A stretch of 64,000 bases of DNA, from the NCBI GenBank assembly GCA_963731785.1, contig CAVSWX010000009.1, forward strand, positions 49,449 to 113,448. The letters are read 5' to 3'. The translations under genes and the position numbers were made by a program. Under the pieces are notes generated by a model, which was not told where the DNA came from, did no database searches, and worked only from the letters and a program-made list of their open reading frames with translations. Positions 1 through 64,000 of this stretch are shown piece by piece (position 1 is the first letter of the stretch; each line of letters begins with the position of its first letter). The DNA is from an uncultured Acidobacteriota bacterium. GTDB lineage: Bacteria; Acidobacteriota; Vicinamibacteria; Vicinamibacterales; UBA2999.

Positions 1-871
<871 letters not shown>

Positions 872-995
872 GACGGAAAGCCTACTTCATTCGCGGCGCG
901 GTACTGCTGCATGACGGTCCCGGCACCGGGCGTTATACTGCTTCCCCTCTCCGAGTAACGGGAGCGAGTCGCAGTTCACTACGAGGGAAGGCACG

Positions 996-2010
996 ATGAT
1001 CACGCATGACATCCGGCATCTCGTCTTACGTCCGCTTGCGATCGTCGCCGGGACCGCGTGCCTCGTCCCGATCGCGTTGGCGGCGCAGCAGCCTCCGCCG
1101 GCGCCGGATCGTGCGGCGATCGAGCGGCAGGCCGAGATCGCGAAGCTGCCCGACACGCCGGGCACCGGGCGCTTCCCGGCGATGAAGGAGGAGGTGCCGT
1201 CGCTACCCCGTCACGTGGTCTACCGCCCCAAGGACCTTGGCGGCCTCGGTGGACTGAAGCTGGGCGTGGTGGCCTGGGGCAATGGCGGGTGTTCGGACGA
1301 CGGCGCCAGCAGCCGCTTCCACCTGCTCGAAATCGCCTCTCATGGATATCTGGTGATCGCGAGCGGCCGCATCCTCAGTGGTCCCGGCGCACCGCCGCCG
1401 GCGCCCCGCCCGGCGGCCACACCGGGTCAGCCCCCGGCGCCCCGCACGCAGGTGTCGGATCTGACCGACGCGGTCAACTGGGCGCTCGCCGAGAACCAGC
1501 GCTCCGGCAGCCCCTATTTCGGCCGGCATCGATCCGGCGCAGATCGCGTATTCGGGCTGGAGTTGCGGCGGACTGCAGGCGCTCCAGGTCGCGAAGGACC
1601 CGCGCGTGAAGACGCTGGTGATCCACAACAGCGGCGTGCTGAACGACGGTCCCACCAGCACGATCCCGGGCATGAACGTCGGCAAGGAGGTGCTGCAGAC
1701 GCTGCACACGCCCGTGATCTACATCCAGGGCGGACCCACCGACATCGCGTACGCGAACGGCATGGATGACTTCACGCGCGTCGCGCATGTGCCGATTGCG
1801 ATCGCCAATCTGCCCGTCGGGCATGGCGGCACCTTCTTCGAACCCAACGGTGGGGCGGCCGCGTCGGTCGCGGTGAGCTGGCTCAATTGGCAGCTTCGCG
1901 GCGATGCCGACAGCGGCAGGCGGTTCGTGGGCGAGGCGTGCGGGCTCTGTCAGGACGCGCGGTGGTCGCTGCAACGCAAGCAGTTCCCCGCGGCTCCCGC
2001 CGGCAAGTAA
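996..2010 (+). CDS. secreted alpha/beta-hydrolase (GxSxG = GWSCGG); frame break near 1527
   Basis: Signal peptide MITHDIRHLVLRPLAIVAGTACLVPIALAAQ. ORFs 996..1769 and 1606..2010 join into ..SPYFGR|IDPAQIAYSGWSCGGLQALQVAKDPRVKTLVIHNSGV.. if one extra c near 1527 is removed. Confidence 0.7.
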
Positions 2011-2027
2011 CGCGGTTCGGGTGTCAG

Positions 2028-2747
2028 CTAGGTCGGTGCGACGACCAGCACCGCCTTGGCCGCATAAGACCCGCGCTGGCGCGTCACATCCGAATGGACG
2101 CCCTGCTTGATCGGATCGTTGTCGTTGAACGTCTTCCGCTTCGAGGCATGCTCGCGATAGGGCTGCCACGTCGCAAAGACGTCTTTGGTGACGTCATCGG
2201 GAAAGAAGACCTGGCTCGCGACCACTTCCTTGCCGCCCAGGAACACCTTGAAGTGCACGTGCGGCGTGCGACCGCCGTACCAGCTGGGAAAGATCGTGCG
2301 GAACCGCACGTTGCCGGCCGCATCGGTGATCTGCGTCCCGCGCAGGTACTGCTGCCCCACGGCCGGCTTGGTCGAAATGCCGCCGACGCCCGATTGACGC
2401 TCGTAGCCCGAATACAGCCCCAACGCATCGGCGTGCCACACATCGACGCGCGCGTTCGCCAGCGTCGCGCAGTCGCCGGCCCGCACGACCTGGAGCGCCA
2501 GCTCCAGCGGCGCCCCGGGCTGGGCCGACGTGATGTCCGAGCGAACCAGTTTGGGATCGAGATAGAACGGCCCCTCGCCCGCTTCAGGCGTGAGCACACA
2601 GCTGCCCGGCCGCTGCGCCCACGCCGGTGTGGCGTGCATCGCCGCGAGGATGAGGCCGGACAGTCCGACCAGCGCGCGGCGCCTGCCAACGTCGATCGCG
2701 CTCGGCCGCCACGATGGAGCAATCCCCATTCGATCACTGTCGTCCAT
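2028..2747 (-). CDS. intradiol ring-cleavage dioxygenase family protein with a twin-arginine (Tat) signal
   Basis: GPFYLD..., VDVWHADALGLYSGY and GRTPHVHFKV are intradiol dioxygenase hallmarks. N-terminus DVGRRRALVGLSGLILAAMHATPAWA. GGGAGG Shine-Dalgarno (SD) 7 nt upstream of the ATG at 2747. Confidence 0.8.
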   Translation of the reverse strand: MDDSDRMGIAPSWRPSAIDVGRRRALVGLSGLILAAMHATPAWAQRPGSCVLTPEAGEGPFYLDPKLVRSDITSAQPGAPLELALQVVRAGDCATLANARVDVWHADALGLYSGYERQSGVGGISTKPAVGQQYLRGTQITDAAGNVRFRTIFPSWYGGRTPHVHFKVFLGGKEVVASQVFFPDDVTKDVFATWQPYREHASKRKTFNDNDPIKQGVHSDVTRQRGSYAAKAVLVVAPT

Positions 2748-2808
2748 CGCCCACCTCCCGGAAAGGTTCCCGCGGACGGATGATACGCCGAGCGACACGC
2801 AGACCCGC

Positions 2809-4804
2809 TTACGTCAAGGAATAGTCGCGCTGCGTGCGCGCGTACTCAATGAAAAAGTCCAGCGACTCGACGTTAGCCATGGCGGCGCGATTGGCGGCCT
2901 TGTCCACCGGCACGCCCATCAGGATGCGGCGCACCGGCACTTCCATCTTCTTGCCGGTCAGCGTGTAGGGGATGGCGTTGACCTGAAGGATCTTGTCGGG
3001 GACGTGGCGCGGCGAGTATTCACGCCGGATCTGCGCGCGGATCTGATCGGCGATGTCCTCGTCCAGCGGGGCATCACCCTTGGTCTTCACGAACAGCGGC
3101 ATGAAGAACCGCCCTCCGGGCAGGTCCAGATTGACGATCAGCGAGTCTTCCACCGCCGGCACGCCGAGCAGCGAGCGATAGACCTCGGCGGTGCCGATGC
3201 GCACGCCGTGACGATTGAGCGTCGCGTCGGAGCGCCCGAGCACGAAGCAGCCGCCGCGCGCGTTCACGCGGAAGAAGTCGCCGTGACGCCAGATCCCCGG
3301 GTACTGATCGAAGTACGACTCGCGATAGCGGCTGCCGTCGCTGTCGCCCCAGAAACCCACCGGCATGGACGGCATGGGCTCCGTCAGCACGAGCTCGCCG
3401 ACCTGATCGACGAGGGTGTTGCCCTGCTCGTCGAAGGCGTAGGCGGCCACGCCCAGCTGGCGCGCCTGGATTTCACCGGCGTAGATCGGCAGGTTGACCA
3501 CGCCTCCCACCAGCCCGGTGCAGATGTCGGTGCCGCCGCTGCCGGCATGCGCCCACATGTCCTTTTTCACCTTCTCATAGAACCAGTTCTGGCAGTCGGG
3601 GGTGACGGGTGAACCCGCGAGGACGATGGTTTCGAGTGCGTCGAGCGTGAAACGCTCCCCGGGCACGACGCCCGCTTTCTCGAGGAGGCTCTGGTAGCTG
3701 GGGCTGGCGCCGAACAGATGCGCACCGGTGTCGTCGGCCAGCTTCCAGAGCAGATCGGGCGAGGGCCACGTCGGGTTGCCGTCGTAGAGCACGGGCACGA
3801 CGTCGACGATCAGGCTGCTGGCGAGGAAGTTCCACATCATCCAGCCGGTGGACGTGAAGAAGAACATGCGCTGGCGGGCGTGCATGTCCATGTGGAAGTG
3901 AAACAGCTTCAGCTGCTCGAGGGTGATGCCGCCGTGGCAGTGGATGATCGGCTTGGGCAGCCCGGTGGTGCCGGACGAAAACAGAATCCACAACGGATGC
4001 GCGAACGGCACCTGCTCGAATTGAAATGCCTCGCGGCCTGGATCGGGACCCGCGAGCACGTCCGGCCAGAGCAGCGCGCCCGGCGTGATCGGCGTTCGAT
4101 CGTCGAGGATCGAGATACGGGAGATGGACTACGTGGGCGAGCGTCGGCAGCTGCCCGATGATCTCCCGGATGTCGGCGCGCCGGTCGAAGGCCTTGCCGC
4201 CGTAGCTGTAACCGTCGACGCAGAACATCAGCCTGGGCGCGAGCTGCGAATAGCGATCGAGCACGCCGCGTGTGCCGAAGTCGGGACCACAACTCGACCA
4301 CACCGCGCCGATGCTCGCGGTCGCGAGCATGGCGATGATGGCTTCGGGTGTATTCGGCAGATACGCGACGACGCGATCGCCGGGCGCAATGCCGAGTGCG
4401 CGCATGCGGGTGGCGAGCACGCGCACCTGGCGCGCCAGCTCGGGCCACGACAGGGCCGCCAGCGGCCGGCGCTCGGAGAGATGCAGCAGCGCGTCCTCGC
4501 CCGGACGCTCGTGCCGCAGCGCGTGGTGCGCGTAGTTGAGCCTGGCGCCCGGAAACCACTCCGCGCCCGGCATGGCACGCGCTCCGAGCACGCGGGCGGG
4601 AGGCGTGGAACACTCCAGGCCGCAGAACTCGGCCATCGAGCCCCAGAACGCCTCGAGGTCGGCCACCGACCAGCGCCACAGCGCTTCGTAATCGTCAAAG
4701 GTGCGACCGCGCTCGGCGAGCCAGCGCAGGTAGCGCGTGAGATGCGAGCGCGCGACGCGCGACGCCGAGGGAGTCCAGAGCAGCGTGCCTTCTTCGACCT
4801 TCAT
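2809..4804 (-). CDS. acetoacetyl-CoA synthetase (AMP-forming); frame break near 4100
   Basis: N-terminal half (MKVEEGTLLWTPSASRV..WFPGARLNYAHHAL..) is in ORF 3575..4879. The C-terminal half (WILFSSGTTGLPKPIIHCHGG..) is in ORF 2809..4059. Length is not a multiple of 3. Confidence 0.85.
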
Positions 4805-4853
4805 GCGGAACAGTGATTGTAATTCCGCCTTGAGGATGGAAGGGGGCTGCGCC

Positions 4854-5918
4854 CTACGGCATGGGTCCAGGAAGGACACCCGGCGCGTTCAACCGCACGC
4901 GAAACAGCAGGTTGCACGCCGTGATGTAGAGCCCCTTCGCATCGGGGTCGCCGAAGGCCACGTTGGTGGCGCAGACCTGCCGTCTCGGCTCGCCCGGTAT
5001 CTCGGGCAGTTGAATCGTTCCCAGACGCTTGCCCTCGGGCGAGGTGATGCGCACCTCACCGGGCCCGGCTCCGGTCGTCGAGTAGACGTTGCCGCGGCGA
5101 TCGACCTTCAGGCCGTCGTTGCCGGCGACGTCGAGAAACTCGCGGCGGTTGGCCACGGTGCCGTCGGGCCGCACGTCGTACCGCATGATCTTGCGGCCGA
5201 ACGTCACGTACAGATGCCGTTCGTCCTCCGAGAGCGCGATGCCGTTCGGGAAGGCGTCGGGGAAATCCCGGTTGTCATCGAGGAGCGTGATCTTGCCGTC
5301 CTTGATCAGATAGAAGCCGTTCTGCGCCAGCTCGCGAGCGGGGCTGCTCGCGCCGCCGCGCAGCCCGGAATTGCCGTCCGTGAAATAGATGGCGCCATCG
5401 GACCTGACGGTCACGTCGTTCGGCCCGCTGAACCGCTTGCCCTCGTAGCGGTCGGCCAGAATCGTTCGCGTCCCGTCCTTCTCCATCCGCATGACGGCCC
5501 GGGCCGCCGGCGAGCACACGACGAGCCGGCCCTGTCGATCGAGGGTCATGCCGTTCGAGCCGATGATGATGACCGCCATGCGGCCGCTGCGCGTCTGCTG
5601 CCCGACGTTGAGCAGGTCGGGGCCGTCGTAGATGTTCTCCGCCAGCACCGACAACTGCCCCGCCGGTGTGCGCTTGTAGATGACGTTGGCCGTCAGATCG
5701 CTGAACGCCAGATAGCCGCCGCCCGCGTCCGAAATCCACACCGGACCTTCGGTGAGGCCGAAGTGCTCGCCGAGCGTTTCCAGCTTCGCGTCGGGCGCGA
5801 CGATCGCGTCGAGCGCCGGGTCCAGCCTGATGATCCGGAAGTCGCGCGCGGCGGGCCCCTGCGCCTGCACCACCATCACGCTCAGCGCCACGGCGATGGC
5901 AGCGGCAGCGAGTCTCAT
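4854..5918 (-). CDS. secreted SMP-30/gluconolactonase/LRE-like beta-propeller protein
   Basis: Signal MRLAAAAIAVALSVMVVQAQG. Motifs LTEGPVW, SGPNDVTV, FPNGIALSEDERHLYV. GAGGTG SD before the ATG at 5918 (alternative ATG at 5930). Confidence 0.75.
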   Translation of the reverse strand: MRLAAAAIAVALSVMVVQAQGPAARDFRIIRLDPALDAIVAPDAKLETLGEHFGLTEGPVWISDAGGGYLAFSDLTANVIYKRTPAGQLSVLAENIYDGPDLLNVGQQTRSGRMAVIIIGSNGMTLDRQGRLVVCSPAARAVMRMEKDGTRTILADRYEGKRFSGPNDVTVRSDGAIYFTDGNSGLRGGASSPARELAQNGFYLIKDGKITLLDDNRDFPDAFPNGIALSEDERHLYVTFGRKIMRYDVRPDGTVANRREFLDVAGNDGLKVDRRGNVYSTTGAGPGEVRITSPEGKRLGTIQLPEIPGEPRRQVCATNVAFGDPDAKGLYITACNLLFRVRLNAPGVLPGPMP

Positions 5919-6054
5919 GCGACACCTCATTCGAAGCCCTGCGGGACGGCCCATGAGGTGCGATTATCAACGAAGGCAGGCGGGTCCGCAGCCCTACCGC
6001 CCCAGCGGTCGCTGGGGCGGAGTCGCTGAGGCCACCGTGACGGGCCTGCCCCGG

Positions 6055-7731
6055 TCAGCTCGCCGCGCGCAGGGGCTGGACCGACGCCGCGGCCCCGTTC
6101 ATCGCCGCGTTGGCGACCGCCGTCTTGAGCAGGCGGCGCATGATCTTCCCGCTGGTCGTCTTCGGCAGCTCGTCGACGATCTCGACGACCCGCGGATATT
6201 TGTAGGCCGCCATCCGTTCCTTGACGAACGACTTGATGCCGTCGGGGTCGACGTCGTGCCCGGGCTTGAGGCTCACCACCGCCTTGATGGTTTCGCCGCG
6301 GTAGGCGTCGGCAATGCCCACCACGGCCGCCTCGCGCACGGCGGGATGGAGGTAGAGCACCTCCTCCACTTCGCGCGGCCACACTTTGAAGCCCGAGGCG
6401 ATGATCATGTCCTTGGCGCGGTCGACCAGGTAGAACCACCCCGCCTCGTCCACGAAGCCCACGTCGCCCGTCCGCAGCTCCCGATTCCGGAGCGACGCGG
6501 CGGTCTCCTTCGGCTTCCGCCAGTAGCGCGGAATGATTTGCGGCCCGGCAATCACGAGCTCGCCGATCTCGCCCGGAAGTGCCTCCAGGCCGTTGTCGGT
6601 GACCACCCGGACGTCGGTGTTGAACACGGGCACGCCAATCGAGACCACGCCGGTCTTCGGATCCACGGGCGGGATGGCGCCGTGCGGCGTCATGTGCGTG
6701 GGCGAGGTCGCCTCCGTCAGGCCGTACATCGGGTGGATCCGCGTGCCGGTGCGCGCGTGCCACTCGTCGAGGACGCCTGGCGGCGTCGGCGCGCCACCCG
6801 TGTAGACCTTGGTGAGCGACGAGAGGTCGTGCTTGCCCATCGCCTCGCTGTTGAGCAGGGCGATGAAGGCGGTGACGGCCGACACGGTGAACGTGGCCCG
6901 ATGACGCGCCACGAGCTGGCAGGCCTCCTCCGCATCGAACCGGTAGAAGAGCACGAGCGGGCTCCCCGTCAGAAAGGCCAGGCACACGTGACCGATCAGG
7001 CCGGTGACGTGAAACAGCGGAGCCAGCCCGAGAATCGTGTCCGCCTCGGTCAAGCCGATCCAGCGCTCGTAGACAGTGGTCGCGAACACGACGTTGCGGT
7101 GCGTGTTCAACGCGGCTTTCGGCTCCCCCGTCGTGCCCGACGTGTACACCATGAAGGCCGCGGCATCGCCGGGGATCTCGATGGGTTCGGGCACCTTGCC
7201 GGCGTGCTCGGCAATGAGCGCGACGAGATCCGCAACTTCCAGATGGCTGCCGCGGGTGGATCCCGCCAACACGCGCGGCGCTTCCGCGCGCGGGGTCAGA
7301 AAGTCGAGCGCCGAGGTGGTGATCGTGTGGGCGACGTCGGTGGACGGCACGACCTCGCGCGCCACGTCGGCGTAGAGATCGTCCTGGCAGATCAGAACGC
7401 GGCTGCCGGAATCGTTGAGGATCTTCACGAGCTCGCGCTCGCGCAGCATCGGATTGCACGGCACGATGACCGCGCCGCACTTCCAGGCGGCCAGCACGGT
7501 CACGAGCACCTGCGGGACGTTCTGCATGTACATCGCGATGCGATCGCCGGGCTCGGTGCCCTGCTGCTGCAGCGCGACGGCGAGGGCGTCGGACATCGCG
7601 TCGAGCTGACCGGCGGTCAGCGATCGATCGAAGTAGTGCACCAGCACGGCATCGGGTCCCTGTCGCTGCACCGTGGACCGGAACATGTCTAGGGCTGTGG
7701 CGCTCGCCGGCTCGATGGTTCTTCGGGTCAT
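6055..7731 (-). CDS. AMP-dependent acyl-CoA synthetase/ligase (FadD-like)
   Basis: Intact 558-aa ORF with MVYTSGTTGEPKA, YGLTE, TGDVGFVDEAGWFYLVDRAKDMI and LPKTTSGKIMRR. Confidence 0.85.
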   Translation of the reverse strand: MTRRTIEPASATALDMFRSTVQRQGPDAVLVHYFDRSLTAGQLDAMSDALAVALQQQGTEPGDRIAMYMQNVPQVLVTVLAAWKCGAVIVPCNPMLRERELVKILNDSGSRVLICQDDLYADVAREVVPSTDVAHTITTSALDFLTPRAEAPRVLAGSTRGSHLEVADLVALIAEHAGKVPEPIEIPGDAAAFMVYTSGTTGEPKAALNTHRNVVFATTVYERWIGLTEADTILGLAPLFHVTGLIGHVCLAFLTGSPLVLFYRFDAEEACQLVARHRATFTVSAVTAFIALLNSEAMGKHDLSSLTKVYTGGAPTPPGVLDEWHARTGTRIHPMYGLTEATSPTHMTPHGAIPPVDPKTGVVSIGVPVFNTDVRVVTDNGLEALPGEIGELVIAGPQIIPRYWRKPKETAASLRNRELRTGDVGFVDEAGWFYLVDRAKDMIIASGFKVWPREVEEVLYLHPAVREAAVVGIADAYRGETIKAVVSLKPGHDVDPDGIKSFVKERMAAYKYPRVVEIVDELPKTTSGKIMRRLLKTAVANAAMNGAAASVQPLRAAS

Positions 7732-8418
7732 GACAGTCTCACTGCTCCTTCTTCACTCACTTCACTCACGGTAGCCATCTGTCGTGTCGTCCCGATCTCG
7801 CGCTGGTAAACACGGAGCGTCCAAGCGCAGCGGTATCGCACGTCTCTGCCGAGGCGTGAAGACTCGATGTCCGTCGCGTGACATCAGAGCAAGAGCCGCG
7901 CCGTTCTCGACGCGAGCGTTCCGCGTATTTGCTTTTGATTTCGTGAGTGTGACCGCGCTGACGTGCGATCCAGAGGTCACGTTCTTGTGTCCGCATGACA
8001 GCCGAATTCAACACGATTGTTGGAGTTCGAGATTGGCACTCTGAGCGTGCGGCGCCGCGGCGTCGGAGCACGCGACGCGGAATCAGCTAATCCGATAACG
8101 ACAATCGTGAGCGAATCGCGCGTGCCGGCCAACAGTATCGTAGGACTGAGCTGTGAAGCTCGACAACGCCGGCACGTGTCCCGTGTTGGGCGAACGCGTC
8201 CCGTTCCAGAACAGATCCGCCAAGTCGTAGATGCCGCCGCGACTTCCACCAGTTCCAGCCCCGCTCGCTGTCTCGAGGTGGAACATCGGCGCTTCGGGAG
8301 GCCGGCGCGGGCATTTCGCTCAATTCATTTACATAGAACGAGTTCCGCGGACCTGAGCCATACGGAGCGTCTCTTGCGATGGCGGATGAGCATCACCGTG
8401 TCATCGAGGAGGTTCCCT

Positions 8419-10239
8419 GTGTCGTCGTCATCTCACCGTCGTGCCGCCATCAAGCCGGTCGCTGCACTATGCCTGCTCCTCGCAGGGCTGTTCTCGGTCG
8501 GCTCGCGGCCCATCGCGGGTGAAACCGGCAACAAGCCCAAAGTCAAAGCGTCGAAGCTGGATCGGCATCTCGAGAAGATGGCGAGAACGCCGGGCGCCAC
8601 GGTGCGCGTGATCGTCCGGACCGCGAAGGGCAAAGCCGCGGATGTCGAAACCCGCCTGGCGCGACGTGGTTCGTTCAAGCAGGGTGACTTACCCTCCATC
8701 GGCGCCTTCGCCGCCGATGTGACCGGATCGGATCTCGGCGAACTCGAGCGCGATCCCGACGTGCTCGGCGTGTCGACGGACGCCGTGGTCACGAGCTTCG
8801 GCACCGGGCTGAAGAGCGCCGCCGCCGGCGACACGCTCGCCGAAGTGCTCGGGGTCGACGCCGGGCGCTGGTCCGGCGACAAGATCGGCATTGCGGTCAT
8901 CGACTCGGGTCTCCAGCGTGGACGGGATCTCGACGGGGGCCGCACCGACAAGTTCTTCGACCTGAGCACGACCGGCGGCGATCGCGCCTTCGACGACTAC
9001 GGCCACGGTACCCACGTCGCCGGGTTGATTGGCGGCACCGGGCGTCAGTCGAAGGTCAAGAAGATGACGCGCGACGACCATGGCAGGCTCGAGATTCGCG
9101 AGGTGCCCTATTACGCCGGAGTCGCTCCCCGCGCCCGCATCCTGTCCTTCAAAGTGCTCGATGAGAACGGCGCCGGCTACACCAGTCAGGTCATCGAGGC
9201 GCTGGACTACATCGTCGAGCACAAGTCCCGCCTCAAGATCGACATCGTGAACCTGTCGCTCGGACATCCGGTCTTCGAGCCTGCGGCCACCGATCCACTC
9301 GTGTTGGCGGTCGAACGCGCCGTGCGCTCGGGGCTCGTGGTGGTGGCCGCGGCCGGTAATTACGGTCGCAATCCGGACACCGGATCGGTTGGCTACGCCG
9401 GCATCACGTCTCCGGGCAACGCGCCATCAGCGATCACCGTCGGGGCCTACGACTCCCACGGGACGGTCTCGCGATTCGACGACACCATCCCTGAGTACTC
9501 CTCGCGAGGCCCGAGCTGGTACGACGGATACGCCAAGCCTGACGTCGTGGCGCCGGGCACGGCGCTCGTGGCAGCCGCAGCGCCGGGCAGCACCTTGTTC
9601 CGCTCGTATCCGGGCCGGCGGGTCGCCGACATCTATGGCGCGCCCAGCTATTTCCGCCTGAGCGGCACGAGCATGGCGACGGCGGTGACGTCGGGAGCCA
9701 TCGCGCTCATGCTCGAGGCATCCCGCGACGACCACAAGGCGGATCTGACGCCGAATGCGATCAAGGCAATCCTCCAGTACACCGCGCTGCCAATGGCCGG
9801 GTACGACCGGCTGACCCAGGGCGCGGGTTCACTGAACCTCGTCGGGGCGCTCGAGCTCGCAGAGAAGATCGATCCGGAGGCCGCCGTCGGCACGCCGTGG
9901 CTCACCGCTCCGTTCTCTGGGGCGACGGAAGTCGACGGGGTCACCTATCAGTGGGGCCAGGCGGTCATCTGGGGCAGCGCCGTGATCTGGGGCAGCACGG
10001 TCGAGTCCAATCAGCCGGCCTGGTCGCAGGCGGTCATCTGGGGCAGCACCGCGGTCTGGGGCCACGCGGTGATCTGGGGCTCGAACGTCGTCTGGGATCA
10101 GCCCGGCGTCTGGGCCAATGCCGTCATCTGGGGCAGCAGCAACATCGGCGTGACCGACGGACACGCAGTGATCTGGGGGAGCGCGGACGGCCTGACGGCC
10201 GAGTCGATCGCATGGCGCCCGCTGTCGCCCGATCAATAG
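8419..10239 (+). CDS. secreted subtilisin-like serine protease (S8) with a C-terminal hexapeptide Trp-Gly repeat region
   Basis: Catalytic triad contexts AVIDSG, HGTHVAG, SGTSMATAV. GAGGAGG SD 6 nt before the GTG at 8419 gives signal SSSSHRRAAIKPVAALCLLLAGLFSV (in-frame ATG alternative at 8386). The ORF-track start at 8017 is unlikely. Confidence 0.85.
   Translation: MSSSSHRRAAIKPVAALCLLLAGLFSVGSRPIAGETGNKPKVKASKLDRHLEKMARTPGATVRVIVRTAKGKAADVETRLARRGSFKQGDLPSIGAFAADVTGSDLGELERDPDVLGVSTDAVVTSFGTGLKSAAAGDTLAEVLGVDAGRWSGDKIGIAVIDSGLQRGRDLDGGRTDKFFDLSTTGGDRAFDDYGHGTHVAGLIGGTGRQSKVKKMTRDDHGRLEIREVPYYAGVAPRARILSFKVLDENGAGYTSQVIEALDYIVEHKSRLKIDIVNLSLGHPVFEPAATDPLVLAVERAVRSGLVVVAAAGNYGRNPDTGSVGYAGITSPGNAPSAITVGAYDSHGTVSRFDDTIPEYSSRGPSWYDGYAKPDVVAPGTALVAAAAPGSTLFRSYPGRRVADIYGAPSYFRLSGTSMATAVTSGAIALMLEASRDDHKADLTPNAIKAILQYTALPMAGYDRLTQGAGSLNLVGALELAEKIDPEAAVGTPWLTAPFSGATEVDGVTYQWGQAVIWGSAVIWGSTVESNQPAWSQAVIWGSTAVWGHAVIWGSNVVWDQPGVWANAVIWGSSNIGVTDGHAVIWGSADGLTAESIAWRPLSPDQ
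9946..10221 (+). repeat. coding hexapeptide (18-bp) repeat x-V-[IV]-W-G-x in the S8 protease C-terminus
   Basis: ..YQWGQ AVIWGS AVIWGS ..AWSQ AVIWGS TAVWGH AVIWGS NVVWDQ PGVWAN AVIWGS ..GH AVIWGS ..IAWRP: 12 Trp in about 92 residues. Confidence 0.85.
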
Positions 10240-10320
10240 ACGAACGCGGGCGCTGCCGGCGGCGTCCGGGCAACGGGCTGCCAGCGGTCTCGAGTCGCCC
10301 ACGCCGCGCGGGCTTGGCAG

Positions 10321-12412
10321 CTAGGTCAGGGCGCGCCTGAGCTGCGCGCCCGTGTGCGCGCGAGACGGTCTTGACGGTCGAGATCACGTGCTCGGGCGTG
10401 AAGCCGAACTCGCGCATCACGACCGGCCCCGGTGCGGAGGCGCCGAATCGTTCGACGCCGACGATTGCGCCGTCTCTGCCGACGTAGCGCTCCCACCCGA
10501 ACGGGGTGGCCGCCTCGATGCTGACGCGCGCGCGCACGTCGGGCGGCAACACGGCATCCCGGTACGCCTGCGGCTGCGCCTCGAACAGTTCCCAACACGG
10601 CATCGACACGACCCGGCTGGCAATGCCGTCCTTCGTGAGGCGCGCGTACACGTCGAGCGCCAACGCGACCTCCGAACCGGTCGCGATCAGGATCACGTCA
10701 GGTGACTCGCCAGCGGTCTCGACGAGCACGTAGGCGCCCTTGGCCAGACCGCTCGCCGGCGCCATGGCCGTGCGATCGATCACGGTAGCTTCTGGCGCGT
10801 CAGGACAGCGCCACCGGCCCGCCGTGCGCGCCAATGCCGCGCGCCACGCTTCCACGGTCTCGGTGGCGTCGCTCGGCCGCAGCCACCATCATGTTGGGCA
10901 TCGCCCGCAGGCTGGCCAGGTGCTCGACCGGCTGGTGGGTCGGGCCATCCTCTCCAAGCGCGAGGCTGTCGTGCGTGAACACGTAGATGACGTGCGCCTG
11001 GCTGAGGGCCGCGAGGCGCATGCTCGGACGCATGTAGTCCGAAAACGACAAGAAGGTCGCGCCAAACGGCACGAGCCCGCCGTGACCGCCATCCCGGTCA
11101 GCGCCGCGGCCATCGCGTGCTCGCGCACGCCGAAATGAATGTTGCGCCCCGCGTAGCTCCACTCGCCGCCAGCGCCCCCCTGTGTCTTCGGACCGCCCTC
11201 GGACGCGCGGCGCGCTCCGGGCTCTCGAAGTCGCCCCGGCCTTTCATCGCGGTGCGCGTGGACGGGATCGAGGTCGGCCGAACCGCCGACCAGGTTCGGG
11301 ACACGACCGCCGCCAATGCGTTCGAGCACCTTGCCGCCGGCGTCGCGCGTGGCCATGTCGCCGTCGGCAGGCGTGAACGCCGGCAGATGGGACTGCCAGC
11401 GGCGGGCAGCTCGCCCGCGAGGGCTCGGCGCGAAGGCGGCTCGGCTTCGTCGGCATGACGCGCCGCGTAGGCGTCCATTCCGCGCTGCCATGAGGCTTCG
11501 ATCGTCGCGCCGCGGCCGCCCGACAAGCGAAGGGACTGGAGTGCGTCGTCAGGAATGTGGAATGGCGGGTCCTCGGGCCACCCCAGCGCACGCTTGGTGG
11601 CGCGCACCTCGTCGGCGCCGAGCGGCTCGCCGTGTGCCTGAAACGTGTCCTGCTTCTTCGGACTGCCGTAGCCGATATGGGTGCGCGCGACGATGAGCGA
11701 CGGGCGATCCTCGACGGCGCGCGCGGCGGTCAGCGCCGCCATCGACCGCCGCCACGTCCTGGCCGTCGATCGTGTTGCACATGCCAGCCGCAGGCCTCGA
11801 AACGCCCGCCGACATCCTCCGGAACGTCAGGTCCGTCGTCGCCGCGAGCGTCACCCGGTTCGCGTCGTAGAGCACGATCAATCGGCCGAGCCGCAGCGTC
11901 CCCGCCAGCGAGGCGGCTTCGCTCGAGAGCCCTTCCATCATGTCCCCGTCGCTGGCCAGCACGTAGGTGCGGTGGTCACGACCTCGTGCTCCGGGCGATT
12001 GAACGTGGCCGCGAGCCACCGTTCGGCGATGGCCAGGCCGAGGGCATTGCCCAGCCCCTGGCCGAGCGGGCCGGTGGTCACCTCCACGCCCGGCGTGCAC
12101 CCGCGCTCGGGATGTCCGGGCGTCCGGCTGTCCCACTGCCGGAACTGTTCAGGTCGTCGAGCGACAGGTCGTACCCGGTCAGGTGGAGGAGGCTGTAGAG
12201 CAGCGCGCTCGCATGACCGGCCGACAGCACGAACCGATCGCGATCGGGCCACGCCGGGTTTTCGGGTTGTGACGCAGGTGGCGGGTCCACAGCACGTAGG
12301 CCATCGTCGCCGCGCCCATCGGCATGCCGGGATGCCCGGACTCCGCTTGCTGCACCGTGTCGACCGACAGCATCCGAATCGTATTGATGCAGAGCTGGTC
12401 CAGTTCGTTCAT
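10321..12412 (-). pseudogene. tkt: transketolase, reading frame broken many times (apparent pseudogene or indel-error hotspot)
   Basis: Consecutive transketolase segments are spread over 8 minus-strand ORF fragments: [35 protein letters not shown]; [23 protein letters not shown]; [23 protein letters not shown]; [21 protein letters not shown]; [14 protein letters not shown]; GGSADL; [13 protein letters not shown]; [30 protein letters not shown]; ILIATGSEV..FGASAP. GAGGAG SD before the ATG at 12412. Confidence 0.85.
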
Positions 12413-12453
12413 CGCTCCTCGGTCATCAGGAAGATATTCAGAGGGAGAAGCAG

Positions 12454-13477
12454 ATGCAGCTGGGCATGATCGGCCTCGGACGGATGGGCGGCAGCATGGT
12501 GCGCCGGCTGCTGCGCGGTGGGCACCGCTGCGTCGTGTTCGACGCGCACGCCGACGCGATGACGCCGCTGGCGAGCGAGGGCGCGACCGCCTCGCGCTCG
12601 CTTGCCGATTTCGTCGCCGCGGCTCGAGCACGCCGCGCGCCGTGTGGCTGATGCTGCCGGCCGCAGTCGTCGACTCGACGCTCGACGTGCTCGCGCCGCT
12701 GCTCCAACCCGGCGACATCGTCATCGACGGCGGGAACTCGTACTACGCCGATGACATCCGGCGCTCCCGCGCGCTCGGCGCAGCGGGATCCGCTACGTCG
12801 ACGTCGGCGTCAGCGGCGGCGTCTGGGGAGCGCGAGCGCGGCTACTGCCTGATGATCGGCGGCGAGGCCGAACCGGTCGGCGCGTCTCGACCCGGTGTTC
12901 AAGACGCTGGCCCCGGGACGGGACGCCGCGCCGCCGACGGAGGGCCGCGCCGTCGCGTCCGGGACTGCCGAGGAAGGCTACCTGCACTGCGGGCCCGCCG
13001 GAGCCGGGCACTTCGTCAAGATGGTGCACAACGGCATCGAGTACGCGCTCATGGCCGCCTACGCCGAAGGGTTCAACATCCTGGCGCACGCGGGGATGGG
13101 CGCGCACCCGCGACCCGCGGATGCCGAAACGGCGCCGCTCCGGGAGGCCGAGCACTATCAAGTACGACATCCCCGTGCCGGATGTCGCCGAACTGTGGCG
13201 GCGCGGCAGCGTCGTCGGGTCGTGGCTGCTCGACCTGACGGCACGCGCGCTGGCGGAGCATCCCGACCTGACACCGTTCTCCGGGCGCGTCTCGGACTCG
13301 GGCGAAGGGCGATGGACGGTCGCCGCCGCCGTCGACACCTCGACACCGGCGCCTGTCCTCGCCGCCGCGCTCTTCCAGCGGTTCAGTTCACGAGGAGAAG
13401 ACGATTTCGCCAACCGGCTGCTCTCGGCGATGCGCTATCAGTTCGGCGGCCACGTCGAGCGTCCGGCCGGTGCGTAG
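12454..13477 (+). pseudogene. gnd: 6-phosphogluconate dehydrogenase (short, decarboxylating type), at least 4-5 frame breaks
   Basis: [20 protein letters not shown].. (12454 frame), ..[21 protein letters not shown], ..GYCLMIGG, ..[25 protein letters not shown] and ..[28 protein letters not shown] lie in alternating plus frames. Confidence 0.8.
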
Positions 13478-13503
13478 CGCCAGCTCTCGCCTCGGGGACA
13501 CCG

Positions 13504-14863
13504 ATGTCTGACGCTCCCGCCGACGCCCTGGTGCTGTTTGGCGCCACCGGCGATCTCGCCTATCAGCAGATCTTCCCCGCGCTCCAGGCGATGGCCCGCC
13601 ACGGCCGCCTGAGCGTCCCGGTGATCGGCGTCGCCAGGCCGAACTGGACGACCGATCAGTTGTGCGCGCGCATGAAGGAGAGCCTGGCCGCGCACGGCGG
13701 CGTCGACGCCGACGCGTACGCGACGGCTGGCCGCGCAATATCTCCTACGTCTCCGGCGACTACGCGGATCCGGCCACCTACGATCGGCTGCGTGAGGCGC
13801 TCGGGACGGCGGCGCGCCCGGTGTTCTACCTCGCGATCCCGCCGAGCCTGTTCGCCGCCGTGGCGTCGAATCTCGCGCGATCCGGATCGGCCGGCGGGCG
13901 CGGCTGATCGTCGAAAAGCCCTTCGGCCGCGACCTCGCGTCGGCGCAGGCCCTCAACGCCACGTTGCACGAGTCGTTTCCCGAGGACGCGATCTATCGCA
14001 TCGACCACTTCCTGGGGAAGGAGCCGGTGCAGAACCTGTTGTACTTCCGCCTGGCCAACACGTTCCTCGAACCGATCTGGAACGCGCGATACGTCGCCCG
14101 CGTGCAGATCACGATGGCCGAGGCGTTCGGCGTCCGGGGCCGCGGCCGCTTCTACGAAGAGGTCGGAGCGCTCCGCGACGTCTTCCAGAACCATCTGCTG
14201 CAGGTGCTGTCGCTGCTGGCGATGGAGCCGCCGGCGTCGAGCGACGGCCCCGCCATCGAGCGCGCCAAGGTTGCGCTCCTTCAGTCCATCCGCCCGCTCA
14301 CGCCCGCCGACGTGGTGCGCGGCCAGTATCGTGGCTATCGCCAGGAAACCGGTGTCGCGCCCGATTCGCGCGTCGAAACCTACGTTGCCGTCCGCCTCGC
14401 CGTGGACAACCCGCGCTGGAGCGGCGTGCCCATGCTCGTCCGCGCCGGCAAATGCATGGCGGAAACGGTCACCGAAGTGCGGGTCGCCTTCGCGCCTCCG
14501 GTTCCCCCGTGGTTCGATTCGGCCACCGCGCCGGTCAACGAACTGCGCTTTCGCCTCAGTCCTGATGTGTCGATGACCCTGATGGCCCGAATCAAGAAGC
14601 CGGGCGAGGAGATGGTGGGCGAAGACGCGGCGCTCGTCGAGCACCGGCAGACGAGCGACGAGATGCCCCCGTACGAGCGCCTGCTCGGCGATGCCCTGCG
14701 CGGCGATCGCACGTTGTTCGGCAGCGAAGCGGGCGTCGAGGCGGCGTGGCGCGTCGTGAACGACGTGCTGAGCACGGATCAGCCGTTATACGAGTACGAA
14801 CCGGGCAGCTGGGGTCCGTCCGAGGCAGCGGCCTTTGCCGCGAGCGCGACCGGGTCCTCCTAG
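13504..14863 (+). pseudogene. zwf: glucose-6-phosphate dehydrogenase, two frame breaks (near 13735 and 13900)
   Basis: [19 protein letters not shown], then [23 protein letters not shown] in a second frame, then [36 protein letters not shown] in ORF 13964..14863. Confidence 0.85.
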
Positions 14864-14878
14864 CGACGACACCACGAC

Positions 14879-16230
14879 CTATCGAAGAGCGGCTTCCCTT
14901 TCCCAGGACGCGCCGGCGGTCTCGCGCGACGAGACGACCGCGCCGACCGCGAGCGCGCAGACGGCGGCGAAGTAGGCGAGCACCCACGTCAGCGATCCGC
15001 CCGACCAGGCCAGCAGCGAGGCCGACACCATCGGCATGATGCCGCCGCCGAGGATGGTGCCGAGCTGCCGGCCGAGCGACACGCCCGACAGCCGCAGCCG
15101 CGGATCGTCGAAGCGCTCGGGGTAGAAGCTGCCGCTGACGGCGAGCGACATCGGCTGCAGCACCGCGCCCGGAATCGCCATCGCCAGGATCACCAGCCAC
15201 GGCTCTCCGGACCGCAGCAGCGGGAAGAAGAGCATCAGGACGTAGAGCGGCCGACAGCAGGTACGACGCCGCCAGCAGCGGCCTGCGGCCGACGCGATCC
15301 GACAGCGCGCCGAACGGCGGGGTTGGTGACGATGCCGACGGCGTTGCCGATCGCCACGCCCGCGAGCAGCAGCCCGTTGCCCAGCCCCAGCGTCTGGATG
15401 CCGTACGACAGGCCGAAGACCGACGTGAAATAGAACGTGGACGACTCGGCCATGGCGCAGAACAGCACCTGCAGCGTCGCCACCTTGCACCGCCGCAGCA
15501 CCGCCAGCAGCGGCACGCGCTCGGGCGCCGCCCGCTCGATCGCGCGCTGGAACGCCGGCGATTCCTCGACTTTCATGCGCACGTAGAAGCTGACGGCGAA
15601 GATCAGCGCGCTGGCGAGGAACGGCACGCGCCAGCCCCACGCCAGCAGCTCCTCCTGCGGCAGCGTCCCGACGGCGAACGCGGCGAGGGCGCCAAGCACG
15701 GTGCCGGCGGCCGCGCCGCTCGACACGAGCGCGGCGAAGAGGCCACGCGTGTTGCCTGGCGCGCTCTCCATCGCGAGCAGGGGTCCGGTCGCCGACTCGG
15801 CGCCGAGCGAGAAGCCCTGCAGGAAGCGCAGGCACACGAGGATGATCGGTGCGGCAATGCCGACGGTCGCGAACGTCGGCGTCAAGCCGATCGCCGTGGT
15901 CGACACGCCCATCATGACCAGCGTCGTCACCATGATCGGCTTGCGCCCGACGCGGTCGCCGAAGTGCGCGAAGACCACGCCGCCCAGCGGCCGGGCCGCG
16001 AACCCGACGGCAAAGACGCCAAAGCCGGCGATGGTGCCGGCCAGCGGGCTCAGCGACGGAAAGAACAGGCGGTTGAGGGCCAGCGGCGCCAGGAATCCGT
16101 AGACGAGGAAGTCGTACCACTCGATCGTCGTGCCGAGGAAGCACGACGCCAGCATGCGCCGGTTCGACATGCTGATCGGCGAAGCGACGTCGCGGACATG
16201 AACCCTGGGGTGCGCGCTCTCGATCGCCAT
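14879..16230 (-). CDS. MFS transporter (metabolite:H+ symporter-like); two frame breaks near 15320 and 15248
   Basis: TIEWYDFLVYGFLA, FAHFGDRVGRKP and RFLQGFSLGAE in the tail of ORF 15235..18072. The last TMs (LYVLMLFFPLL..GRQLGTILGGGIMP..) are in ORF 14879..16252. A bridging segment PFGALSDRVGRRPLLAASYLLSAA lies in the third frame. Confidence 0.8.
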
Positions 16231-16244
16231 CTCGGCCTCGTCTC

Positions 16245-17808
16245 TCACGCAACGACGACGTCCACCACGATCGGCACGGGCGACGCCACGGCGTCGCGCA
16301 GCGTGCGCGCGAGCTCGCCGGGCTTCTCCACCCGTACGCCCGCGCAGCCGAGCGACTGCGCCAGCTTCACGAAATCGATGCCGCGCACCTCGGTGCCGAT
16401 CGGTTCCTTCAGGTTGAAGTGCGCGAGGAACTCGCTGAGCGCCGCGTAGCCGCCGTTGTTGACGATGACGATGGTCAGCGGCAGCTGCAGATCGGCCGCG
16501 GACCAGAGCGCCTGAATCGAGTACATCGACGATCCGTCGCCGAACAGGCCGATGACCTTCCGCGCCGAGCCGGTGGCCAGCGCGACGCCGACGCCGGCCG
16601 GCAGGCTGTGGCCGAGGCCGCCGCTGGCGCAGGTGAAGAAGCTGTGCGGCCGCTCGATCGGCAGGTGGGCCTGCATGGTCGCGCGGCTCGAGGGCGACTC
16701 CTCCACCAGGATGCTGTCGGGCGGGCGGACGTCGGCCAGCGTCTGCATCAGATACGCGATCGAGATGCGCTCGCCCGGCTCCACGCGCGGCGGCGCACAC
16801 CGCCCTTGCGGCGCGGGCCGGGCCGGCGGCGCCGGGCGCTGCAGCAAGGCGCCGGTCCCGAGCCGGACGTCGCAGACGATGCCCAGACCCGCCGGGGTCC
16901 ACGCCGCGATGTCGGGGACATCGATCATCTGGGCCAGCTCCGCGCCGGGCGGCACGTGCGGTCCGAACCCTTCGATGTGGTAGGTGAAGGCCGGCGCGCC
17001 CAGCGCGAGGATGAAGTCGTGCCCGGACGAGGCGTTCGACGATCCGCTCGCGGATCGCGGGCAGGAACCCGGCAAACAGCCGGTGCCGTTCGGGAAAGCT
17101 GCAGCGCGACGACATCGGGCTCACCCAGACCAGGGCCTGATGCCGCTCGGCGAGCGCCACCACCTGATCCCAGGCGCCGTTGCGATCGACGCCGGGCCCG
17201 ACGACGAACGCGGGCCGCGGGCTGCGATCGAGCCGCGCGCCGATGGTCTCGATCAGCGCCGGGTCCGGATGCAGCAGCCGGCTCACCGTGCGCGCCGCCA
17301 CGGCCTCGCTCGGACGCTCCCAGTCGTCGACCGGAATCGAGACGAACGTGGGTCCGCACGGCTGCTGCATCGCCACGTAGTAGGCGCGGGCGATCGCCGC
17401 CGGGACGTCTTCCCCGCGCGCCGGCTCGCTGCTCCACTTCACGTACGGATCCGGCAGCCTGGTCGCGTCGGTGGCATACAGGAACGGCTCGTACGGCAGG
17501 ATCGATCTCGCCTGCTGGCCGGCGGTGATGACCAGCGGCGTGCGGTTCCGGTAGGCGGTGAAGATGTTCCCCATCGCGTGGCCGACGCCCGCCGCCGAGT
17601 GCAGGTTGACGAACGCCGCGTTACCGGTGGCCTGCGCGAAGCCGTCGGCCATCCCCACCACCACCGACTCCTGCAGGCCCAGCACGTAGCGGAAATCGTC
17701 GGGGAAGTTCTTGAACAGCGGCAGCTCGGTCGACCCGGGATTCCCGAACATCGTGGTCATCCCGAACTCGCGCAGCAGGCCGATGACGGCGTCGCGAACG
17801 GTAGGCAT
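16245..17808 (-). CDS. thiamine-diphosphate-dependent decarboxylase, benzoylformate decarboxylase-like; frame break near 17025
   Basis: MPTVRDAVIGLLREFGMTTMFGNPGSTELPLF.. (N-terminus inside ORF 15235..18072). C-terminus GLGHSLPAGVGVALA..GDGSSMYSIQALWSAA..IVIVNNGGYAAL is in ORF 16245..17075. Confidence 0.75.
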
Positions 17809-17849
17809 GCGGGGGGCAATTATGGTGCAGAACGGATTGATGTCCCTCC

Positions 17850-18515
17850 TTACTGCTGCCTCGAACGGCGCACCCGGGAATCGACCCGCCGCGCTCGAAC
17901 TGCCGACGGCGCTCTCCGGACCGGCCGTGCAGGCTGACGGTAACAATCCAGGAGCATCGCGAGATCGGCGCGGATCCAGGCCTCTGCCGTGCCGCGACGG
18001 GCAATCGCCCAGCCGAGCAGCGACCCGGTGACCAGGGCGCCGACGGCCCTGGCCAGACGAGCGGTGTCGCACGGCACGAGTTCAGCCGCCTCGACCGCCT
18101 CGTCGAGCAGCGTCCGGTATCCGGCCTCCATCCGCTTGCTGTTCTCCTTCATGAGCGCGTAGAAGTCGGGATCGCTCAAATCGATCTGCAGGTAGGCCAG
18201 GGAGTTCGCCACTTCCTGCGGCGTCTTCACGTAGCGCGCCATCTCCAGGGCCGCGGCCACGAACGCGTCGAGCGGCGCGGGGTGCGCCGAGCGCACCATC
18301 GCGAAACATGCGTCCACCGACTCCATGCTCTGGCGCGACATCGCGAGCAGGAGGCCCCGCTTCGATCCAAAGCGCTTGACCAGGGCACCCGGGGACAGGC
18401 CGCTGGCACGGCCGACATCCGCCAGCGTCAGGCGGGTCGGGCCGACCTGGGAAATGACCCGGCTGGCGGCGATCAGGATGTCGGCGTCGGCAACGGTGCG
18501 CGGGCGTGGGCTCAT
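17850..18515 (-). CDS. TetR family transcriptional regulator
   Basis: HTH region ILIAASRVISQVGPTRLTLADVGRASGLSPGALVKRFGSKRGLL. The start MSPRPRTV at 18515 is divergent from the SDR gene. Confidence 0.85.
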   Translation of the reverse strand: MSPRPRTVADADILIAASRVISQVGPTRLTLADVGRASGLSPGALVKRFGSKRGLLLAMSRQSMESVDACFAMVRSAHPAPLDAFVAAALEMARYVKTPQEVANSLAYLQIDLSDPDFYALMKENSKRMEAGYRTLLDEAVEAAELVPCDTARLARAVGALVTGSLLGWAIARRGTAEAWIRADLAMLLDCYRQPARPVRRAPSAVRARRVDSRVRRSRQQ

Positions 18516-18518
18516 GGC

Positions 18519-18548
18519 TTGACAAATAGTAAACGACAGTTTTCTAAT
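18519..18548 (+). promoter_or_regulatory. sigma-70-like promoter for the SDR gene in the TetR/SDR divergent region
   Basis: TTGACA (18519-18524), an 18-nt spacer, then TCTAAT (18543-18548), in a conspicuously AT-rich patch. Confidence 0.45.
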
Positions 18549-18555
18549 TGGCCCT

Positions 18556-18579
18556 GTTAGTGAACGGCCGTTGCGTAAC
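18556..18579. promoter_or_regulatory. candidate TetR operator (imperfect 24-bp palindrome)
   Basis: GTTAgtgAACGGCCGTTgcgTAAC has 9 of 12 symmetric pairs with a perfect AACGGCCGTT core. It lies just downstream of the predicted -10. Confidence 0.4.
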
Positions 18580-18613
18580 TGGGGTTCGCGGCGGCACCTC
18601 GAGGAGGCGTGGC

Positions 18614-19693
18614 ATGGCAACGCGCACCCGATCTCACCGCTCTCAGACGTCTCCGCCGCAGTCCCCCGGGTCGCTCCGCGGCCAGGTGGCCCTGGTGGCC
18701 GGCGCCACCAGAGGCGCCGGCCGCGGCATCGCGCGGGCGCTCGGCGAAGCGGGCGCCACGGTGATATGCACCGGCCGGAGCGTCACCGGGCGGCCGTCGC
18801 CGTACGGCCGCCGTGAGACCGTGGACGAAACCGCGGCTCTCATCACTGCCGCGGGCGGCCGCGCGATCGCGCTGCGCGTCGATCACACGGTCGAAGCCGA
18901 GGTCGAGGCGCTGGTCGCGACAATCCTGCAGGACCACGGCCGGCTCGACGTGCTGGTGAACAGCATCGCCGGCGAAGAGCCGCTGATGGGACAGTGGGGG
19001 TCGTTCTGGCAGGTCGACGTGTCGCACGCCGACCAGGTGTTGAGGCAGGCGCTGGTGTCGCACATCATCACGGCGAAACACGTGGCGCCGCACATGATCC
19101 GGAAGCGGCGCGGGCTCATCGTCGAGGTCACCGAGAACGACGTGCTCGGCGGCGGCGGGAATCCGCTGGCCTGGTCGGTCAAGCTGGCGATCAAGGGGCT
19201 CGCCCTGAACATGGCCGCGGAACTCCACGCGCACCACGTGACGTCGGTGGCGGTCACGCCGGGCTTCCTGCGCTCCGAGGCCATGCTCGAGGGCATGGGC
19301 GTGACGGAAGCGAACTGGCCGGAGGCCGGGAAAAAGGACCGCAACTTCCTGGAATCGGAGTCCCCCTGGTACGTGGGCCGCGCGGTCGCGGCGATCGCGC
19401 AGGACCCGCAGATGTTCGACCGGACGGGGCAGCTGTGGAGCTCGTGGGAGCTCAGTCGTGCGTATGGATTCACCGACATCGATGGGCGGAGGCCGGACTG
19501 GGGCCAGCTCGCGATCGACTTTTCGGGTCACCCCCCGGCATTCCTGGCGATGTTCCGTACCGGCTTGGAGCTTCAGGCGGCGTGGCTGACACGGTTGCAG
19601 GAACGCACCGCCCGGATGATGAGCAAACTGCCACCGCGGACGTCCGAGCGCCCGGCTCGCCGCCGCGCCGCTTCCCGGCCCGCCGGCCGGTGA
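18614..19693 (+). CDS. short-chain dehydrogenase/reductase family oxidoreductase with an extended C-terminus
   Basis: VALVAGATRGAGRGIARALGEAGATV (TGxxxGxG-like) and VLVNSIAG. Start MATRTRS at 18614, inside ORF 18548..19693. Confidence 0.7.
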   Translation: MATRTRSHRSQTSPPQSPGSLRGQVALVAGATRGAGRGIARALGEAGATVICTGRSVTGRPSPYGRRETVDETAALITAAGGRAIALRVDHTVEAEVEALVATILQDHGRLDVLVNSIAGEEPLMGQWGSFWQVDVSHADQVLRQALVSHIITAKHVAPHMIRKRRGLIVEVTENDVLGGGGNPLAWSVKLAIKGLALNMAAELHAHHVTSVAVTPGFLRSEAMLEGMGVTEANWPEAGKKDRNFLESESPWYVGRAVAAIAQDPQMFDRTGQLWSSWELSRAYGFTDIDGRRPDWGQLAIDFSGHPPAFLAMFRTGLELQAAWLTRLQERTARMMSKLPPRTSERPARRRAASRPAGR

Positions 19694-19853
19694 CCTGGCG
19701 GCGGCGCGGGTGAATCTACCGCTGAGATTCAAACACCCGCGGCAGGCGGAGACCGTCGCCGGTGACCCGTCACGGCATGCTGTGAGCTCTACAGGTATAC
19801 TGCCCGGGATCCATGCGTTGCACCGGGAATTCATGCCCTTGTCCCGAGCGGCG

Positions 19854-19869
19854 TGGCACTCGCTTTGCT
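19854..19869 (+). promoter_or_regulatory. sigma-54 (-24/-12) promoter, perfect consensus
   Basis: TGGCACtcgctTTGCT. The -12 GC lies 104 nt upstream of the ATG at 19972, in non-coding DNA. Confidence 0.7.
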
Positions 19870-19971
19870 CCCCTACCAGAGGCCCCCGCGGGCTATAAAT
19901 GTGCGTGGCCGCAGGTGTTGCGGCGCAGGGGTCGAGCCATCCATCAACGTCCGGGCGAGAGAGAACCCCAG

Positions 19972-22362
19972 ATGCCGATCAGTTCCCCCGTGAAGGTCCG
20001 TGTCGCCACCGTCCTGATCCTCGCGTTCTTCGCCACGCCGCTTGCGCCGCTCGTGGCCCAGGCGCCTGCCACCACCAAACCGGCGCCTGCCACGGCCAAA
20101 CCGGCCACGACCACCGCCAAACCGGCGGCTGCCGCCGCCGCGGCTCCCGCGTCCGACGGCGGGTGGCCGCGAGCGTACACGACGGCGAGCGGAGCGGCCC
20201 TGGCCCTCTACCAGCCACAGGTGTCGAGCTGGGCAGACCAGAAACGGATCGTCGCGTATGCCGCCGTGTCCCACGCGCCGAAGGGTGCGAAGCCGGCCCT
20301 CGGCACCCTCAAGCTGGAATCCGACACCAGCGTCGCCCTCGACCAGCGGCTCGTGAATTTCTCGGAGTTCACGATCACCGAATCCAACTTCCCGACGGTG
20401 CCGCGTGAGCAGGTCAAGACGATCGTCTCGGAAATCACGGCGGCGATACCGCGCGAGGAGCGCGTGATCGCGCTCGATCGGGTGCTGGCCAACATCGACA
20501 CGAGCGCGATCATCCCGAAGAACGTCGAGGGCGTGAAGGCGGATCCGCCGCCGATCTTCTTCAGCAAGACGCCGGCTGTGCTGGTCAACATCGACGGTGA
20601 GCCGATCTGGCAACCGATCCCTCAGAACGACCTGGTTTCGGCGGTCAACACCAACTGGGATCTGTTCCAGCACAATCCGACGAAGACGTTCTACCTGCGC
20701 AACGAGACCGTGTGGCTGAAGGCCACCGACCTGAAGGGACCGTGGACGCCGGCCGGCAAGCTCCCGGAGAGCTTCGCGAAGCTGCCCAACGACGAAAACT
20801 GGAAGGACGTGAAGTCCAGTCTCCCCGGCCGGACGATCAACGCCAACCAGGTGCCGCAGGTGTTCGTCAGCCTGGTGCCGGCGGAGATGATCCTGCTGAA
20901 GGGCGACCCGACCTATCTGGCGGTGCAGGGCGCGAACCCGCTGGTGTGGGTCAGCAACACCGAGAGCGACATCTTCCGCATGGGCGCGACCGGGCCCGTC
21001 TACTTCCTGGTCGCGGGCCGGTGGTTCACGTCACGCGATTTCGCCGGCCCCTGGACGTTCGCCACGTTGAATCTGCCCGAGGCGTTCAAGCAGATTCCGC
21101 TCGAACACGAGCGCTCGCGCGTGCTCGCGTCGGTGCCGGGCACGCGAGAGGCGGCCGAAGCCGTCGTGCTCGCGCAGATTCCGCAGACGGCACGTGTCAG
21201 CAAGACGCTGCAGGCGCCCGAAGTCGTGTACAACGGGACGCCGGAGTTTCAGCCGATCGAGATGACGACCGTCCAGCGTGCGGTCAATACCGACAAGGAC
21301 ATCATCAAGGTCGGCGACCTCTACTACATGTGCTTCCAGGGCGTCTGGTTCATGTCGAAGTCGCCCACTGGCCCATGGCAGGTCACCGGCGAAGTGCCGA
21401 AGCAGATCTACGAGATTCCGGTCAGCTCTCCGGCGCACTCCGTCACCTACATCACGGTCGAGGACGACGACGACGACGAAATCCTCTTCGCGACGGCGCT
21501 GGCGGCCACCGGCGTGATGGTGGCGTGGGGCTGCGCCGTGTGGGGCACCGGCTATTACTACCCGCCGTACTACGGCGGCGGGATGTACTACCCGTTCTAT
21601 CCGACCTACGGGTTCGGCGCCTCCTACAATCCGTGGACCGGCGCCTACACGCGCGGAGCGGTGGCCTACGGTCCGTACGGAGGCGCGGGCGTCGCCCAGC
21701 GCTACAACCCCCGAACCGGCACCTACTCGCGTGCCGCCGTCGCCCACGGCCCGTACGGTTCGCGCGGCGCCGCGTCGGCCTACAACCCGAGGACCGGCAC
21801 GGGCGCCGCAACCCGGCAGGGGTCGAACGTCTACGGGAGCTGGGGCACGACCGGCGTCCGGCGCGGCGACGATTGGGCGGCCACCTCACGCTACACGAGC
21901 AACGTCACCGGCAACACCACGCGCGTCACCCGGACGAGCGACGGCGACGTCTATGCTGGCCGTGACGGCAACGTCTACCGCAAGGACGGCGACGGCGGCT
22001 TGCAGAAGTACGACAACGGCGGCTGGGGCGACGTCGTCGCGACGCCCGAGCAGCGCCAGCAGGCGCAGGATCGGGCGGCGCAATCCGGTGCGCAAACGCG
22101 CGACCGCGCCACGACCTCTCAAATGGATTCGGCGACGCGCACCCAGGTCGATCGCGATGCCGCCGCTCGCGCCGAGGGCGCACAGCGCACGCGCGATTCG
22201 GGCCAGATGCGGAGCGGGAGCGGCAGCACGTCGTCGAGGTCCGGCAGCTACCGCCCCAGCGGTGGCGGGGGCGTCCATCCGGCGGCGGCGGGCGGCGGCG
22301 CTGATCGACGCACGGCCGGCTTGCCCGGAATGTGCGCTCGGAATACTGGAGGTGACGGGTGA
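19972..22362 (+). CDS. large secreted protein of unknown function with Gly/Tyr-rich C-terminal repeats (YNPxTGxYxRxAVAxGPYG x3)
   Basis: Signal MPISSPVKVRVATVLILAFFATPLAPLVAQA, a Thr/Pro/Ala linker and a long conserved-looking body. C-terminal repeats and a Gln/Arg/Ser-rich tail. The last ~20 codons may be frameshifted (alternative stop at 22302-22304). Confidence 0.7.
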   Translation: MPISSPVKVRVATVLILAFFATPLAPLVAQAPATTKPAPATAKPATTTAKPAAAAAAAPASDGGWPRAYTTASGAALALYQPQVSSWADQKRIVAYAAVSHAPKGAKPALGTLKLESDTSVALDQRLVNFSEFTITESNFPTVPREQVKTIVSEITAAIPREERVIALDRVLANIDTSAIIPKNVEGVKADPPPIFFSKTPAVLVNIDGEPIWQPIPQNDLVSAVNTNWDLFQHNPTKTFYLRNETVWLKATDLKGPWTPAGKLPESFAKLPNDENWKDVKSSLPGRTINANQVPQVFVSLVPAEMILLKGDPTYLAVQGANPLVWVSNTESDIFRMGATGPVYFLVAGRWFTSRDFAGPWTFATLNLPEAFKQIPLEHERSRVLASVPGTREAAEAVVLAQIPQTARVSKTLQAPEVVYNGTPEFQPIEMTTVQRAVNTDKDIIKVGDLYYMCFQGVWFMSKSPTGPWQVTGEVPKQIYEIPVSSPAHSVTYITVEDDDDDEILFATALAATGVMVAWGCAVWGTGYYYPPYYGGGMYYPFYPTYGFGASYNPWTGAYTRGAVAYGPYGGAGVAQRYNPRTGTYSRAAVAHGPYGSRGAASAYNPRTGTGAATRQGSNVYGSWGTTGVRRGDDWAATSRYTSNVTGNTTRVTRTSDGDVYAGRDGNVYRKDGDGGLQKYDNGGWGDVVATPEQRQQAQDRAAQSGAQTRDRATTSQMDSATRTQVDRDAAARAEGAQRTRDSGQMRSGSGSTSSRSGSYRPSGGGGVHPAAAGGGADRRTAGLPGMCARNTGGDG

Positions 22363-23164
22363 GAACGACAACGACGACACGGAAACAGCAGCACTCTCCA
22401 TCGCCGCCGCCGCGCGCTGGTCGTACTCGCGGCGATTGCGACCGCAAGCATGGCCGCGGCCGCGTGCTCCGCACCTGAGTCTCAGCCTGCGGCCGAGGCT
22501 CCCGCCGCTGAGGCGGCTGCGCCTGGTGAGCCATCGGCGAGCGCGCCGCCCGCGGAGGAGGCCGCGTCCGGCGCCGCCTGCGCCCGCGGCGCAGCCCGCC
22601 GCCCCGCCCGCGGCCGCTCCACCGCCCGCACCTCCTCCACCACCAAAGCCCAGGGTCGCCACGCTCGGCGCCGGCCAGGTGATCACGATCAGAACCACCC
22701 GCGAGCTCTCGACCAAGACGGTGGAGACCGGAGCGCCGTTTTCGGCGGTTCTGGAAGAGCCGATCAGGTCCGGCGACTGGACCATCGCAGCCGCGGGCGC
22801 CAAGGTCGACGGCCGCGTGGTCGAGGCCGACAAGGGCGGCCGGGTCAAAGGAAAAGCCAGCCTCTCGATCGAGCTCACCGCTCTGACGCTCGCCGATGGC
22901 ACCAAGATCGAGCTCGTCACGTCGCCGATCAGCAACGAGGCCGCGGCGAACAAGGGCAAGAACGCCGCAAAGGTCGGGATTGCCGCAGGCACCGGCGCGG
23001 CGATCGGGGCGATTGCCGGTGGCGGACAAGGCGCGGCGATCGGCGCCGTCGCCGGGGGCGCCGTGGGCACGTTGGCGCGGGGCGAGTCCGCCGAAATTCC
23101 CGCTGAATCGGTCATCGGGTTCGAGCTTCGCTCGCCGGTCACGATCCAGGAACAGAAGCGATAA
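22359..23164 (+). CDS. lipoprotein with a C-terminal glycine-zipper region; about two frame breaks (near 22400 and 22570)
   Basis: GGAGG SD plus a GTG at 22359 overlapping the upstream TGA. Lipoprotein signal RRRRALVVLAAIATASMAAAAC lies in a second frame. The body ..VATLGAGQVITIRTTRELSTK..AAGTGAAIGAIAGGGQGAAIGAVAGGAVG.. lies in the frame of ORF 21731..23164. Confidence 0.55.
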
Positions 23165-23170
23165 CGTGCG

Positions 23171-23200
23171 GCCGGCCCGCGGGGTACCGCGCGGGCCGGC
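23171..23200. terminator. GC-rich hairpin between convergent genes (bidirectional terminator candidate)
   Basis: GCCGGCCCGCG (23171-23181) pairs with CGCGGGCCGGC (23190-23200): an 11-bp perfect stem and 8-nt loop. No U-tract. Confidence 0.45.
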
Positions 23201-23212
23201 GCAGCCGAGCCG

Positions 23213-23868
23213 TTACCGGATGACGATCGCGGCGCCCAGCGACCAGAAGTTGGCGATCACGTTCTCGTTGTTCACCCCGCCGCTCACGAAGTCGCCGAGC
23301 GCGGCCATGTGCTGGGCGCCGAACAGCTCAAAGCCCACACGCTTGCTGCGCCAGAACGCCCACCCCGCACCGTAGGTCAGTCCCAGCGCCTTCGACGTGA
23401 TCGGCGGCACCGAATCGGCCGCGTCGAAGGTGAAGTTGCGGACGAAGGCCATCCCCATGCCGCCCCGCAGAAAGAAGCCGTTGGACGCCATCGGCCTGAA
23501 TTGCCCCGTGGCCAGGAGAAAGGTCACACGGATGTCATCGCCGGCTGGGTCGAGGCCGGGACCCACGACACTTCGAGCCCCGCGTCCGCCTGAGGGTTCA
23601 CGCGGACGCCGGCGACCGCGAGCACGCTCCCGGTATGCAGGTAGGCGCCGGTGCCGTGCGCGGGACAGCCTTCCTGACAATCGCCTCGCAGGGTCGTCGT
23701 CGTGCCGCCGACGACGATCCACGTGCGAGATCGATCGGCCGCGGACGCGGTGTCGGCGGCCGGCTGCGCCGCCGACGGGGACGCCGATGAGGATGCCTGC
23801 GCGCCGGCCGGAACAGGCGTGAGGCACGCCAGCGCGACCAGGCCGGCCGCGAGCCCACGCAGGCTCAT
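23213..23868 (-). CDS. small outer-membrane beta-barrel protein; frame break near 23550
   Basis: Signal MSLRGLAAGLVALACLTPVPAGAQA. The C-terminal half (..FGAQHMAALGDFVSGGVNNENVIANFWSLGAAIVIR) is in ORF 23213..23827. The ATG overlaps the upstream stop (ATGA), with GGAGG SD. Confidence 0.65.
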
Positions 23869-25460
23869 GAGAACCTCCATGTCATAAACAGGCGCACCTG
23901 GGGAAAGTGGAATTTCTGTGTCGGGTTGGCGGTCTGGGAAAAGTAGGTCCGGCGATCGAAGTACTCGCCGGCGAACCCGACGCCCAGCGGTCCTTTCAAC
24001 GGTACCAGCAGGTCCAGCCGCAATTGCTGCAGGAAGTGGTTGGCCCTCACGCCGTCGAGGCTGTAGAGGTGATGCGTCTCGTACAGGAAATCGACGATCG
24101 GGCGGCCATCGTTCGCCAGGATGGCGCGGGCGCCAAAATCGGTCCCCGGGCCGTAGTCGTAACAGCGCGGGCCCTCCGATACACCCTGGCCCGCCCCGTC
24201 GCCGTCCGGCGGCGTCTCTGGTGCGCACACGTCGTCACCCTCGAGCGGAATCGAATCGACGGCGCCGAGCGCGGTCAGACCGCCCCACCCGTTGACCCAG
24301 AACGAGAGACCGTCGGACAGGCTGCCGAACGTAACGGCCACGTTCCCATTGAACGCCTGCGCGCCGAACTGGTAGACGTTGTTCTTGGCGAAGTCGTACG
24401 CCTGCGTCACGTTGAACTGGATGCGGTTGTTGTGAAAGGGCTGGCCGATGAGGCGGCCTCGTACCTTCGCTTCACTCAGGCCGCCGCCGCCGCCGAAGCG
24501 AAGCAGCACGGTGAAGTCGTCGTACGGCGTCCGGCTGCGGCCGACCCTGGGATCGCCATACAGCATGTTCATCTCGAGAAAGGCGTTGTTATCCCCCTCG
24601 AACGCGTTGGTGTTCGAGCCTCGCGAGAGCACGCCGAGCGAGCCGATGGCCTGGAGCGCCGACGGGACCATCTCCGGCGGCTTCTCGGAGATGCGGGAGG
24701 CGTCACCGGACAGGAACCGCTTGAGGCCCGTGATCGGATCGATGGCCATGGCCCCGACCTCCTTCCACAGGCGGGGCTTTCCGGTAAGGCGCGGGTCGCG
24801 CACGAGCCAGGCGGCGCGATGGAACATCTCGCCGAGCGCAATGCCGCCGAGCGTCGTGTTGATCAGGTCGTTCACCGAGGCATGGTTGGTTTCGCCGTAG
24901 TACTCCCACGTGGCGCTCCCAAATGCCGTGATGCCCGCCGATTCCCAGAAGCTCAGGCCGTTGGCTCGCCCGGCGTTGAAGTAGTTGTTGCCCTGGTACG
25001 GGTGCCCGATCTGGTTGACCCCAAAGTCGTCGAGGTCCCACACCCACCCCTGCTCCATGTTGGCCCACCACGACTTCGGGGTAATGTGCGCCGTCACCTG
25101 GCCGCGCGCGAGATTGGCGAGCTCATAGAAGACGTTGACGATCGTCGTGTCGAAGAAGGCGCGGCCCACGCTCCGCGGGGGGCAGCCGTCGCAGGCGCGG
25201 CGCTCCACCGAGAGCACGGTCGGGGCTGCCGGGGCTTGGCCGCCCGCCGCCTCGGGGGCCCCACCGGCGAAATCGAAGGCGAACAGCGTTCGCGCCCCCG
25301 CGGACACCGCTTCGCTGGGCCACAGCGGCGGCTGCTCTTCGCTGGGCCACGCCGGCGGCTGTTCGGCCGGCACGGCAAGTGCGGTCTGAGCGCTCGCCGG
25401 GCGAGCCGTCGCCGCGACAGCCAGGCAGGCCAGGAAAAGGAACACGGGAGACCGGACCAT
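23865..25460 (-). CDS. DUF3943-like outer-membrane protein
   Basis: Signal MVRSPVFLFLACLAVAATARPASAQ. Conserved stretch NQIGHPYQGNNYFNAGRANG. C-terminal beta-signal-like ...VRLFMTWRFS. Family assignment is from memory of the motif. Confidence 0.6.
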   Translation of the reverse strand: MVRSPVFLFLACLAVAATARPASAQTALAVPAEQPPAWPSEEQPPLWPSEAVSAGARTLFAFDFAGGAPEAAGGQAPAAPTVLSVERRACDGCPPRSVGRAFFDTTIVNVFYELANLARGQVTAHITPKSWWANMEQGWVWDLDDFGVNQIGHPYQGNNYFNAGRANGLSFWESAGITAFGSATWEYYGETNHASVNDLINTTLGGIALGEMFHRAAWLVRDPRLTGKPRLWKEVGAMAIDPITGLKRFLSGDASRISEKPPEMVPSALQAIGSLGVLSRGSNTNAFEGDNNAFLEMNMLYGDPRVGRSRTPYDDFTVLLRFGGGGGLSEAKVRGRLIGQPFHNNRIQFNVTQAYDFAKNNVYQFGAQAFNGNVAVTFGSLSDGLSFWVNGWGGLTALGAVDSIPLEGDDVCAPETPPDGDGAGQGVSEGPRCYDYGPGTDFGARAILANDGRPIVDFLYETHHLYSLDGVRANHFLQQLRLDLLVPLKGPLGVGFAGEYFDRRTYFSQTANPTQKFHFPQVRLFMTWRFS

Positions 25461-25628
25461 GAGACAGCTCTCTCCTTTTCGCGACTCGCTCCAGCGAGCC
25501 GTCACCCTATGGCGGACAAATCACCGCCGGTTGTGACCTTCCGATCGGTACTCCGTCGTTTGCGGGCACGAACGGGGGCCTGGTCCCGTGTTCGTAGCAA
25601 ATCTGTGACCGTCTCGCCGGCAGCCCGG

Positions 25629-25644
25629 CGGCCCGATCGTTGCT
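25629..25644 (+). promoter_or_regulatory. weaker sigma-54-like element upstream of the GH63-like gene
   Basis: cGGCCCgatcgTTGCT has correct GG-N10-GC spacing. It lies 35 nt before the GTG at 25678, with GACGGAGG SD. Confidence 0.3.
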
Positions 25645-25677
25645 CTCTGCCGTATCCGAGTTTCGACGGAGGCCAGA

Positions 25678-28411
25678 GTGAGCGCGAGACCAGACGTCGT
25701 CGAGCAGAAGCGGTTGAACGACGCACGGGAGGCGGGGGTGCCCTGGAAGAAATGGGGGCCGTACCTCAGCGAGCGGCAGTGGGGCACCGTTCGCGAAGAC
25801 TACAGCGACAACGGCGACGCGTGGAACTACTTCACCCACGATCAGGCGCGGTCGCGCGCTTACCGGTGGGGCGAGGACGGACTCGGGGGCCTGTCCGACG
25901 ACAAGCAGCAACTGTGCTTCGCCCTGGCGTTGTGGAACGAGCGGGACCCGATCCTGAAAGAGCGCCTGTTCGGGCTCACGAACAACGAGGCGAACCACGG
26001 CGAAGACGTGAAGGAGTACTACTTCTACGTCGACAGCACGCCCACGCACTCGTACATGAAGTATCTGTACAAGTACCCGCAGCGGGAGTATCCCTACCGG
26101 GACCTGGTCGACACGAACCGGAACCGATCGCGGAACGAGCTCGAATACGAGCTGCTCGATACCGGCGTCTTCGACGAGGACCGCTATTTCGACGTGTTCG
26201 TGGAATACGCGAAGGCCGGCCCGGAGGATGTGCTCGTCCGCATCACGGTGCACAATCGCGGGCCGGAAGCGGCCAGGCTGCGCGTCCTGCCGACGCTCTG
26301 GTTCCGCAATACCTGGTCGTGGGACGCGGATCAGCCCAGGCCCTCGCTCCGCGAGGTGCGACCCGGCGTCATTCAGGCCACGCATCCCCAGCTGGGCGAG
26401 TACTGGCTGTCGTGCGATGGCGCACCGGAGCTGCTCTTCACCGAGAACGAGAGCAACGCATCGCTGCTCTGGGATCAGCCCAACCCGTCTCCCTACGTGA
26501 AGGACGCGTTCCATGAGTACGTCGTCGGGGGCCGCCACGACGCGGTCAACCCCGCGAAGGTCGGGACCAAGGCGGCGGCCCATTACGCCCTCGACGTGCC
26601 CGCTGGCGGCAGCAAGACCGTCAGTCTGCGCCTCGAGAGCGCGGCGGCTGCGAAGGCCGTCAACGACGCCGCGACCGGCGATGCCTTCCGCGGGTTCGAG
26701 CGGATCCTCGAGAGCCGCATCGCGGATGCGGACGAGTTCTACGAGCGGATCGCGCCGCAGTCGCTGAACGACGACGAGCGGCGCGTGCACCGCCAGGCGC
26801 TGGCGGGCATGCTCTGGAGCAAGCAGTACCTACTACTTCGACCTCGAGCGCTGGCTGCGCGACCAGAAGAGCCATCCGCTGGTCGATGCCCCCCGGTCCG
26901 GCGTGCGGAACCGCGAGTGGTTTCACATGCTCAACGCCGACGTGATCTCCATGCCGGACAAGTGGGAGTACCCGTGGTACGCGGCGTGGGACCTCGCCTT
27001 TCACACCCTCTCGCTGGCGCTGGTGGATTTCGACTTCGCCAAGGAGCAGCTGCTGCTGATGCTGCGGAGCCTCTATGCCCATCCCAACGGGCAGATCCCG
27101 GCCTACGAGTGGAACTTCAGCGACGTCAATCCGCCCGTGCACGCCTGGGCGACGCTGCGCCTGTACAAGATGGAACGGAACCTCGGGCGGGCAGACCTCC
27201 GTTTCCTGGAACGGTCGTTTCACGGCCTGATGCTGAACTTCAACTGGTGGGTGAACCGGAAGGATCCGGCGGGACGCAACGTGTTCGCCGGCGGGTTTCT
27301 CGGGCTCGACAACATCGGCGTGTTCGACCGCAGCGCGCCGCTGCCGACGGGCGGCTCGCTGGAGCAGGCGGACGGGACGGCGTGGATGGCGTTCTACTGC
27401 CAGAACATGCTCGAGATCGCCCTCATCCTGGCCGAGCCGACGACACCTACGACGAGGCCGCCTTCAAGTTCGTCCAGCACTTCATGTGGATCGCCTACGC
27501 GATGGACCGCCGGGGCGAGAATCACGACGAGATGTGGGACGAGCAGGACGGGTTCTTCTACGACCTGCTGCGGTTGCCCGACGGGCAGGCGATGCGCCTG
27601 AAGATCCGGTCGATGGTGGGACTGTTGCCGCTGTGCGCCTCGACGGTGCTGGACGCCGGCGTCGGACAGCGGCACCCGAAGCTGATGGAGATGGTCGCCC
27701 AGTTCCGCGACCGCCATCCCGAGCTGCTGGAGCAGGTCGCTCCGACCGACGAGGGGTTCGTCGGCTACAAGGGACGGCGGCTGCTCTCGATTCTCAACAA
27801 GCGCAAATTGGAGCGGGTGCTCGCCTACCTGCTCGACGAGAACGAGTTCCTCGGGCCGCACGGCATCCGCGCGCTGTCGCGCCACCATCTCGACCATCCG
27901 TTCGTGTTTCACGTCGGTGGTCAGGAGCTCAAGGTCCAGTACCTGCCCGGCGAGTCGGATACCGGCATGTTCGGCGGCAACTCCAACTGGCGGGGTCCGG
28001 TGTGGATGCCGGTCAACGTGCTCCTGATCCGCGCGCTCTTGAACCTCTACATGTTCTACGGGACCGAATTCACGGTGGAATGTCCGACCGGGTCCGGGCA
28101 GCACATGACCCTGTTCGAGGTGGCCAAGGAGATCTCACGCCGGCTGGCGAGCACGTTCCTGCGTGACGCGAACGGCCGGCGGCCGGTCTACGGAGGCACG
28201 GCGAAGTTCCAGGAGGATCCGCACTGGCGCGATCTGATCCTCTTCTACGAATACTTTCACGGCGACAACGGCGCCGGGCTCGGCGCCAGCCATCAGACGG
28301 GGTGGAGCGGGACGGTGGCGACCCTCCTCGACCTGTTCGGGCGCGTCGAGGCCAAGGATGTGGAGCTCGAAGGCGATCGAGATCGCCGCGGCCCTGCTGA
28401 CGCGGAAGTAG
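25678..28411 (+). CDS. GH63-like glucosidase ((alpha/alpha)6-barrel glycoside hydrolase); three frame breaks (near 26830, 27437, 28370)
   Basis: [42 protein letters not shown]. The middle part ([31 protein letters not shown]..) is in ORF 26903..27601. It returns to the first frame at ..[11 protein letters not shown]... A plausible true tail [13 protein letters not shown] ends at 28411. Confidence 0.75.
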
Positions 28412-28429
28412 GTCACGGCTTCCGCGCGC

Positions 28430-30029
28430 TCACCCCTTCGCCAGCTGCGGGGCTTCCATGGGAACGAAGGAAGGGGCGACGAAGGAAGGGGCGACGGACG
28501 CGCCGGCAGCTTCGAGGATGTCCATGACGCCGAGCAGGAGGTGCTTCCTGAATGGCCAGAAACGCCGGCTGCTGGTGCTCGAGCACGTAGGCGAAGATCT
28601 CCAGGTCCAGCGACGCCGTGCTGAATCGGATCAACCGGGCACGGGATGACGTGGGGTCCACCCGCGGATGCCCGTCGAGCAGGGCGCGGATCTGCTCCAG
28701 CACGAGGCGCATCTGTTCCGCCGTCGTCTGTCGTCCCAGTGCGATGGTGTGGTGAAACAGGAACCGGTCGCGCGGGGCAAAGTTCTCCAGGCTCATCGCC
28801 GACAGGAGACCGTTGGGCACCGACACCACCGTTCGATTGAGCGTCCGGATCCGGGTCGAACGAATGCCGATGTCTTCGACCGTGCCCATGAACTCGCCCG
28901 CCCTGCAGAAGTCGCCGACGTTGACCGGCTTGTCCGAGATCACCATGATGCCGCCGAACAGGTTCTCGATGGTTTTCTGGGCGCCGAAGCCGATGGCGAT
29001 GCCGCCGACGCCCAGACCGGTGAGCGCGGCCGTCAGGTCGACATCCGCGAGATAGAGGAACATCAGCGCCGCCATGATCAGCGCCGTCGCCTTCAGGAGG
29101 CGGCTGATCAAGCGCACCAGCGCCGTGTCGGCCGAGCGATCCGCGCGTTCCAGACGACGCAGGCTCAGCCCCGCCACCAGATCCAGCAGGCGCACGGTGA
29201 GCCAGCACAGCGCCACGATCATCAGGGTGCCGGCCACCCGTTGCCAGAAGTTCCGCGTCGCCAGGCTGAGACCCCAGAACGACATGCTGTAGAAGAAGAC
29301 GGCGAGGACGAGCAAGCGCAGAGGCGCCACCCCCACCGGCTTGGGGTCGGTTTCGCGCGTGAAGCGGCGCAAGGCCGGACGGGCGACGCGGCTCAGCGCA
29401 CGAGTCGACAGCGTGGCGCCCGCGAACATCAAGGGGAGGAGGACCAGCAGGACGATCCACCGGTACAGAGGCAGGGACCACAACTGAATGGTCAGCAGCC
29501 GCTCCGGCACGTATCGTTCGATCCACGGCGGCTGGACTTCGTCGAAGAGCCGCGGGACCTCCCGCAGCGTGCTGGCAGAGATCAACCAGATCGGATCGCC
29601 CCGACCTCGTTGCACCCGGTCCAGGAACACGTCGACGCCGCCGGACTCGCCCTCGACGGTGCCCATGCGGTCGCGGTTGGTGAGCCCGTCGTCGAGATCT
29701 CCGTCCGGCCGGCTACTGAGGCGACTGGCGCCGACGAGCCTCCGGTCGAGCACGACCCACAGCTTGCGGGCCAGCTCGCTGCGCTCTGAGAGCGCGAGCC
29801 TGGAGTCGAGGTATTCGGCGGCGCGATCGAAGTTGCCCTGTTCAGCCGCGCGAATCAGGCCGGCGGCGGCTCCGTCCGGCGTACTGCGTCCCAAGGGATC
29901 CTCGGCCGGCGGTTTCTCGCCCGGCGACGGCGTTTGCGGCCGTCCGAGCCCCGGCAACTGAGCTTCGACCCGGTGCGCCAGCAACAGCACGCTGAGCAGA
30001 AGGAGAGACGTCTGGATCGTCTTCTTCAT
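28430..30029 (-). CDS. mechanosensitive ion channel (MscS family) with a large N-terminal periplasmic/TM extension; frame break near 28543
   Basis: GVGGIAIGFGAQKTIENLFGGIMVISDKPVNVGDF..GTVEDIGIRSTRIRTLNRTVVSVPN. Signal MKKTIQTSLLLLSVLLLAHRVEA. The tail reads LLLGVMDILEAAGASVAPSFVAPSFVPMEAPQLAKG* in another frame. Confidence 0.8.
28466..28495. repeat. perfect 15-bp tandem duplication (GAAGGAAGGGGCGAC x2)
   Basis: Read directly. On the minus strand it encodes APSFV-APSFV in the corrected MscS tail. Confidence 0.9.
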
Positions 30030-30110
30030 GGTTCGACCAGCCTGAGAGCCAGCGATGGCTTCCCTTCCGACCGGACGCATGGCGACGGCCACTCACGATG
30101 AGCGGAGTCG

Positions 30111-31014
30111 TCATTTGCCTGCCGTCAGCTCGACCCTGGCGGCCTCGAGACGCTTCCGGTCCTTGTCGGACACCTTCGGGAACGTCAGGCCGAGCCGTTC
30201 GATCGAGCGGGTGATGATGCCGGCCACGAGCGTCCGTGTCACCCATTTGTTGTCCGCGGGAATGACCCACCACGGCGCCTGCTTCGTGCTCGTGTGCTGG
30301 ATCATCTGCTCGAACGCGATCTGGTACTCCGACCAGTACTTCCGCTCTTCGAGATCGCTGACCGAGAACTTCCAGTGTTTCTCGGGGCGATCGAGCCGCT
30401 CCAGGAAACGCTCGCGCTGCACCTTTTTCGAGACGTTCAGCAGGAACTTCAGCACCAGCGTGCCGTTGCGCGCGAGGTGCCGCTCGAACGCGTTGATGTC
30501 GTCGTAGCGGCCCTGCCAGAACTTCTCGCCCCGATCCGCGCCTGGCAGCCGGCCGAGCAACTCCGGATGGACCCGGACGACGAGCACGTCTTCGTAGTAG
30601 GAACGGTTGAAGATGCCGATGCGACCGCGCTCCGGCAGCGCCTTCATGTAGCGCCAGAGGAAATTGTGATCGAGCTCTTCGCTCGACGGCTTCTTGAACG
30701 CGTAGATCTGGCAGCCCTGGGGATTGACCCCGGACATGACGTGCTTGATCGTGCCGTCCTTCCCGGCGGCATCGGACGCCTGCAGCACGATGAGGACCGA
30801 ATGCGTGTCGGACGCATAGAGCCGCTCCTGCGCCTTGGCGCAGATCGGCGACGTTCTGCTCGAGGAAAGCGGCCGCACGCGCCTTGAGCTCGTCCTTGGT
30901 CAGCTCCTGGAACTCGTCGTCGGCGGCCCAGCCCGGATCGTAATCGCGCAAGCGCACCCGGCCTTGACTCGGCACTTGGAACAGCTTTCGGACTTCCTTG
31001 AACGTCAGCGACAC
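30111..31014 (-). CDS. ppk2: polyphosphate kinase 2 family protein; frame break near 30838
   Basis: VLIVLQASDAAGKDGTIKHVMSGVNPQG, FLWRYMKALPERGRIGIFNRSYYE and WWVIPADNKW in ORF 30111..30878. The N-terminus MSLTFKEVRKLFQV.. is in ORF 29842..31014. Confidence 0.85.
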
Positions 31015-31056
31015 ACGGACTCCTGGACAGAGGGACAGCTACGCCACGATCCTCTC

Positions 31057-31072
31057 CGCAAAACCAGCGCCA
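31057..31072 (-). promoter_or_regulatory. sigma-54-type promoter upstream of ppk2 (and mscS)
   Basis: The minus strand reads TGGCGCtggttTTGCG. The -12 GC is 44 nt from the ATG at 31014, with an AGGAG SD in between. Confidence 0.55.
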
Positions 31073-31420
31073 CCTCACGGCCCAGCGGCCTCGGCCCGGA
31101 GGCATGCCTTTGGCGAGGTTTCGACACACCGCTTGATCGGCGGGGCCGGCGGTCACCACATGTTGTGAGGGCGTCTCGACAGGCCAGAAGCAGCGTGCGG
31201 ATCGCGAACCAGGCCCAAGGATCCGGACGGCGCGTCAGGTTCTGGCCGGGTCCGGGTCTTGCACTTTGCCCGGTCCGACGACACCCATGATGGCCATGAT
31301 CATGCTGCGCGCATGCTGGCTCATCCAGCGGAGACAGCGAGCCCCGATCTGCGAATCGTGCTCTTCAACTCTGCCCCGGCGGGGCCATGGACGGGGCAAT
31401 CACAATCAAAAGGAGAACGC

Positions 31421-31981
31421 ATGAAGACGCTTCTAACGACACTGGTGGTGGGGACTCTGGCTGGCTCCGCGCTGCTGGGAACTGCCGGCGCCGCAGGCGC
31501 CCAGTCGAAGACGCTCCAGGGAGAGTCGACGGCGGTGACGGTGACGATCGAGGCCATCGATCAGGCCACCCGAACGATGACCGTCAAGGATGCCCAGGGG
31601 GTCTACGAGACGCTGGAGGTTCCCGCCGCGTTCACGCGGTTCAAGGAACTCAAGGTCGGGGACAAGATCACCGCGCGCTACTACGAAAACGTCGTGATTC
31701 GCGTGAAGAAGCCCAACGAGGCCGCCGTGGACCTCGATACGAGCGCGTTCACGACGGGTCAGGGGCAGCCGGCCGGAACGCTCGCCGCGCAGCGCACCGT
31801 GACGGTGACGATCACGGCGAAGGACGAGAAGGCGAAATCGCTCACCGTCACCGGCCCGAACGGCTACAAGTACAGCCGGAGGGTGGCCGACAATAAAGCG
31901 TTCGAGCAACTGAAGGTCGGTGACCGGCTCGACATGACCTGGACGAATGCGCTGCTGATTTCGGCCGAGACGCCGAAGTAG
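31421..31981 (+). CDS. secreted protein of unknown function made of two tandem ~60-aa repeats
   Basis: AAAGGAGA SD. Signal MKTLLTTLVVGTLAGSALLGTAGAAGAQS. Repeat 1 is TVTIEAIDQATRTMTVKD..FKELKVGDKITARY. Repeat 2 is TVTITAKDEKAKSLTVTG..FEQLKVGDRLDMTW. Confidence 0.7.
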   Translation: MKTLLTTLVVGTLAGSALLGTAGAAGAQSKTLQGESTAVTVTIEAIDQATRTMTVKDAQGVYETLEVPAAFTRFKELKVGDKITARYYENVVIRVKKPNEAAVDLDTSAFTTGQGQPAGTLAAQRTVTVTITAKDEKAKSLTVTGPNGYKYSRRVADNKAFEQLKVGDRLDMTWTNALLISAETPK

Positions 31982-31986
31982 CCCTC

Positions 31987-33279
31987 GTGGCGATGCGCCT
32001 GGCGGGCGTGTGTCTGATCGGCGTCGTGTGCGGCACCGTGCCGCACCCGGCGCTGGCTCAGGCCACGGACCCGATGGAAGGGCGTGTCGTCGGACAGATC
32101 CGTGTGAGCGGACTGCGCAACGTGCCGTCCGATCTCGTGGAGCGGCACCTGGTCACGCGAGTGGGAGCGCCGTTCCGGAGGGCCGACCTCGCGGTGGATC
32201 AACGCCGGCTCGATGAGCTCCGGCTGTTCACCACGGTCCTCATCGAGCCACGACTCGAGGCGGACGCGGTGGTGCTCGATGTGGCGGTCACGGAAACCCT
32301 GCGGCTGCTGCCGATTATCTACATCCGCGTCACGGACGAGAACGGCGTCAGCGCCGGTCCCGGCCTGCGCGGCATCAACCTCCTCGGGCGCGGTTCGCAG
32401 GTGGGTGTGGCCGCCCGGTTCGGCGGCGAGACCGGCGTGAGCACCACGATCGACACCACCACGATCACGCCGGGCACCTGGTCACGGCATCTGGGATTCA
32501 GCTACTCCAGCCGGCGGAACACGCTCTACGACTTCGACGAGCGCGCCACCTCGGTCGACGCGCGCTTTGCCCGCAACTGGCGCCACGGCCTGCGGACAGG
32601 CGTGGCGGCCGAGCTCCTGTCGATCGACACCGGCGATTCCGGGGCATCGCTCTCCCCGGATGGCACGGACGTCATTCCAACGATCGGTGCGTTCCTCACG
32701 TTCGACGACACGGATTCGTCCACGAATCCGCGCGACGGCTGGTGGGCCGAAGCCGAGATCGACCGGCTGTTCGGGGACGCCGGGTCGTGGACGATCATCC
32801 TGGATGGCCGGCGATTTCAGCGGCTGGCGGATCGTCATGGTCTGGGGATGTTCGCGTTGGCCACGCTGCAGACCGGCGAGGTCGGCACGAGCCTGCCCGA
32901 GTACCTGCAGTTCGCGCTGGGCGGCGCCAATACGGTGCGCGGCTGGAGTCTGGGTGCGCGGACGGCTCGAAACCAGTTCATTGGCACCCTCGAATACACC
33001 TACGTGCTCCAACCGGTTCGATCGTTCTCGGTGGCGGGCCTCAACCTGTACTGGGGACTCCAACTCGCGGGGTTCGGAGACCTCGGGCTGGCGTGGAACG
33101 ACCGGGACGATCTCACGGGATCGCCGGCGCTCGACGGCTATGGCGCCGGACTGCGGGTGCAGGTGCCGTTCGTGGATCTCATTCGGATCGACGTGGCGTG
33201 GGGCGAACCGGCACAGGGCGCCACCGCCTATTTCGGCGTGTCGCTCAAGGCCACCCGGCAGCGCCAGCGGGTGCGCTGA
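31987..33279 (+). CDS. Omp85/BamA-family outer-membrane protein with a single POTRA-like domain
   Basis: Signal ..VCLIGVVCGTVPHPALAQA. POTRA-like IRVSGLRNVPSDLVERHLVTRVGAPF. C-terminus GYGAGLRVQVPFVDLIRIDVAWG. The gene begins 6 nt after the previous stop (ATG alternative at 31993). Confidence 0.75.
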   Translation: MAMRLAGVCLIGVVCGTVPHPALAQATDPMEGRVVGQIRVSGLRNVPSDLVERHLVTRVGAPFRRADLAVDQRRLDELRLFTTVLIEPRLEADAVVLDVAVTETLRLLPIIYIRVTDENGVSAGPGLRGINLLGRGSQVGVAARFGGETGVSTTIDTTTITPGTWSRHLGFSYSSRRNTLYDFDERATSVDARFARNWRHGLRTGVAAELLSIDTGDSGASLSPDGTDVIPTIGAFLTFDDTDSSTNPRDGWWAEAEIDRLFGDAGSWTIILDGRRFQRLADRHGLGMFALATLQTGEVGTSLPEYLQFALGGANTVRGWSLGARTARNQFIGTLEYTYVLQPVRSFSVAGLNLYWGLQLAGFGDLGLAWNDRDDLTGSPALDGYGAGLRVQVPFVDLIRIDVAWGEPAQGATAYFGVSLKATRQRQRVR

Positions 33280-33466
33280 CGGTCACGCCGTCCCCTGGCC
33301 GCCGGCCTCCCATGGCCGTGCGGCATCCTACCGCCGTCCCCCGGGTCTGCACGCAACGTGTTGAGACTCACTAACGGCAGATGGTGACCTGTCGCGGCGC
33401 CGGCGGGCTGCCAGGCGGTTTCACGGCAAATGGCCTTGAGAATCGCCGGTTTCCCAACGCCTGACG

Positions 33467-33482
33467 TGGCTTGCGTATTGCG
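33467..33482 (+). promoter_or_regulatory. sigma-54-type promoter upstream of the STAS gene
   Basis: TGGCTTgcgtaTTGCG. The -12 GC is 36 nt from the ATG at 33517. Confidence 0.5.
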
Positions 33483-33516
33483 TTTCGTACAAGCCGTGGA
33501 CTGCTGGATTGGCGTC

Positions 33517-33801
33517 ATGGACGAGACCGATCGACGCTTGGTGCGTCTGGCCGGCCGGTTGAGCGTGGCCCAGGTGCCCGAACTGCTCGGAGTCTGCGCG
33601 AACGTCACTTCGATTCAACTGGATCTCACGGACCTGGTGTCCGTGGACGCGGCGGGCATCGAGGCGCTGCAACGACTTCGGGACAACGGTGCCGAACTGA
33701 CTGGCGCGCCGGGGTACCTGCAGTTGAAGCTCGACTCGCATCAGGGAGCGAGCGCTGGAGTACCGCCTCCAAAGCGCCAGGCCAAGGGGATCGATCGCTG
33801 A
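33517..33801 (+). CDS. STAS-domain (anti-sigma-factor-antagonist-like) protein
   Basis: MDETDRRLVRLAGRLSVAQVPELL..IQLDLTDLVSVDAAGIEALQRL. Ala-Ala occupies the position where SpoIIAA-type proteins carry the phospho-Ser (DSSG). Confidence 0.6.
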   Translation: MDETDRRLVRLAGRLSVAQVPELLGVCANVTSIQLDLTDLVSVDAAGIEALQRLRDNGAELTGAPGYLQLKLDSHQGASAGVPPPKRQAKGIDR

Positions 33802-33953
33802 TCAGTGGGATCGGCCGGGCGCGTCGCCGGCGACTTTCCTACCCTATCGCCGCTGAAGCCGGCGGGCTGCTGACTGCTGTCCGCTGGGCGCGACCGCCCG
33901 GAGGCCGCCGCAGCGGCTCCCGGGCGCAGGGACGATGCCGTGACGCGTCGCGC

Positions 33954-35576
<1,623 letters not shown>

Positions 35577-35606
35577 ATAACCTAACCTCTCAGGTAACCT
35601 AACCTG
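35577..35606 (-). repeat. AT-rich intergenic direct repeat AGGTTAGGTTA x2 between the receiver gene stop and the sigma-54 activator start
   Basis: The minus strand reads TGA-cAGGTTAGGTTAcctgagAGGTTAGGTTAt-ATG and fills the whole 30-nt spacer. Confidence 0.7.
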
Positions 35607-36023
35607 TCAGGATGACGACCGCGTCACCGCGTCAGGCCCGACCGGGCTGACGTGACGTTCGCCGCGCACCGCCGAACGAACCGCCGGTATCAGTTCCTCG
35701 CCCGCCGTCCGCTTCACGACGTATCCCAGCGCGCCGGCAGCCAGGCCTCGCTGCACCATCGCCGGATCCTGACTGACCGTCACCAGGACGATCCGGGCGA
35801 TGGGGTTCCGGTGCAGGATCTCGGTGGTGGCGGCGATCCCGTCGAGGCCGGGCATCGAAATGTCGGTGACGATCACGTCTGGCGACAGCCGCTCGGCGGC
35901 GCTGACGAGCGCGATACCGTCCTCCACCACCGCGAGGACGTCGAACTCGTCCTGCAGCAGACCGCGCAGCAGATTGCCGGTATCCCGGTGATCGTCGGCG
36001 AGCAGGAGCGTTGGGTGTGACAT
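35607..36023 (-). CDS. stand-alone response-regulator receiver domain protein
   Basis: LLLADDH..VIVTDISMPGLDG..VLVTV..GALGYVVK. No output domain. 138 aa. Confidence 0.8.
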   Translation of the reverse strand: MSHPTLLLADDHRDTGNLLRGLLQDEFDVLAVVEDGIALVSAAERLSPDVIVTDISMPGLDGIAATTEILHRNPIARIVLVTVSQDPAMVQRGLAAGALGYVVKRTAGEELIPAVRSAVRGERHVSPVGPDAVTRSSS

Positions 36024-36183
36024 CGGCTTTGGGTTGGAATGGTCCCGAGTCTATGAATCCGACGTCCAGCGCAGAAACGGAAACGTACGGAGGCCGACCC
36101 GGGAAAACCACTGGTTTTCGGCGAGGAAGATTACGAGGTGTACGTTGTGACGTGACGTTAGGGAATCTGCGCGAGCGGCTACT

Positions 36184-36820
36184 TCATTCCGCGATCAGGC
36201 GATGCTCGATCGCGTACTTCACCAGCTCGGCCGTAGATTCGACGCCAAGTATCTCCATCATCTGATACTTGTGCGTTTCGACCGTTCGTACGGACAGCTG
36301 CGAGGAGGGCCGCGATCTCCTTCATGCGCCGCCCTTCGAGAATCAGGCGCAGCACATCGAGCTGTCGCGCCGTGAGCTGCGGCTCGGACTGCTCCGGCGA
36401 AGCGGCCATCCGCTCGATCACTTCCTTCGTGAGCGCCGGCGTGAGGTACATCCGGCCCTCCAGCGCCTGGTGCATCGCCGTCAACAGCTCCTCGCCGGCC
36501 GACTGTTTCAACAGGAACCCGCTGGCGCCCGACCGCATGGCCCGCGTGGCCAGCTCCCCATCGTGGTGCATCGTCAGCACGATCACCTTGCTATCGACGC
36601 GTTCGCTCTTCAGCCGGTTCAGGACGTCGAGGCCGCTCAAGCCAGGCATCGACACGTCGGTGACAATCACGTCCGGCCGAAGCCGCTTCGCCGCCTCCAT
36701 GAGCTCGAGCCCGTCGCCCACGGCACCGACGACGTCGAAATCATGCTCCGTGAGCAGGCGGACAAGGCCCTCCTTCACGATGGCATGGTCGTCGGCGATG
36801 AGGACAGTGTATCGGCGCAT
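36184..36820 (-). CDS. NarL/FixJ-family response regulator; frame break near 36300 in the HTH
   Basis: Receiver VLIADDH..VIVTDVSMPGLSG..VLTMHHD. LuxR HTH LTARQLDVLRLILEGRRMKEIAALL, then QLSVRTVETHKYQMMEILGVESTAELVKYAIEHRLIAE* in another frame. Confidence 0.8.
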
Positions 36821-36984
36821 TGGCTCCCCGGAGCTGTACCGTGGAAGGTAGCACGAGCCTGCACCAGAAGGGACATCAATTGCCAGGTGAGCCCCTCGCT
36901 CACAGCCGGCCGTCACTGGTCGGCGGCGGCCAATGGAGTTCCGCCAGGTTTCACCCAATTCTCGCGGTCGATTCGCCGCCGGAC

Positions 36985-37000
36985 TGGCAGAGTACTTGCC
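36985..37000 (+). promoter_or_regulatory. sigma-54-type promoter immediately upstream of DUF4136 copy 1
   Basis: TGGCAGagtacTTGCC. The -12 GC is only 15 nt from the ATG at 37014, which implies a near-leaderless mRNA. A GGAG SD-like motif sits inside the promoter, which argues for caution. Confidence 0.4.
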
Positions 37001-37013
37001 GTGGAGACGTGGC

Positions 37014-37523
37014 ATGTCGATCCCTCGCGCGCTGTTCGTCTGCCTCCTCACCGGTGTGCTGCTCGGCCCCGGCGCCCTCGTCGCCGCCCAGACCAAGTAC
37101 GGCGTCACAGTCAGAACGGTCAAAGCCGCTGAGCTCGCCAAAGCCAAGACCTACGTGTGGACGGTGGGCCGGCCGTCGTTCAACAAAGATGTCGACGCCC
37201 TCATCATCGCGGCCGTGGACCGCCAGCTGAGCTCGCGCGGCTTCACGAAGCTCGCATCCGGGCAAGGCGACGTCGTGGTGACCTACGGGACGCTCACCCG
37301 CACGGATGTCGACCTGGAGGCGCCGAAAGGCGGGAGCGGGACCGCTCCCGAGCTCGCGGTGGGAACGCTCGTCATCAACCTGACCGACCCGGCGAGTCGG
37401 CAACAGCTCTTCAGCGTGCGAATGGATAGGCCGATCGACTGGAATCCGGCGACCTACCAGGCCACGGTCGACGCAGCGGTCGCGGCGATATTCGAGAAAT
37501 ATCCCGTTCCGTCAAAGCGCTGA
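37014..37523 (+). CDS. DUF4136-like secreted/lipoprotein-type protein (copy 1)
   Basis: Signal MSIPRALFVCLLTGVLLGPGALVAAQ. Pattern KTYVWTV..GDVVVTYG..GTLVINLTDPASRQQLFSV is shared with the genes at 51367 and 55718. Confidence 0.65.
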   Translation: MSIPRALFVCLLTGVLLGPGALVAAQTKYGVTVRTVKAAELAKAKTYVWTVGRPSFNKDVDALIIAAVDRQLSSRGFTKLASGQGDVVVTYGTLTRTDVDLEAPKGGSGTAPELAVGTLVINLTDPASRQQLFSVRMDRPIDWNPATYQATVDAAVAAIFEKYPVPSKR

Positions 37524-37662
37524 CGCTCCCACCGCGGCGGTGATTTACGCCCAGGTGTGGGAAGGCTTGGCGATATAGCTGAGCCATCCCCTCGCTCCTG
37601 CGCCTGTTCCAGTCGCCCCACCAGGGGGTAGACAACTCCAACTCGCAATCGCGGTAGAGTCT

Positions 37663-37678
37663 TGGCACGCGAGCCGCG
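37663..37678 (+). promoter_or_regulatory. weaker sigma-54-like element upstream of the PAS histidine kinase
   Basis: TGGCACgcgagCCGCG has a perfect -24 box, but the -12 box keeps only the GC. Confidence 0.3.
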
Positions 37679-37743
37679 GGAAAACAGCAGGGAACGGGAT
37701 CACGTGTCGATGCGTCTCCCGCGGCGGCCGATCAGACCGACCC

Positions 37744-39607
37744 ATGGCATTGCAGAACCATCCGAAACGGCGCGAGGACGAAGAAGGATGGAACAGCGCC
37801 ATCCTGCGCGCGGTTCCGGATCTCATGTTCCTTCAGACCATGGATGGGGTCTTTCTCGATTATCACGCGCCCGATCCCAGCGGGCTGTTCGTTACGGCCG
37901 AGCGCTTCCTCGGCAGGAACGTGCGCGACGTGTTGCCGCCCGCGGTGCTCCGCGCACTCGAACCGGCGTTCACACAAGTGGCGCACGCGGTGGACCCTGT
38001 CGTCGTCGAGTACGAACTGGACATGCCCGACGGGAATCGGCAGTACGAGGCCCGGCTGGTGCGCAGCGGCCACGACCAGATCCTCACGCTCGTGCGCGAC
38101 ATCACCGACCGCAAGCGCGCCGAGGCGGCGCTTCGCGAGAGCGCGCAACGATACGCGCTGGCATCGGCGGCCGGCGCCGTCGGGGTCTGGGACTGGAACT
38201 TCGAGACCAACGAGTTGTATGTCGATCCAGGCCTGAAATCGCTTCTGGGGTTCGAAGACCACGAGATCTCACGCCGCCCTGAGGACTGGGGATCGCGAGT
38301 GCATCCCGGCGACCTGCCGTTCACCACGGCCCGGGTGAAGGCCTGTATCGACGGCGACACCGACGTCTACGAAGTCGAGCATCGGATGCTGCACAAGGAC
38401 GGCAGCACGAGGTGGTTCCTCTCCCGCGGATCGGCGATGAGAGCCGAGAACGGCACCATGCGCCGCCTGGTGGGAACCAAGGTGGACATCACCGAACGCA
38501 AGCGATCGGCCGACCAGTTCCGTCGCGCACTCGAGGCGACGACGACCGGCATGCTGATGGTCAGCCGCACCGGCCGCATCGTGATGGTCAACACCCACGT
38601 GGAGACGCTGTTCGGGCATCCCCGCGAAGCGCTGGTCAACGCCGCGGCCGAGACGCTGCTGCCGCGGGGCTCACTGCGCACCCGATCCGGCGAGCCACGC
38701 GAATACCCGTGGGAAGGCGACGCGTCGCCCCTGCGTGGCAGCCACATGCTCGAGGGCGCAGCGCAAGGACGGTTCGGAGATCCCGCTGGAGATCGAGTTC
38801 AGTCCGATTCGCACGGCGGACGGTGAGTTCGTCCTCTGTTCCATCGCCGACGTCACCGAGCGACGCGAGGCGGAGCGTGAACGCAACGACTTGATGCGGC
38901 ACCTTCGGGACATGGCCGGGCGGCTGATCGCCGCCCAGGAACTGGAACGGTCGCGACTCGCCCGCGAGCTCCACGACGACGTGAGCCAACAGCTCGCGGC
39001 GCTGTCCATTGCCCTCAGCAGCCTCAAGCGACACGTGACGACGGTGCGTCGCGCCACGGAACTGGAGGCCGAAGTGGCGCAGCTGCAGGGACGGACCGAC
39101 GCGCTGGCCGACAGCGTGCGTCGCCTCTCGCACGACCTGCATCCCGACGTCCTCCGCCACTCGGGCCTGGCCGCGTCCCTGTCCGCCTACTGCAAGGGCT
39201 CGACCTCGCCCTCGCCGGGGCTGAAGGTCACCTTTCGCGCGCAGGGAGACTTCGAGACGATTGGCCACGAAGCGTCTCTCTGCTTGTACCGGATCGCGCA
39301 GGAAGCGCTGCACAACGTCGTCAAGCATGCGGAGGCCCACCACGCCGAGGTCGTGCTGCTGCGAACCCCCGATGGCGCCGAGCTCACGGTCTCCGACGAC
39401 GGCAAGGGCTTCGACATCCAGGTCCGCACCAGCGAAACGGGCCTCGGCCTGGTGAGCATCACGGAACGGGCGCGGCTGGCGGGGGGAACCGTCAGCATCG
39501 TGACCGCGCTGACAAAAGGAACCAAGATCCGGGTCCACGTGCCGATCACCCTCCCGACGGCTGCCGATGGCGCTGCCGCGGCGGGACGATTCGCCGGCCT
39601 GGCCTGA
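37744..39607 (+). CDS. multi-PAS sensor histidine kinase (HisKA_3/NarX-type); frame break near 38760
   Basis: Three PAS-like blocks, each ending ..DITDRKRAE / DITERKRS / [10 protein letters not shown]-box [17 protein letters not shown]. ATPase [24 protein letters not shown]. Spans ORFs 37744..38826 and 38735..39607. Confidence 0.85.
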
Positions 39608-39738
39608 CCCGCGGCGGCGGTCGCCGGACCTGCTCACAGCATCCCGTGACCCTCCGGGATGGCCGGGCGGCCGGCGGTGGAGCCTCGGCGATTCCTTCGC
39701 GTTTTCAGCCATACTGGCGACCCGCGTGGCAGACCAAC

Positions 39739-39754
39739 TGGCCCGCTCCTTGCC
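39739..39754 (+). promoter_or_regulatory. sigma-54-type promoter upstream of the lipocalin-like/family X operon
   Basis: TGGCCCgctccTTGCC. The -12 GC is 40 nt from the ATG at 39793. Confidence 0.5.
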
Positions 39755-39792
39755 AAGGGTTATGTGCAGGACCTGGCGACGAAAGGATCATC

Positions 39793-40320
39793 ATGATGAC
39801 GTGGAAACCGGCGGTCGCGGCGCTGATGCTGCTGGCGGCAGCGGCTGCGGCCTACGCGGGCGAACCGCGCCAACGAGGCAAGGTCGACACGGGCCCTGGG
39901 TCGCTCACCGCGGCGCGTAAGTATCTCGAGGGCCGCTGGGGCCTGGAGTCGTTCGAGGTGCGTCCACCCGGAAAACCGCCAATCATGCTCAAGGGCTCCG
40001 GAGTGCTGAACTACGACGACTTCGGCAACCTCACCATGGAAATCCGCGCCGACCAGGCCACATCGGATCTGCTTCGGGCCGCAGGCATCGAGATCCGTGA
40101 TGGCGTCATCTCGACGAAGGGGCGCACGGCCATCGATCTGCAAAACCGCACGCTCACCTACTTTCTCGAGGGCCAGCGTTCCGGATACGTCACTGGCGGC
40201 GGACCGCTCGCCCCGAACCGGCCGCGCCACTGGGAAGTGACCGAGGACGTGCTCACGCTGACGACGAAGGACGACGCTGGTGCTCCGCTGTCGATCAGCC
40301 GCTGGAAGAAGGTCAAGTGA
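39793..40320 (+). CDS. secreted lipocalin-like domain protein
   Basis: GAAAGGA SD. Signal MMTWKPAVAALMLLAAAAAAYAG. LEGRWGLESFEV..GSGVLNYDDFGNLTMEI resembles lipocalin-like (GxW..G.l.Y...G.m) domains. Confidence 0.6.
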   Translation: MMTWKPAVAALMLLAAAAAAYAGEPRQRGKVDTGPGSLTAARKYLEGRWGLESFEVRPPGKPPIMLKGSGVLNYDDFGNLTMEIRADQATSDLLRAAGIEIRDGVISTKGRTAIDLQNRTLTYFLEGQRSGYVTGGGPLAPNRPRHWEVTEDVLTLTTKDDAGAPLSISRWKKVK

Positions 40321-40331
40321 CAGGAGATGCC

Positions 40332-40916
40332 GTGCGCTCTGTGATCGTCCTGACGACCGTTCTGTTCCTCGGCGCATCCACCGGGGTCGGCGCCCAGGCG
40401 GCCCGCGCCGCGACCACGCCCGAGGTGTTCAGCGGCACGGCGCAGGCCAAGAGCGCCTCCAGCGCCGTCTCGGGCAAGCTCGAAGCGCGCGTCAGCCGCT
40501 ACACGCCGGACTTCGATCGCAAGACCGTCGAGGACGCGCTGCGCTTCGGCGGCTACCCGAAGTTCCTCACGACCCTTCGCAACGCGCCCGAGGTCGGGCA
40601 GCTCACGCTCGCCGACGGCCAGCCGTACGCGATCCGCTACGCGCGTGAGAAGGTGGAGGGAGCCGGACGGACGATTGTGCTGGTGACCGACCGGCCCGTC
40701 TTCTTCGTCGGTTCGTCGCGCGCCGACGCCAAGCCGCGAGCTGGATTCGAAGTCGCCGTGGTCCAGATTCAGGTCGACCAGGCAGGACGGGGCAAAGGCA
40801 CGATGGCGGCTGCGGCGCGCGTGCGCCCCGACGGTGAAGGCGGCGTGCTGCTCGACGACTACGCCGAGGCGCTCATCACGGTAACCGACGTCACCCGGCG
40901 CCCGGGTGGTCAGTAA
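40332..40916 (+). CDS. secreted protein of unknown function, 'family X' copy 1 (paralogue of 50763..51353)
   Basis: AGGAGA SD 4 nt before the GTG at 40332 (the ORF-track start 40317 overlaps the upstream stop). Signal RSVIVLTTVLFLGASTGVGAQA. Shares ..RY/W..ER/DRK..L.N.P.VG..RYA....G.R..L.TDRP..F...E..I.D..G.G.G.M...AR......L..Y...TDV with the other copy. Confidence 0.6.
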   Translation: MRSVIVLTTVLFLGASTGVGAQAARAATTPEVFSGTAQAKSASSAVSGKLEARVSRYTPDFDRKTVEDALRFGGYPKFLTTLRNAPEVGQLTLADGQPYAIRYAREKVEGAGRTIVLVTDRPVFFVGSSRADAKPRAGFEVAVVQIQVDQAGRGKGTMAAAARVRPDGEGGVLLDDYAEALITVTDVTRRPGGQ

Positions 40917-40921
40917 ATCGA

Positions 40922-41651
40922 CTACCGCGCCAGCGGGCGATGCCCTGAGTTCTCGACGACGACGCGGATGCTCTTGGCCTTGGCCTCGAGCGCGGTCTGC
41001 GCACTGTAGCTTGTGCCATCGGCGAGGGTCGCGAAACGGACGTTCAGCGTCACCGTGTCCTCCGGCTTCTCCAGATAGGTCGCGACGCTGAGCCCCGACA
41101 GAAGAGCCGCCTTCGCGTCGACGTCGATCGCCAGCTGGTCGTTGGGCTGAACATAGTTCCGAAACTCGACGCGTACCCTACCTTCCGGCTGTGGCTGCAC
41201 CTGCATCTGGCCCGCGTCCTTGGCCTTCTGGATCTGCGCGGGATTGGGCGGCACATACTGCTGAATCAAGGCAGCGGCCTTCTCCATGTACTCCTGCATG
41301 TCGTTCTTCTTGTTCTCGATGACCTGCTCCTTGACCCGTCCGCCGCGGCGGCCTCCGCTCTGCGCAGCCTGCGCTGGCGGCTCGCCGAGCGGCTGCTTCG
41401 TCAGCTTTCCGTCGGCACCGTAATAGACACGCTGCTGCTTGCGTGACTTCTCTTCCCCTTTGAGGCTGATGGCCGTCGTCTCGGTCCACTCGGTACTGAC
41501 GAAGACGTTTCTGGCTCTCGGCCAGGTTCTGTTTCAACGCCGCAACCATCTGGTCTGGTGTCGGCGGGGCCTGGGCAACGGTCCGTGCCACCGGCAGCGA
41601 CATGAGAATCGAGATACCGATCACTGCGAGCACCGTCTGATTCATGTTCAT
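40922..41651 (-). CDS. secreted protein of unknown function; frame break near 41494
   Basis: Signal MNMNQTVLAVIGISILMSLPVARTVAQA..LAESQKRLRQY in ORF 41178..42098. It then continues EWTETTAISLKGEEKSRKQQRVYYGADGKLTK..DMQEYMEKAAALIQQY.. into ORF 40922..41299. Confidence 0.6.
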
Positions 41652-41665
41652 GATGTGTCCGTAAG

Positions 41666-41681
41666 GGCAAGGAGCACGCCA
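41666..41681 (-). promoter_or_regulatory. sigma-54-type promoter upstream of the secreted-protein gene 40922..41651
   Basis: The minus strand reads TGGCGTgctccTTGCC. The -12 GC is 16 nt from the ATG at 41651 (near-leaderless geometry). Confidence 0.4.
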
Positions 41682-41919
41682 ACGAAAGCTCGCAGGATCC
41701 CTCAACAGATGGTCCTGACAGACATCGACTTCACGAGGGGCGGTCAAAACAGTGACCGAGCGTGGGAAGACGAAGAGAGGGCCTCGCCTCCAACCTGGTG
41801 CCGCCAGACTCTGGCGAGCAGGGCGGCGGGATCGTCCACGCTCACGGCGGGCTGTCAGTCGCGTTTGCCGAGGGTGTTGAAAGACCGGGATCATGACGCA
41901 AGAGCGCTCCGTGGCAACG

Positions 41920-41935
41920 TGGCGAACGGCTTGCA
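41920..41935 (+). promoter_or_regulatory. sigma-54-type promoter upstream of the DUF3604-PpiC-HupE operon
   Basis: TGGCGAacggcTTGCA. The -12 GC is 47 nt from the ATG at 41981. Confidence 0.55.
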
Positions 41936-41980
41936 GCCGCCGATGTTGATGCTGAGACAGCAAGGGAAGGTGGGGTGCCC

Positions 41981-43966
41981 ATGAGGCGACTCCTCGTGTC
42001 CGGAACGGTGTTGCTCGCTGCCGCCTGCGGAGGGCCACAGTCCCCCCAGGGCACGCCTGCCACGGAAGCTTCGGCGGCCGTACAACTGGGCGGTCCACCG
42101 TCTGGCGCCGGTTCGGCGAGCGCCGACGCCGGCGAGATCAAGCCGGTCGACCCAGCCACGTTCAACAAGGCGCCCGGGTACTCGCCGTACGCAGGGAGGA
42201 ATTACCCCGAGCGGCCGTACTTCGGTGACGAGCACGTCCACACCTCGTGGTCGGTTGACGCCGGAGGTACAGGTACGTCGCTCGGCCCGGAGGAGGCGAC
42301 CCGGTTTGCGCGGGGCGAGGAAGTCACCGCGACCAGCGGCCAGCCGGTGAAGCTCGGACAGCCGCTCGACTGGATCGCCATCACGGATCACTCCGACATG
42401 ATGGGCATGATCACCGAGATCAAGGGCGGCAATCCCGAGATGATGGCCGATCCGACGCTCAAGCGGTGGCGCGACATGTTCAACGGCGGCCCGGTGGAGG
42501 CGAAGAAGGCGGTGATGGAACTGGTTGCCGCGCAGTCGAACAAGAAGCTGCCGCCGATCGCAACGGATCCGCGGTTTGCCAAGAGCGTCTGGGCGAAGAA
42601 CACCACGATCGCGGAGAAGTACAACGAACCCGGGCGCTTCACGGCGTTCATCGGCTACGAGTGGACGTCGAACGCCGGCGGCGGCGACAACCTGCACCGG
42701 AACATCATCTACCGCGACAACAAGGACAAGGCCGACGGGGTGTTGCCGTACACCACGTTCCAGAGCGAGAACCCCGAAGACCTCTATAAGTGGATGACCG
42801 AGTGGGAGAAAACCACCGGCGGCAAGCTCCTCGCGATCGCGCACAACGGCAATCTCTCGAACGGCCGGATGTTCGCGATGACCACCTTCAGCGGCGACCC
42901 GATGACGAAGGCGTGGGCCGAGGCGCGGCAGCGGTGGGAGCCGCTGTTCGAGGCGGTTCAGATGAAGGGGCAGAGCGAGTCACATCCGTCGCTGTCGCCG
43001 ACCGACGACTTCGCCGCGTGGGAGCTCTGGGACCGCGGCAACCTGACCCAGACGCCAAAGACACCCGGGATGATTCAGCACGAATACGTCCGCGAAGCCC
43101 TCAAGAACGGCCTGAAGGTGGAACAGGACCTCGGCGCCAACCCGTTCAAGTTCGGGATGGCTGGCGGAACCGACACGCACAACGGCCTCGTGGCGGCCGA
43201 AGAGGACAACTTCTTCGCCAAATTTCCAAGTGCCGAGCCCAGGGCCGATCGGTGGGAGGAGGACGCGATGAACTTCGGCCCCAACCGCATCGTGAAGGGC
43301 TGGGAGATGACGGCGGCGGGATACACCGCCGTGTGGGCGACCGGTAACACGCGGGCGGAGCTGTGGGACGCGATGATGCGCCGCGAGACCTACGCGACGA
43401 GCGGTCCCCGCATGACCGTTCGGTTTTTCGGGGGCTACGACTTCACGCAGGCTGATGCGACGCGCTCGCCGGCGGTGGCCGGCTACGCGAAGGGTGTCCC
43501 CATGGGCGGCGATCTTCCCGCTGCGCCAGCCGGCAAGGCGCCAACGTTCCTCGTCGCGGCGCTGAAAGACAGGTTCAGCGGCAACCTCGATCGCATCCAG
43601 ATCATCAAGGGATGGCTGGGCAAGGACGGCAGGCCACAGGAAAAGCTCTACGACGTGGTCTGGGGCGACAAGGACCGGCGCAAGATCGTCAACGGCAAGC
43701 TGACCCCGGTCGGGAACACCGTGGACGTCGCCACGGCGACGTGGACCAACACCATCGGTGATCCGGAGCTCGTCGCCGTGTGGACGGACCCGGACTTCGA
43801 TCCATCGGTCCGCGCGGTCTACTACGCGCGCGTCCTCGAAATCCCGACGCCGCGCTGGACGGCGTATGACGCGGCGTACTTCCGAATCAAGATCACCGAC
43901 CCGAAGGTGCCGATGACGACGCAGGAACGGGCGTTCACATCGCCCATCTGGTATTCACCGAAGTAA
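41981..43966 (+). CDS. DUF3604-family lipoprotein (PHP-like metal-dependent hydrolase fold)
   Basis: Lipoprotein signal MRRLLVSGTVLLAAACGG. YFGDEHVHTSWSVDAG (HxH), ITDHSD, IGYEWTSN, AHNGNLSNG, GGTDTHNG and ERAFTSPIWYSP. Intact. Confidence 0.75.
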   Translation: MRRLLVSGTVLLAAACGGPQSPQGTPATEASAAVQLGGPPSGAGSASADAGEIKPVDPATFNKAPGYSPYAGRNYPERPYFGDEHVHTSWSVDAGGTGTSLGPEEATRFARGEEVTATSGQPVKLGQPLDWIAITDHSDMMGMITEIKGGNPEMMADPTLKRWRDMFNGGPVEAKKAVMELVAAQSNKKLPPIATDPRFAKSVWAKNTTIAEKYNEPGRFTAFIGYEWTSNAGGGDNLHRNIIYRDNKDKADGVLPYTTFQSENPEDLYKWMTEWEKTTGGKLLAIAHNGNLSNGRMFAMTTFSGDPMTKAWAEARQRWEPLFEAVQMKGQSESHPSLSPTDDFAAWELWDRGNLTQTPKTPGMIQHEYVREALKNGLKVEQDLGANPFKFGMAGGTDTHNGLVAAEEDNFFAKFPSAEPRADRWEEDAMNFGPNRIVKGWEMTAAGYTAVWATGNTRAELWDAMMRRETYATSGPRMTVRFFGGYDFTQADATRSPAVAGYAKGVPMGGDLPAAPAGKAPTFLVAALKDRFSGNLDRIQIIKGWLGKDGRPQEKLYDVVWGDKDRRKIVNGKLTPVGNTVDVATATWTNTIGDPELVAVWTDPDFDPSVRAVYYARVLEIPTPRWTAYDAAYFRIKITDPKVPMTTQERAFTSPIWYSPK

Positions 43967-43972
43967 GAGGCC

Positions 43973-44818
43973 ATGCGTATGCGACGGCTTCTCGGCGAGC
44001 CGATGCTGCACTTCGTGCTGATCGGCATCGCGCTGTTCGCCGCCTATCAATGGAGGGCGCCCGTCGATTCCGACGGGCGCCGCATCGTCGTCACCCAGGG
44101 GGTGGTGGACGACCTCGTCACACAGCACGCGGCGGCGAAAGGGCGCGAACCCTCGGCTACCGAGCTGAACCACTTGATCGAGTTGTACGTACGCGATGAG
44201 ATCCTGTACCGGGAAGGTGTGAAGCTCGGACTCGATCGTGACGACCTCGTCGTCAAGCGCCGAGTCCGCCAGAAGATCGAGCTGATCGCGGAGGAAGAGG
44301 CCTCGACACAGGCGCCGACCGACGCGGATCTGTCTGCGTACCTGGCGGCGAACCAGGGGCGCTTCGTGCAGCCGGCCATCCTCACCTTCGAGCAGGTGTT
44401 CCTCGGACAATCGACATCCGGCCCTGGAGTGGTGCGTGCGGTCGCGGTCACGCATCAGGCCCTGCGGAACGGTCGCGACCCCGCGACACTCGGCACGCCA
44501 ACGCTGCTGCCGTCTCGGATGACCCACACCGCTGCCGACCTGATCGCACGCGATTTTGGCGACTCCTTTGCCGCCGCTCTCGAGACGATGCCGATCGGCG
44601 AATGGGCCGGGCCGATCGATTCGAGCTTCGGGGCCCACTACGTGCGCGTCTCGGATCGCACTTCGGCCGTGGTGCCGCAGCTCGACGCGGTACGCGAGCA
44701 GGTCGCGCGCGAATGGGAGAGCGAGCGCCGCCAGCGCGCGCGTACCGACTCCTACGCCAGGATGCGCGAAGATTACGAGGTCAGCAGTGAAGCCACGATG
44801 CCGAAGGAGCAGAGGTGA
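43973..44818 (+). CDS. membrane-anchored PpiC/parvulin-type peptidyl-prolyl isomerase-like protein
   Basis: N-terminal TM LHFVLIGIALFAAYQW. ..EILYREGVKLGLDRDDLVVKRRVRQK.. and ..GEWAGPIDSSFGAHYVRV... It starts 7 nt after the DUF3604 stop. Confidence 0.6.
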   Translation: MRMRRLLGEPMLHFVLIGIALFAAYQWRAPVDSDGRRIVVTQGVVDDLVTQHAAAKGREPSATELNHLIELYVRDEILYREGVKLGLDRDDLVVKRRVRQKIELIAEEEASTQAPTDADLSAYLAANQGRFVQPAILTFEQVFLGQSTSGPGVVRAVAVTHQALRNGRDPATLGTPTLLPSRMTHTAADLIARDFGDSFAAALETMPIGEWAGPIDSSFGAHYVRVSDRTSAVVPQLDAVREQVAREWESERRQRARTDSYARMREDYEVSSEATMPKEQR

Positions 44819-45823
44819 GAACGCTGTCGTGCCTGCTGGTGACTGTGGCGCTGCTCCTTGCCGCGGTCGCACCTGCTCGCGCGGACGAGTTCAAGCCGGG
44901 CTACCTGCAGCTGACACAGGTAGACCGTGAGACCTACGACGTCCTGTGGAAGATTCCGGCGATTGACGAATCGACCGCACTGAAAGTGCAGCCGCAGTTC
45001 CCCGACGGGACCCAGGTGCTGACGCCGATGCGCAGCACCTTCTCACGCGGCATCACGGTGCAGCGGTGGCGCATCCGCGTGCCGGAGGGGCTCGACGGAA
45101 AGGCCATCTTCTTCTCGCAGCTCTCGGAAACACGGATCGACGTGCTCGCGCGTCTCGTGCGCCTGGACGGCACGGTGCAGCTCGAGCGCATCCTGCCGGT
45201 GAGCCCCAGCTTCGTCGGCAGACCCAGCCCTGGTCCACTGGAAGTCGTCAGGACGTACACGACCCTGGGGGTCGAACACATCCTGTTCGGATTCGATCAC
45301 CTGCTGTTCGTGCTCGCCCTGGTGCTCCTGGTGCAAGGGACCGGACGGTTGCTCCTCACCATCACGGCGTTCACGGCGGCACACAGTCTGACCCTTGCCG
45401 GGGCGACGCTCGGCTGGGTGCAGGTGCCGGGACCGCCAGTTGAAGCCTCGATTGCCCTGAGCATTGTCTTCGTCGCGGCGGAGATCGTCCACACCCGTCA
45501 AGGCCGCTACAGCGTGACGCGACAGTATCCGTGGGTCGTGGCGTTCACGTTCGGCCTGCTGCACGGATTCGGCTTTGCCGGCGCGCTGGCGGAAGTCGGC
45601 CTGCCGCAGGCATCGATCCCGATCGCCCTGCTGTTCTTCAATGTCGGCGTGGAGATTGGGCAGCTGCTGTTTGTCGGAGGGGTGCTGGCGGTGATCGCAG
45701 TCGGGCTGGCGCGCGGGACAACAGCTGCGAGTGTCGCACCCCGCCTGGCTCTGGCGCATCGCGCCGTATGCCATTGGCGGCCTTGCGAGCCTGTGGCTGG
45801 TGGAACGAGTCGCCGCCTTCTGA
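44815..45823 (+). CDS. HupE/UreJ-family membrane protein with an N-terminal periplasmic extension; frame break near 45714
   Basis: GVEHILFGFDHLLFVLALVLL..TAFTAAHSLTLA..FGLLHGFGFAGAL..FNVGVEIGQL. The tail ..WLWRIAPYAIGGLASLWLVERVAAF* is in another frame. The GTG overlaps the upstream TGA (GTGA), with AAGGAG SD. Confidence 0.8.
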
Positions 45824-45904
45824 CCGGCGTGCGGAGGCGCGGACCCGTGTCCGCCGCTGATTCGCTGATACCCCGCGCGTGAGTTCGCCGCGCCCGTGTT
45901 CCCG

Positions 45905-46519
45905 TCACGGAAACGCCACGACGAGCCCGGCGCTGAACTCGGCCTGCCAGACGATATCGGCGCGGATGCCGGCGAGACAGACACCGGGCCCGCAGCCGAG
46001 CACCTGCGCGTCGACATACGCGAAGGTCGCGAAGACGCGCCCGTCGAGGCGAACGCCCAACCGTCGTCCGGGCATCAGTTTCACTCCGCCCCCGCCGCCC
46101 ACTGAAAACCGGATTTCGTCGTCGCCCTCGGCTCCATAGCGCGTCAGTCCGAGCAGGCCGGTCATGAAGGGACGGACGCGCCGGCTGCGTCCGAACTCCT
46201 GTAATCCTCCGCCCTGCCAGTGATCGACCGTGATCCGCCACCGCACTGGCGGGGCGAACGGTCCGGCAGGAACCGTCACGTCCGCCGTCTGATGGGTGAC
46301 GAGCGCCTCGACGAACAGGCCGTCACCGACCTGGACGTTCACGACGGCGCCGGCCGCCCGCGCGCCATCGAGATCGACCGCCTCTCCCGTGACGCGTTCG
46401 AAGAAGCCCCCGCCGAAGCGGTAGCCGATGAACGGCGTCACCTCGAGCGCCTGTCCGTGGCTCGACGCCGGCCAGCACACCAGCCAGACGGCCACGCCGA
46501 TGCCAGCGGCACGCCACAT
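45905..46519 (-). CDS. small outer-membrane beta-barrel protein
   Basis: Signal MWRAAGIGVAVWLVCWPASSHGQA. Alternating beta-strand pattern. C-terminal ..WQAEFSAGLVVAFP. It is the last 204 codons of ORF 45905..47296. Confidence 0.65.
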   Translation of the reverse strand: MWRAAGIGVAVWLVCWPASSHGQALEVTPFIGYRFGGGFFERVTGEAVDLDGARAAGAVVNVQVGDGLFVEALVTHQTADVTVPAGPFAPPVRWRITVDHWQGGGLQEFGRSRRVRPFMTGLLGLTRYGAEGDDEIRFSVGGGGGVKLMPGRRLGVRLDGRVFATFAYVDAQVLGCGPGVCLAGIRADIVWQAEFSAGLVVAFP

Positions 46520-46536
46520 CGGCGCACCCGCGGTCG

Positions 46537-47175
46537 TCAGGGCTGGCGCCGGGCGAGTCCCTGCTTCTGCATCTCTTCGACCGACGCCGTCGCCAACTCC
46601 TCGACGAACGCGCGGATGTCGCGCGGGTTCGTCGTCTCGGTGACCGCCGCCCACAGCAGCTGGTTCCGCGGCACGCTGTAGACGGTGCTCTCGACGACGA
46701 CGGTCCTCTGTGTCCGCTGCCCGCCGCTGCCCGGCACCCACACGGCGGTCCACCCGTAGCCGTAGTAGCCCCAGAGCGTGCCGTAGTTCGGACTGACCCA
46801 CACGCTCGGCGAGTACTGCTGCTCCGTCTCGGCGCTGACCGGCCGCACCACGACCACGCCTTCCACGTTCGCCTTTTCGAACCACGGCCTGGCGGTCTCG
46901 GCGCTGCGCAGCTCTTCTTTCGGCGCCATCCGGTAGGTCGCCACGGCCTGCATGCCCCTCGCGCCGAGCGCGCGGGCGAGCGCCTCTTCGCCCGCCATCC
47001 GCAGCGAGTCGTCGTTGGAAATGACCAGAGCGGCCACCTTCTTCCCAAAAAAGTTCGCCGCCCCTGCATCCAGCGACTTGAAGGTCGAAGTGAACCTGAT
47101 CGCGGCCGGCAGTCCCGCGACCAGGGTTACGATGATTGCGGCGGTCGTGCACGCCGTGCCCACAGTGCGGTGCAT
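46537..47175 (-). CDS. membrane-anchored/secreted protein of unknown function
   Basis: AAGGGAAGGGGA SD before the ATG at 47175 (MHRTVGTACTTAAIIVTLVAGLPAA). The body has GVVVVRPVS..GYYGYGW..VVVESTVYSV..LLWAAVTETTNP. Confidence 0.55.
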   Translation of the reverse strand: MHRTVGTACTTAAIIVTLVAGLPAAIRFTSTFKSLDAGAANFFGKKVAALVISNDDSLRMAGEEALARALGARGMQAVATYRMAPKEELRSAETARPWFEKANVEGVVVVRPVSAETEQQYSPSVWVSPNYGTLWGYYGYGWTAVWVPGSGGQRTQRTVVVESTVYSVPRNQLLWAAVTETTNPRDIRAFVEELATASVEEMQKQGLARRQP

Positions 47176-47229
47176 GTATCCCCTTCCCTTCTTCATTCGT
47201 GCCGGCCGCCGAATCGCGGCCCGCGCGGG

Positions 47230-48571
47230 TTACGCGGCCGCCGACGGCGCCGCCGTCGAGGCCGTCAGGGCCTTGTAGTGACGCCCGATGCGCCACGCCA
47301 GGATCAGTGTGACGAGCGCGAGCGCCGCGTTGACTGCCGCGAAGCCTCGCGTCGGCAGCGCGAGGAATGTCGTGCCGGTGAAGACGAGGGCGGCCGAGAG
47401 CACGTCACCCATGCGGACGAAGAACGAGTCGATCGCCTGCTTGGCCGCGAACTTCTGTTCGTAGCTGCACGGCAGGAACAACATGTTGCGCACCGTGTTG
47501 TTCAGCGAGTAGTCCGCCGAATTCTCCATCACTTTGGCCACCAGCGCCGCATTCAGCAGCGGCACGAAGATGAGGACGTTGTAGACGCCGAACGACAGGG
47601 CCGGGAGGATCAGCAGCGCCACCGCCACGCCGCGGTGCTTGATGATGCGTGACACCACGAACAGCTGCAGGAGGAGGCCGAGGGCGTTGGCCAGGGAGAA
47701 ATACTTGGCGTAGAAGTCGCCGATGATCTGGGCCTCGCTCAGTCCCGGCGCGGTTTGCGGCCGCAACCGCCGCCTCCGCGTGTTCCTTGACGATGCCACC
47801 GAGGATGTACTCGCCGGTGGTGTTGATCCAGTTGATCATCAGGAGCATCAAGGCCATCAGCAGCAGGTACCGGGTCCCGAGCACCATCGTGAACGGGTTC
47901 ACGCGCGGCGCGGCGCTTGCCTGCTTCACGTGCACGGCGCCCGGCCGCCGGCCGCGCTCGACGCGGTCGATGTAGTTGGTCAGCAGCAACTGGAGGCCGA
48001 GCACCGCGGCGCCGAGCAGCATCAGCTGATTCACGCCGAACGGCTCGATCAGGCGATCGGCCACGCGCGCGCCCGCCACCGCGCCCAGCGACGCGCCGAG
48101 GCCGACCAGGACGAGCAGCCGTTCACCCTCCTCCTTCGAATACACGTCGTTGGCGAACGACCAGAACTGCGCGACGATCATCAGGTTGAAGATGCCGATC
48201 CACACGAAGAAGATCACCCCGAGCGGCACGCCGACCCGGGCCAGGAGATAGAACACGACCGGGCAGACGACGAAGAAGGCCGTGACGACATTGATCAACG
48301 TCATCCGCGGGAGCCTGGACACGAGGCGTCCGTAGGCGGGAACCGCGAAGGCCAGCAGCACGACCTGGCCCGCGGACAGGTAGCTCTTGAGCTCCGCGGT
48401 CCCCTCCGCGAGGATCAGCGCCTCGCGCACGGTCTTCAGGATGTAGTACGACATCAGGATCAGGAAGACGTTCGTGCCGAGCAGCAGCGCGGTGCGGGCC
48501 TCACCGGGGCGGACGACGGTGAACAGGTTGAGGAACCGTTCGAGTCCGGAGGCGCGAGTTGCGTCGCTCAT
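47230..48571 (-). CDS. TLC/Npt-type (ADP/ATP-translocase-like) nucleotide-transporter family protein; frame break near 47750
   Basis: FLNLFTVVRPGEARTALLLGTNVFLILMSYYILKTVREALIL..AQFWSFANDVYSKEEGERL.. in ORF 47405..48571. The C-terminal TMs (..ENSADYSLNNTVRNMLFLP..AKQAIDSFFVRMGD..) are in ORF 47230..47799. Family assignment is from motif memory. Confidence 0.65.
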
Positions 48572-48574
48572 GCG

Positions 48575-50718
48575 TCACTCCACCCAGTGCAGGACGTTGC
48601 GCAGGATCGACCAGCGCGGCCGGCGCGGCGCCGCGTCCTGTCCGAGAATCCAATGCGCGTAGGCGGCGTCGATCGTGCCGTCCTTGCGCTTCAACGCGAT
48701 CCAGGTGTTGACGAACGCCGCCAGGGCCGGATCGTGTTTGGCGATCGGATACGCAAGCGGTACCCGGATCGGCGCCGGGGCGGGCACGACGACCGAGTAC
48801 GCCGGGTGCATCAGCGTCCAGGCGGATCCACGCTCGGCGGGCAGCGCCAGCGCGTCGGCGTGAGGGGCGGCGCGGTCGAACAGTTGCTCGATGCCGCCCT
48901 CGTGCACCTGGATCGTGGCCCGCGGCAACAGCTCGCGGAGCCTGCGCACGTAGTAGGGCACGTCGGACACGGCGATCGTCGAGTGCGCCCTGCTCGCGGA
49001 TCGCGTCCCAGCTCGCAAACCGTTCGCGCTGGTCGTCCGGCACGACGAACGCCATGGTTTCGTCCAGATACGACTCCGAGAACAGGACCTCGCGGCGCGC
49101 GATCCGTGGTGATCACCACGCCCGACATCACGAGGTCGCAGTACCCCTCCGCGAGCTGGGCTGCCATGCGCTCGCGGTCCACCGGCACGAAGTCGAGGGC
49201 GACGTCCATCTCGCGCGCCAGGCGATGTGCGAGCTCGACGTCGAAGCCCACCAGATCGCCGCTCTGGTTGAAGAACGCGAACGGCAGCGCGTCGGGCAGG
49301 TAGCCGACCCGCAGCACCCGGCGCGCCGCAATGGTCTCGAGCGGCGGGAGGTTCGTCACCGGGGCCGGAGACGGGCTGCGCGCGACGGTGGCGTCGACCG
49401 GTTCGTTGAGCAGGTGCATCGACGCGAGGACGCGATCCTTCGAATATTCCGGCGACAGGCCCGACCCGAAGAGCACTCGTGTGGAGCCGATGACCAGCAC
49501 GGCCAGGGCCATGGTGACGCCGGCATAGCGGAGCACCGATGCACGGCGCCAGCGCAGATGTCCGGTGACCGCGCAGGAGACGAGCAGCGCCACCGTGAGC
49601 GTATGGACCGCCGCGACCAGCGAGCCGACGCGCGAGTTGATCACGCCGGTGGCGAGAAACAGCTGAAACGTATCGGCGGGAATCCGGAACTCGTCGAGGA
49701 GAAACGGCACCGCCGCGGTGAGACTGCCGAAGAAGGTCACCAACCCGGTGAGCGCCAGTTCCGGATAGCTCGACGGCGCGACCGGCACATCGGCAAACCA
49801 TCCCGCAAAGAGCACGAAGCTGAGAGAGAGCAGCTTTCCCGTGTGCGGAAAGTTGAAGGACGCGGGCACGATGACCTCGGTCAGCCGGCCCGGCTCCGCG
49901 TCGCCGGGGCGAAGCCGGCCCAGGATCGTCTGGCTCGCCTGCATCAGGCTCGGGAGCACGATGAAGAGGTCGCCGGCGATGCACGCGGTGATGAGCGGGT
50001 CGCGCGACGCGCCGAGCATGTCCCTGGCTCGAATCGGGGTGAGGGCGCCGACCAGCCCGGGAAGCACCCAGAGACTCACCAGCAGGGCCACCGCGACATA
50101 GGCCACCAGGTAAATCTGCAGTCGGCTCAACTGCTCCAGGCTCAGGGTTCCGGCCGCGTTGGCGGCGATCGCAAACAGTCCATACGGCGTCAGGCGGGTG
50201 ACGGCGCGGGTCGCCGCCGCGATCGCGTCCTTCGCGACCTTCAGGACGTCGAGCAACCGCTCCCGCCGTTCGACGCCGACCAGCGCGATGCCCAGGAACA
50301 GCGAGAAGAGCACCACCGCCGGCACCACGTTGTTCGCCAGCGAATAGAACGGATTCGCCGGAATGTAGAGGCCGATGAAGTCGAACGCGGGCCGTTGCTC
50401 CAGGAGGCTCGAACTGAAGAACGAGGCGTTCTGGACCGACGGGAAGGTCAGGGGGATCAGGAACGCGAAGGCCAGCGCCAGGATCCACAGGCCGCCAATC
50501 ACGGCCGCCGCCGTCGCGCCGAGCCCCCGGAGTTCGGACCGGCGCAGGGATCCGAGGCTGGCGACGATCGAGACGGTGATGTAGGGCAGCACCATCATCT
50601 GGAGCAGCTTCACGAACCCGTCGGCCGCCCATTCCAGCGCCGCCGCCTTCTCGCCGAGGAACAGCCCGGTGAGGGTGCCAAGCGCGAGCCCGGCGATGAT
50701 CTGCGTGGTGAAGGCCAT
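48575..50718 (-). CDS. dicarboxylate/amino-acid:cation symporter (DAACS) fused to a C-terminal family-3 solute-binding-protein domain; two frame breaks (near 49095 and 48978)
   Basis: Transporter core MAFTTQIIAGLALG..LQMMVLPYITVSIV..NFPHTGKL... Then VLRVGYLPDALPFAFFNQSGDLVGFDVELAHRLAREMDVALDFVPV..DLVMSGVVIT.. and ..IAVSDVPYY..LAYPIAKHDPALAAFVNTWIALKRKDGTID.. in two further frames. Confidence 0.75.
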
Positions 50719-50762
50719 GCCGCTGCCTCACGGCATGACGTCACGCCGACCGCGGAACGCGA

Positions 50763-51353
50763 TTATTTCTCGAGCCGCACGTCGGTCAGCCGCACCGGCT
50801 CGATCCCGTAGTTCTCGAGCTCGATCGACTGCTTGTCGCTGCTGAGCGCGATCCTGGCATGGAGCGACATCTTCCCCACGCCAACGCCCTGCGGGTCGAA
50901 GCGGATCTCGATCAGCGTGAACGGGTATTCGAGCCTCCGGGATCCGCTGGCTTCTTCCTCGAAGCCGATCGGACGGTCGGTCGCCAGCAGCACGCGGCGT
51001 CCGCCGTCCGGCAGTGACGACGCGAAGGCGTAGCGCAGATCCAACGCCAGCGTGTTCGGCAGGCGGATGAACCCGACCTTCGGGCTGTTCTCCAGCGCCT
51101 GCAGCAGCTGCGCCTGGCCCCTGGTTCTGAATGCGGTGACGAGTTTCTCCCGCTCTCTCGCGCTCGACCATCGCTCGATGTTGACGAACACGTGTCCGGC
51201 GACAGAAGGGCCACTGCCCATGTTGACGGCAGTGGCACTGTAGCGCTCCGGCGCGCCCGTGGCCTGCGCGCCGGCCCGCGACGACATCCCGTCGGCCACG
51301 ATCACGGCGCACACCAAAATCATCGCGGTTCGACAGAACCATCGGGCGCGCAC
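50763..51353 (-). CDS. secreted protein of unknown function, 'family X' copy 2 (paralogue of 40332..40916)
   Basis: Signal MRARWFCRTAMILVCAVIVADGMSSRAGAQA. See the shared pattern listed at 40332. Confidence 0.6.
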   Translation of the reverse strand: MRARWFCRTAMILVCAVIVADGMSSRAGAQATGAPERYSATAVNMGSGPSVAGHVFVNIERWSSAREREKLVTAFRTRGQAQLLQALENSPKVGFIRLPNTLALDLRYAFASSLPDGGRRVLLATDRPIGFEEEASGSRRLEYPFTLIEIRFDPQGVGVGKMSLHARIALSSDKQSIELENYGIEPVRLTDVRLEK

Positions 51354-51366
51354 CGCCGGCCTCGTC

Positions 51367-51909
51367 TCACGCCTTCGGCTTGGGTGGGAAGTCCTTGAGA
51401 ATCTTCTTCACCGCCGAGGCGATGTTCTTGTCGCGTTTCTCGGCCTTGGCCTGGACGTCCACTTCCTTGACGCCCATGCCGCGCCACACGATCGCCTTCT
51501 TGGACGCTTCGGCGATGTCGACGACCAGTGTGCCGACGAGGATTTCGTTGACGCGCACATCGGTCGTGCCCCAGCCGCCTCCCCACCCGTAGCCGTACGG
51601 GCCGTAGCCGCCGTAGCCGGAGCTGAACGTGGTGATGTCCTGCTTCTTGTCGAACGCAATGTGATAGACCACGACCACGTCGGGCATGGCGTCGTTTTTC
51701 GACAAGCCCTTGGCCACCATCTCGGCTTCGATCGCGGCGACGATCCGGTTGTGCACCAGCGGATCGTTGACCTTCGTGCCGTCCTTGAGGGTGTAGGTCT
51801 TGAACTTCGAGAAGTCCGTCGTCTTGTCGAAGTCGAAGCTGGTTTTCTGCGCCAGCGCAAGCGTCGGCGCCAGGAGCACGATTGCTGCGGCGGTCAGGAG
51901 AGCTTTCAT
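51367..51909 (-). CDS. DUF4136-like secreted protein (copy 2)
   Basis: Signal MKALLTAAAIVLLAPTLALAQ. FSKFKTYTL..PDVVVVYH..GYGGYGPYGYGWGGGW..GTLVVDIAEASKKAIVWRG. It is the C-terminal 180 codons of ORF 51367..52644. Confidence 0.7.
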   Translation of the reverse strand: MKALLTAAAIVLLAPTLALAQKTSFDFDKTTDFSKFKTYTLKDGTKVNDPLVHNRIVAAIEAEMVAKGLSKNDAMPDVVVVYHIAFDKKQDITTFSSGYGGYGPYGYGWGGGWGTTDVRVNEILVGTLVVDIAEASKKAIVWRGMGVKEVDVQAKAEKRDKNIASAVKKILKDFPPKPKA

Positions 51910-51920
51910 GATGGCCTCAT

Positions 51921-52599
51921 TCAGAAACGGAACCCGAACGTGAGTGGATAGTAGGTGCCGTTGGCACTCCCGGAGCGCTCTTCGGCGCCGTCGGGCAGCA
52001 GTCGAGCTGTCGAACTCCGGTCCCCACACGTGGTGGAACCGCGACTCGACGAAGAACTCCGCCGTCTCGCCGATGCCAAACCCGACGCCGGCGCCGATAT
52101 TGAAGCCAAAGTCCCAGCCACCGCGCGAGCCGACGACGCCCTCGATCGGGTAGGTGCCGCACACATACCAGTACGGGTCACAGATGACACCGTTGCCGAG
52201 GTACTCCGTGATCTCCACGCTCCGGTAGTACATGCCCGGTCCGGCCAGCACATACGGACGGATCGTGGCGCCGGTGGGTGCGAAGCTCCCGATCCAGTTG
52301 AAGTCCAGCTGGTGCGTAGTGTGATTCGCCGAGAAGCGCGTCGCGCCAAAAAACGGCGCGTCGTCCTTGATGTCGAACCAGCGGTAGGCGTACTCGAACT
52401 GAAACGCTGCAAAGCGGCTCATGTCGAAGGTGACGCCGATGGCCGGACCCCAGCCGTTCCCGAAATGATCGCCGAGATCGCCCGCGTTGAACGTCGGGCC
52501 GCCGCCGATGTTCACATGCACCGTCTTCTGGGCGCTGCTGGGCGACGCCGTCAGCACCAGCAGCAGAGCCCCAAGAGCCACGTAACTCCCGATTCGCAT
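51921..52599 (-). CDS. small outer-membrane beta-barrel protein; frame break near 52005
   Basis: AGGAGG SD. Signal MRIGSYVALGALLLVLTASPSSAQ. The true C-terminus ..GTYYPLTFGFRF* (aromatic OM signature) is in ORF 51921..52412. Loss of that stop fuses it to the next gene in the ORF track. Confidence 0.7.
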
Positions 52600-52627
52600 G
52601 ATTTCAGATCCTCCTGGCATCCAGGGG

Positions 52628-52643
52628 AGCAAGAGGCAGGCCA
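52628..52643 (-). promoter_or_regulatory. sigma-54-type promoter upstream of the OM barrel-DUF4136-family X operon
   Basis: The minus strand reads TGGCCTgcctcTTGCT. The -12 GC is 30 nt from the ATG at 52599, with an AGGAG SD in between. Confidence 0.55.
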
Positions 52644-52854
52644 CGGTGCCGGCAGCAGGCCTGGCGGGCCGTTTGTCGCGTCATTCGCGCCGGGCACCGC
52701 CTCAGAGGGTGGCCGTCTGGCGATGGAGGGTGGCCCCGTCTGGCGATCCCTTGGTAGCGCGATGACAACATACCGTGACCGGGCGGCGCCCGGTGACGAA
52801 CCGCGTCCCCGATCAGGGGCGTAGGGCGGTCCCCGTCTTGCACCCGCAACGCTG

Positions 52855-54039
52855 ATGACCCTGCGGTGGTGCCTCGCAGTCATCCTCGGCTTGATGCCCG
52901 CCATCGCGGTCGCGCAGGAGACGCGCTCCGAGTCCATCGCCGCGGAACAGGCCGAGAAGGCCATGAATCTCGCCCCCCGCACCCCCCATTGGGGCGAGGC
53001 GCTTCTCTTGCGCTTTCAGCAGCACCTTGTCGAGCAACCATCCGGCTTTTTTCCCTATTTCGCCAGCGTCTACAGCGGCGGCGGGTTCACGCTCGGCGGG
53101 GGGTACCGCCACTTCACCGGCGACCGCACCCAGGTGAGCCTCGCGGGGTTGTATTCGGCCAAGGGCTACAAGCTGGTGGAGGCCACCGGCACGTCGCCCG
53201 GGCACCTCTCGGGTCACCTCGACCTGGGCGGCACGGCGTCCTGGCGGGATGCCACGCAGGTGGCGTATCACGGGCTCGGGATCGGCAGCCCCGCCGACAT
53301 CGACACCGCCTTTCGAATGCAGCAGGTGGTCGTGGGCGGCGACGCGACGGTGCGGTTGCACCGGTGGGTGCGGCTCACGGCCGCGACGGCGTACGAGGAC
53401 TACACGCTGAAGGATCCGACCGGGGATCTCGTCCCCGTCGAGGATGTCTTCACGCCCGCCACGGCTCCCGGCGTCGGCGTCGATCCCGCATATCTGCATG
53501 TCACGGCCTCGGCCGCCTTCGACTGGAGGCCGGCCGAGGATTACGCGCGGAGCGGCGGGCTGTACCGCCTCACTCGCCATCATTACGCCGATCGGGACAA
53601 CACCTACAGCTTCGATCGGCTCGACGCCGAGGTCGTGCAGCACATTCCGATCGTGCGGGAGAACTGGGTGATCTCGCTGCGCGGCCGGCTCGAGACGACG
53701 CTGGACGACGAGGATCAGGTGCCGTACTTCCTGCTGCCCTCGCTCGGCAGCGGCGGCACGCTGCGCGCGTACAGCAGCTGGCGCTTCCGCGATCGCCACG
53801 CGATGCTCATGTCGGGCGAGTGGCGATGGATCCCCAATCGCAGGGCGCTCGACATGGCGTTCTTCTACGATACCGGCATGGTCGCGCCCCGCCTCGACGC
53901 GATCGCGCTGGACCGGTTCGTCCACGACTTCGGCGTCGGCATCCGCTTTCACGGGCCTTTGAGCACGCCGCTCCGGGTCGAAATCGCGCGAGGCTCCGAA
54001 GGCCTGCATCTGGTGTTCGCCGCGAGCGCGGCATTCTAA
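52855..54039 (+). CDS. Omp85-superfamily (bacterial surface antigen/D15-like) outer-membrane barrel without a recognisable POTRA domain
   Basis: Signal [22 protein letters not shown]-terminal [21 protein letters not shown]...VFAASAAF. Intact 394 aa. Confidence 0.7.
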
Positions 54040-55700
54040 TGATGTCCACACCCAGACGACTCCTGGCGCGACTGGCTCTCTGCGGGCTCCTGGCCGCGAG
54101 CCCGGCGCTGCTCGCCGGCGCCGAACGGCGTTTCTTCGACGACGATCCCTTGTCCCGGGAGCCCGACAGCCAGGATGCCTCGAACGTGCAAGCGGAGGAG
54201 ATCGATCTGATCGTCGATTTCGCGATCCACGCGTTTGGCCACCCCGGCGATCCGGCGCCAGACGTGCGCGCGCGCAACGTCAACACGATTGACGAGGTGC
54301 CGGACTCGAACTGGTTCACCAATCGTCTCCTGACCAGATCGATCAGCGCCGAGGATGTGTCGCGAGGTCCTGTCACCGGCATCGGGCCGGCACCGGGGCC
54401 GTGGGCCGTGGTGTCGCGGAAACTCGCCGGGGCCGCGCCCGGGTTCACGATCCGCGATGCGGGCGGTGACGTCTGGTTCGTCTCCTTCGACGCGGCGGGC
54501 CATCCCGAAGCCGCGACCGGCGCGATCATGGTCGCGAACAAGATCTTCTGGGCGCTCGGGTACTGGCAAGTGGAGAACCATCTCGTGACCCTGGCGCCGG
54601 CCAACCTCACCATCTCCGAGGAGGCGAAGTTCACTCCCCCATCGGGGCGGGAGCGCCGGATGGAACGGCGCGACCTCGACGACGTCTTCGCGCGGGCGCA
54701 TCGAAGCGCGGACGGCACCTATCGCGCCGTGGCCGCGCGCGCGGTGCCCGGCCGTCCGCTCGGTGGGTTCCGCTACCACGGCACCCGCCCGGACGACCCC
54801 AACGACGTCGTCCCCCACGAGCACCGGCGCGAGCTGCGGGCCCTGAAGGTGTTCGGCGCCTGGACCAATCTGTCGGACATGAAGGCAGGGAACACGCTCG
54901 ACACCGTGGTGACCGAGAACGGTCGCAGCGTGGTGCGGCACTACCTGCAGGACGTCGGGTCCACGTTCGGAACCGGCGCCAACGGCCCTCACGATTACGA
55001 CGAGGGGTGGGAGACGCTGTTCGACCGCGGGCTGACGGGGAAGCGCCTGGTGAGGCTTGGATTCGTCTTCGAGCCCTGGCTCACGGCGCCGTATGTGGAG
55101 CATCCTGCCATCGGGCGGTTCGAAGGCGACCGATTCGATCCGGAGGGTTGGCAGCCCCGTGTCGCCCCGGCCGCGTTCCTGCGGGCTCGCGCCGACGACA
55201 ACTTCTGGGCGGCCCGGCGCGTGGCGGCGTTCACCGACGAGATGATTCGAGCCGCCGTCCGGGCGGGCGGCTACTCCGATCCGGCCGCCGCGGCGCTGCT
55301 CGCCGATGTGCTGATGAAGCGCCGGCACAAGATCGCGGCGGCGTATCTCCCTGCGGTCAACCCGCTGATCGACTTCACCCTGTCAGGCGATGGCCGTCTG
55401 CGCTTCCGCAACGCGGCCGTCGACGCGGGTGTCGCCCCCGCGCCGGCCGGCGGGTACACGGCGAACTGGGCCGTCTTCGACAACCTCACGGGCGAGACCC
55501 GGCCGCTGGGGCCGGCCACCACGTCCCTCTCGAGCGACGTCGCGGCGCCGCCGCAGCTGCCGACGGCCGTCGGCGCATTCGTGCGGGTCCAGGTCGCGGC
55601 GGTCGTGCCCGCTCGAGACGAATGGACGCGGCCGGTCGATGCCTATTTCCGGCGGGCCGCCGATGGCTGGCGTCTCGTCGGGCTCGTCAGACTTCCCTAA
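54039..55700 (+). CDS. secreted 553-aa protein of unknown function with protein-kinase-like catalytic-loop motifs
   Basis: The ATG overlaps the upstream TAA (TAATG). Signal [40 protein letters not shown] (D-x-K-x-x-N) is followed 20 residues after that Asn by [10 protein letters not shown] (D-x-G). The first 391 codons of ORF 52866..55700 are an out-of-frame overlap. Confidence 0.65.
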
Positions 55701-55717
55701 CTTTGGAGCCGAAGCGC

Positions 55718-56296
55718 ATGCAACCACAGTCGAAATACATCACACCGGCCATCGCGGCGGCACTGGCGCTCGGGCTCTTCGTCGGGCTCGAGGCCATGGA
55801 CGTGAAGGTCGAGCACAACAAGGCGTTCGATTTCAAGGCGGTTCGCACCTGGGCCTGGAATCCCAAGGGCGCCGGCGACGTCATCATGGCCCGCACGCAG
55901 GAGGACGACGCGGCGGCGATGAAAGCGTACGTCGACCCGCTGATCCGGGATGCCGTGGCGACCGGCCTGATGGGGCGGCTGCAGCCAGCGGCAGCGCAGC
56001 CCGACGTGACGGTCACCTACTATCTGCTGCTCAACACCAATATCTCCTCGCAGACGGTGGGCCAGTTTCTCCCGGCGACGACCGCGTGGGGAATCCCGCC
56101 GTTTCCTCAGGCGACCCAGTCGCTCAAGGTCATGAACCAGGGCTCCCTGGTGCTCGATCTGACCGCGCAGGATGTCGTCGTGTGGCGCGGCGTGGCCCAG
56201 GCGCAGATCAAGCCGGATGCGCCGACCGACAAGCGGGAGTCGCTGCTGCGCGAGGCCGTACGCGATCTGCTCAAGCGCTACCCGCCGAAGCCGTAG
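55718..56296 (+). CDS. DUF4136-like secreted protein (copy 3)
   Basis: TM/signal ITPAIAAALALGLFVGLEA. FDFKAVRTWAW..PDVTVTYY..GSLVLDLTAQDVVVWRG..LLKRYPPKP. Confidence 0.7.
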   Translation: MQPQSKYITPAIAAALALGLFVGLEAMDVKVEHNKAFDFKAVRTWAWNPKGAGDVIMARTQEDDAAAMKAYVDPLIRDAVATGLMGRLQPAAAQPDVTVTYYLLLNTNISSQTVGQFLPATTAWGIPPFPQATQSLKVMNQGSLVLDLTAQDVVVWRGVAQAQIKPDAPTDKRESLLREAVRDLLKRYPPKP

Positions 56297-56304
56297 GTGC
56301 AGCG

Positions 56305-57250
56305 ATGGCGATGGGCGACAAGGCGCGCAACCCGCCGCGCTGGCGGCCGATATCGCGGTTCCCGGGCAATGTCGATTCGCCCGCTCCGTCTGCCTGGGTG
56401 GACGTCGACTTCGGTGCCTGCTCCCGCAGGGGCCCGTCGCGCGCGGTCAACGACGACCACTACCTGGTCCTGCGGCTTGGACGGCACCAGGAAACGCTCC
56501 TGACGAGCCTCCCCTTCGGCGAAGTCCCGTCGCGCTTCGACGAGTTCGGGTACGGGATGGTCGTGGCCGACGGGATGGGCCAGCGGGCCGAGACGGCCAG
56601 CCGCCTCGCCATCGCCACACTCGCCCACCAGATGGTCCACTTCGGCAAGTGGAACCTGCGGGTCGACGAGCCGGTGGCGAACGAGATCATCGACCGGGCC
56701 CACCGCTTCTTCAAGAACGTCGATGCCGCGCTGCTCGACGCGGCCAACGGCAACCCCGCCGGGTTGCAGACGACGCTGACGGCGGTCTTCAGCGCCGGCA
56801 ACGACCTGGTCTTCGCCTACGTCGGGAATTCGTCGGTGTTCATGTTCCGTGACGGAACCCTGATGCCGCTGACGCGGGACCCATCGGCCGCCTACGCGCA
56901 GCCCAGCCCGGGAACCAGCGGCGACGTGGCCGCCGGCGCGCCCGATCCGACTTACGTCGAAAGCGAGACGCTCGGAGGGGCCGGTCTACGTCGCCCGAGG
57001 GCGGGCGTCGAGCGCTGCGGCCTCCTGGATGGCGACCTCATCCTCCTGTGCACGAACGGCCTGACCGATGTCGTGGAGGAATCTCGTATCGCCGAGACGC
57101 TCCGGCTGCACAGCACGCCGGACGATCAATGTCGCGCGCTGGTGGATCTTGCCGCCGCGTTCGGGCAGCCACGATGACGTGACGACGGTCGTCGCCCACT
57201 ATCACATCGCCGCGCCCCCCGACACCGACGACCCCGCCCACCAGCCCTAG
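56305..57250 (+). CDS. PP2C-family (PPM) serine/threonine phosphatase, cytoplasmic; frame break near 57165
   Basis: VNDDHYLV, GMVVADGMGQ, VGNSSVF and LLCTNGLTD. Then ..DDVTTVVAHY.. in ORF 57068..57250. No signal peptide. Confidence 0.8.
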
Positions 57251-57266
57251 CCGCGTATTCTCGCAG

Positions 57267-58950
57267 CTAGCGTGTGAGCACGACGATGACCGGTCCCCAC
57301 GCCGTGAGGATGATGTTCCCGATGGCATACGGCACGGTGTAGCCGAGCACCGGAAGCTTGCTTTGCGACTCGTCCTGGATCGCTCGCAGCGCCGCCGTCA
57401 TGGTGCCGGCGCCGGCGCACGCGCCGAACAGGATCAGGGGGTTCATCTTCAGGACGTGCAGCCCGAAGAGCAGCGTCACGAGATGCGGTATGAGCGCCAC
57501 CACCATCCCGACGAACAGCAGGCTCAGCCCGGTCTCGCGAAGCCCGGACACGAACGTCGGGCCGGCGGTCAATCCGACGACGCCGATGAAGACCGCAAGG
57601 CCGACGGTGTCGAAGATCCAGAGGGCCGGTTCGGGGATTCTGCCGAACGTCGGATACACCGAGCGGAGCCAGCCGAAGATCAGGCCCATGATGAGCGCGC
57701 CGCCGCTGCTGGTCAGCGTCAGCGGAAGCCCACCGATCGTGACCGTCGCCAGCCCGATGAGTCCGCCGATCACGATACCCACGCCGAGGAACACGACGTC
57801 CGACTCGCTGGACGGACGTTCGATGTAGCCCAGCGCCGCGCCGGCGCGCTCCACATCCCGCTGGGCGCCGCCGAGCCGGAGAATGTCGCCCCGGTTGATG
57901 ATCGTGTCGGGGATGAAGGGAATCTCCTCGCCACCGCGGATCAGCTTGGCAAGGACGACGCCTCGCCCGTGTTGCTGCGCCAGGACGTTGAGCGGCTGCT
58001 CCACCGCACTCTCGTTTCGTCACCACCACGTCGAGCGTGGCCATCGGAAAGCCGAGAAGCTCGGGGTCCTCGAGCTCCTCTCCGAGCGGCAGCTTCCCAC
58101 CGAGCAGCACCCGCCGCCGTGCCCCGATCGCCACAACGTCGCCCGACTGCAGAACGGTGTCCGGAGCGCCGTCGATCAGCTCCGTCCCCCGCCGGATGCG
58201 TTCCACGAAGACCCGATCGGGGCTGCCGTAGCGTTCGAGATCCGCGACGGTCCGGCCCGCCGCGGCTCCGGCGATGCGAAACGCGCGAATGCTCCATTCC
58301 TTGTAGGCCAACCGAACGGCGTCGTCCGCGGCTCCGCCTGCCGCCAGCGCCTCAGCCGCGAGTTTCCGGGCTTCTTCCTTCAGGTTGATTCGAAGCAGAC
58401 GCGGAGCCCCGGACGACAGAAACCAGATGACCAGTCCCGTGCCAACCAGATAGGTGACCGCATACGCCACCGGGATGTTGTTCTTCAGCCGCGTCTTCTC
58501 GGCCTCCGGGATATCGAGCCGATCGATCGTGTCGCTGGCCGTGCCGATGACGGTCGATTCCGTGAACGCCCCGGCCATCAGCCCCGCCGCCGTTCCGCTG
58601 TCGTAGCTAAACAGGCGCGCCGCCACGAGCGTCGTCACCAGGCTCGCCACGCAGAGCACGAGGGTGAGCGCGACCTGGGGCAGCGCGTTCTTCTTCAGGC
58701 CGCGGAAGAATTGCGGCCCCACCTTGTAGCCGGTGGCAAACAGGAACAGCGAGAAGAAGACCGACTTGACCGTGGGATCGACCTTGATGTTCAACTGGCC
58801 GATGATCACGCCCGCGATGAGCGTGCCCACCACGTTGCCCAGCTTGAACGTCCCGATGCGAATCCGGCCGATGACGAAGCCCAGGGCCAGCACCAGAAAG
58901 ATCGCCAGCTCCGGGTGTTCTCGAAGCGAGGTCAGCACGTAGCTCATCAC
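57267..58950 (-). CDS. aspT: AspT/YidE/YbjL (AAE) family transporter, likely aspartate:alanine antiporter; frame break near 58008
   Basis: MMSYVLTSLREHPELAIFLVLALGFVIGRIRIG.FKLGNV..LFLFATGYKVGPQFF, two central TrkA_C-like segments, and a C-terminal half in ORF 57267..58004. It lies downstream of asdA. Confidence 0.75.
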
Positions 58951-59059
58951 GACACCTCACACGTTGACTGCACCTGGGGGTCCGGCCGGCCTGCACGCTG
59001 TGGATGGCGTCTTGATTGAAATGGCCCAGGATCCTGCGCGAAGGGCCCTATGGAGAGCG

Positions 59060-59098
59060 CTGGAACCGGTTGCGGCGTGCGGCCACAACCGGTTCCAG
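59060..59098 (-). terminator. strong hairpin between asdA and the downstream aspT (terminator/attenuator or processing site)
   Basis: CTGGAACCGGTTG (59060-59072) pairs with CAACCGGTTCCAG (59086-59098): a 13-bp perfect stem and 13-nt loop. Each arm contains the self-complementary octamer AACCGGTT. Confidence 0.5.
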
Positions 59099-59181
59099 CG
59101 CGTACGTCCCGCGTCACTTCGACATCACGATCGACCGACCGCCGAAAGCCGTTCGTCCGAGACTCCCGCCGCCAGCTCCAT

Positions 59182-60837
59182 CTAGCGTTTCGCCGCCGGT
59201 GTGTTCCCGGCCCCGGCCGTCGCGACGCCCTTGCCCGTGGCGGCCTCATAGGCCTGCCGGTAGCCGCGCGCAATCGCGCGCAACGCCCGGCCGATGTCGT
59301 CGTAGACGTGATCGTTCAGGTTCGCGAACGAGATGCGCACTGACCAGTCCGGGGCGGCAAAGCCGCTGCCGTTGAGCAGGACGATGCCGTGGTCCTCGGC
59401 GAGCCGGAACACGATGTCGAGGGGATGCACGTTCGCCTTCATCCAGGCGACCGCATCCTCGCCGATGTTCTTGCGGGCAAAGAACTCGAAATCGATCAGG
59501 CCGTAGTAGTAGTCGAAATGCTCGTTCGGGCCGACTTCGATGCCCAACCCCTCGAGCGTCGCCTCGACCCGCTTCTTGACGATGCCGATGCAGGCTTTCT
59601 GATAGTCCTTCTTTTCGTCCATCAGCTCGCTCAGCGAGAACATCGTCATCATGACCTGCTGTGGCAACGACAGGCCCGCCGTGTGATTCAGGCCGACGTC
59701 GCGGCTGTCGGCCACGATGCGGTCGATGAAGGCCAGCTTGCGCGGCTCGAGCGTGAGCCCGCCGTAGCGCTTGTCCAGCAGCTTCTTGATCGGCTCCGGA
59801 TGCTTGGCGATCATCTCGTCGAAGATGTTGTCCTCGTGGACCGCGATCGTGCCGAGGCGCCAGCCGGTACAGCCGAAATACTTGCTGTACGAGTAGACGC
59901 CGATGGTGTTCTTCGGGAACGCCCCCATCAGCGAACGGAAGCCCGGTACGAAGGTGCCGTAGACGTCGTCGGTCAGCAGGATGAGGTCGGGCCGCTTCTC
60001 GAGGATGGCCCCGATCTTCTTGATCGTCTCGGGGGACACCGCTACGGCGTAGGGGTTGCCCGGGTTGACGATGAAGAACGCCTTGATCTTCGGGTCGAGG
60101 AGCTTTTCGAGCTCTTCATCCGGGTACTGAAACCGGTTCTCCTGCTTCGCGTGCACCTCGACGAAATGGAGGTCGTAATCCTCCAGGTGCGCCATCTCGA
60201 TGTAGGGCGTGAAGATCGGCACCCCGAGCGCGATCGTGTCGCCCTGGTTGAGGATGCGGTTGCTCTTCAACGATTTGAAGATGTAGCACATGGCGGCGGT
60301 GCCGCCCTCGACCGCGTAGATCTTGAACTTCCCTTTGGGCTTCGGGGTCCCGCACATCGCCCACTCCAGGTACTCGTGGACGATCTGTTCGTTGTGCACC
60401 AGCATCCGGTCCGGCACCGGGTAGTGGTCGCCGATGATGGAATCCACCAGCTCGTGGACGAACTTGTCGGGGTCGAAGCCGAACTTCTTCACCGCCCAGG
60501 GCACCATCTTCTGCAGGAAGGGCGCGCCCGGCATGTCGGCGTGCTTGGTGAGCCAGCCCTCGAGCCGGGCCGCGATGCCTGCGGCATTGGGCATGCCGCC
60601 GACGCCGGGCGGCAGGTCGAGCACACGCTTGCTCTCGGTGATCGCGAACTGCCCGAGCAGGAAGTAGCCCTCGCGCGGCTCGGTCGCGACCCAGTTCGGG
60701 TTGCCGCGACCAGCGTTGAGGTAGGTGAGGGAGGCTTCCTGCGCCGCCTTCGATGCCACTTTGGCAAGGAAGTCTTTGATCTCGAACGGGCCCAGCTTCT
60801 CGTACTGTTCGTACTTTCTGACCGCCACATCTTCCAT
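59182..60837 (-). CDS. asdA: aspartate 4-decarboxylase (bifunctional aspartate aminotransferase/L-aspartate beta-decarboxylase)
   Basis: AAGGAGA SD. YEKLGPFEIKDFL..LNAGRGNPNW..FIVNPGNP..YSYSKYFGCTGWRLG (PLP-Lys context). About 550 aa, intact. The ORF-track start at 60987 is too far upstream. Confidence 0.85.
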   Translation of the reverse strand: MEDVAVRKYEQYEKLGPFEIKDFLAKVASKAAQEASLTYLNAGRGNPNWVATEPREGYFLLGQFAITESKRVLDLPPGVGGMPNAAGIAARLEGWLTKHADMPGAPFLQKMVPWAVKKFGFDPDKFVHELVDSIIGDHYPVPDRMLVHNEQIVHEYLEWAMCGTPKPKGKFKIYAVEGGTAAMCYIFKSLKSNRILNQGDTIALGVPIFTPYIEMAHLEDYDLHFVEVHAKQENRFQYPDEELEKLLDPKIKAFFIVNPGNPYAVAVSPETIKKIGAILEKRPDLILLTDDVYGTFVPGFRSLMGAFPKNTIGVYSYSKYFGCTGWRLGTIAVHEDNIFDEMIAKHPEPIKKLLDKRYGGLTLEPRKLAFIDRIVADSRDVGLNHTAGLSLPQQVMMTMFSLSELMDEKKDYQKACIGIVKKRVEATLEGLGIEVGPNEHFDYYYGLIDFEFFARKNIGEDAVAWMKANVHPLDIVFRLAEDHGIVLLNGSGFAAPDWSVRISFANLNDHVYDDIGRALRAIARGYRQAYEAATGKGVATAGAGNTPAAKR

Positions 60838-60875
60838 TGTGTTCTCCTTGCCTACCGAGACATTCGAGCCAGGCT

Positions 60876-62571
60876 TCACGACAGCAGGATGATCAGGACC
60901 ATGCCCCAGATCGTCAGCAGCGTGTTGCCGACGGCGTAGGTCACGGTGTAGCCGAGCGCCGGGATCTGGCTCTTGGCCTGATCGCACACCAGGCCGAGCG
61001 ACGCCGTCGTCGTGCGTGCGCCGGAGATGATGCCGAGCGTCAGCGCATCATGGAAGCGGAACAGATACTTGGCGATGAACATCCCGAGCACCAGCGGGAT
61101 CGTCGTCGCGGCGGCGCCCCACAGGAACAGGCCCACGCCCTGCGTCTTCAGGCCGTTCACGAAACCCGGGCCGGCGGAGATGCCGACGATGGCGATGAAG
61201 ATGTTGAGGCCGACCGAGTTCATGAACCAGATGGTCGGCGTCGGGACGCGTCCGAACGTGGGGCGGACGGACCGGTACCAGCCGCCGATGATCCCCGCGA
61301 CGAGCGCGCCGCCGGCCGTGGACAGCGTCAGCGGCACCCCGCTGATGTTGAGGACCAGCGAACCGAACAGGGCGCCGATCACGATCGCCGCGCCGACGAA
61401 CGCCATGTCGGTCACGTCGGTCGCGCGATCGGGGACACCCAGCAGCTTGATGGCCACGTTGGTGTCCTGCGTGCGGCCGACGATCGTGAACAGGTCGCCG
61501 CGCTCGACCGTGGTGTTCGCCAGGATGGGGATCGAGGTCGCGGTGGCGCCGCGCGTGATCTTCCGCAGGAAGACCCCGCGCATCTCCGGCATGCTGGGCC
61601 AGTTCGGCGAGGGTCTTGCCGTCGACCGCCTTGTTGGTGATAAGGACATCGACGCCCTCCACCGGCACGGCCAGCAGCTCCCGATCCTCGACCTCGGCCG
61701 CGCCCTCACCGAGCAGCCTGACCAGCACCTCGCGAGCGCCGGCGACGGCCAGAACGTCGCCTTCCTGCAGGACGGTATCGGCGCCCGCCTCTTCGATCTT
61801 CCCGTTGCGGCGCAGGCGCAGCACGAAGACGCGCGAGTCAGGTACCAGCGCCTCGGCCTCGCTCGCACGCAGGCCCACGGCCCTTCCACCCTTCGCCACG
61901 CGGAACGCCCGCACTTCCCAGCGGCGCCACGCCGTGCCTGGTCCGCCGATTTCCTTGCTGCCGCCGCCGAACTTCTCCTCGTAGTCCTTGCAGGCGGCGA
62001 CGAGATTGATGCCGAGGAGCTTGGGACCGAGCACGGCGATCACGACCGCCGAGCCCATCGTGCCGAACATGTAGGTCACCGCGTAGGCGACCGGCATCGA
62101 GTCGATCAGCGCCTTGGCCTGATCGGCGGCCAGGCCCAACCGGTTGATGGCGTCGGTCGAGAGGCCCATCGCGGCGGAGATCGTCTGCGACCCGGAATAG
62201 AGTCCGGCCGCATACCCGAGGTCGTAGCCGACGAACTTCGCGATCCCGACGGGAACCAGCAGGCTGAACAGGCATTGGACCACCGTGAAGAGCGCCTGCG
62301 GCACGCCGGTCGTGGCGACGCCGCGGACGAACTGCGGCCCGACGCCGTAGCCGACCGCGAACAGGAACATGAGGAACACCGTCGCCTTGAGGGGCTGCGC
62401 GATGGTGATCCCGATCTGCCCGATCAAGACGCCGGCCAGCAGCGTCGCCGTGACCGACCCGAGGCCGATGCCCTTGAAGGTGAACTTGCCGAAGTAGTAG
62501 CCAATCCCCAGCGTGAGAAAGATCGCGATCTCCGGGTACTGCTTCAGTGTCGCAAAGAACCAATCAATCAT
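60876..62571 (-). CDS. second AspT/YidE/YbjL (AAE) family transporter; frame break near 61595
   Basis: [55 protein letters not shown]. The C-terminal half is in ORF 60876..61889. A paralogue of 57267..58950. Confidence 0.75.
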
Positions 62572-62625
62572 GATTTGCTCCGTTTGCCCTCTCTCAGATG
62601 CAGTGGCCGTGGGTCGCTGCCAGCG

Positions 62626-64000
62626 CTATATGGCGGCCGCAACCGCCGACTTTGACTTCTTCGCCCGTGCCTCCAGCGCCGCCGGGCTGATCAGCTTGAG
62701 CCCCAGAGTGGCGTCGTAGCCGTGGATCTCCTTCACGTCCAGCTTGCGCATGAACTCGATGGTGTCGGCCTTGATCACCTGCCCGGGCACCATGATCGGG
62801 AAGCCGGGCGGGTAGGGAATCACGAAGTGGGCCGAGACGAGCGGCGGTCCGGAGGCGATCCGCTTGTCGATCTCCGGGCTCATCAGCTTGATGTGCTCGC
62901 AGCCGTCGTCGTCGTAGGCCATGTAGAAGGCGCGCGCATGTCGCCTTCGAGCGTCGTGCCCTGCGGGTCGTCGCGGAACAGGTCGTGGAAGTGGCTGAAG
63001 TTCGGCAGGTCCGGGACGTCCTCGACCAGCGACTTCACGCGTGCCGCGAAGGCGCTGCGAGCGGCCTCACCGCCGCTCTTGAGACGACCGTCGATCTCCT
63101 GCGAGATCTCGACGAGCACCTTCAGGAGGTTGGCCACGTCGCTGCGCGTGTTGTTGATGTTGGTCTGCAGCAGGATCGAGTTGCGCGAGGTCTTGTTGAG
63201 CTGAATCTCGTACTCGGAAGCGAGCAGGCCCTTGAACTGGGTGCCGTCGTAGCCGGCGGTCCCGCACATCAACGTGAGCCTGGTCGGATCGAGGATGAAC
63301 TCGTCTTCGCGGAAGGCGCGGTCCGCATCCGCCCAGGTGGCGCCGCCCTCGGTGTAGCTCTTGAGGCCGGACTGCCGGAACTCGGCCGGCACCATCTGCT
63401 CGACGTCGAGCACCCGGAAGTACTTGGACACCAGCGGATGCGTGTTCACCGCGACGCGGATCTCGATGGCGAGCTGGATGGCCTGCATGACCATCTCGTA
63501 GCCTTCGAGCTCCATCTGCCGGCGGGCCACGTCGAGCGAGGCGATGATCTGCTGGTTGGGAGAGGTCGAGGCGTGCGTGAAGACCGCCTCCTTGAAGGCC
63601 TGTTCGTGCCGGTGGTAATCCTCGTCGGCCACCACCACCATCGAACCCTGCCGCAGGGCCGACATCGACTTGTGCGTCGAGTTCGTCTGGTAGACGCGCA
63701 GCTTGGCCTTGCGCGGATCGGGGATGAGCCGGGTGTCGAGCACGCGTGGGTCCTTGGGATCGAGGTCGGCGCCGAGCAGCTTCTCCTGCGCGAGGTACCG
63801 CTCCAGATACGCGGCGTCGGCGAAGGCCTCCTTGAGGGCCGCGCGCGCGCCCATCGCCGTGCGCGGTCGATAGAGCGGTGACCAGCGGGCGAAACCGAAC
63901 CAGGCCTCGTCCCACAGGAAGATGAGATTTGGCTTGATCGCCAGGCACTCTTCCATCACGCGCCGCACGTCGTAGACGTGACCGTCGAAGGTGCAGTTGG
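62626..64000 (-). CDS. Orn/Lys/Arg decarboxylase family (fold-type I PLP) enzyme; 5' end outside the window; frame break near 62931
   Basis: ..DEAWFGFA..YQTNSTHKSMSALRQGSM (PLP SxHK)..TSPNQQIIASLD... The C-terminal domain FVIPYPPGFPIMVPGQ is in ORF 62626..62922. The frame stays open to position 64000. Confidence 0.8.

Follow-up and report, generated by a model that had tools for sequence, protein, structure and literature searches.

Promoters of the sigma-54/activator type, such as those served by NtrC at glnAp2, NifA at nifH and PspF at pspA, combine GG and GC doublets 10 bp apart and oriented toward the gene with a palindromic site about 80-150 bp upstream of the start, and the AAA+ activator that serves them has a loop of the GAFTGA type and an HTH of the Fis type. 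The arrangement described here, in a 64,000-nucleotide stretch of DNA (the window) from an uncultured Vicinamibacteria (Acidobacteriota) genome of 67% G+C, is alike in each of these respects. It differs in its consensus, which is TGGCsyGsgTCTTGCs where those systems have TGGCACG-N4-TTGCW, in that about one third of its promoters abut the start codon, and in its targets, envelope and unknown-function genes in place of those for nitrogen, formate or phage shock. We know of no characterised activator that has the palindrome found here, TCAC-N8-GTGA, as its enhancer.

The account of sigma-54 as an exterior controller (Francke et al. 2011, PMC3162934) resembles the present case in that outer-membrane, lipoprotein, secreted and transport targets dominate; it defined neither this regulon nor its enhancer and did not cover Vicinamibacteria, and the evidence here concerns the island of one activator, not a whole sigma-54 regulon. 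In the Desulfovibrio vulgaris sigma-54 regulome, for which activator regulons were reconstructed computationally (PMC4641369), the parts of that account drawn on here likewise describe activator genes co-localised with targets that each carry a -24/-12 box and a common conserved palindrome; phylum and motif are different, and relative to those parts far more promoters lie beside one activator here, about 11 in 33 kb. The likely explanation of the present data is a regulon island of about 11 enhancer-paired sigma-54 promoters, at approximately 19.8-52.9 kb of the window, most likely served by the activator encoded at 33954-35576.

The box and its upstream palindrome

Two samples of related DNA (loci numbered with L) were compared with the window: about 848 kb of Vicinamibacteria DNA in DUF3604-centred loci, which are themselves biased toward the island, and seven loci (151 kb) fetched independently via orthologues of the activator (70-79% identity). 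In the window and L001-L051 genes were called crudely, from codon bias and with 69% coverage, and several genes in the window are frameshifted; the calls for the seven activator-centred loci came ready-made.

The pattern TGGC-N7-TTGC has nine exact matches in the window. Eight had been claimed as sigma-54 promoters in a sequence-only reading of the same DNA, and all eight are present at the positions and on the strands it gave; they lie between genes, each directed toward the neighbouring one, with 13-102 nt between the end of the 16-nt box and the start codon (15-104 nt in that reading), while the ninth lies inside the PpiC gene. The same reading foresaw only a few chance matches, and the expectation is indeed 2.06 (sd 1.43, maximum 7), with none of 100 dinucleotide-preserving shuffles giving nine. 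Outside called genes in the window, TGGC-Nk-TTGC occurs seven times at k=7 and 0-2 times at each remaining k between 2 and 13; site 52643, the eighth, counted as coding in this control because its gene call began too far upstream. The related loci of about 848 kb hold 42 non-coding matches at k=7 against 8-19 for other spacers, and when matches are limited to those co-oriented with and upstream of a called gene start, there are 36 at k=7 against 1-5 for k=4-10. In both the window and these relatives, the enrichment is confined to non-coding DNA and to the 7-nt spacer. Relative to the textbook TGGCAC-N5-TTGCW the boxes are divergent: of 37 enhancer-linked boxes only 4 have A at position 5, C or G predominates at position 16, and the -24 element is CGGC or GGT at three promoters.

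A new result is that a 16-bp palindrome, TCAC-N8-GTGA (fuller consensus gCTCACrGCATGCyGTGAGc), lies 48-160 nt upstream of nearly every box, most often at about 80 or 91 bp; it is referred to below as the UAS, or putative enhancer. The window contains four exact copies where 1.22 are expected, and all four sit 68-92 nt upstream of a box; further sites, at 33372, 36900, 41842 and 52763, come from matches to a PWM, whose counts are partly circular because its training sites were chosen beside boxes, while the exact-palindrome counts are independent of this choice. Among loci L001-L051 a box follows 41-92 nt downstream of 14 of the 18 exact non-coding palindromes, and non-coding enrichment is seen only at spacer 8 (18 matches against 2-9 for other spacers). 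Palindromes of at least 11 bits are found upstream of 23 of 48 non-coding strict boxes and downstream of none. Helical phasing is seen in the distances between palindrome and box (period 10.3-11 bp, Rayleigh R=0.385, p ~0.001, n=47); for this statistic, as for those of the gaps, distances were compiled by hand, and promoters orthologous to one another do not count as independent observations. One palindrome, at 50728, is an orphan: a start codon follows after 8 nt, and there is no box.

Predicted promoters and their putative target genes

From left to right, the first box, TGGCACTCGCTTTGCT (19854-19869, plus strand), lies 68 nt downstream of the exact UAS TCACGGCATGCTGTGA (19770-19785, PWM score 26.4) and 102 nt before ATG 19972, where the gene of a 796-aa signal-peptide protein begins; this protein matches no family, and a Gly-zipper gene (22679-23164) lies behind its gene; homologues of the 796-aa protein in L022, L023 and L036 have no box, and there the genes sit inside operons. 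The weaker box CGGCCCGATCGTTGCT (25629-25644, plus), 92 nt downstream of UAS TCACCGCCGGTTGTGA (25521-25536, found by both the exact-palindrome and PWM scans), precedes by 33 nt GTG 25678 of a GH63/MGH1-like glycoside hydrolase gene (25678-28527) with a GGAGG ribosome-binding site; in L052 this gene has a UAS and a CGGC-type box.

UAS TCACCACATGTTGTGA (31153-31168, both scans), which has an identical counterpart in L022, is common to two divergent promoters. On the minus strand, box TGGCGCTGGTTTTGCG (31057-31072) stands 42 nt before GTG 31014 of the frameshifted ppk2 (30111-31014), with mscS (28413-30092) next in the unit; box and UAS are kept at ppk2 in L022, L009 and L053 and at mscS in L052, and the ppk2 box forms a footprint, that is, a box conserved within diverged flanks, across the window, L022 and L009. 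On the plus strand, 79 nt from the UAS, the variant box GGGTCCGGGTCTTGCA (31248-31263), which has GGT for GGC, resembles the box at 52827 and has the adjacent UAS as its one support, precedes a signal-peptide gene (31422-31981) and an Omp85/POTRA gene (31987-33279).

Box TGGCTTGCGTATTGCG (33467-33482, plus) lies 13 nt before GTG 33496 of a small STAS-domain gene (33496-33801) and 79 nt downstream of the UAS variant TAACGGCAGATGGTGA (33372-33387, PWM); the L012 orthologue of this UAS is the exact palindrome TCACGGCCGGCCGTGA, and the box is footprinted in the same locus. Box TGGCAGAGTACTTGCC (36985-37000, plus), 69 nt downstream of the UAS variant TCACAGCCGGCCGTCA (36900-36915, PWM), lies 13 nt before ATG 37014 of a DUF4136 signal-peptide protein (37014-37523), and UAS and box also occur at DUF4136 genes in L009 and L052. 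Box TGGCCCGCTCCTTGCC (39739-39754, plus), 89 nt downstream of UAS TCACAGCATCCCGTGA (39634-39649, both scans), is 38 nt before ATG 39793 of the first of two signal-peptide proteins with no family match (39793-40320, 40317-40916); homologues of this first protein in L007 and L009 have no box. In L052 a 181-aa gene, a possible counterpart of the 39793 gene, combines a UAS and a box with a gap of 12 nt.

The weak UAS TCACGGCGGGCTGTCA (41842-41857), at 11.1 bits the lowest of the set, lies between divergent boxes. One, TGGCGTGCTCCTTGCC (41666-41681, minus), is 14 nt before ATG 41651 of a frameshifted gene for a signal-peptide protein without family match (40922-41651); L041 keeps the box, as a footprint, and the 14-nt gap, with an exact UAS 59 nt upstream. 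The other, TGGCGAACGGCTTGCA (41920-41935, plus), is 39-45 nt before an operon of DUF3604 (41975-43966), PpiC (43973-44818) and HupE (44815-45882); in some 10 related loci its box is footprinted ahead of DUF3604, with a UAS as well in L009, L024, L031 and L023. The ninth exact match (44557-44572, plus), inside the PpiC coding sequence and with no UAS, is probably not a promoter, and it recurs in orthologues because the conserved residues G..FA are encoded there.

The UAS variant TGACAACATACCGTGA (52763-52778, PWM) is again common to divergent promoters. Box TGGCCTGCCTCTTGCT (52628-52643, minus), 28 nt before ATG 52599 with an AGGAGG ribosome-binding site, serves an OMP_b-brl-DUF4136 fusion gene (51367-52599), after which five to six more co-directional genes run to 45905 (an unknown, an SDF-SBP transporter, TLC/MFS and two unknowns); the box is conserved as a footprint in L001, and in L022, where OMP and DUF4136 are split into a pair, a box has a 13-nt gap. 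The GGT-type variant CGGTCCCCGTCTTGCA (52827-52842, plus), 48 nt from the UAS and 12 nt before ATG 52855, heads an operon of an Omp85-like gene, a gene at 54039-55700, DUF4136 (55703-56296) and PP2C (56305-57177).

In all, six of the eight strict boxes are kept at orthologous genes amid diverged flanks. Among the weaker variants that the sequence-only reading had put forward, those it placed at 25629, 31249 and 52828 gain the same palindrome (as boxes 25629, 31248 and 52827) and bring the total to about 11 promoters, while 37663 is without palindrome support. Its description of the downstream units also stands, since these largely encode signal-peptide, outer-membrane or membrane proteins: DUF4136, Omp85-like and OMP beta-barrel proteins, the DUF3604 lipoprotein with PpiC and HupE, MscS, and transporters.

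The activator and competing explanations

The candidate palindrome binder (33954-35576, minus) combines GAF, AAA+ (PF00158) and HTH_8 domains in Pfam, the sigma-54 interaction domain matching at E=8e-70. Its sigma-54 contact loop reads GSFTGA, and GAFTGA in orthologues; its best NCBIfam matches have the GAF-AAA+-HTH layout of NifA, NorR and FhlA, none reaching the family cut-off. It is the only sigma-54 activator of the window, as had been claimed: tblastn with the AAA+ core gives one match, and Pfam agrees. Upstream, in the same direction, lie two receiver-domain genes (35607-36820, minus), REC-only (35607-36023) and REC-GerE (36179-36820, its C-terminus frameshifted in the window), and a PAS histidine kinase adjoins the module. 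This REC-GerE/REC/activator module and the small STAS gene beside it recur with minor variation in the seven activator-centred loci, the exceptions being that L055 and L057 are without one receiver gene call and that no STAS gene is seen in L054, nor a correctly called one in L053 and L057, where it is either missing or mis-called. All seven independently fetched genomes contain the activator together with the same target gene families; these loci have 28 strict boxes against about 5 expected, and at least 16 of their 18 non-coding palindromes have a sigma-54-like box 20-200 nt away.

From the promoter architecture, a GG-N10-GC box that is mostly TGGC-N7-TTGC, we infer dependence on sigma-54. 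RNA polymerase with sigma-54 would form a closed complex on the box, and an AAA+ activator occupying the palindrome as a hexamer would, through DNA looping, open it with ATP. The activator would most likely be the GAF/AAA+/HTH_8 protein, co-transcribed with the two receiver-domain proteins, and one enhancer motif common to the promoters explains how a single activator could serve them. One signal sensed by the module would thus switch on envelope and ion- or osmolyte-related units together, namely DUF4136 lipoproteins, Omp85-like and beta-barrel outer-membrane proteins, DUF3604-PpiC-HupE, MscS with PPK2, the GH63/MGH1-like hydrolase, transporters, secreted proteins of unknown family and the small STAS protein. 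A search of 912 kb of related sequence did not find rpoN; its presence in this genome is presumed from phylum-level data, all three acidobacterial genomes of Francke et al. 2011 encoding rpoN with 6-23 activators (PMC3162934 supplement), and from the GAFTGA-type loop that the activators keep.

The sequence-only reading had proposed that RpoN drives an unusually large envelope regulon across the genome. Stated more fully, the promoters would sample a very large RpoN regulon with many activators, sigma-54 being near-general for envelope genes; such a regulon would accommodate the 25 of 48 non-coding boxes in related loci that have no palindrome (about 13 are expected from other spacers), the six other activator paralogues in the DUF3604-centred loci, and the 20 or more activators that Acidobacteria can have (PMC3162934). 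We nevertheless regard it as rather unlikely. The strict boxes of the window all fall between 19.8 and 52.7 kb, with none before or after, and nearly all have the one enhancer motif; it is specifically beside orthologues of this one activator that a similar density is seen again, while the DUF3604-centred loci, themselves biased toward the island, show an excess of only about one strict site per 30 kb. The high density is thus a property of the conserved island around one activator gene, which points to the regulon of one activator and not to a large RpoN share of the genome.

Regulators of the GerE/LuxR type bind inverted repeats of similar size, so that the palindrome might belong to another regulator such as REC-GerE, the activator binding elsewhere or acting from solution. 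REC-GerE is also linked almost as closely as the activator itself, its gene being called in L059 and in all but one of the seven activator-centred loci. This assignment is nonetheless improbable, since sigma-54 requires an AAA+ activator and the one encoded here retains its own HTH_8 DNA-binding domain, and since the palindrome, helically phased and about 90-130 bp upstream of the predicted start, is placed like activator sites. In addition, the lineage of L054 and L037 has TTAC-N8-GTAA, and this change follows the activator HTH, which reads GAAAERLG instead of GN(T/A)AERLG, and not the recognition helix of the neighbouring GerE regulator, which is unchanged; this is a single evolutionary event. 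Gene linkage and the one co-variation event thus make the activator the most likely owner of the palindrome.

It is very improbable that the box is instead a direct-repeat operator (TGGC/TTGC, 11-bp period) of an OmpR/PhoB-like or other dimeric regulator at sigma-70-type promoters, as two similar tetramers one helical turn apart, the response regulators encoded nearby and the deviation from canonical TGGCAC could suggest. Where the start codon follows the box by just 11-14 nt, as at several genes, a -10 element with its start site could not fit downstream of the box, and the identification of the boxes as -24/-12 promoters is further supported by their spacer, strict orientation toward genes and non-coding location, by their footprints, by the distant phased palindrome and by the sigma-54 activator encoded among them. 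Chance or base composition, conceivable for a pattern of only 8 fixed bases in GC-rich intergenic DNA, is refuted by the spacer and shuffle controls, the boxes moreover being kept at orthologous genes with the palindrome on the upstream side only.

Short-gap promoters and predicted leaderless transcripts

The promoters fall into two classes. In the first the start codon lies 28-102 nt downstream of the box and is preceded by a Shine-Dalgarno sequence; in the second it follows the box by 11-14 nt. At the STAS gene the box is followed after 12-13 nt by GTG or ATG in eight genomes, and in this interval the bases are not conserved and none of the eight genomes has a Shine-Dalgarno sequence. The same spacing of 11-14 nt is found at DUF4136, the 41651 protein, the Omp85-like gene at 52855, ppk2 in L022, SulP in L056 and others. 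Leaderless sigma-54 transcripts are therefore predicted for this class: on sequence grounds the leader would be 1-4 nt, effectively leaderless where the term covers leaders of 5 nt or less (PMC12754779). Full-text literature searches found no description of leaderless transcripts driven by sigma-54, which does not prove absence.

Leaderless translation may not be peculiar to these promoters. The pattern TANNNT peaks at -12/-13 from start codons in these loci (7 of 83 genes, against about 0.3 per other position), which suggests that the lineage uses leaderless translation in general. Leaderless mRNAs of the Deinococcus-Thermus group have a -10 element next to the ORF (PMC12340547). Leaderless mRNAs of the sigma-70 type and the short-gap transcripts predicted here are alike in having a promoter element at a fixed short distance from the start and no Shine-Dalgarno sequence; they differ in that the element adjoining the start is a -10 hexamer there and the sigma-54 -12 box here.

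Probable identity of the boxes as sigma-54 promoters

The sequence-only reading had listed eight sites that match the strict -24/-12 form TGGC-N7-TTGC, at 19854, 31072(-), 33467, 36985, 39739, 41681(-), 41920 and 52643(-), and counting confirms that they are real: the pattern occurs nine times in the window against 2.06 expected, a number that none of 100 shuffles reached, and eight of the nine matches are those sites. The ninth, at 44557, lies within PpiC, has no palindrome of the kind described below, and owes its recurrence in orthologues to coding constraint; it is therefore rejected as a promoter. A comparison of coding with non-coding density, which had been proposed as a check on the sites, comes out in their favour, both in the window and across 848 kb from related loci. 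When the spacer length k in TGGC-Nk-TTGC is varied, k=7 gives seven matches in the uncalled DNA of the window (other spacers, 0-2) and 42 in that of the related loci (other spacers, 8-19), while coding DNA holds only a slight excess, 33 versus about 24. Genes in the window and in L001-L051, the related loci centred on DUF3604, were called with an in-house caller that covers only 69% of the DNA. The number of boxes that lie upstream of a gene start and are co-oriented with it is 36 at k=7, against 1-5 for k=4-10.

The best explanation of the boxes is that they are sigma-54 promoters. Their GG and GC doublets are exactly 10 bp apart, with enrichment only at that spacing, and they stand outside coding sequence, on the upstream side of a gene and in its orientation. 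Three additional promoters have CGGC or GGT as the -24 element. Among the boxes linked to a putative enhancer (n=37), G occurs at position 7 in 20, which matches the canonical TGGCACG-N4-TTGCW, but A at position 5 (four boxes) and W at position 16 (11 boxes) are in the minority; the departures of the consensus from the canonical form, at positions 5-6 and 16, could be lineage-specific. The alternative that TTGC is a sigma-70 -35 element was rejected on inspection by eye of the downstream sequences, which contain no -10 element at the right distance and reach the start codon too soon. A separate TATAAAT at 19893-19901, between box 19854 and the gene start, may be an extra sigma-70-type -10 element in this context of 67% G+C.

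The upstream palindrome and the activator

The putative enhancer TCAC-N8-GTGA was first noticed on reading the regions upstream of the boxes, before its exact pattern was counted. The window contains four exact copies (1.22 expected), each followed 68-92 nt downstream by a box, which in one case is the weak box 25629. A symmetrised PWM finds further palindromes at 33372, 36900, 41842 and 52763, and with these additions all eight boxes of the original list, together with 25629 and the GGT-type boxes 31248 and 52827, lie 48-160 nt downstream of a palindrome. Three of the four weaker variants that had been suggested as extensions of the set thus gain a palindrome; the fourth, 37663 (TGGCACGCGAGCCGCG), remains unsupported because its -12 element is CCGC and there is no palindrome nearby. 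Palindromes at 31153, 41842 and 52763 lie between divergent promoter pairs.

In L001-L051, a box is found 41-92 nt downstream of 14 of the 18 exact non-coding palindromes, and enrichment of the palindrome in non-coding DNA is confined to a spacer of 8. A palindrome scoring at least 11 bits occurs upstream of 23 of 48 strict non-coding boxes and in none of the 48 equal windows downstream; the PWM counts are partly circular, while the exact-pattern counts are not. The distances from palindrome to box cluster at about 48, 59, 69, 80, 91 and 102 nt, with a periodicity of 10.3-11 bp (R=0.385, p ~0.001, n=47 in a hand-compiled set whose orthologues are not independent). For comparison, the upstream activator site of a sigma-54 promoter is expected some 70-150 bp away; the palindrome lies 48-160 nt upstream and not downstream, with a helically phased spacing. 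An unbiased search for 6-mers enriched ahead of the boxes yielded borderline results only (best TCACGG, p=2e-5 before correction), and a candidate GTTTC(A)C element 30-45 nt upstream of some boxes was dropped as not significant. One orphan palindrome, at 50728-50743 (TCACGGCATGACGTCA, 14 bits), lies within the 44 nt that separate two co-directional genes. The SDF-SBP transporter gene begins (ATG at 50718, minus strand) 8 nt downstream of it, and the interval holds no sigma-54 box.

The GAF-AAA+-HTH_8 protein encoded at 33954-35576 (-) has the features of a sigma-54 activator. Its AAA+ sigma-54 interaction domain is complete (PF00158, E=8.4e-70, residues 1-168 of 168), and the F and T of the sigma-54 contact loop are intact: the loop reads GSFTGA in the window (34700-34720, activator residues about 294-299) and in relatives 92-100% identical, and GAFTGA in more distant orthologues. 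The C-terminal HTH_8 is present. Orthologues with 70-93% identity number in the hundreds in soil metagenomes, and seven loci centred on them (L052-L058, 151 kb in total) were fetched. A module of REC-GerE, REC and activator genes recurs across the seven with minor variation, and a small STAS gene adjoins the activator; the exceptions are L055 and L057, each without one receiver gene call, L054, where no STAS gene was seen, and L053 and L057, where STAS is absent or wrongly called. These loci contain 28 strict boxes (about 5 expected) and 18 non-coding palindromes, at least 16 of which have a sigma-54-like box 20-200 nt away.

Linkage and one instance of co-variation suggest that the HTH of the activator would recognise TCAC-N8-GTGA. 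In the lineage of L054 and L037, the palindrome is TTAC-N8-GTAA and the activator HTH has GAAAERLG in place of GN(T/A)AERLG, with the recognition helix of the GerE regulator unaltered. A single evolutionary event of this kind is no more than suggestive; both the binder of the palindrome and the signal sensed are putative. The EBP paralogues found near DUF3604 in L003, L010, L019, L023, L036 and L047 were considered as the same activator and set aside, because their HTH helices differ.

The island and its conservation

The sequence-only reading had proposed a large RpoN regulon in this organism. A giant genome-wide regulon is not borne out: strict boxes occur in the window only between 19.8 and 52.7 kb and nowhere else, and their density is best explained by an island of promoters belonging to a single activator, which removes the puzzle of many promoters and only one activator. 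The list of motif matches becomes a testable regulon in which about 11 promoters share a single enhancer motif and a single activator. The Vicinamibacteria are abundant soil bacteria that have been little studied, and no paper on their promoters was found. The literature searched on sigma-54 in Acidobacteria and Vicinamibacteria held nothing directly relevant except Francke et al. 2011 (PMC3162934), in which all three Acidobacteria analysed had rpoN and 6-23 activators. Six-frame translation of the window and of L001-L051 (912 kb) gave no match to the RpoN box RRT[VIL][AST]KYR.

The map of the region, built from Pfam and NCBIfam scans, begins with a TetR gene (17850-18515, -) and a short-chain dehydrogenase (18686-19693, +), which are followed by a 796-aa signal-peptide protein of no family (19972-22362, +), a Gly-zipper protein (22679-23164, +), DUF3943 (23865-25445, -) and a GH63/MGH1-like hydrolase (25678-28527, +). 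MscS (28413-30092, -) and a frameshifted PPK2 (30111-31014, -) precede a protein with no assigned product (31422-31981, +), Omp85/POTRA (31987-33279, +) and STAS (33496-33801, +). Beyond the activator lie REC (35607-36023, -), REC-GerE (36179-36820, -), DUF4136 (37014-37523, +), a frameshifted PAS-HisKA_3 kinase (37744-39607, +), a pair of secreted proteins of no known family (39793-40916, +) and a frameshifted one likewise of no known family (40922-41651, -). DUF3604-PpiC-HupE (41975-45882, +) is followed by a six-gene block (45905-52599, -), which includes the SDF-SBP and TLC/MFS transporters and whose first gene is an OMP_b-brl-DUF4136 fusion, and then by an Omp85-like protein, a protein with no assigned product, DUF4136 and PP2C (52855-57177, +). 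An Rfam scan of the window gave no family match.

Most of the boxes are conserved at orthologues. Box 31072 of ppk2 is kept in L022 and L009, at distances from the start codon that vary among the three (42 nt in the window, 12 and 35 nt in these two); box 33467 of STAS in L012 and six more genomes; box 41681 of the 41651 secreted protein in L041, with 79% flank identity and with substitutions in the spacer; box 52643 of OMP-DUF4136 in L001; and box 41920 of DUF3604 is present at about 10 loci. For box 36985 of DUF4136, boxes also occur at distant homologues in L009 and L052. Conservation in relatives, which had been proposed as a check on the boxes, holds for these six; homologues of the 796-aa and 39793 proteins have no box where they lie inside operons. 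A 5' leader of about 70 nt upstream of DUF3604 (CCCGTACTCGGTTCAACCTTAACGATCGTGCACGATGCGATTTCGTCGGCGAAGACATGAGGAAGGTG) is highly conserved (L002:9920-10000, and likewise L003, L004, L020, L021, L028, L043 and L045), even in two loci that have no box, and might be a cis-regulatory RNA; the leader in the window is shorter and different.

The seven loci fetched through the activator jointly carry the same families of target genes: DUF4136, Omp85, MscS, PPK2, GH63, DUF3604-PpiC-HupE, SDF-SBP, TLC/MFS, Patatin, Phenol_MetA_deg and Gly-zipper genes. The predicted co-regulated set gives DUF4136, DUF3604 and the unnamed secreted proteins a shared context. The island contains MscS, PPK2, a mannosylglycerate-hydrolase-like GH63 and outer-membrane proteins; a Gly-zipper protein is shared by the window and L058, and related islands add Na+/H+ antiporters and an aquaporin. 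This gene content is a hint that the response might be to osmotic, desiccation or envelope stress.

Relatives of the DUF3604 protein come nearly all from metagenome-assembled genomes of Vicinamibacteria/Acidobacteriota of soil (L001-L051), with Microflora Danica bins among them. Contigs L001, L018, L027, L030 and L035 are titled Actinomycetota, Gammaproteobacteria, Acidimicrobiia or Gemmatimonadaceae despite near-identical DUF3604 operons; with 71-98% protein identity to Acidobacteriota loci, these labels may reflect mis-binning, mislabelling or gene transfer. A further strain (L059; ENA ERZ25039531 contig_40093) is 97.7% identical to the window and has about 60 nt in place of the 5-kb block 40895-45900, which comprises the 41651 secreted-protein gene, the DUF3604-PpiC-HupE operon, their divergent promoters and the common palindrome. 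Synteny between the window and L001 also ends at the left edge of the block (about 40904), which looks like a strain-variable cassette inside the island. Mid-gene frame changes occur in ppk2 (about 30880-30900), the PAS kinase (38735-38826), the secreted protein (about 41500), TLC/MFS (47405-47799) and the C-terminus of REC-GerE (about 36200-36300). The REC-GerE gene is unbroken in L059, where other genes are split; indel errors from assembling long metagenomic reads are the probable cause of the changes, not pseudogene formation. At 10200-14000, a region outside the sigma-54 finding, the frame indicated by the third-position GC plot changes at intervals of a few hundred bases, and the ORFs that can be called are few; many frameshifts, short genes or unusual DNA could produce this pattern.

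Short gaps and predicted leaderless transcripts

At a sigma-54 promoter, the GC doublet at -12 is expected to place the start site at the 10th or 11th nucleotide past the 16-nt box. The gap from the end of the box to the start codon is 13 nt for STAS, 13 for DUF4136, 14 for the 41651 protein and 12 for the Omp85-like gene at 52855, so that the predicted leaders of these genes would be 1-4 nt long. Gaps of 11-14 nt are found at no fewer than nine gene families. The STAS gap is 12-13 nt in eight genomes, where the bases between are not conserved and include no Shine-Dalgarno sequence and the conserved N-terminus of the protein is (V/M)(D/E)C(W/R)I. With the supplied gene calls of the seven activator loci, the gaps are 11, 12, 12, 12, 12 and 13, then 18-74. 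Shine-Dalgarno sequences are present at the long-gap promoters.

Leaderless expression seems to be common in the lineage, since only 34 of the 83 genes that head transcription units in L052-L058 have a Shine-Dalgarno-like sequence (49 have none), and TANNNT peaks at -12/-13 from the start codon (7 of the 83 genes, versus about 0.3 at each other position). This suggests that ordinary leaderless genes of the sigma-70 kind are frequent in Vicinamibacteria. The proposal made here, a tentative one rated somewhat short of probable, is that box-(11-14 nt)-ATG/GTG is a routine and conserved design in Vicinamibacteria by which an enhancer-dependent sigma-54 holoenzyme would make leaderless mRNAs, and that one GAF-type activator, through the previously undescribed enhancer TCAC-N8-GTGA, co-ordinates a portable island of a dozen envelope- or osmolyte-related units, several domain-of-unknown-function families among them. 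The literature searched held no account of leaderless transcripts driven by sigma-54, and to that extent these would be the first class of their kind to be described. If the short-gap promoters do yield leaderless transcripts, then control by sigma-54 is compatible with leaderless translation, a pairing that lies outside the standard picture of either.

A 45-codon ORF (31287-31424, MMAMIMLRACW...), perhaps an upstream ORF and perhaps fortuitous, lies in the leader of about 150 nt downstream of box 31248; its stop codon and the start codon of the following gene overlap as ATGA.

Follow-up and report, generated by a model that had tools for sequence, protein, structure and literature searches.

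Four genes lie side by side on the minus strand at one end of the window (the whole 64,000-nucleotide stretch of DNA analysed here), where the window ORFs and their profile matches give the order decarboxylase, T1, AsdA, T2. The decarboxylase gene (62626..64000, minus strand; Pfam OKR_DC_1; stop at 62626), which we assign to the Rv2531c-type long-form PLP enzymes, crosses the window end, with its C-terminal ~457 codons inside and its 5′ ~1.4 kb outside the window. It is followed after 54 nt by T1 (60876..62571, minus), an AAE/Asp-Al_Ex transporter assigned to the canonical Gram-negative AspT type by its TIGR03802 match, clade and neighbors, and then after 38 nt by asdA/aspD (59182..60837, minus), encoding a bifunctional aspartate transaminase/aspartate 4-decarboxylase. 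T2 (57267..58950, minus), a second AAE-family transporter that TIGR03802, its signature and its synteny mark as a distinct paralogue, lies 231 nt downstream of asdA, behind a hairpin (59057..59101, minus) with a perfect, GC-rich 20-bp stem and a 5-nt loop. Order, strand, coordinates and family assignments of the four genes agree with a preliminary description of this DNA, and the hairpin that it placed between asdA and T2 is genuine, with a fold z-score of −4.6 against shuffled sequences. This hairpin is the sole one of its kind in the window; in four relatives (L095, L096, L099, and L100) the corresponding spacer position is occupied by strong hairpins that differ in sequence. The window hairpin has no U-tract and is not called by the U-tract terminator scan; it probably acts as a leaky terminator or stabilizes the mRNA. 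The decarboxylase gene, T1, and asdA are probably cotranscribed, and the hairpin ahead of T2 may attenuate read-through. The cluster belongs to a soil bacterium of high GC content, whose nearest named relatives are Methylomirabilota/NC10/Rokubacteria MAGs.

Single-base indels break three of the four frames in the window, leaving AsdA as the only intact ORF: (i) the decarboxylase gene has a 1-nt deletion near 62932, where the window reads ATGCGC-GCGCC and a 95%-identical JGI short-read contig (L086) reads ATGCGCAGCGCC; (ii) a C is inserted in T1 at 61593; and (iii) one surplus base is present in T2 at about 58009-58011. Three frameshifted genes out of four could mean a decaying pseudogene set with real lesions, a reading that we consider highly improbable. 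Each indel is missing from five related contigs, and every one is specific to the window when these and the short-read contig are compared; moreover, at least two other, unrelated window genes show splits of this kind (a TPP enzyme at 15238-18072/16248-17075 and a TLC/MFS transporter at 47233-48571). Because the relatives are free of the indels and other window genes are split too, and because beyond each break the codon bias (GC3 0.87-0.95) and the sequence conservation are as strong as before, the three indels are most likely assembly errors rather than signs of locus decay. The three broken genes contain neither in-frame stops nor further lesions, and sister contigs, which share the window's ENA metagenome series (long-read sequenced, we suspect), are frameshifted at other positions.

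The closest characterized match to the decarboxylase is Rv2531c, demonstrated in 2026 to be an L-glutamate decarboxylase of Mycobacterium tuberculosis (PMC13506015). The window fragment is 46.6% identical to it over 459 aa (388 bits, BLASTP), and a full-length homologue used as a stand-in, P0012 (85% identical to the window protein), is 45.9% identical to Rv2531c residues 155-917 over 772 aa (678 bits, BLASTP). Against the Rv2531c structures 9N0O/9N0N, P0012 reaches E = 3e-217 (HMMER), with the classical LdcA next best at 3.5e-49. Converted from bits, the P0012-Rv2531c alignment score is ~198, above the threshold of 185 at which the network of PMC13506015 splits into presumed isofunctional clusters. 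The same source describes the subfamily as a long, four-domain form of about 900-950 aa with an extra N-terminal domain. In 81 of 83 loci a homologous domain of ~150 aa is encoded upstream and in frame, the corresponding half of the window's gene lying outside the window, and the decarboxylases of two syntenic relatives (L097 and L100) measure 929-930 aa.

In Rv2531c the active site comprises H405, K406, R576, T606, R718, and N731, with R576 proposed to bind the distal carboxylate, and its arginines are missing in LdcI (PMC13506015). The window protein keeps the PLP lysine (STHKS; K570) and the equivalents of R576, T606, and N731, and has K for R718. H405 and K406 fall outside the window and are kept in 83 of 84 homologues; these two, K570, R576, T606, and N731 are invariant in 83-84 of the 84, and R718 is K in all 84.

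These results bear on the claim of the preliminary description that a Lys/Orn/Arg decarboxylase is paired with an AAE transporter, which would swap the basic substrate for the corresponding polyamine; this version now seems scarcely credible. The Pfam class OKR_DC_1 and the JGI name 'arginine decarboxylase' for homologues speak for it. The Ldc, Adi, and Odc NCBIfam models, however, score 80 (LdcC), 66, 66, 42, and 39 bits against cut-offs of 968, 1167, 1056, 794, and 1310, the query being the C-terminal 457 aa only and the aligned regions also very divergent. The position equivalent to R576 carries Arg and not the Ser that we take LdcI and AdiA to have there, and the substrates reported for AAE transporters are acidic or neutral, none of them cationic. 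Rv2531c itself converts glutamate to GABA in vivo and in vitro in a Mg2+-dependent decarboxylation and is inactive on Lys, Orn, and Arg (PMC13506015). Judged by sequence, the window decarboxylase is a member of the Rv2531c subfamily and not a classical basic-amino-acid enzyme, and its substrate, to the extent that a clade ~47% identical to Rv2531c can be read from it, is most likely L-glutamate, giving GABA. The pairing with an AAE transporter, which had been thought odd, is not, because an acidic-amino-acid decarboxylase would stand beside an acidic-amino-acid exchanger.

AsdA matches NF006755 with 753 bits (cut-off 321) and TIGR03801 with 741 bits (cut-off 435), the whole profile being covered. 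Both transporters have two Asp-Al_Ex domains plus TrkA_C (Pfam) and pass TIGR03802 (T1, 623 bits; T2, 645 bits; cut-off 547), a model that also accepts AAE paralogues far from any asdA and whose seed was presumably defined by encoding next to asdA. Of the aspartate-binding residues of Tetragenococcus halophilus AspT that we used (T130, S132, Y167, L431, T496, and S498), the first five are kept in T1, T2, and nearly every AAE clade examined, including Escherichia coli YbjL, and are thus nondiscriminating. T1 groups in one clade with AspTs encoded next to asdA in Ruegeria and Caballeronia, whose binding-site signature (G76, I131, R495-T-T-T) is identical to its own; the 8-kb flanks examined there gave no homologue of the decarboxylase. 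The aspT-asdA order of T1 and its neighbor recurs in these two genera and in Azospirillum, Bacteroides, and Acinetobacter, and of 48 homologues in the T1 clade, 36 have AsdA as a neighbor and 43 have the decarboxylase. Together with asdA, T1 thus probably forms a canonical Gram-negative aspT-asdA unit, and the locus probably does not divide into two tandem pairs of decarboxylase then transporter, as first described. Since T1 is of the AspT type and lies beside asdA, the unusual paralogue is therefore T2 and not T1, to which that label had been given.

T2 is only 38% identical to T1 and has the signature K76, E131, G495. Genes of its type follow the decarboxylase in six loci without asdA (L003, L004, L043, L060, L074, and L106) and in one more (L075) where T1-asdA lies elsewhere, apart, and five of seven close T2 homologues belong to the same four-gene locus. 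This distribution makes T2 most likely the candidate partner of the Rv2531c-type decarboxylase, and a dedicated precursor/product exchanger for this enzyme is plausible. The 79%-identical relatives of T2 are found in an operon with glutaminase, aspartase, a DASS transporter, and asparaginase, which points to transport of aspartate (or Asn/Asp) in that clade and counts against the dual module proposed below.

The link between the decarboxylase and AAE genes is widespread. Among 82 homologous loci, chosen via the decarboxylase and in many cases related by descent rather than independent, 67 from many phyla have an adjacent, co-oriented AAE gene, which answers the call of the preliminary description for a search for this synteny in other genomes. 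The full order decarboxylase, T1, AsdA, T2 recurs in several phyla, on at least 12 contigs besides this one; the locus is thus conserved, in support of the proposal in the preliminary description that the four genes form one decarboxylation/antiport locus. We found no prior description of a link between Rv2531c-type decarboxylases and AAE transporters in the papers that we were able to search.

We lean somewhat towards a dual acidic-amino-acid decarboxylation-antiport cluster, in which Glu -> GABA and Asp -> Ala would be the two conversions. In the first module, T1-asdA, aspartate(1-) would enter and alanine(0) leave via T1, and AsdA would remove the beta-carboxyl and consume a proton, so that the cycle would yield a membrane potential and a pH gradient. 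In the second, the 'cloaked' glutamate decarboxylase would turn L-glutamate into GABA and CO2, again consuming a proton, with T2 most likely, and possibly T1 too, as its AAE exchanger; the aspT-asdA unit would then be nested between the decarboxylase and T2. The role would probably be proton consumption and energy from acidic amino acids (acid resistance or energy). Glutamate transport is among the activities reported for the AAE family (PMC12462496), and Rhizobium sp. T136 has acid-stress neighbors such as HdeA/B and carbonic anhydrase.

A different arrangement, in which the genes are co-located and share stress regulation but are uncoupled, is possible though doubtful: T1 (perhaps T2) would serve AsdA only, and the decarboxylase would act on cytosolic glutamate in a GABA shunt or in pH homeostasis, as it does in M. 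tuberculosis. That both T1 and T2 exceed the AspT equivalog cut-off counts against the dual module and for this alternative, and the canonical AspT type of T1 also favors the alternative. Many loci, moreover, have a single AAE gene for two decarboxylases; in about a dozen with decarboxylase, T1, and asdA but no second AAE gene, either T1 serves the decarboxylase as well or this enzyme draws on glutamate of the cytosol. Five Bradyrhizobium loci carry the decarboxylase with no AAE gene nearby, in Phyllobacterium the enzyme lies next to GABA-catabolic genes, and the recurring neighbors PPK2, SulP-STAS, DUF3300/DUF2950, a response regulator, and a kinase resemble a stress island. To our knowledge, Rv2531c itself also lacks an AAE neighbor. 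Against uncoupled genes stand the 25 of the 67 AAE-adjacent loci with no asdA within 10 kb, and AAE clade c1, which directly follows the decarboxylase in 13 of 13 cases, is found with asdA in 0 of 13, and scores below the TIGR03802 cut-off (381-388 bits versus 547). Across phyla the adjacency persists even where the AAE clade or the gene order changes, and this is not easily accounted for unless the genes are functionally linked. T1-type genes are not strictly confined to asdA, seven of them adjoining the decarboxylase where asdA is absent, which counts against the dual module as drawn.

It is also conceivable, but unlikely, that the AAE-linked decarboxylase acts on L-aspartate (alpha-decarboxylation to beta-alanine) or another acidic amino acid, with all the transporters importing aspartate and releasing neutral products. 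Of the 82 loci, 48 contain asdA, T2-like genes occur in asparaginase/aspartase operons, and R718 is replaced by K across the clade. The K0.5 of Rv2531c for glutamate, about 0.5 M, reflects a very low affinity that leaves room for aspartate or another acidic substrate and so weighs against the dual module, and the word 'aspartate' is absent from the text of that study (PMC13506015). Yet the sole characterized family member makes GABA in vivo, R576, the proposed distal-carboxylate binder, and other proposed contacts are kept, and next to AsdA there would be little need for another aspartate decarboxylase. The neighborhoods also argue for glutamate over aspartate: gabT-like and succinate-semialdehyde dehydrogenase genes flank the decarboxylase and T2-type pair in Phyllobacterium, and a 52% homologue lies beside gabT in Roseobacter ponti. 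In R. leguminosarum, a 48% homologue adjoins a glutamate-type dehydrogenase.

The proposed cluster can be compared with several known systems. With CadA/CadB, AdiA/AdiC, and SpeF/PotE it shares a decarboxylase gene beside an exchanger gene and a distant enzyme superfamily tie (wing domain and OKR_DC_1 core), whereas the enzyme here fails all Ldc/Adi/Odc models, the transporter family differs, and the likely substrate is acidic, not basic. The proposed sequence of glutamate import, proton-consuming decarboxylation, and GABA export resembles GadB/GadC of enterobacteria and lactic acid bacteria, but the enzyme belongs to the fold-type-I KOR family (PF01276) and is not a group II GadB, and the transporters are AAE (PF06826 plus TrkA_C PF02080) and not APC; membership in the Gad system was rejected, both parts being unrelated to GadB/GadC and the resemblance functional only. 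The AspD/AsdA-AspT system of T. halophilus and of Gram-negative pairs is matched by an AsdA scoring above the equivalog cut-offs and by T1 38 nt upstream of asdA in the Gram-negative order (reversed in Firmicutes, aspD then aspT); T1 also keeps T130, S132, Y167, L431, and T496, the nondiscriminating aspartate-binding residues. A difference is the identity of only 33-40% between T1 or T2 and Lactiplantibacillus plantarum AspT, a proxy for the characterized T. halophilus protein, and the pair here is part of a larger cluster of four genes that includes another decarboxylase and another AAE paralogue. Closest to the decarboxylase is Rv2531c (9N0N/9N0O/9N0P), the 'cloaked' L-glutamate decarboxylase of the long-form KOR family and a cytosolic GABA-shunt enzyme (PMC13506015); neither of the two Rv2531c papers, of which this is one, mentions a transporter. 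The fold and subfamily are the same (46-47% identity over the entire length), orthologues of about 930 aa in this clade have the extra N-terminal domain, and apart from K for R718 the active-site residues are kept. Unlike Rv2531c, however, this clade sits in transporter operons with AAE exchangers and often a DcaP-type porin.

The four genes of the locus at 57267-64000 are present on the minus strand in the order given by the preliminary description: a PLP decarboxylase (3' part of ~457 codons, Pfam OKR_DC_1, with its stop at 62626 and running past the end of the window), an AAE-family (aspartate:alanine exchanger) transporter, here T1 (62571..60876), the aspartate 4-decarboxylase AsdA (60837..59182) and a second AAE-family transporter, T2 (58950..57267), the four separated, in gene order, by spacers of 54, 38 and 231 nt. 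What that description had missed is that only AsdA is an intact ORF, the decarboxylase, T1 and T2 each changing frame once. In the decarboxylase, one base is missing near 62932, where the window reads ATGCGC-GCGCC and a 95%-identical JGI short-read contig reads ATGCGCAGCGCC; five related long contigs match the JGI contig and not the window. T1 has a surplus C at 61593 and T2 a surplus base at about 58009-58011, neither of which occurs in any relative that aligned. Beyond each break, sequence conservation persists, with GC3 at 0.87-0.95, and no further lesions were seen in the three broken genes. Genes outside the locus are split in the same manner: in a TPP enzyme, a single-base frameshift puts the N and M domains (15238-18072, minus strand) and the C domain (16248-17075, minus strand) into different frames, and a TLC/MFS-type transporter (47233-48571, minus strand) is divided over two overlapping frames (profile positions 13-109 and 385-480) and has an intact 446-aa counterpart at 14414-15754 of the related locus L096. 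Sister proteins on other ENA metagenome contigs carry frameshifts elsewhere in the gene. Since the GC3 frame-plot was too noisy on its own to count frameshifts across the window, individual cases were confirmed with Pfam. Given the persistent conservation and GC3, the similar splits in unrelated genes and the different placement of frameshifts in sister proteins, the breaks are most likely indel errors of the assembly, roughly one in every 10-15 kb, and not pseudogenisation; we suspect that long-read sequencing lies behind them. That three of four frames are interrupted could also mean that the locus consists of genuine pseudogenes with real frameshifts, which for the same reasons we regard as very unlikely. 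The first frame of the TPP enzyme (15238-18072, minus strand) continues into an MFS/sugar transporter.

The decarboxylase had been taken for a basic-amino-acid (Orn/Lys/Arg) enzyme, an assignment that is probably wrong: with the Ldc, Adi and Odc models of NCBIfam the fragment reaches only 39-80 bits, compared with cut-offs of 794-1310, and the nearest characterized protein is Rv2531c of M. tuberculosis. The full-length homologue P0012, 85% identical to the window protein, has its best PDB match in the Rv2531c structures 9N0O/9N0N (E = 3e-217), compared with E = 3.5e-49 for the best classical enzyme, LdcA. By BLASTP it is 45.9% identical to Rv2531c over 772 aa (678 bits), and the window fragment is 46.6% identical over 459 aa. 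By our own conversion, 678 bits correspond to an alignment score of ~198; the Rv2531c authors split presumed isofunctional clusters in their network at a threshold of 185 (PMC13506015), which this score exceeds. The residues implicated in that study, H405, K406, R576, T606 and N731, are invariant in 83-84 of the 84 homologues from the collected loci, as is the PLP lysine K570 (our numbering), and position 718 is K instead of R in all 84; the window fragment itself has K570, R576, T606, N731 and the K at 718. An additional N-terminal domain, the hallmark of the long form, is encoded upstream and in frame at 81 of 83 loci, and the genes of syntenic relatives encode 929-930 aa. Taken together, the match, the implicated residues, the long form of its relatives and the score above 185 place the decarboxylase, as judged from its sequence, in the Rv2531c subfamily, and this membership predicts L-glutamate as its substrate. 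Rv2531c was reported in 2026 as a "cloaked" L-glutamate decarboxylase that is inactive on Lys, Orn and Arg; the recombinant enzyme converts glutamate to GABA, requires Mg2+ and has a K0.5 of ~0.5 M, and its deletion removes ~84% of cellular GABA (PMC13506015). A decarboxylase of basic amino acids, as the JGI label "arginine decarboxylase" borne by most of the >2,500 homologues in metagenomes would have it, is not supported by this evidence, and its probability is close to nil. The affinity of Rv2531c for glutamate is very low, and the word aspartate is absent from the Rv2531c paper (PMC13506015), which would leave room for an enzyme acting on aspartate or another acidic substrate; we consider this improbable.

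Neighboring genes lend some support to glutamate/GABA as the substrate and product, sporadic as such neighbors are. Phyllobacterium sp. T1018 has genes for a class-III aminotransferase and an NAD-dependent succinate-semialdehyde dehydrogenase next to those for the decarboxylase and a T2-type transporter; Roseobacter ponti has a 52% decarboxylase homologue near gabT and R. leguminosarum a 48% homologue near a Glu/Leu/Phe/Val dehydrogenase. No gabT, gabD or glutaminase family recurs among the neighbors of the 83 loci, with sporadic cases in Phyllobacterium, Pararhizobium and Alcaligenes. The distant homologues of Roseobacter ponti (L103, 438-10849) and R. leguminosarum (L105, 2316-11879), 46-52% identical and ~860-920 aa long, share a conserved neighborhood of another kind, with a biotin carboxylase-like protein, a C45 peptidase and a peptide-type ABC transporter, gabT or a glutamate-type dehydrogenase upstream, and no AAE gene.

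The association of this enzyme with AAE transporters extends far beyond the window. One genome per species was scanned with aligned full-length homologues, and decarboxylase, AAE and AsdA genes were mapped in the 10-kb flanks of 82 loci (the best 80 plus 2 found earlier). In 67 of these 82 loci, which are kin by descent and were picked via the decarboxylase, an AAE gene directly adjoins the decarboxylase on the same strand; in five it is nearby without adjoining, five loci are truncated contigs, and the five without an AAE gene are all from Bradyrhizobium. The loci span Acidobacteriota, NC10/Methylomirabilota, Rokubacteria, Eremiobacterota, Binatia and alpha-, beta-, gamma- and deltaproteobacteria, and asdA is absent within 10 kb in 25 of the 67 adjacent cases. 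As AAE genes are few per genome, adjacency by chance should be rare (~1%, a rough estimate), and the observed adjacency persists where gene order and AAE clade differ. Neither of the Rv2531c papers (including PMC13506015) mentions transporters, antiporters or gene neighborhoods. The enzyme might be an uncoupled cytosolic GABA-shunt enzyme that has only its regulation in common with the cluster; set beside the persistent adjacency, this is unlikely, although it is the strongest of the alternatives. The aspT-asdA part of the locus is already known. Literature searches (aspT with asdA, AspT with GABA, and the AAE family) returned no description of a decarboxylase-AAE link, so that the systematic coupling of Rv2531c-type decarboxylases to AAE transporters, including a dedicated clade, c1, is not described in the searched literature. 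In Ensifer adhaerens p1 (L083, 8001-14464), L106 and L087, PGAP labels all AAE paralogues "aspT, aspartate-alanine antiporter," even without asdA nearby, and the 903-912 aa enzyme only "decarboxylase," and JGI labels homologues "arginine decarboxylase"; these labels are probably systematic mis- or underannotation.

Clustering of the 122 AAE proteins of the collected loci resolves several clades. The 48 T1-type proteins adjoin the decarboxylase in 43 cases and AsdA in 36; the 14 T2-type proteins follow AsdA, or the decarboxylase where asdA is absent. Clade c1 (13 members, ~30% identical to T1 and T2) always lies directly after the decarboxylase and never with asdA, scores 381-388 bits against the AspT cut-off of 547 and bears the signature Y66, R76, M131 and R495-S-H-S (L004 2063-3760, L064 12321-14018 and 11 other loci). 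Clade c5 (8 members, ~53% identical to T1) is likewise always directly after the decarboxylase, and c13 (13 members, mainly Rhizobiaceae) usually stands in the order T1-decarboxylase-c13. R495 was rejected as a marker of decarboxylase-adjacent clades, as it also occurs in AspTs without a decarboxylase homologue in their 8-kb flanks, and substrates could not be predicted across AAE clades from the residues of the T. halophilus AspT structure, whose core is invariant even in YbjL.

T1 is best read, from its sequence and context, as a canonical AspT. An AsdA-centered survey covering complete plasmids and chromids showed that the Gram-negative order is aspT then asdA, matching T1-asdA in the window. 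In Caballeronia sp. M1242, asdA comes after a gene of the T1 type (64-67% identity) whose 8-kb surroundings hold no decarboxylase homologue, and a 52% T1 relative in Ruegeria is arranged likewise; the signature G76, I131 and R495-T-T-T is identical in T1 and in these AsdA-adjacent proteins. This reading rests on the order, on the AsdA-adjacent relatives and on the exactly shared signature. Synteny by itself does not assign T1 to one decarboxylase: T1 adjoins the two enzymes in most loci, but seven loci keep it beside the decarboxylase in the absence of asdA, and four (L002, L027, L075 and L089) keep it beside asdA with the decarboxylase absent or far off. T2 is 38% identical to T1 and has the signature K76, E131 and G495. 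T2-type genes follow the decarboxylase in five loci without asdA (L003, L004, L043, L060 and L074), and L075 has a decarboxylase-T2 pair separate from a T1-asdA pair on the opposite strand; the sole T2-type gene in the plasmid collection, that of Phyllobacterium, also lies directly after the decarboxylase. Among seven close T2 homologues, five (80-94% identity) belong to this same four-gene locus, upstream of which lies a DcaP-type porin or a DASS transporter, with synteny to the window extending further on three of these contigs. The other two (79% identity) are in a cluster without decarboxylase or AsdA that comprises a divergent glutaminase, aspartate ammonia-lyase, a small ORF, a DASS transporter, the AAE gene and asparaginase (L098 3879-11770; L101 2880-10921; also L102). 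This cluster resembles a module for Asn/Asp (and Gln) catabolism or ammonia production and points to aspartate-type substrates for the 79%-identical branch. On balance, a nested arrangement, decarboxylase [aspT-asdA] T2, describes the locus better than the two tandem decarboxylase-transporter pairs proposed earlier, which are probably wrong given the canonical T1-asdA unit and the tie of T2-type genes to the decarboxylase. The nested pairing is itself uncertain: T1 alone accompanies the two enzymes in about a dozen loci, and the seven T1-type genes stay with the decarboxylase without asdA. The preliminary interpretation thus stands for the locus and the decarboxylase-AAE synteny, both of which are real, and probably fails for enzyme class and pairing.

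The 231-nt spacer between asdA and T2 contains a perfect 20-bp hairpin (59057-59101; z-score of -4.6 versus shuffles). Its arm sequence occurs nowhere else in the window, so the idea of a REP element was rejected, and the terminator scan found no U-tract in it. Consensus scans gave no sigma-70-like promoter sites and terminator-like sites at no more than chance level. The hairpin sequence is not kept even in L095, a relative 92-94% identical, yet L095, L096, L099 and L100 each have a different strong GC-rich hairpin at the same position directly 3' of asdA. This conserved position suggests a functional terminator, attenuator or stabilizer separating T2 from the first three genes.

Recurrent neighbors of the decarboxylase in the flanks of L002-L082 suggest a stress island: PPK2 (28 loci), DUF2950/DUF3300 (22-24), SulP-STAS (18), an AI-2E transporter (16), a K+ channel-like protein (15) and a bestrophin-like protein (8), together with a FixJ-type response regulator (25) and a probable histidine kinase (19), these two judged by eye from sequence. 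Rhizobium sp. T136 has carbonic anhydrase and an HdeA/HdeB chaperone (L087 2102-3004 and 13010-13303). A fusion of SDF (sodium:dicarboxylate symporter family, Glu/Asp carrier type) with the periplasmic solute-binding domain SBP_bac_3 (window 48814-50718, minus strand; L001 1-524; L096 12268-14409), a few kilobases from the four-gene cluster in relatives and adjoining a sigma-54 activator in L001, could be a transporter-sensor for acidic amino acids. An outer-membrane/lipoprotein block (two DUF4136 proteins, an Omp85-like protein and an OMP beta-barrel) with a PP2C phosphatase converges on T2 (window 51370-57174) and is syntenic in close relatives (L095 13429-18355, L100 9766-17668). A DcaP-family (dicarboxylate) porin lies directly upstream of the decarboxylase in L095 (1317-2558), L096 (1236-2489), L097 (1524-2738) and L100 (221-1495), a position short of which the window stops, and Phyllobacterium L106 (10282-11376) has a gene labeled only "porin" after the decarboxylase-transporter pair. 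The DUF3604 protein (764 bits), PPIase-domain protein and HupE/UreJ-family protein at 41975-45879 show no obvious connection with the locus.

The best-supported model comprises two cycles. T1 would exchange aspartate for alanine and work with AsdA in a proton-motive cycle as established in Tetragenococcus, and in parallel an AAE exchanger would take glutamate in and GABA out around the Rv2531c-type enzyme. Glutamate transport is among the functions reported for the AAE family (PMC12462496). More broadly, and tentatively, we propose that Rv2531c-type enzymes and AAE exchangers may form an unrecognized system of glutamate:GABA decarboxylation and antiport that is shared by many bacteria of soil and rhizosphere (Acidobacteriota, Methylomirabilota, Eremiobacterota, Binatia, rhizobia and Burkholderiales), with c1 as a dedicated clade, often merged with aspT-asdA in one operon that would exploit both acidic amino acids for proton-motive force or for protection against acid; we hold this to be plausible, at somewhat below even chances. 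Thousands of such environmental genes are labeled "arginine decarboxylase" or "decarboxylase," with neighbors all called "aspartate-alanine antiporter" even without asdA; if the proposal is true, these annotations conceal a second widespread route by which soil bacteria use glutamate to resist acid or conserve energy, and rhizobial GABA production gains a candidate enzyme and exporter. It would widen the 2026 Rv2531c finding from the cytosolic shunt enzyme of a pathogen to a transport-coupled system and give the poorly characterized AAE family testable substrates for clades c1, T2 and c13. In the window itself, the odd pairing finds a simple explanation in this reading, and the apparent gene breaks are most likely technical. 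The putative glutamate cycle would function like GadB/GadC; yet the locus falls outside that system, its enzyme and its transporter both belonging to other families, so that it would be an analogue built from unrelated parts.
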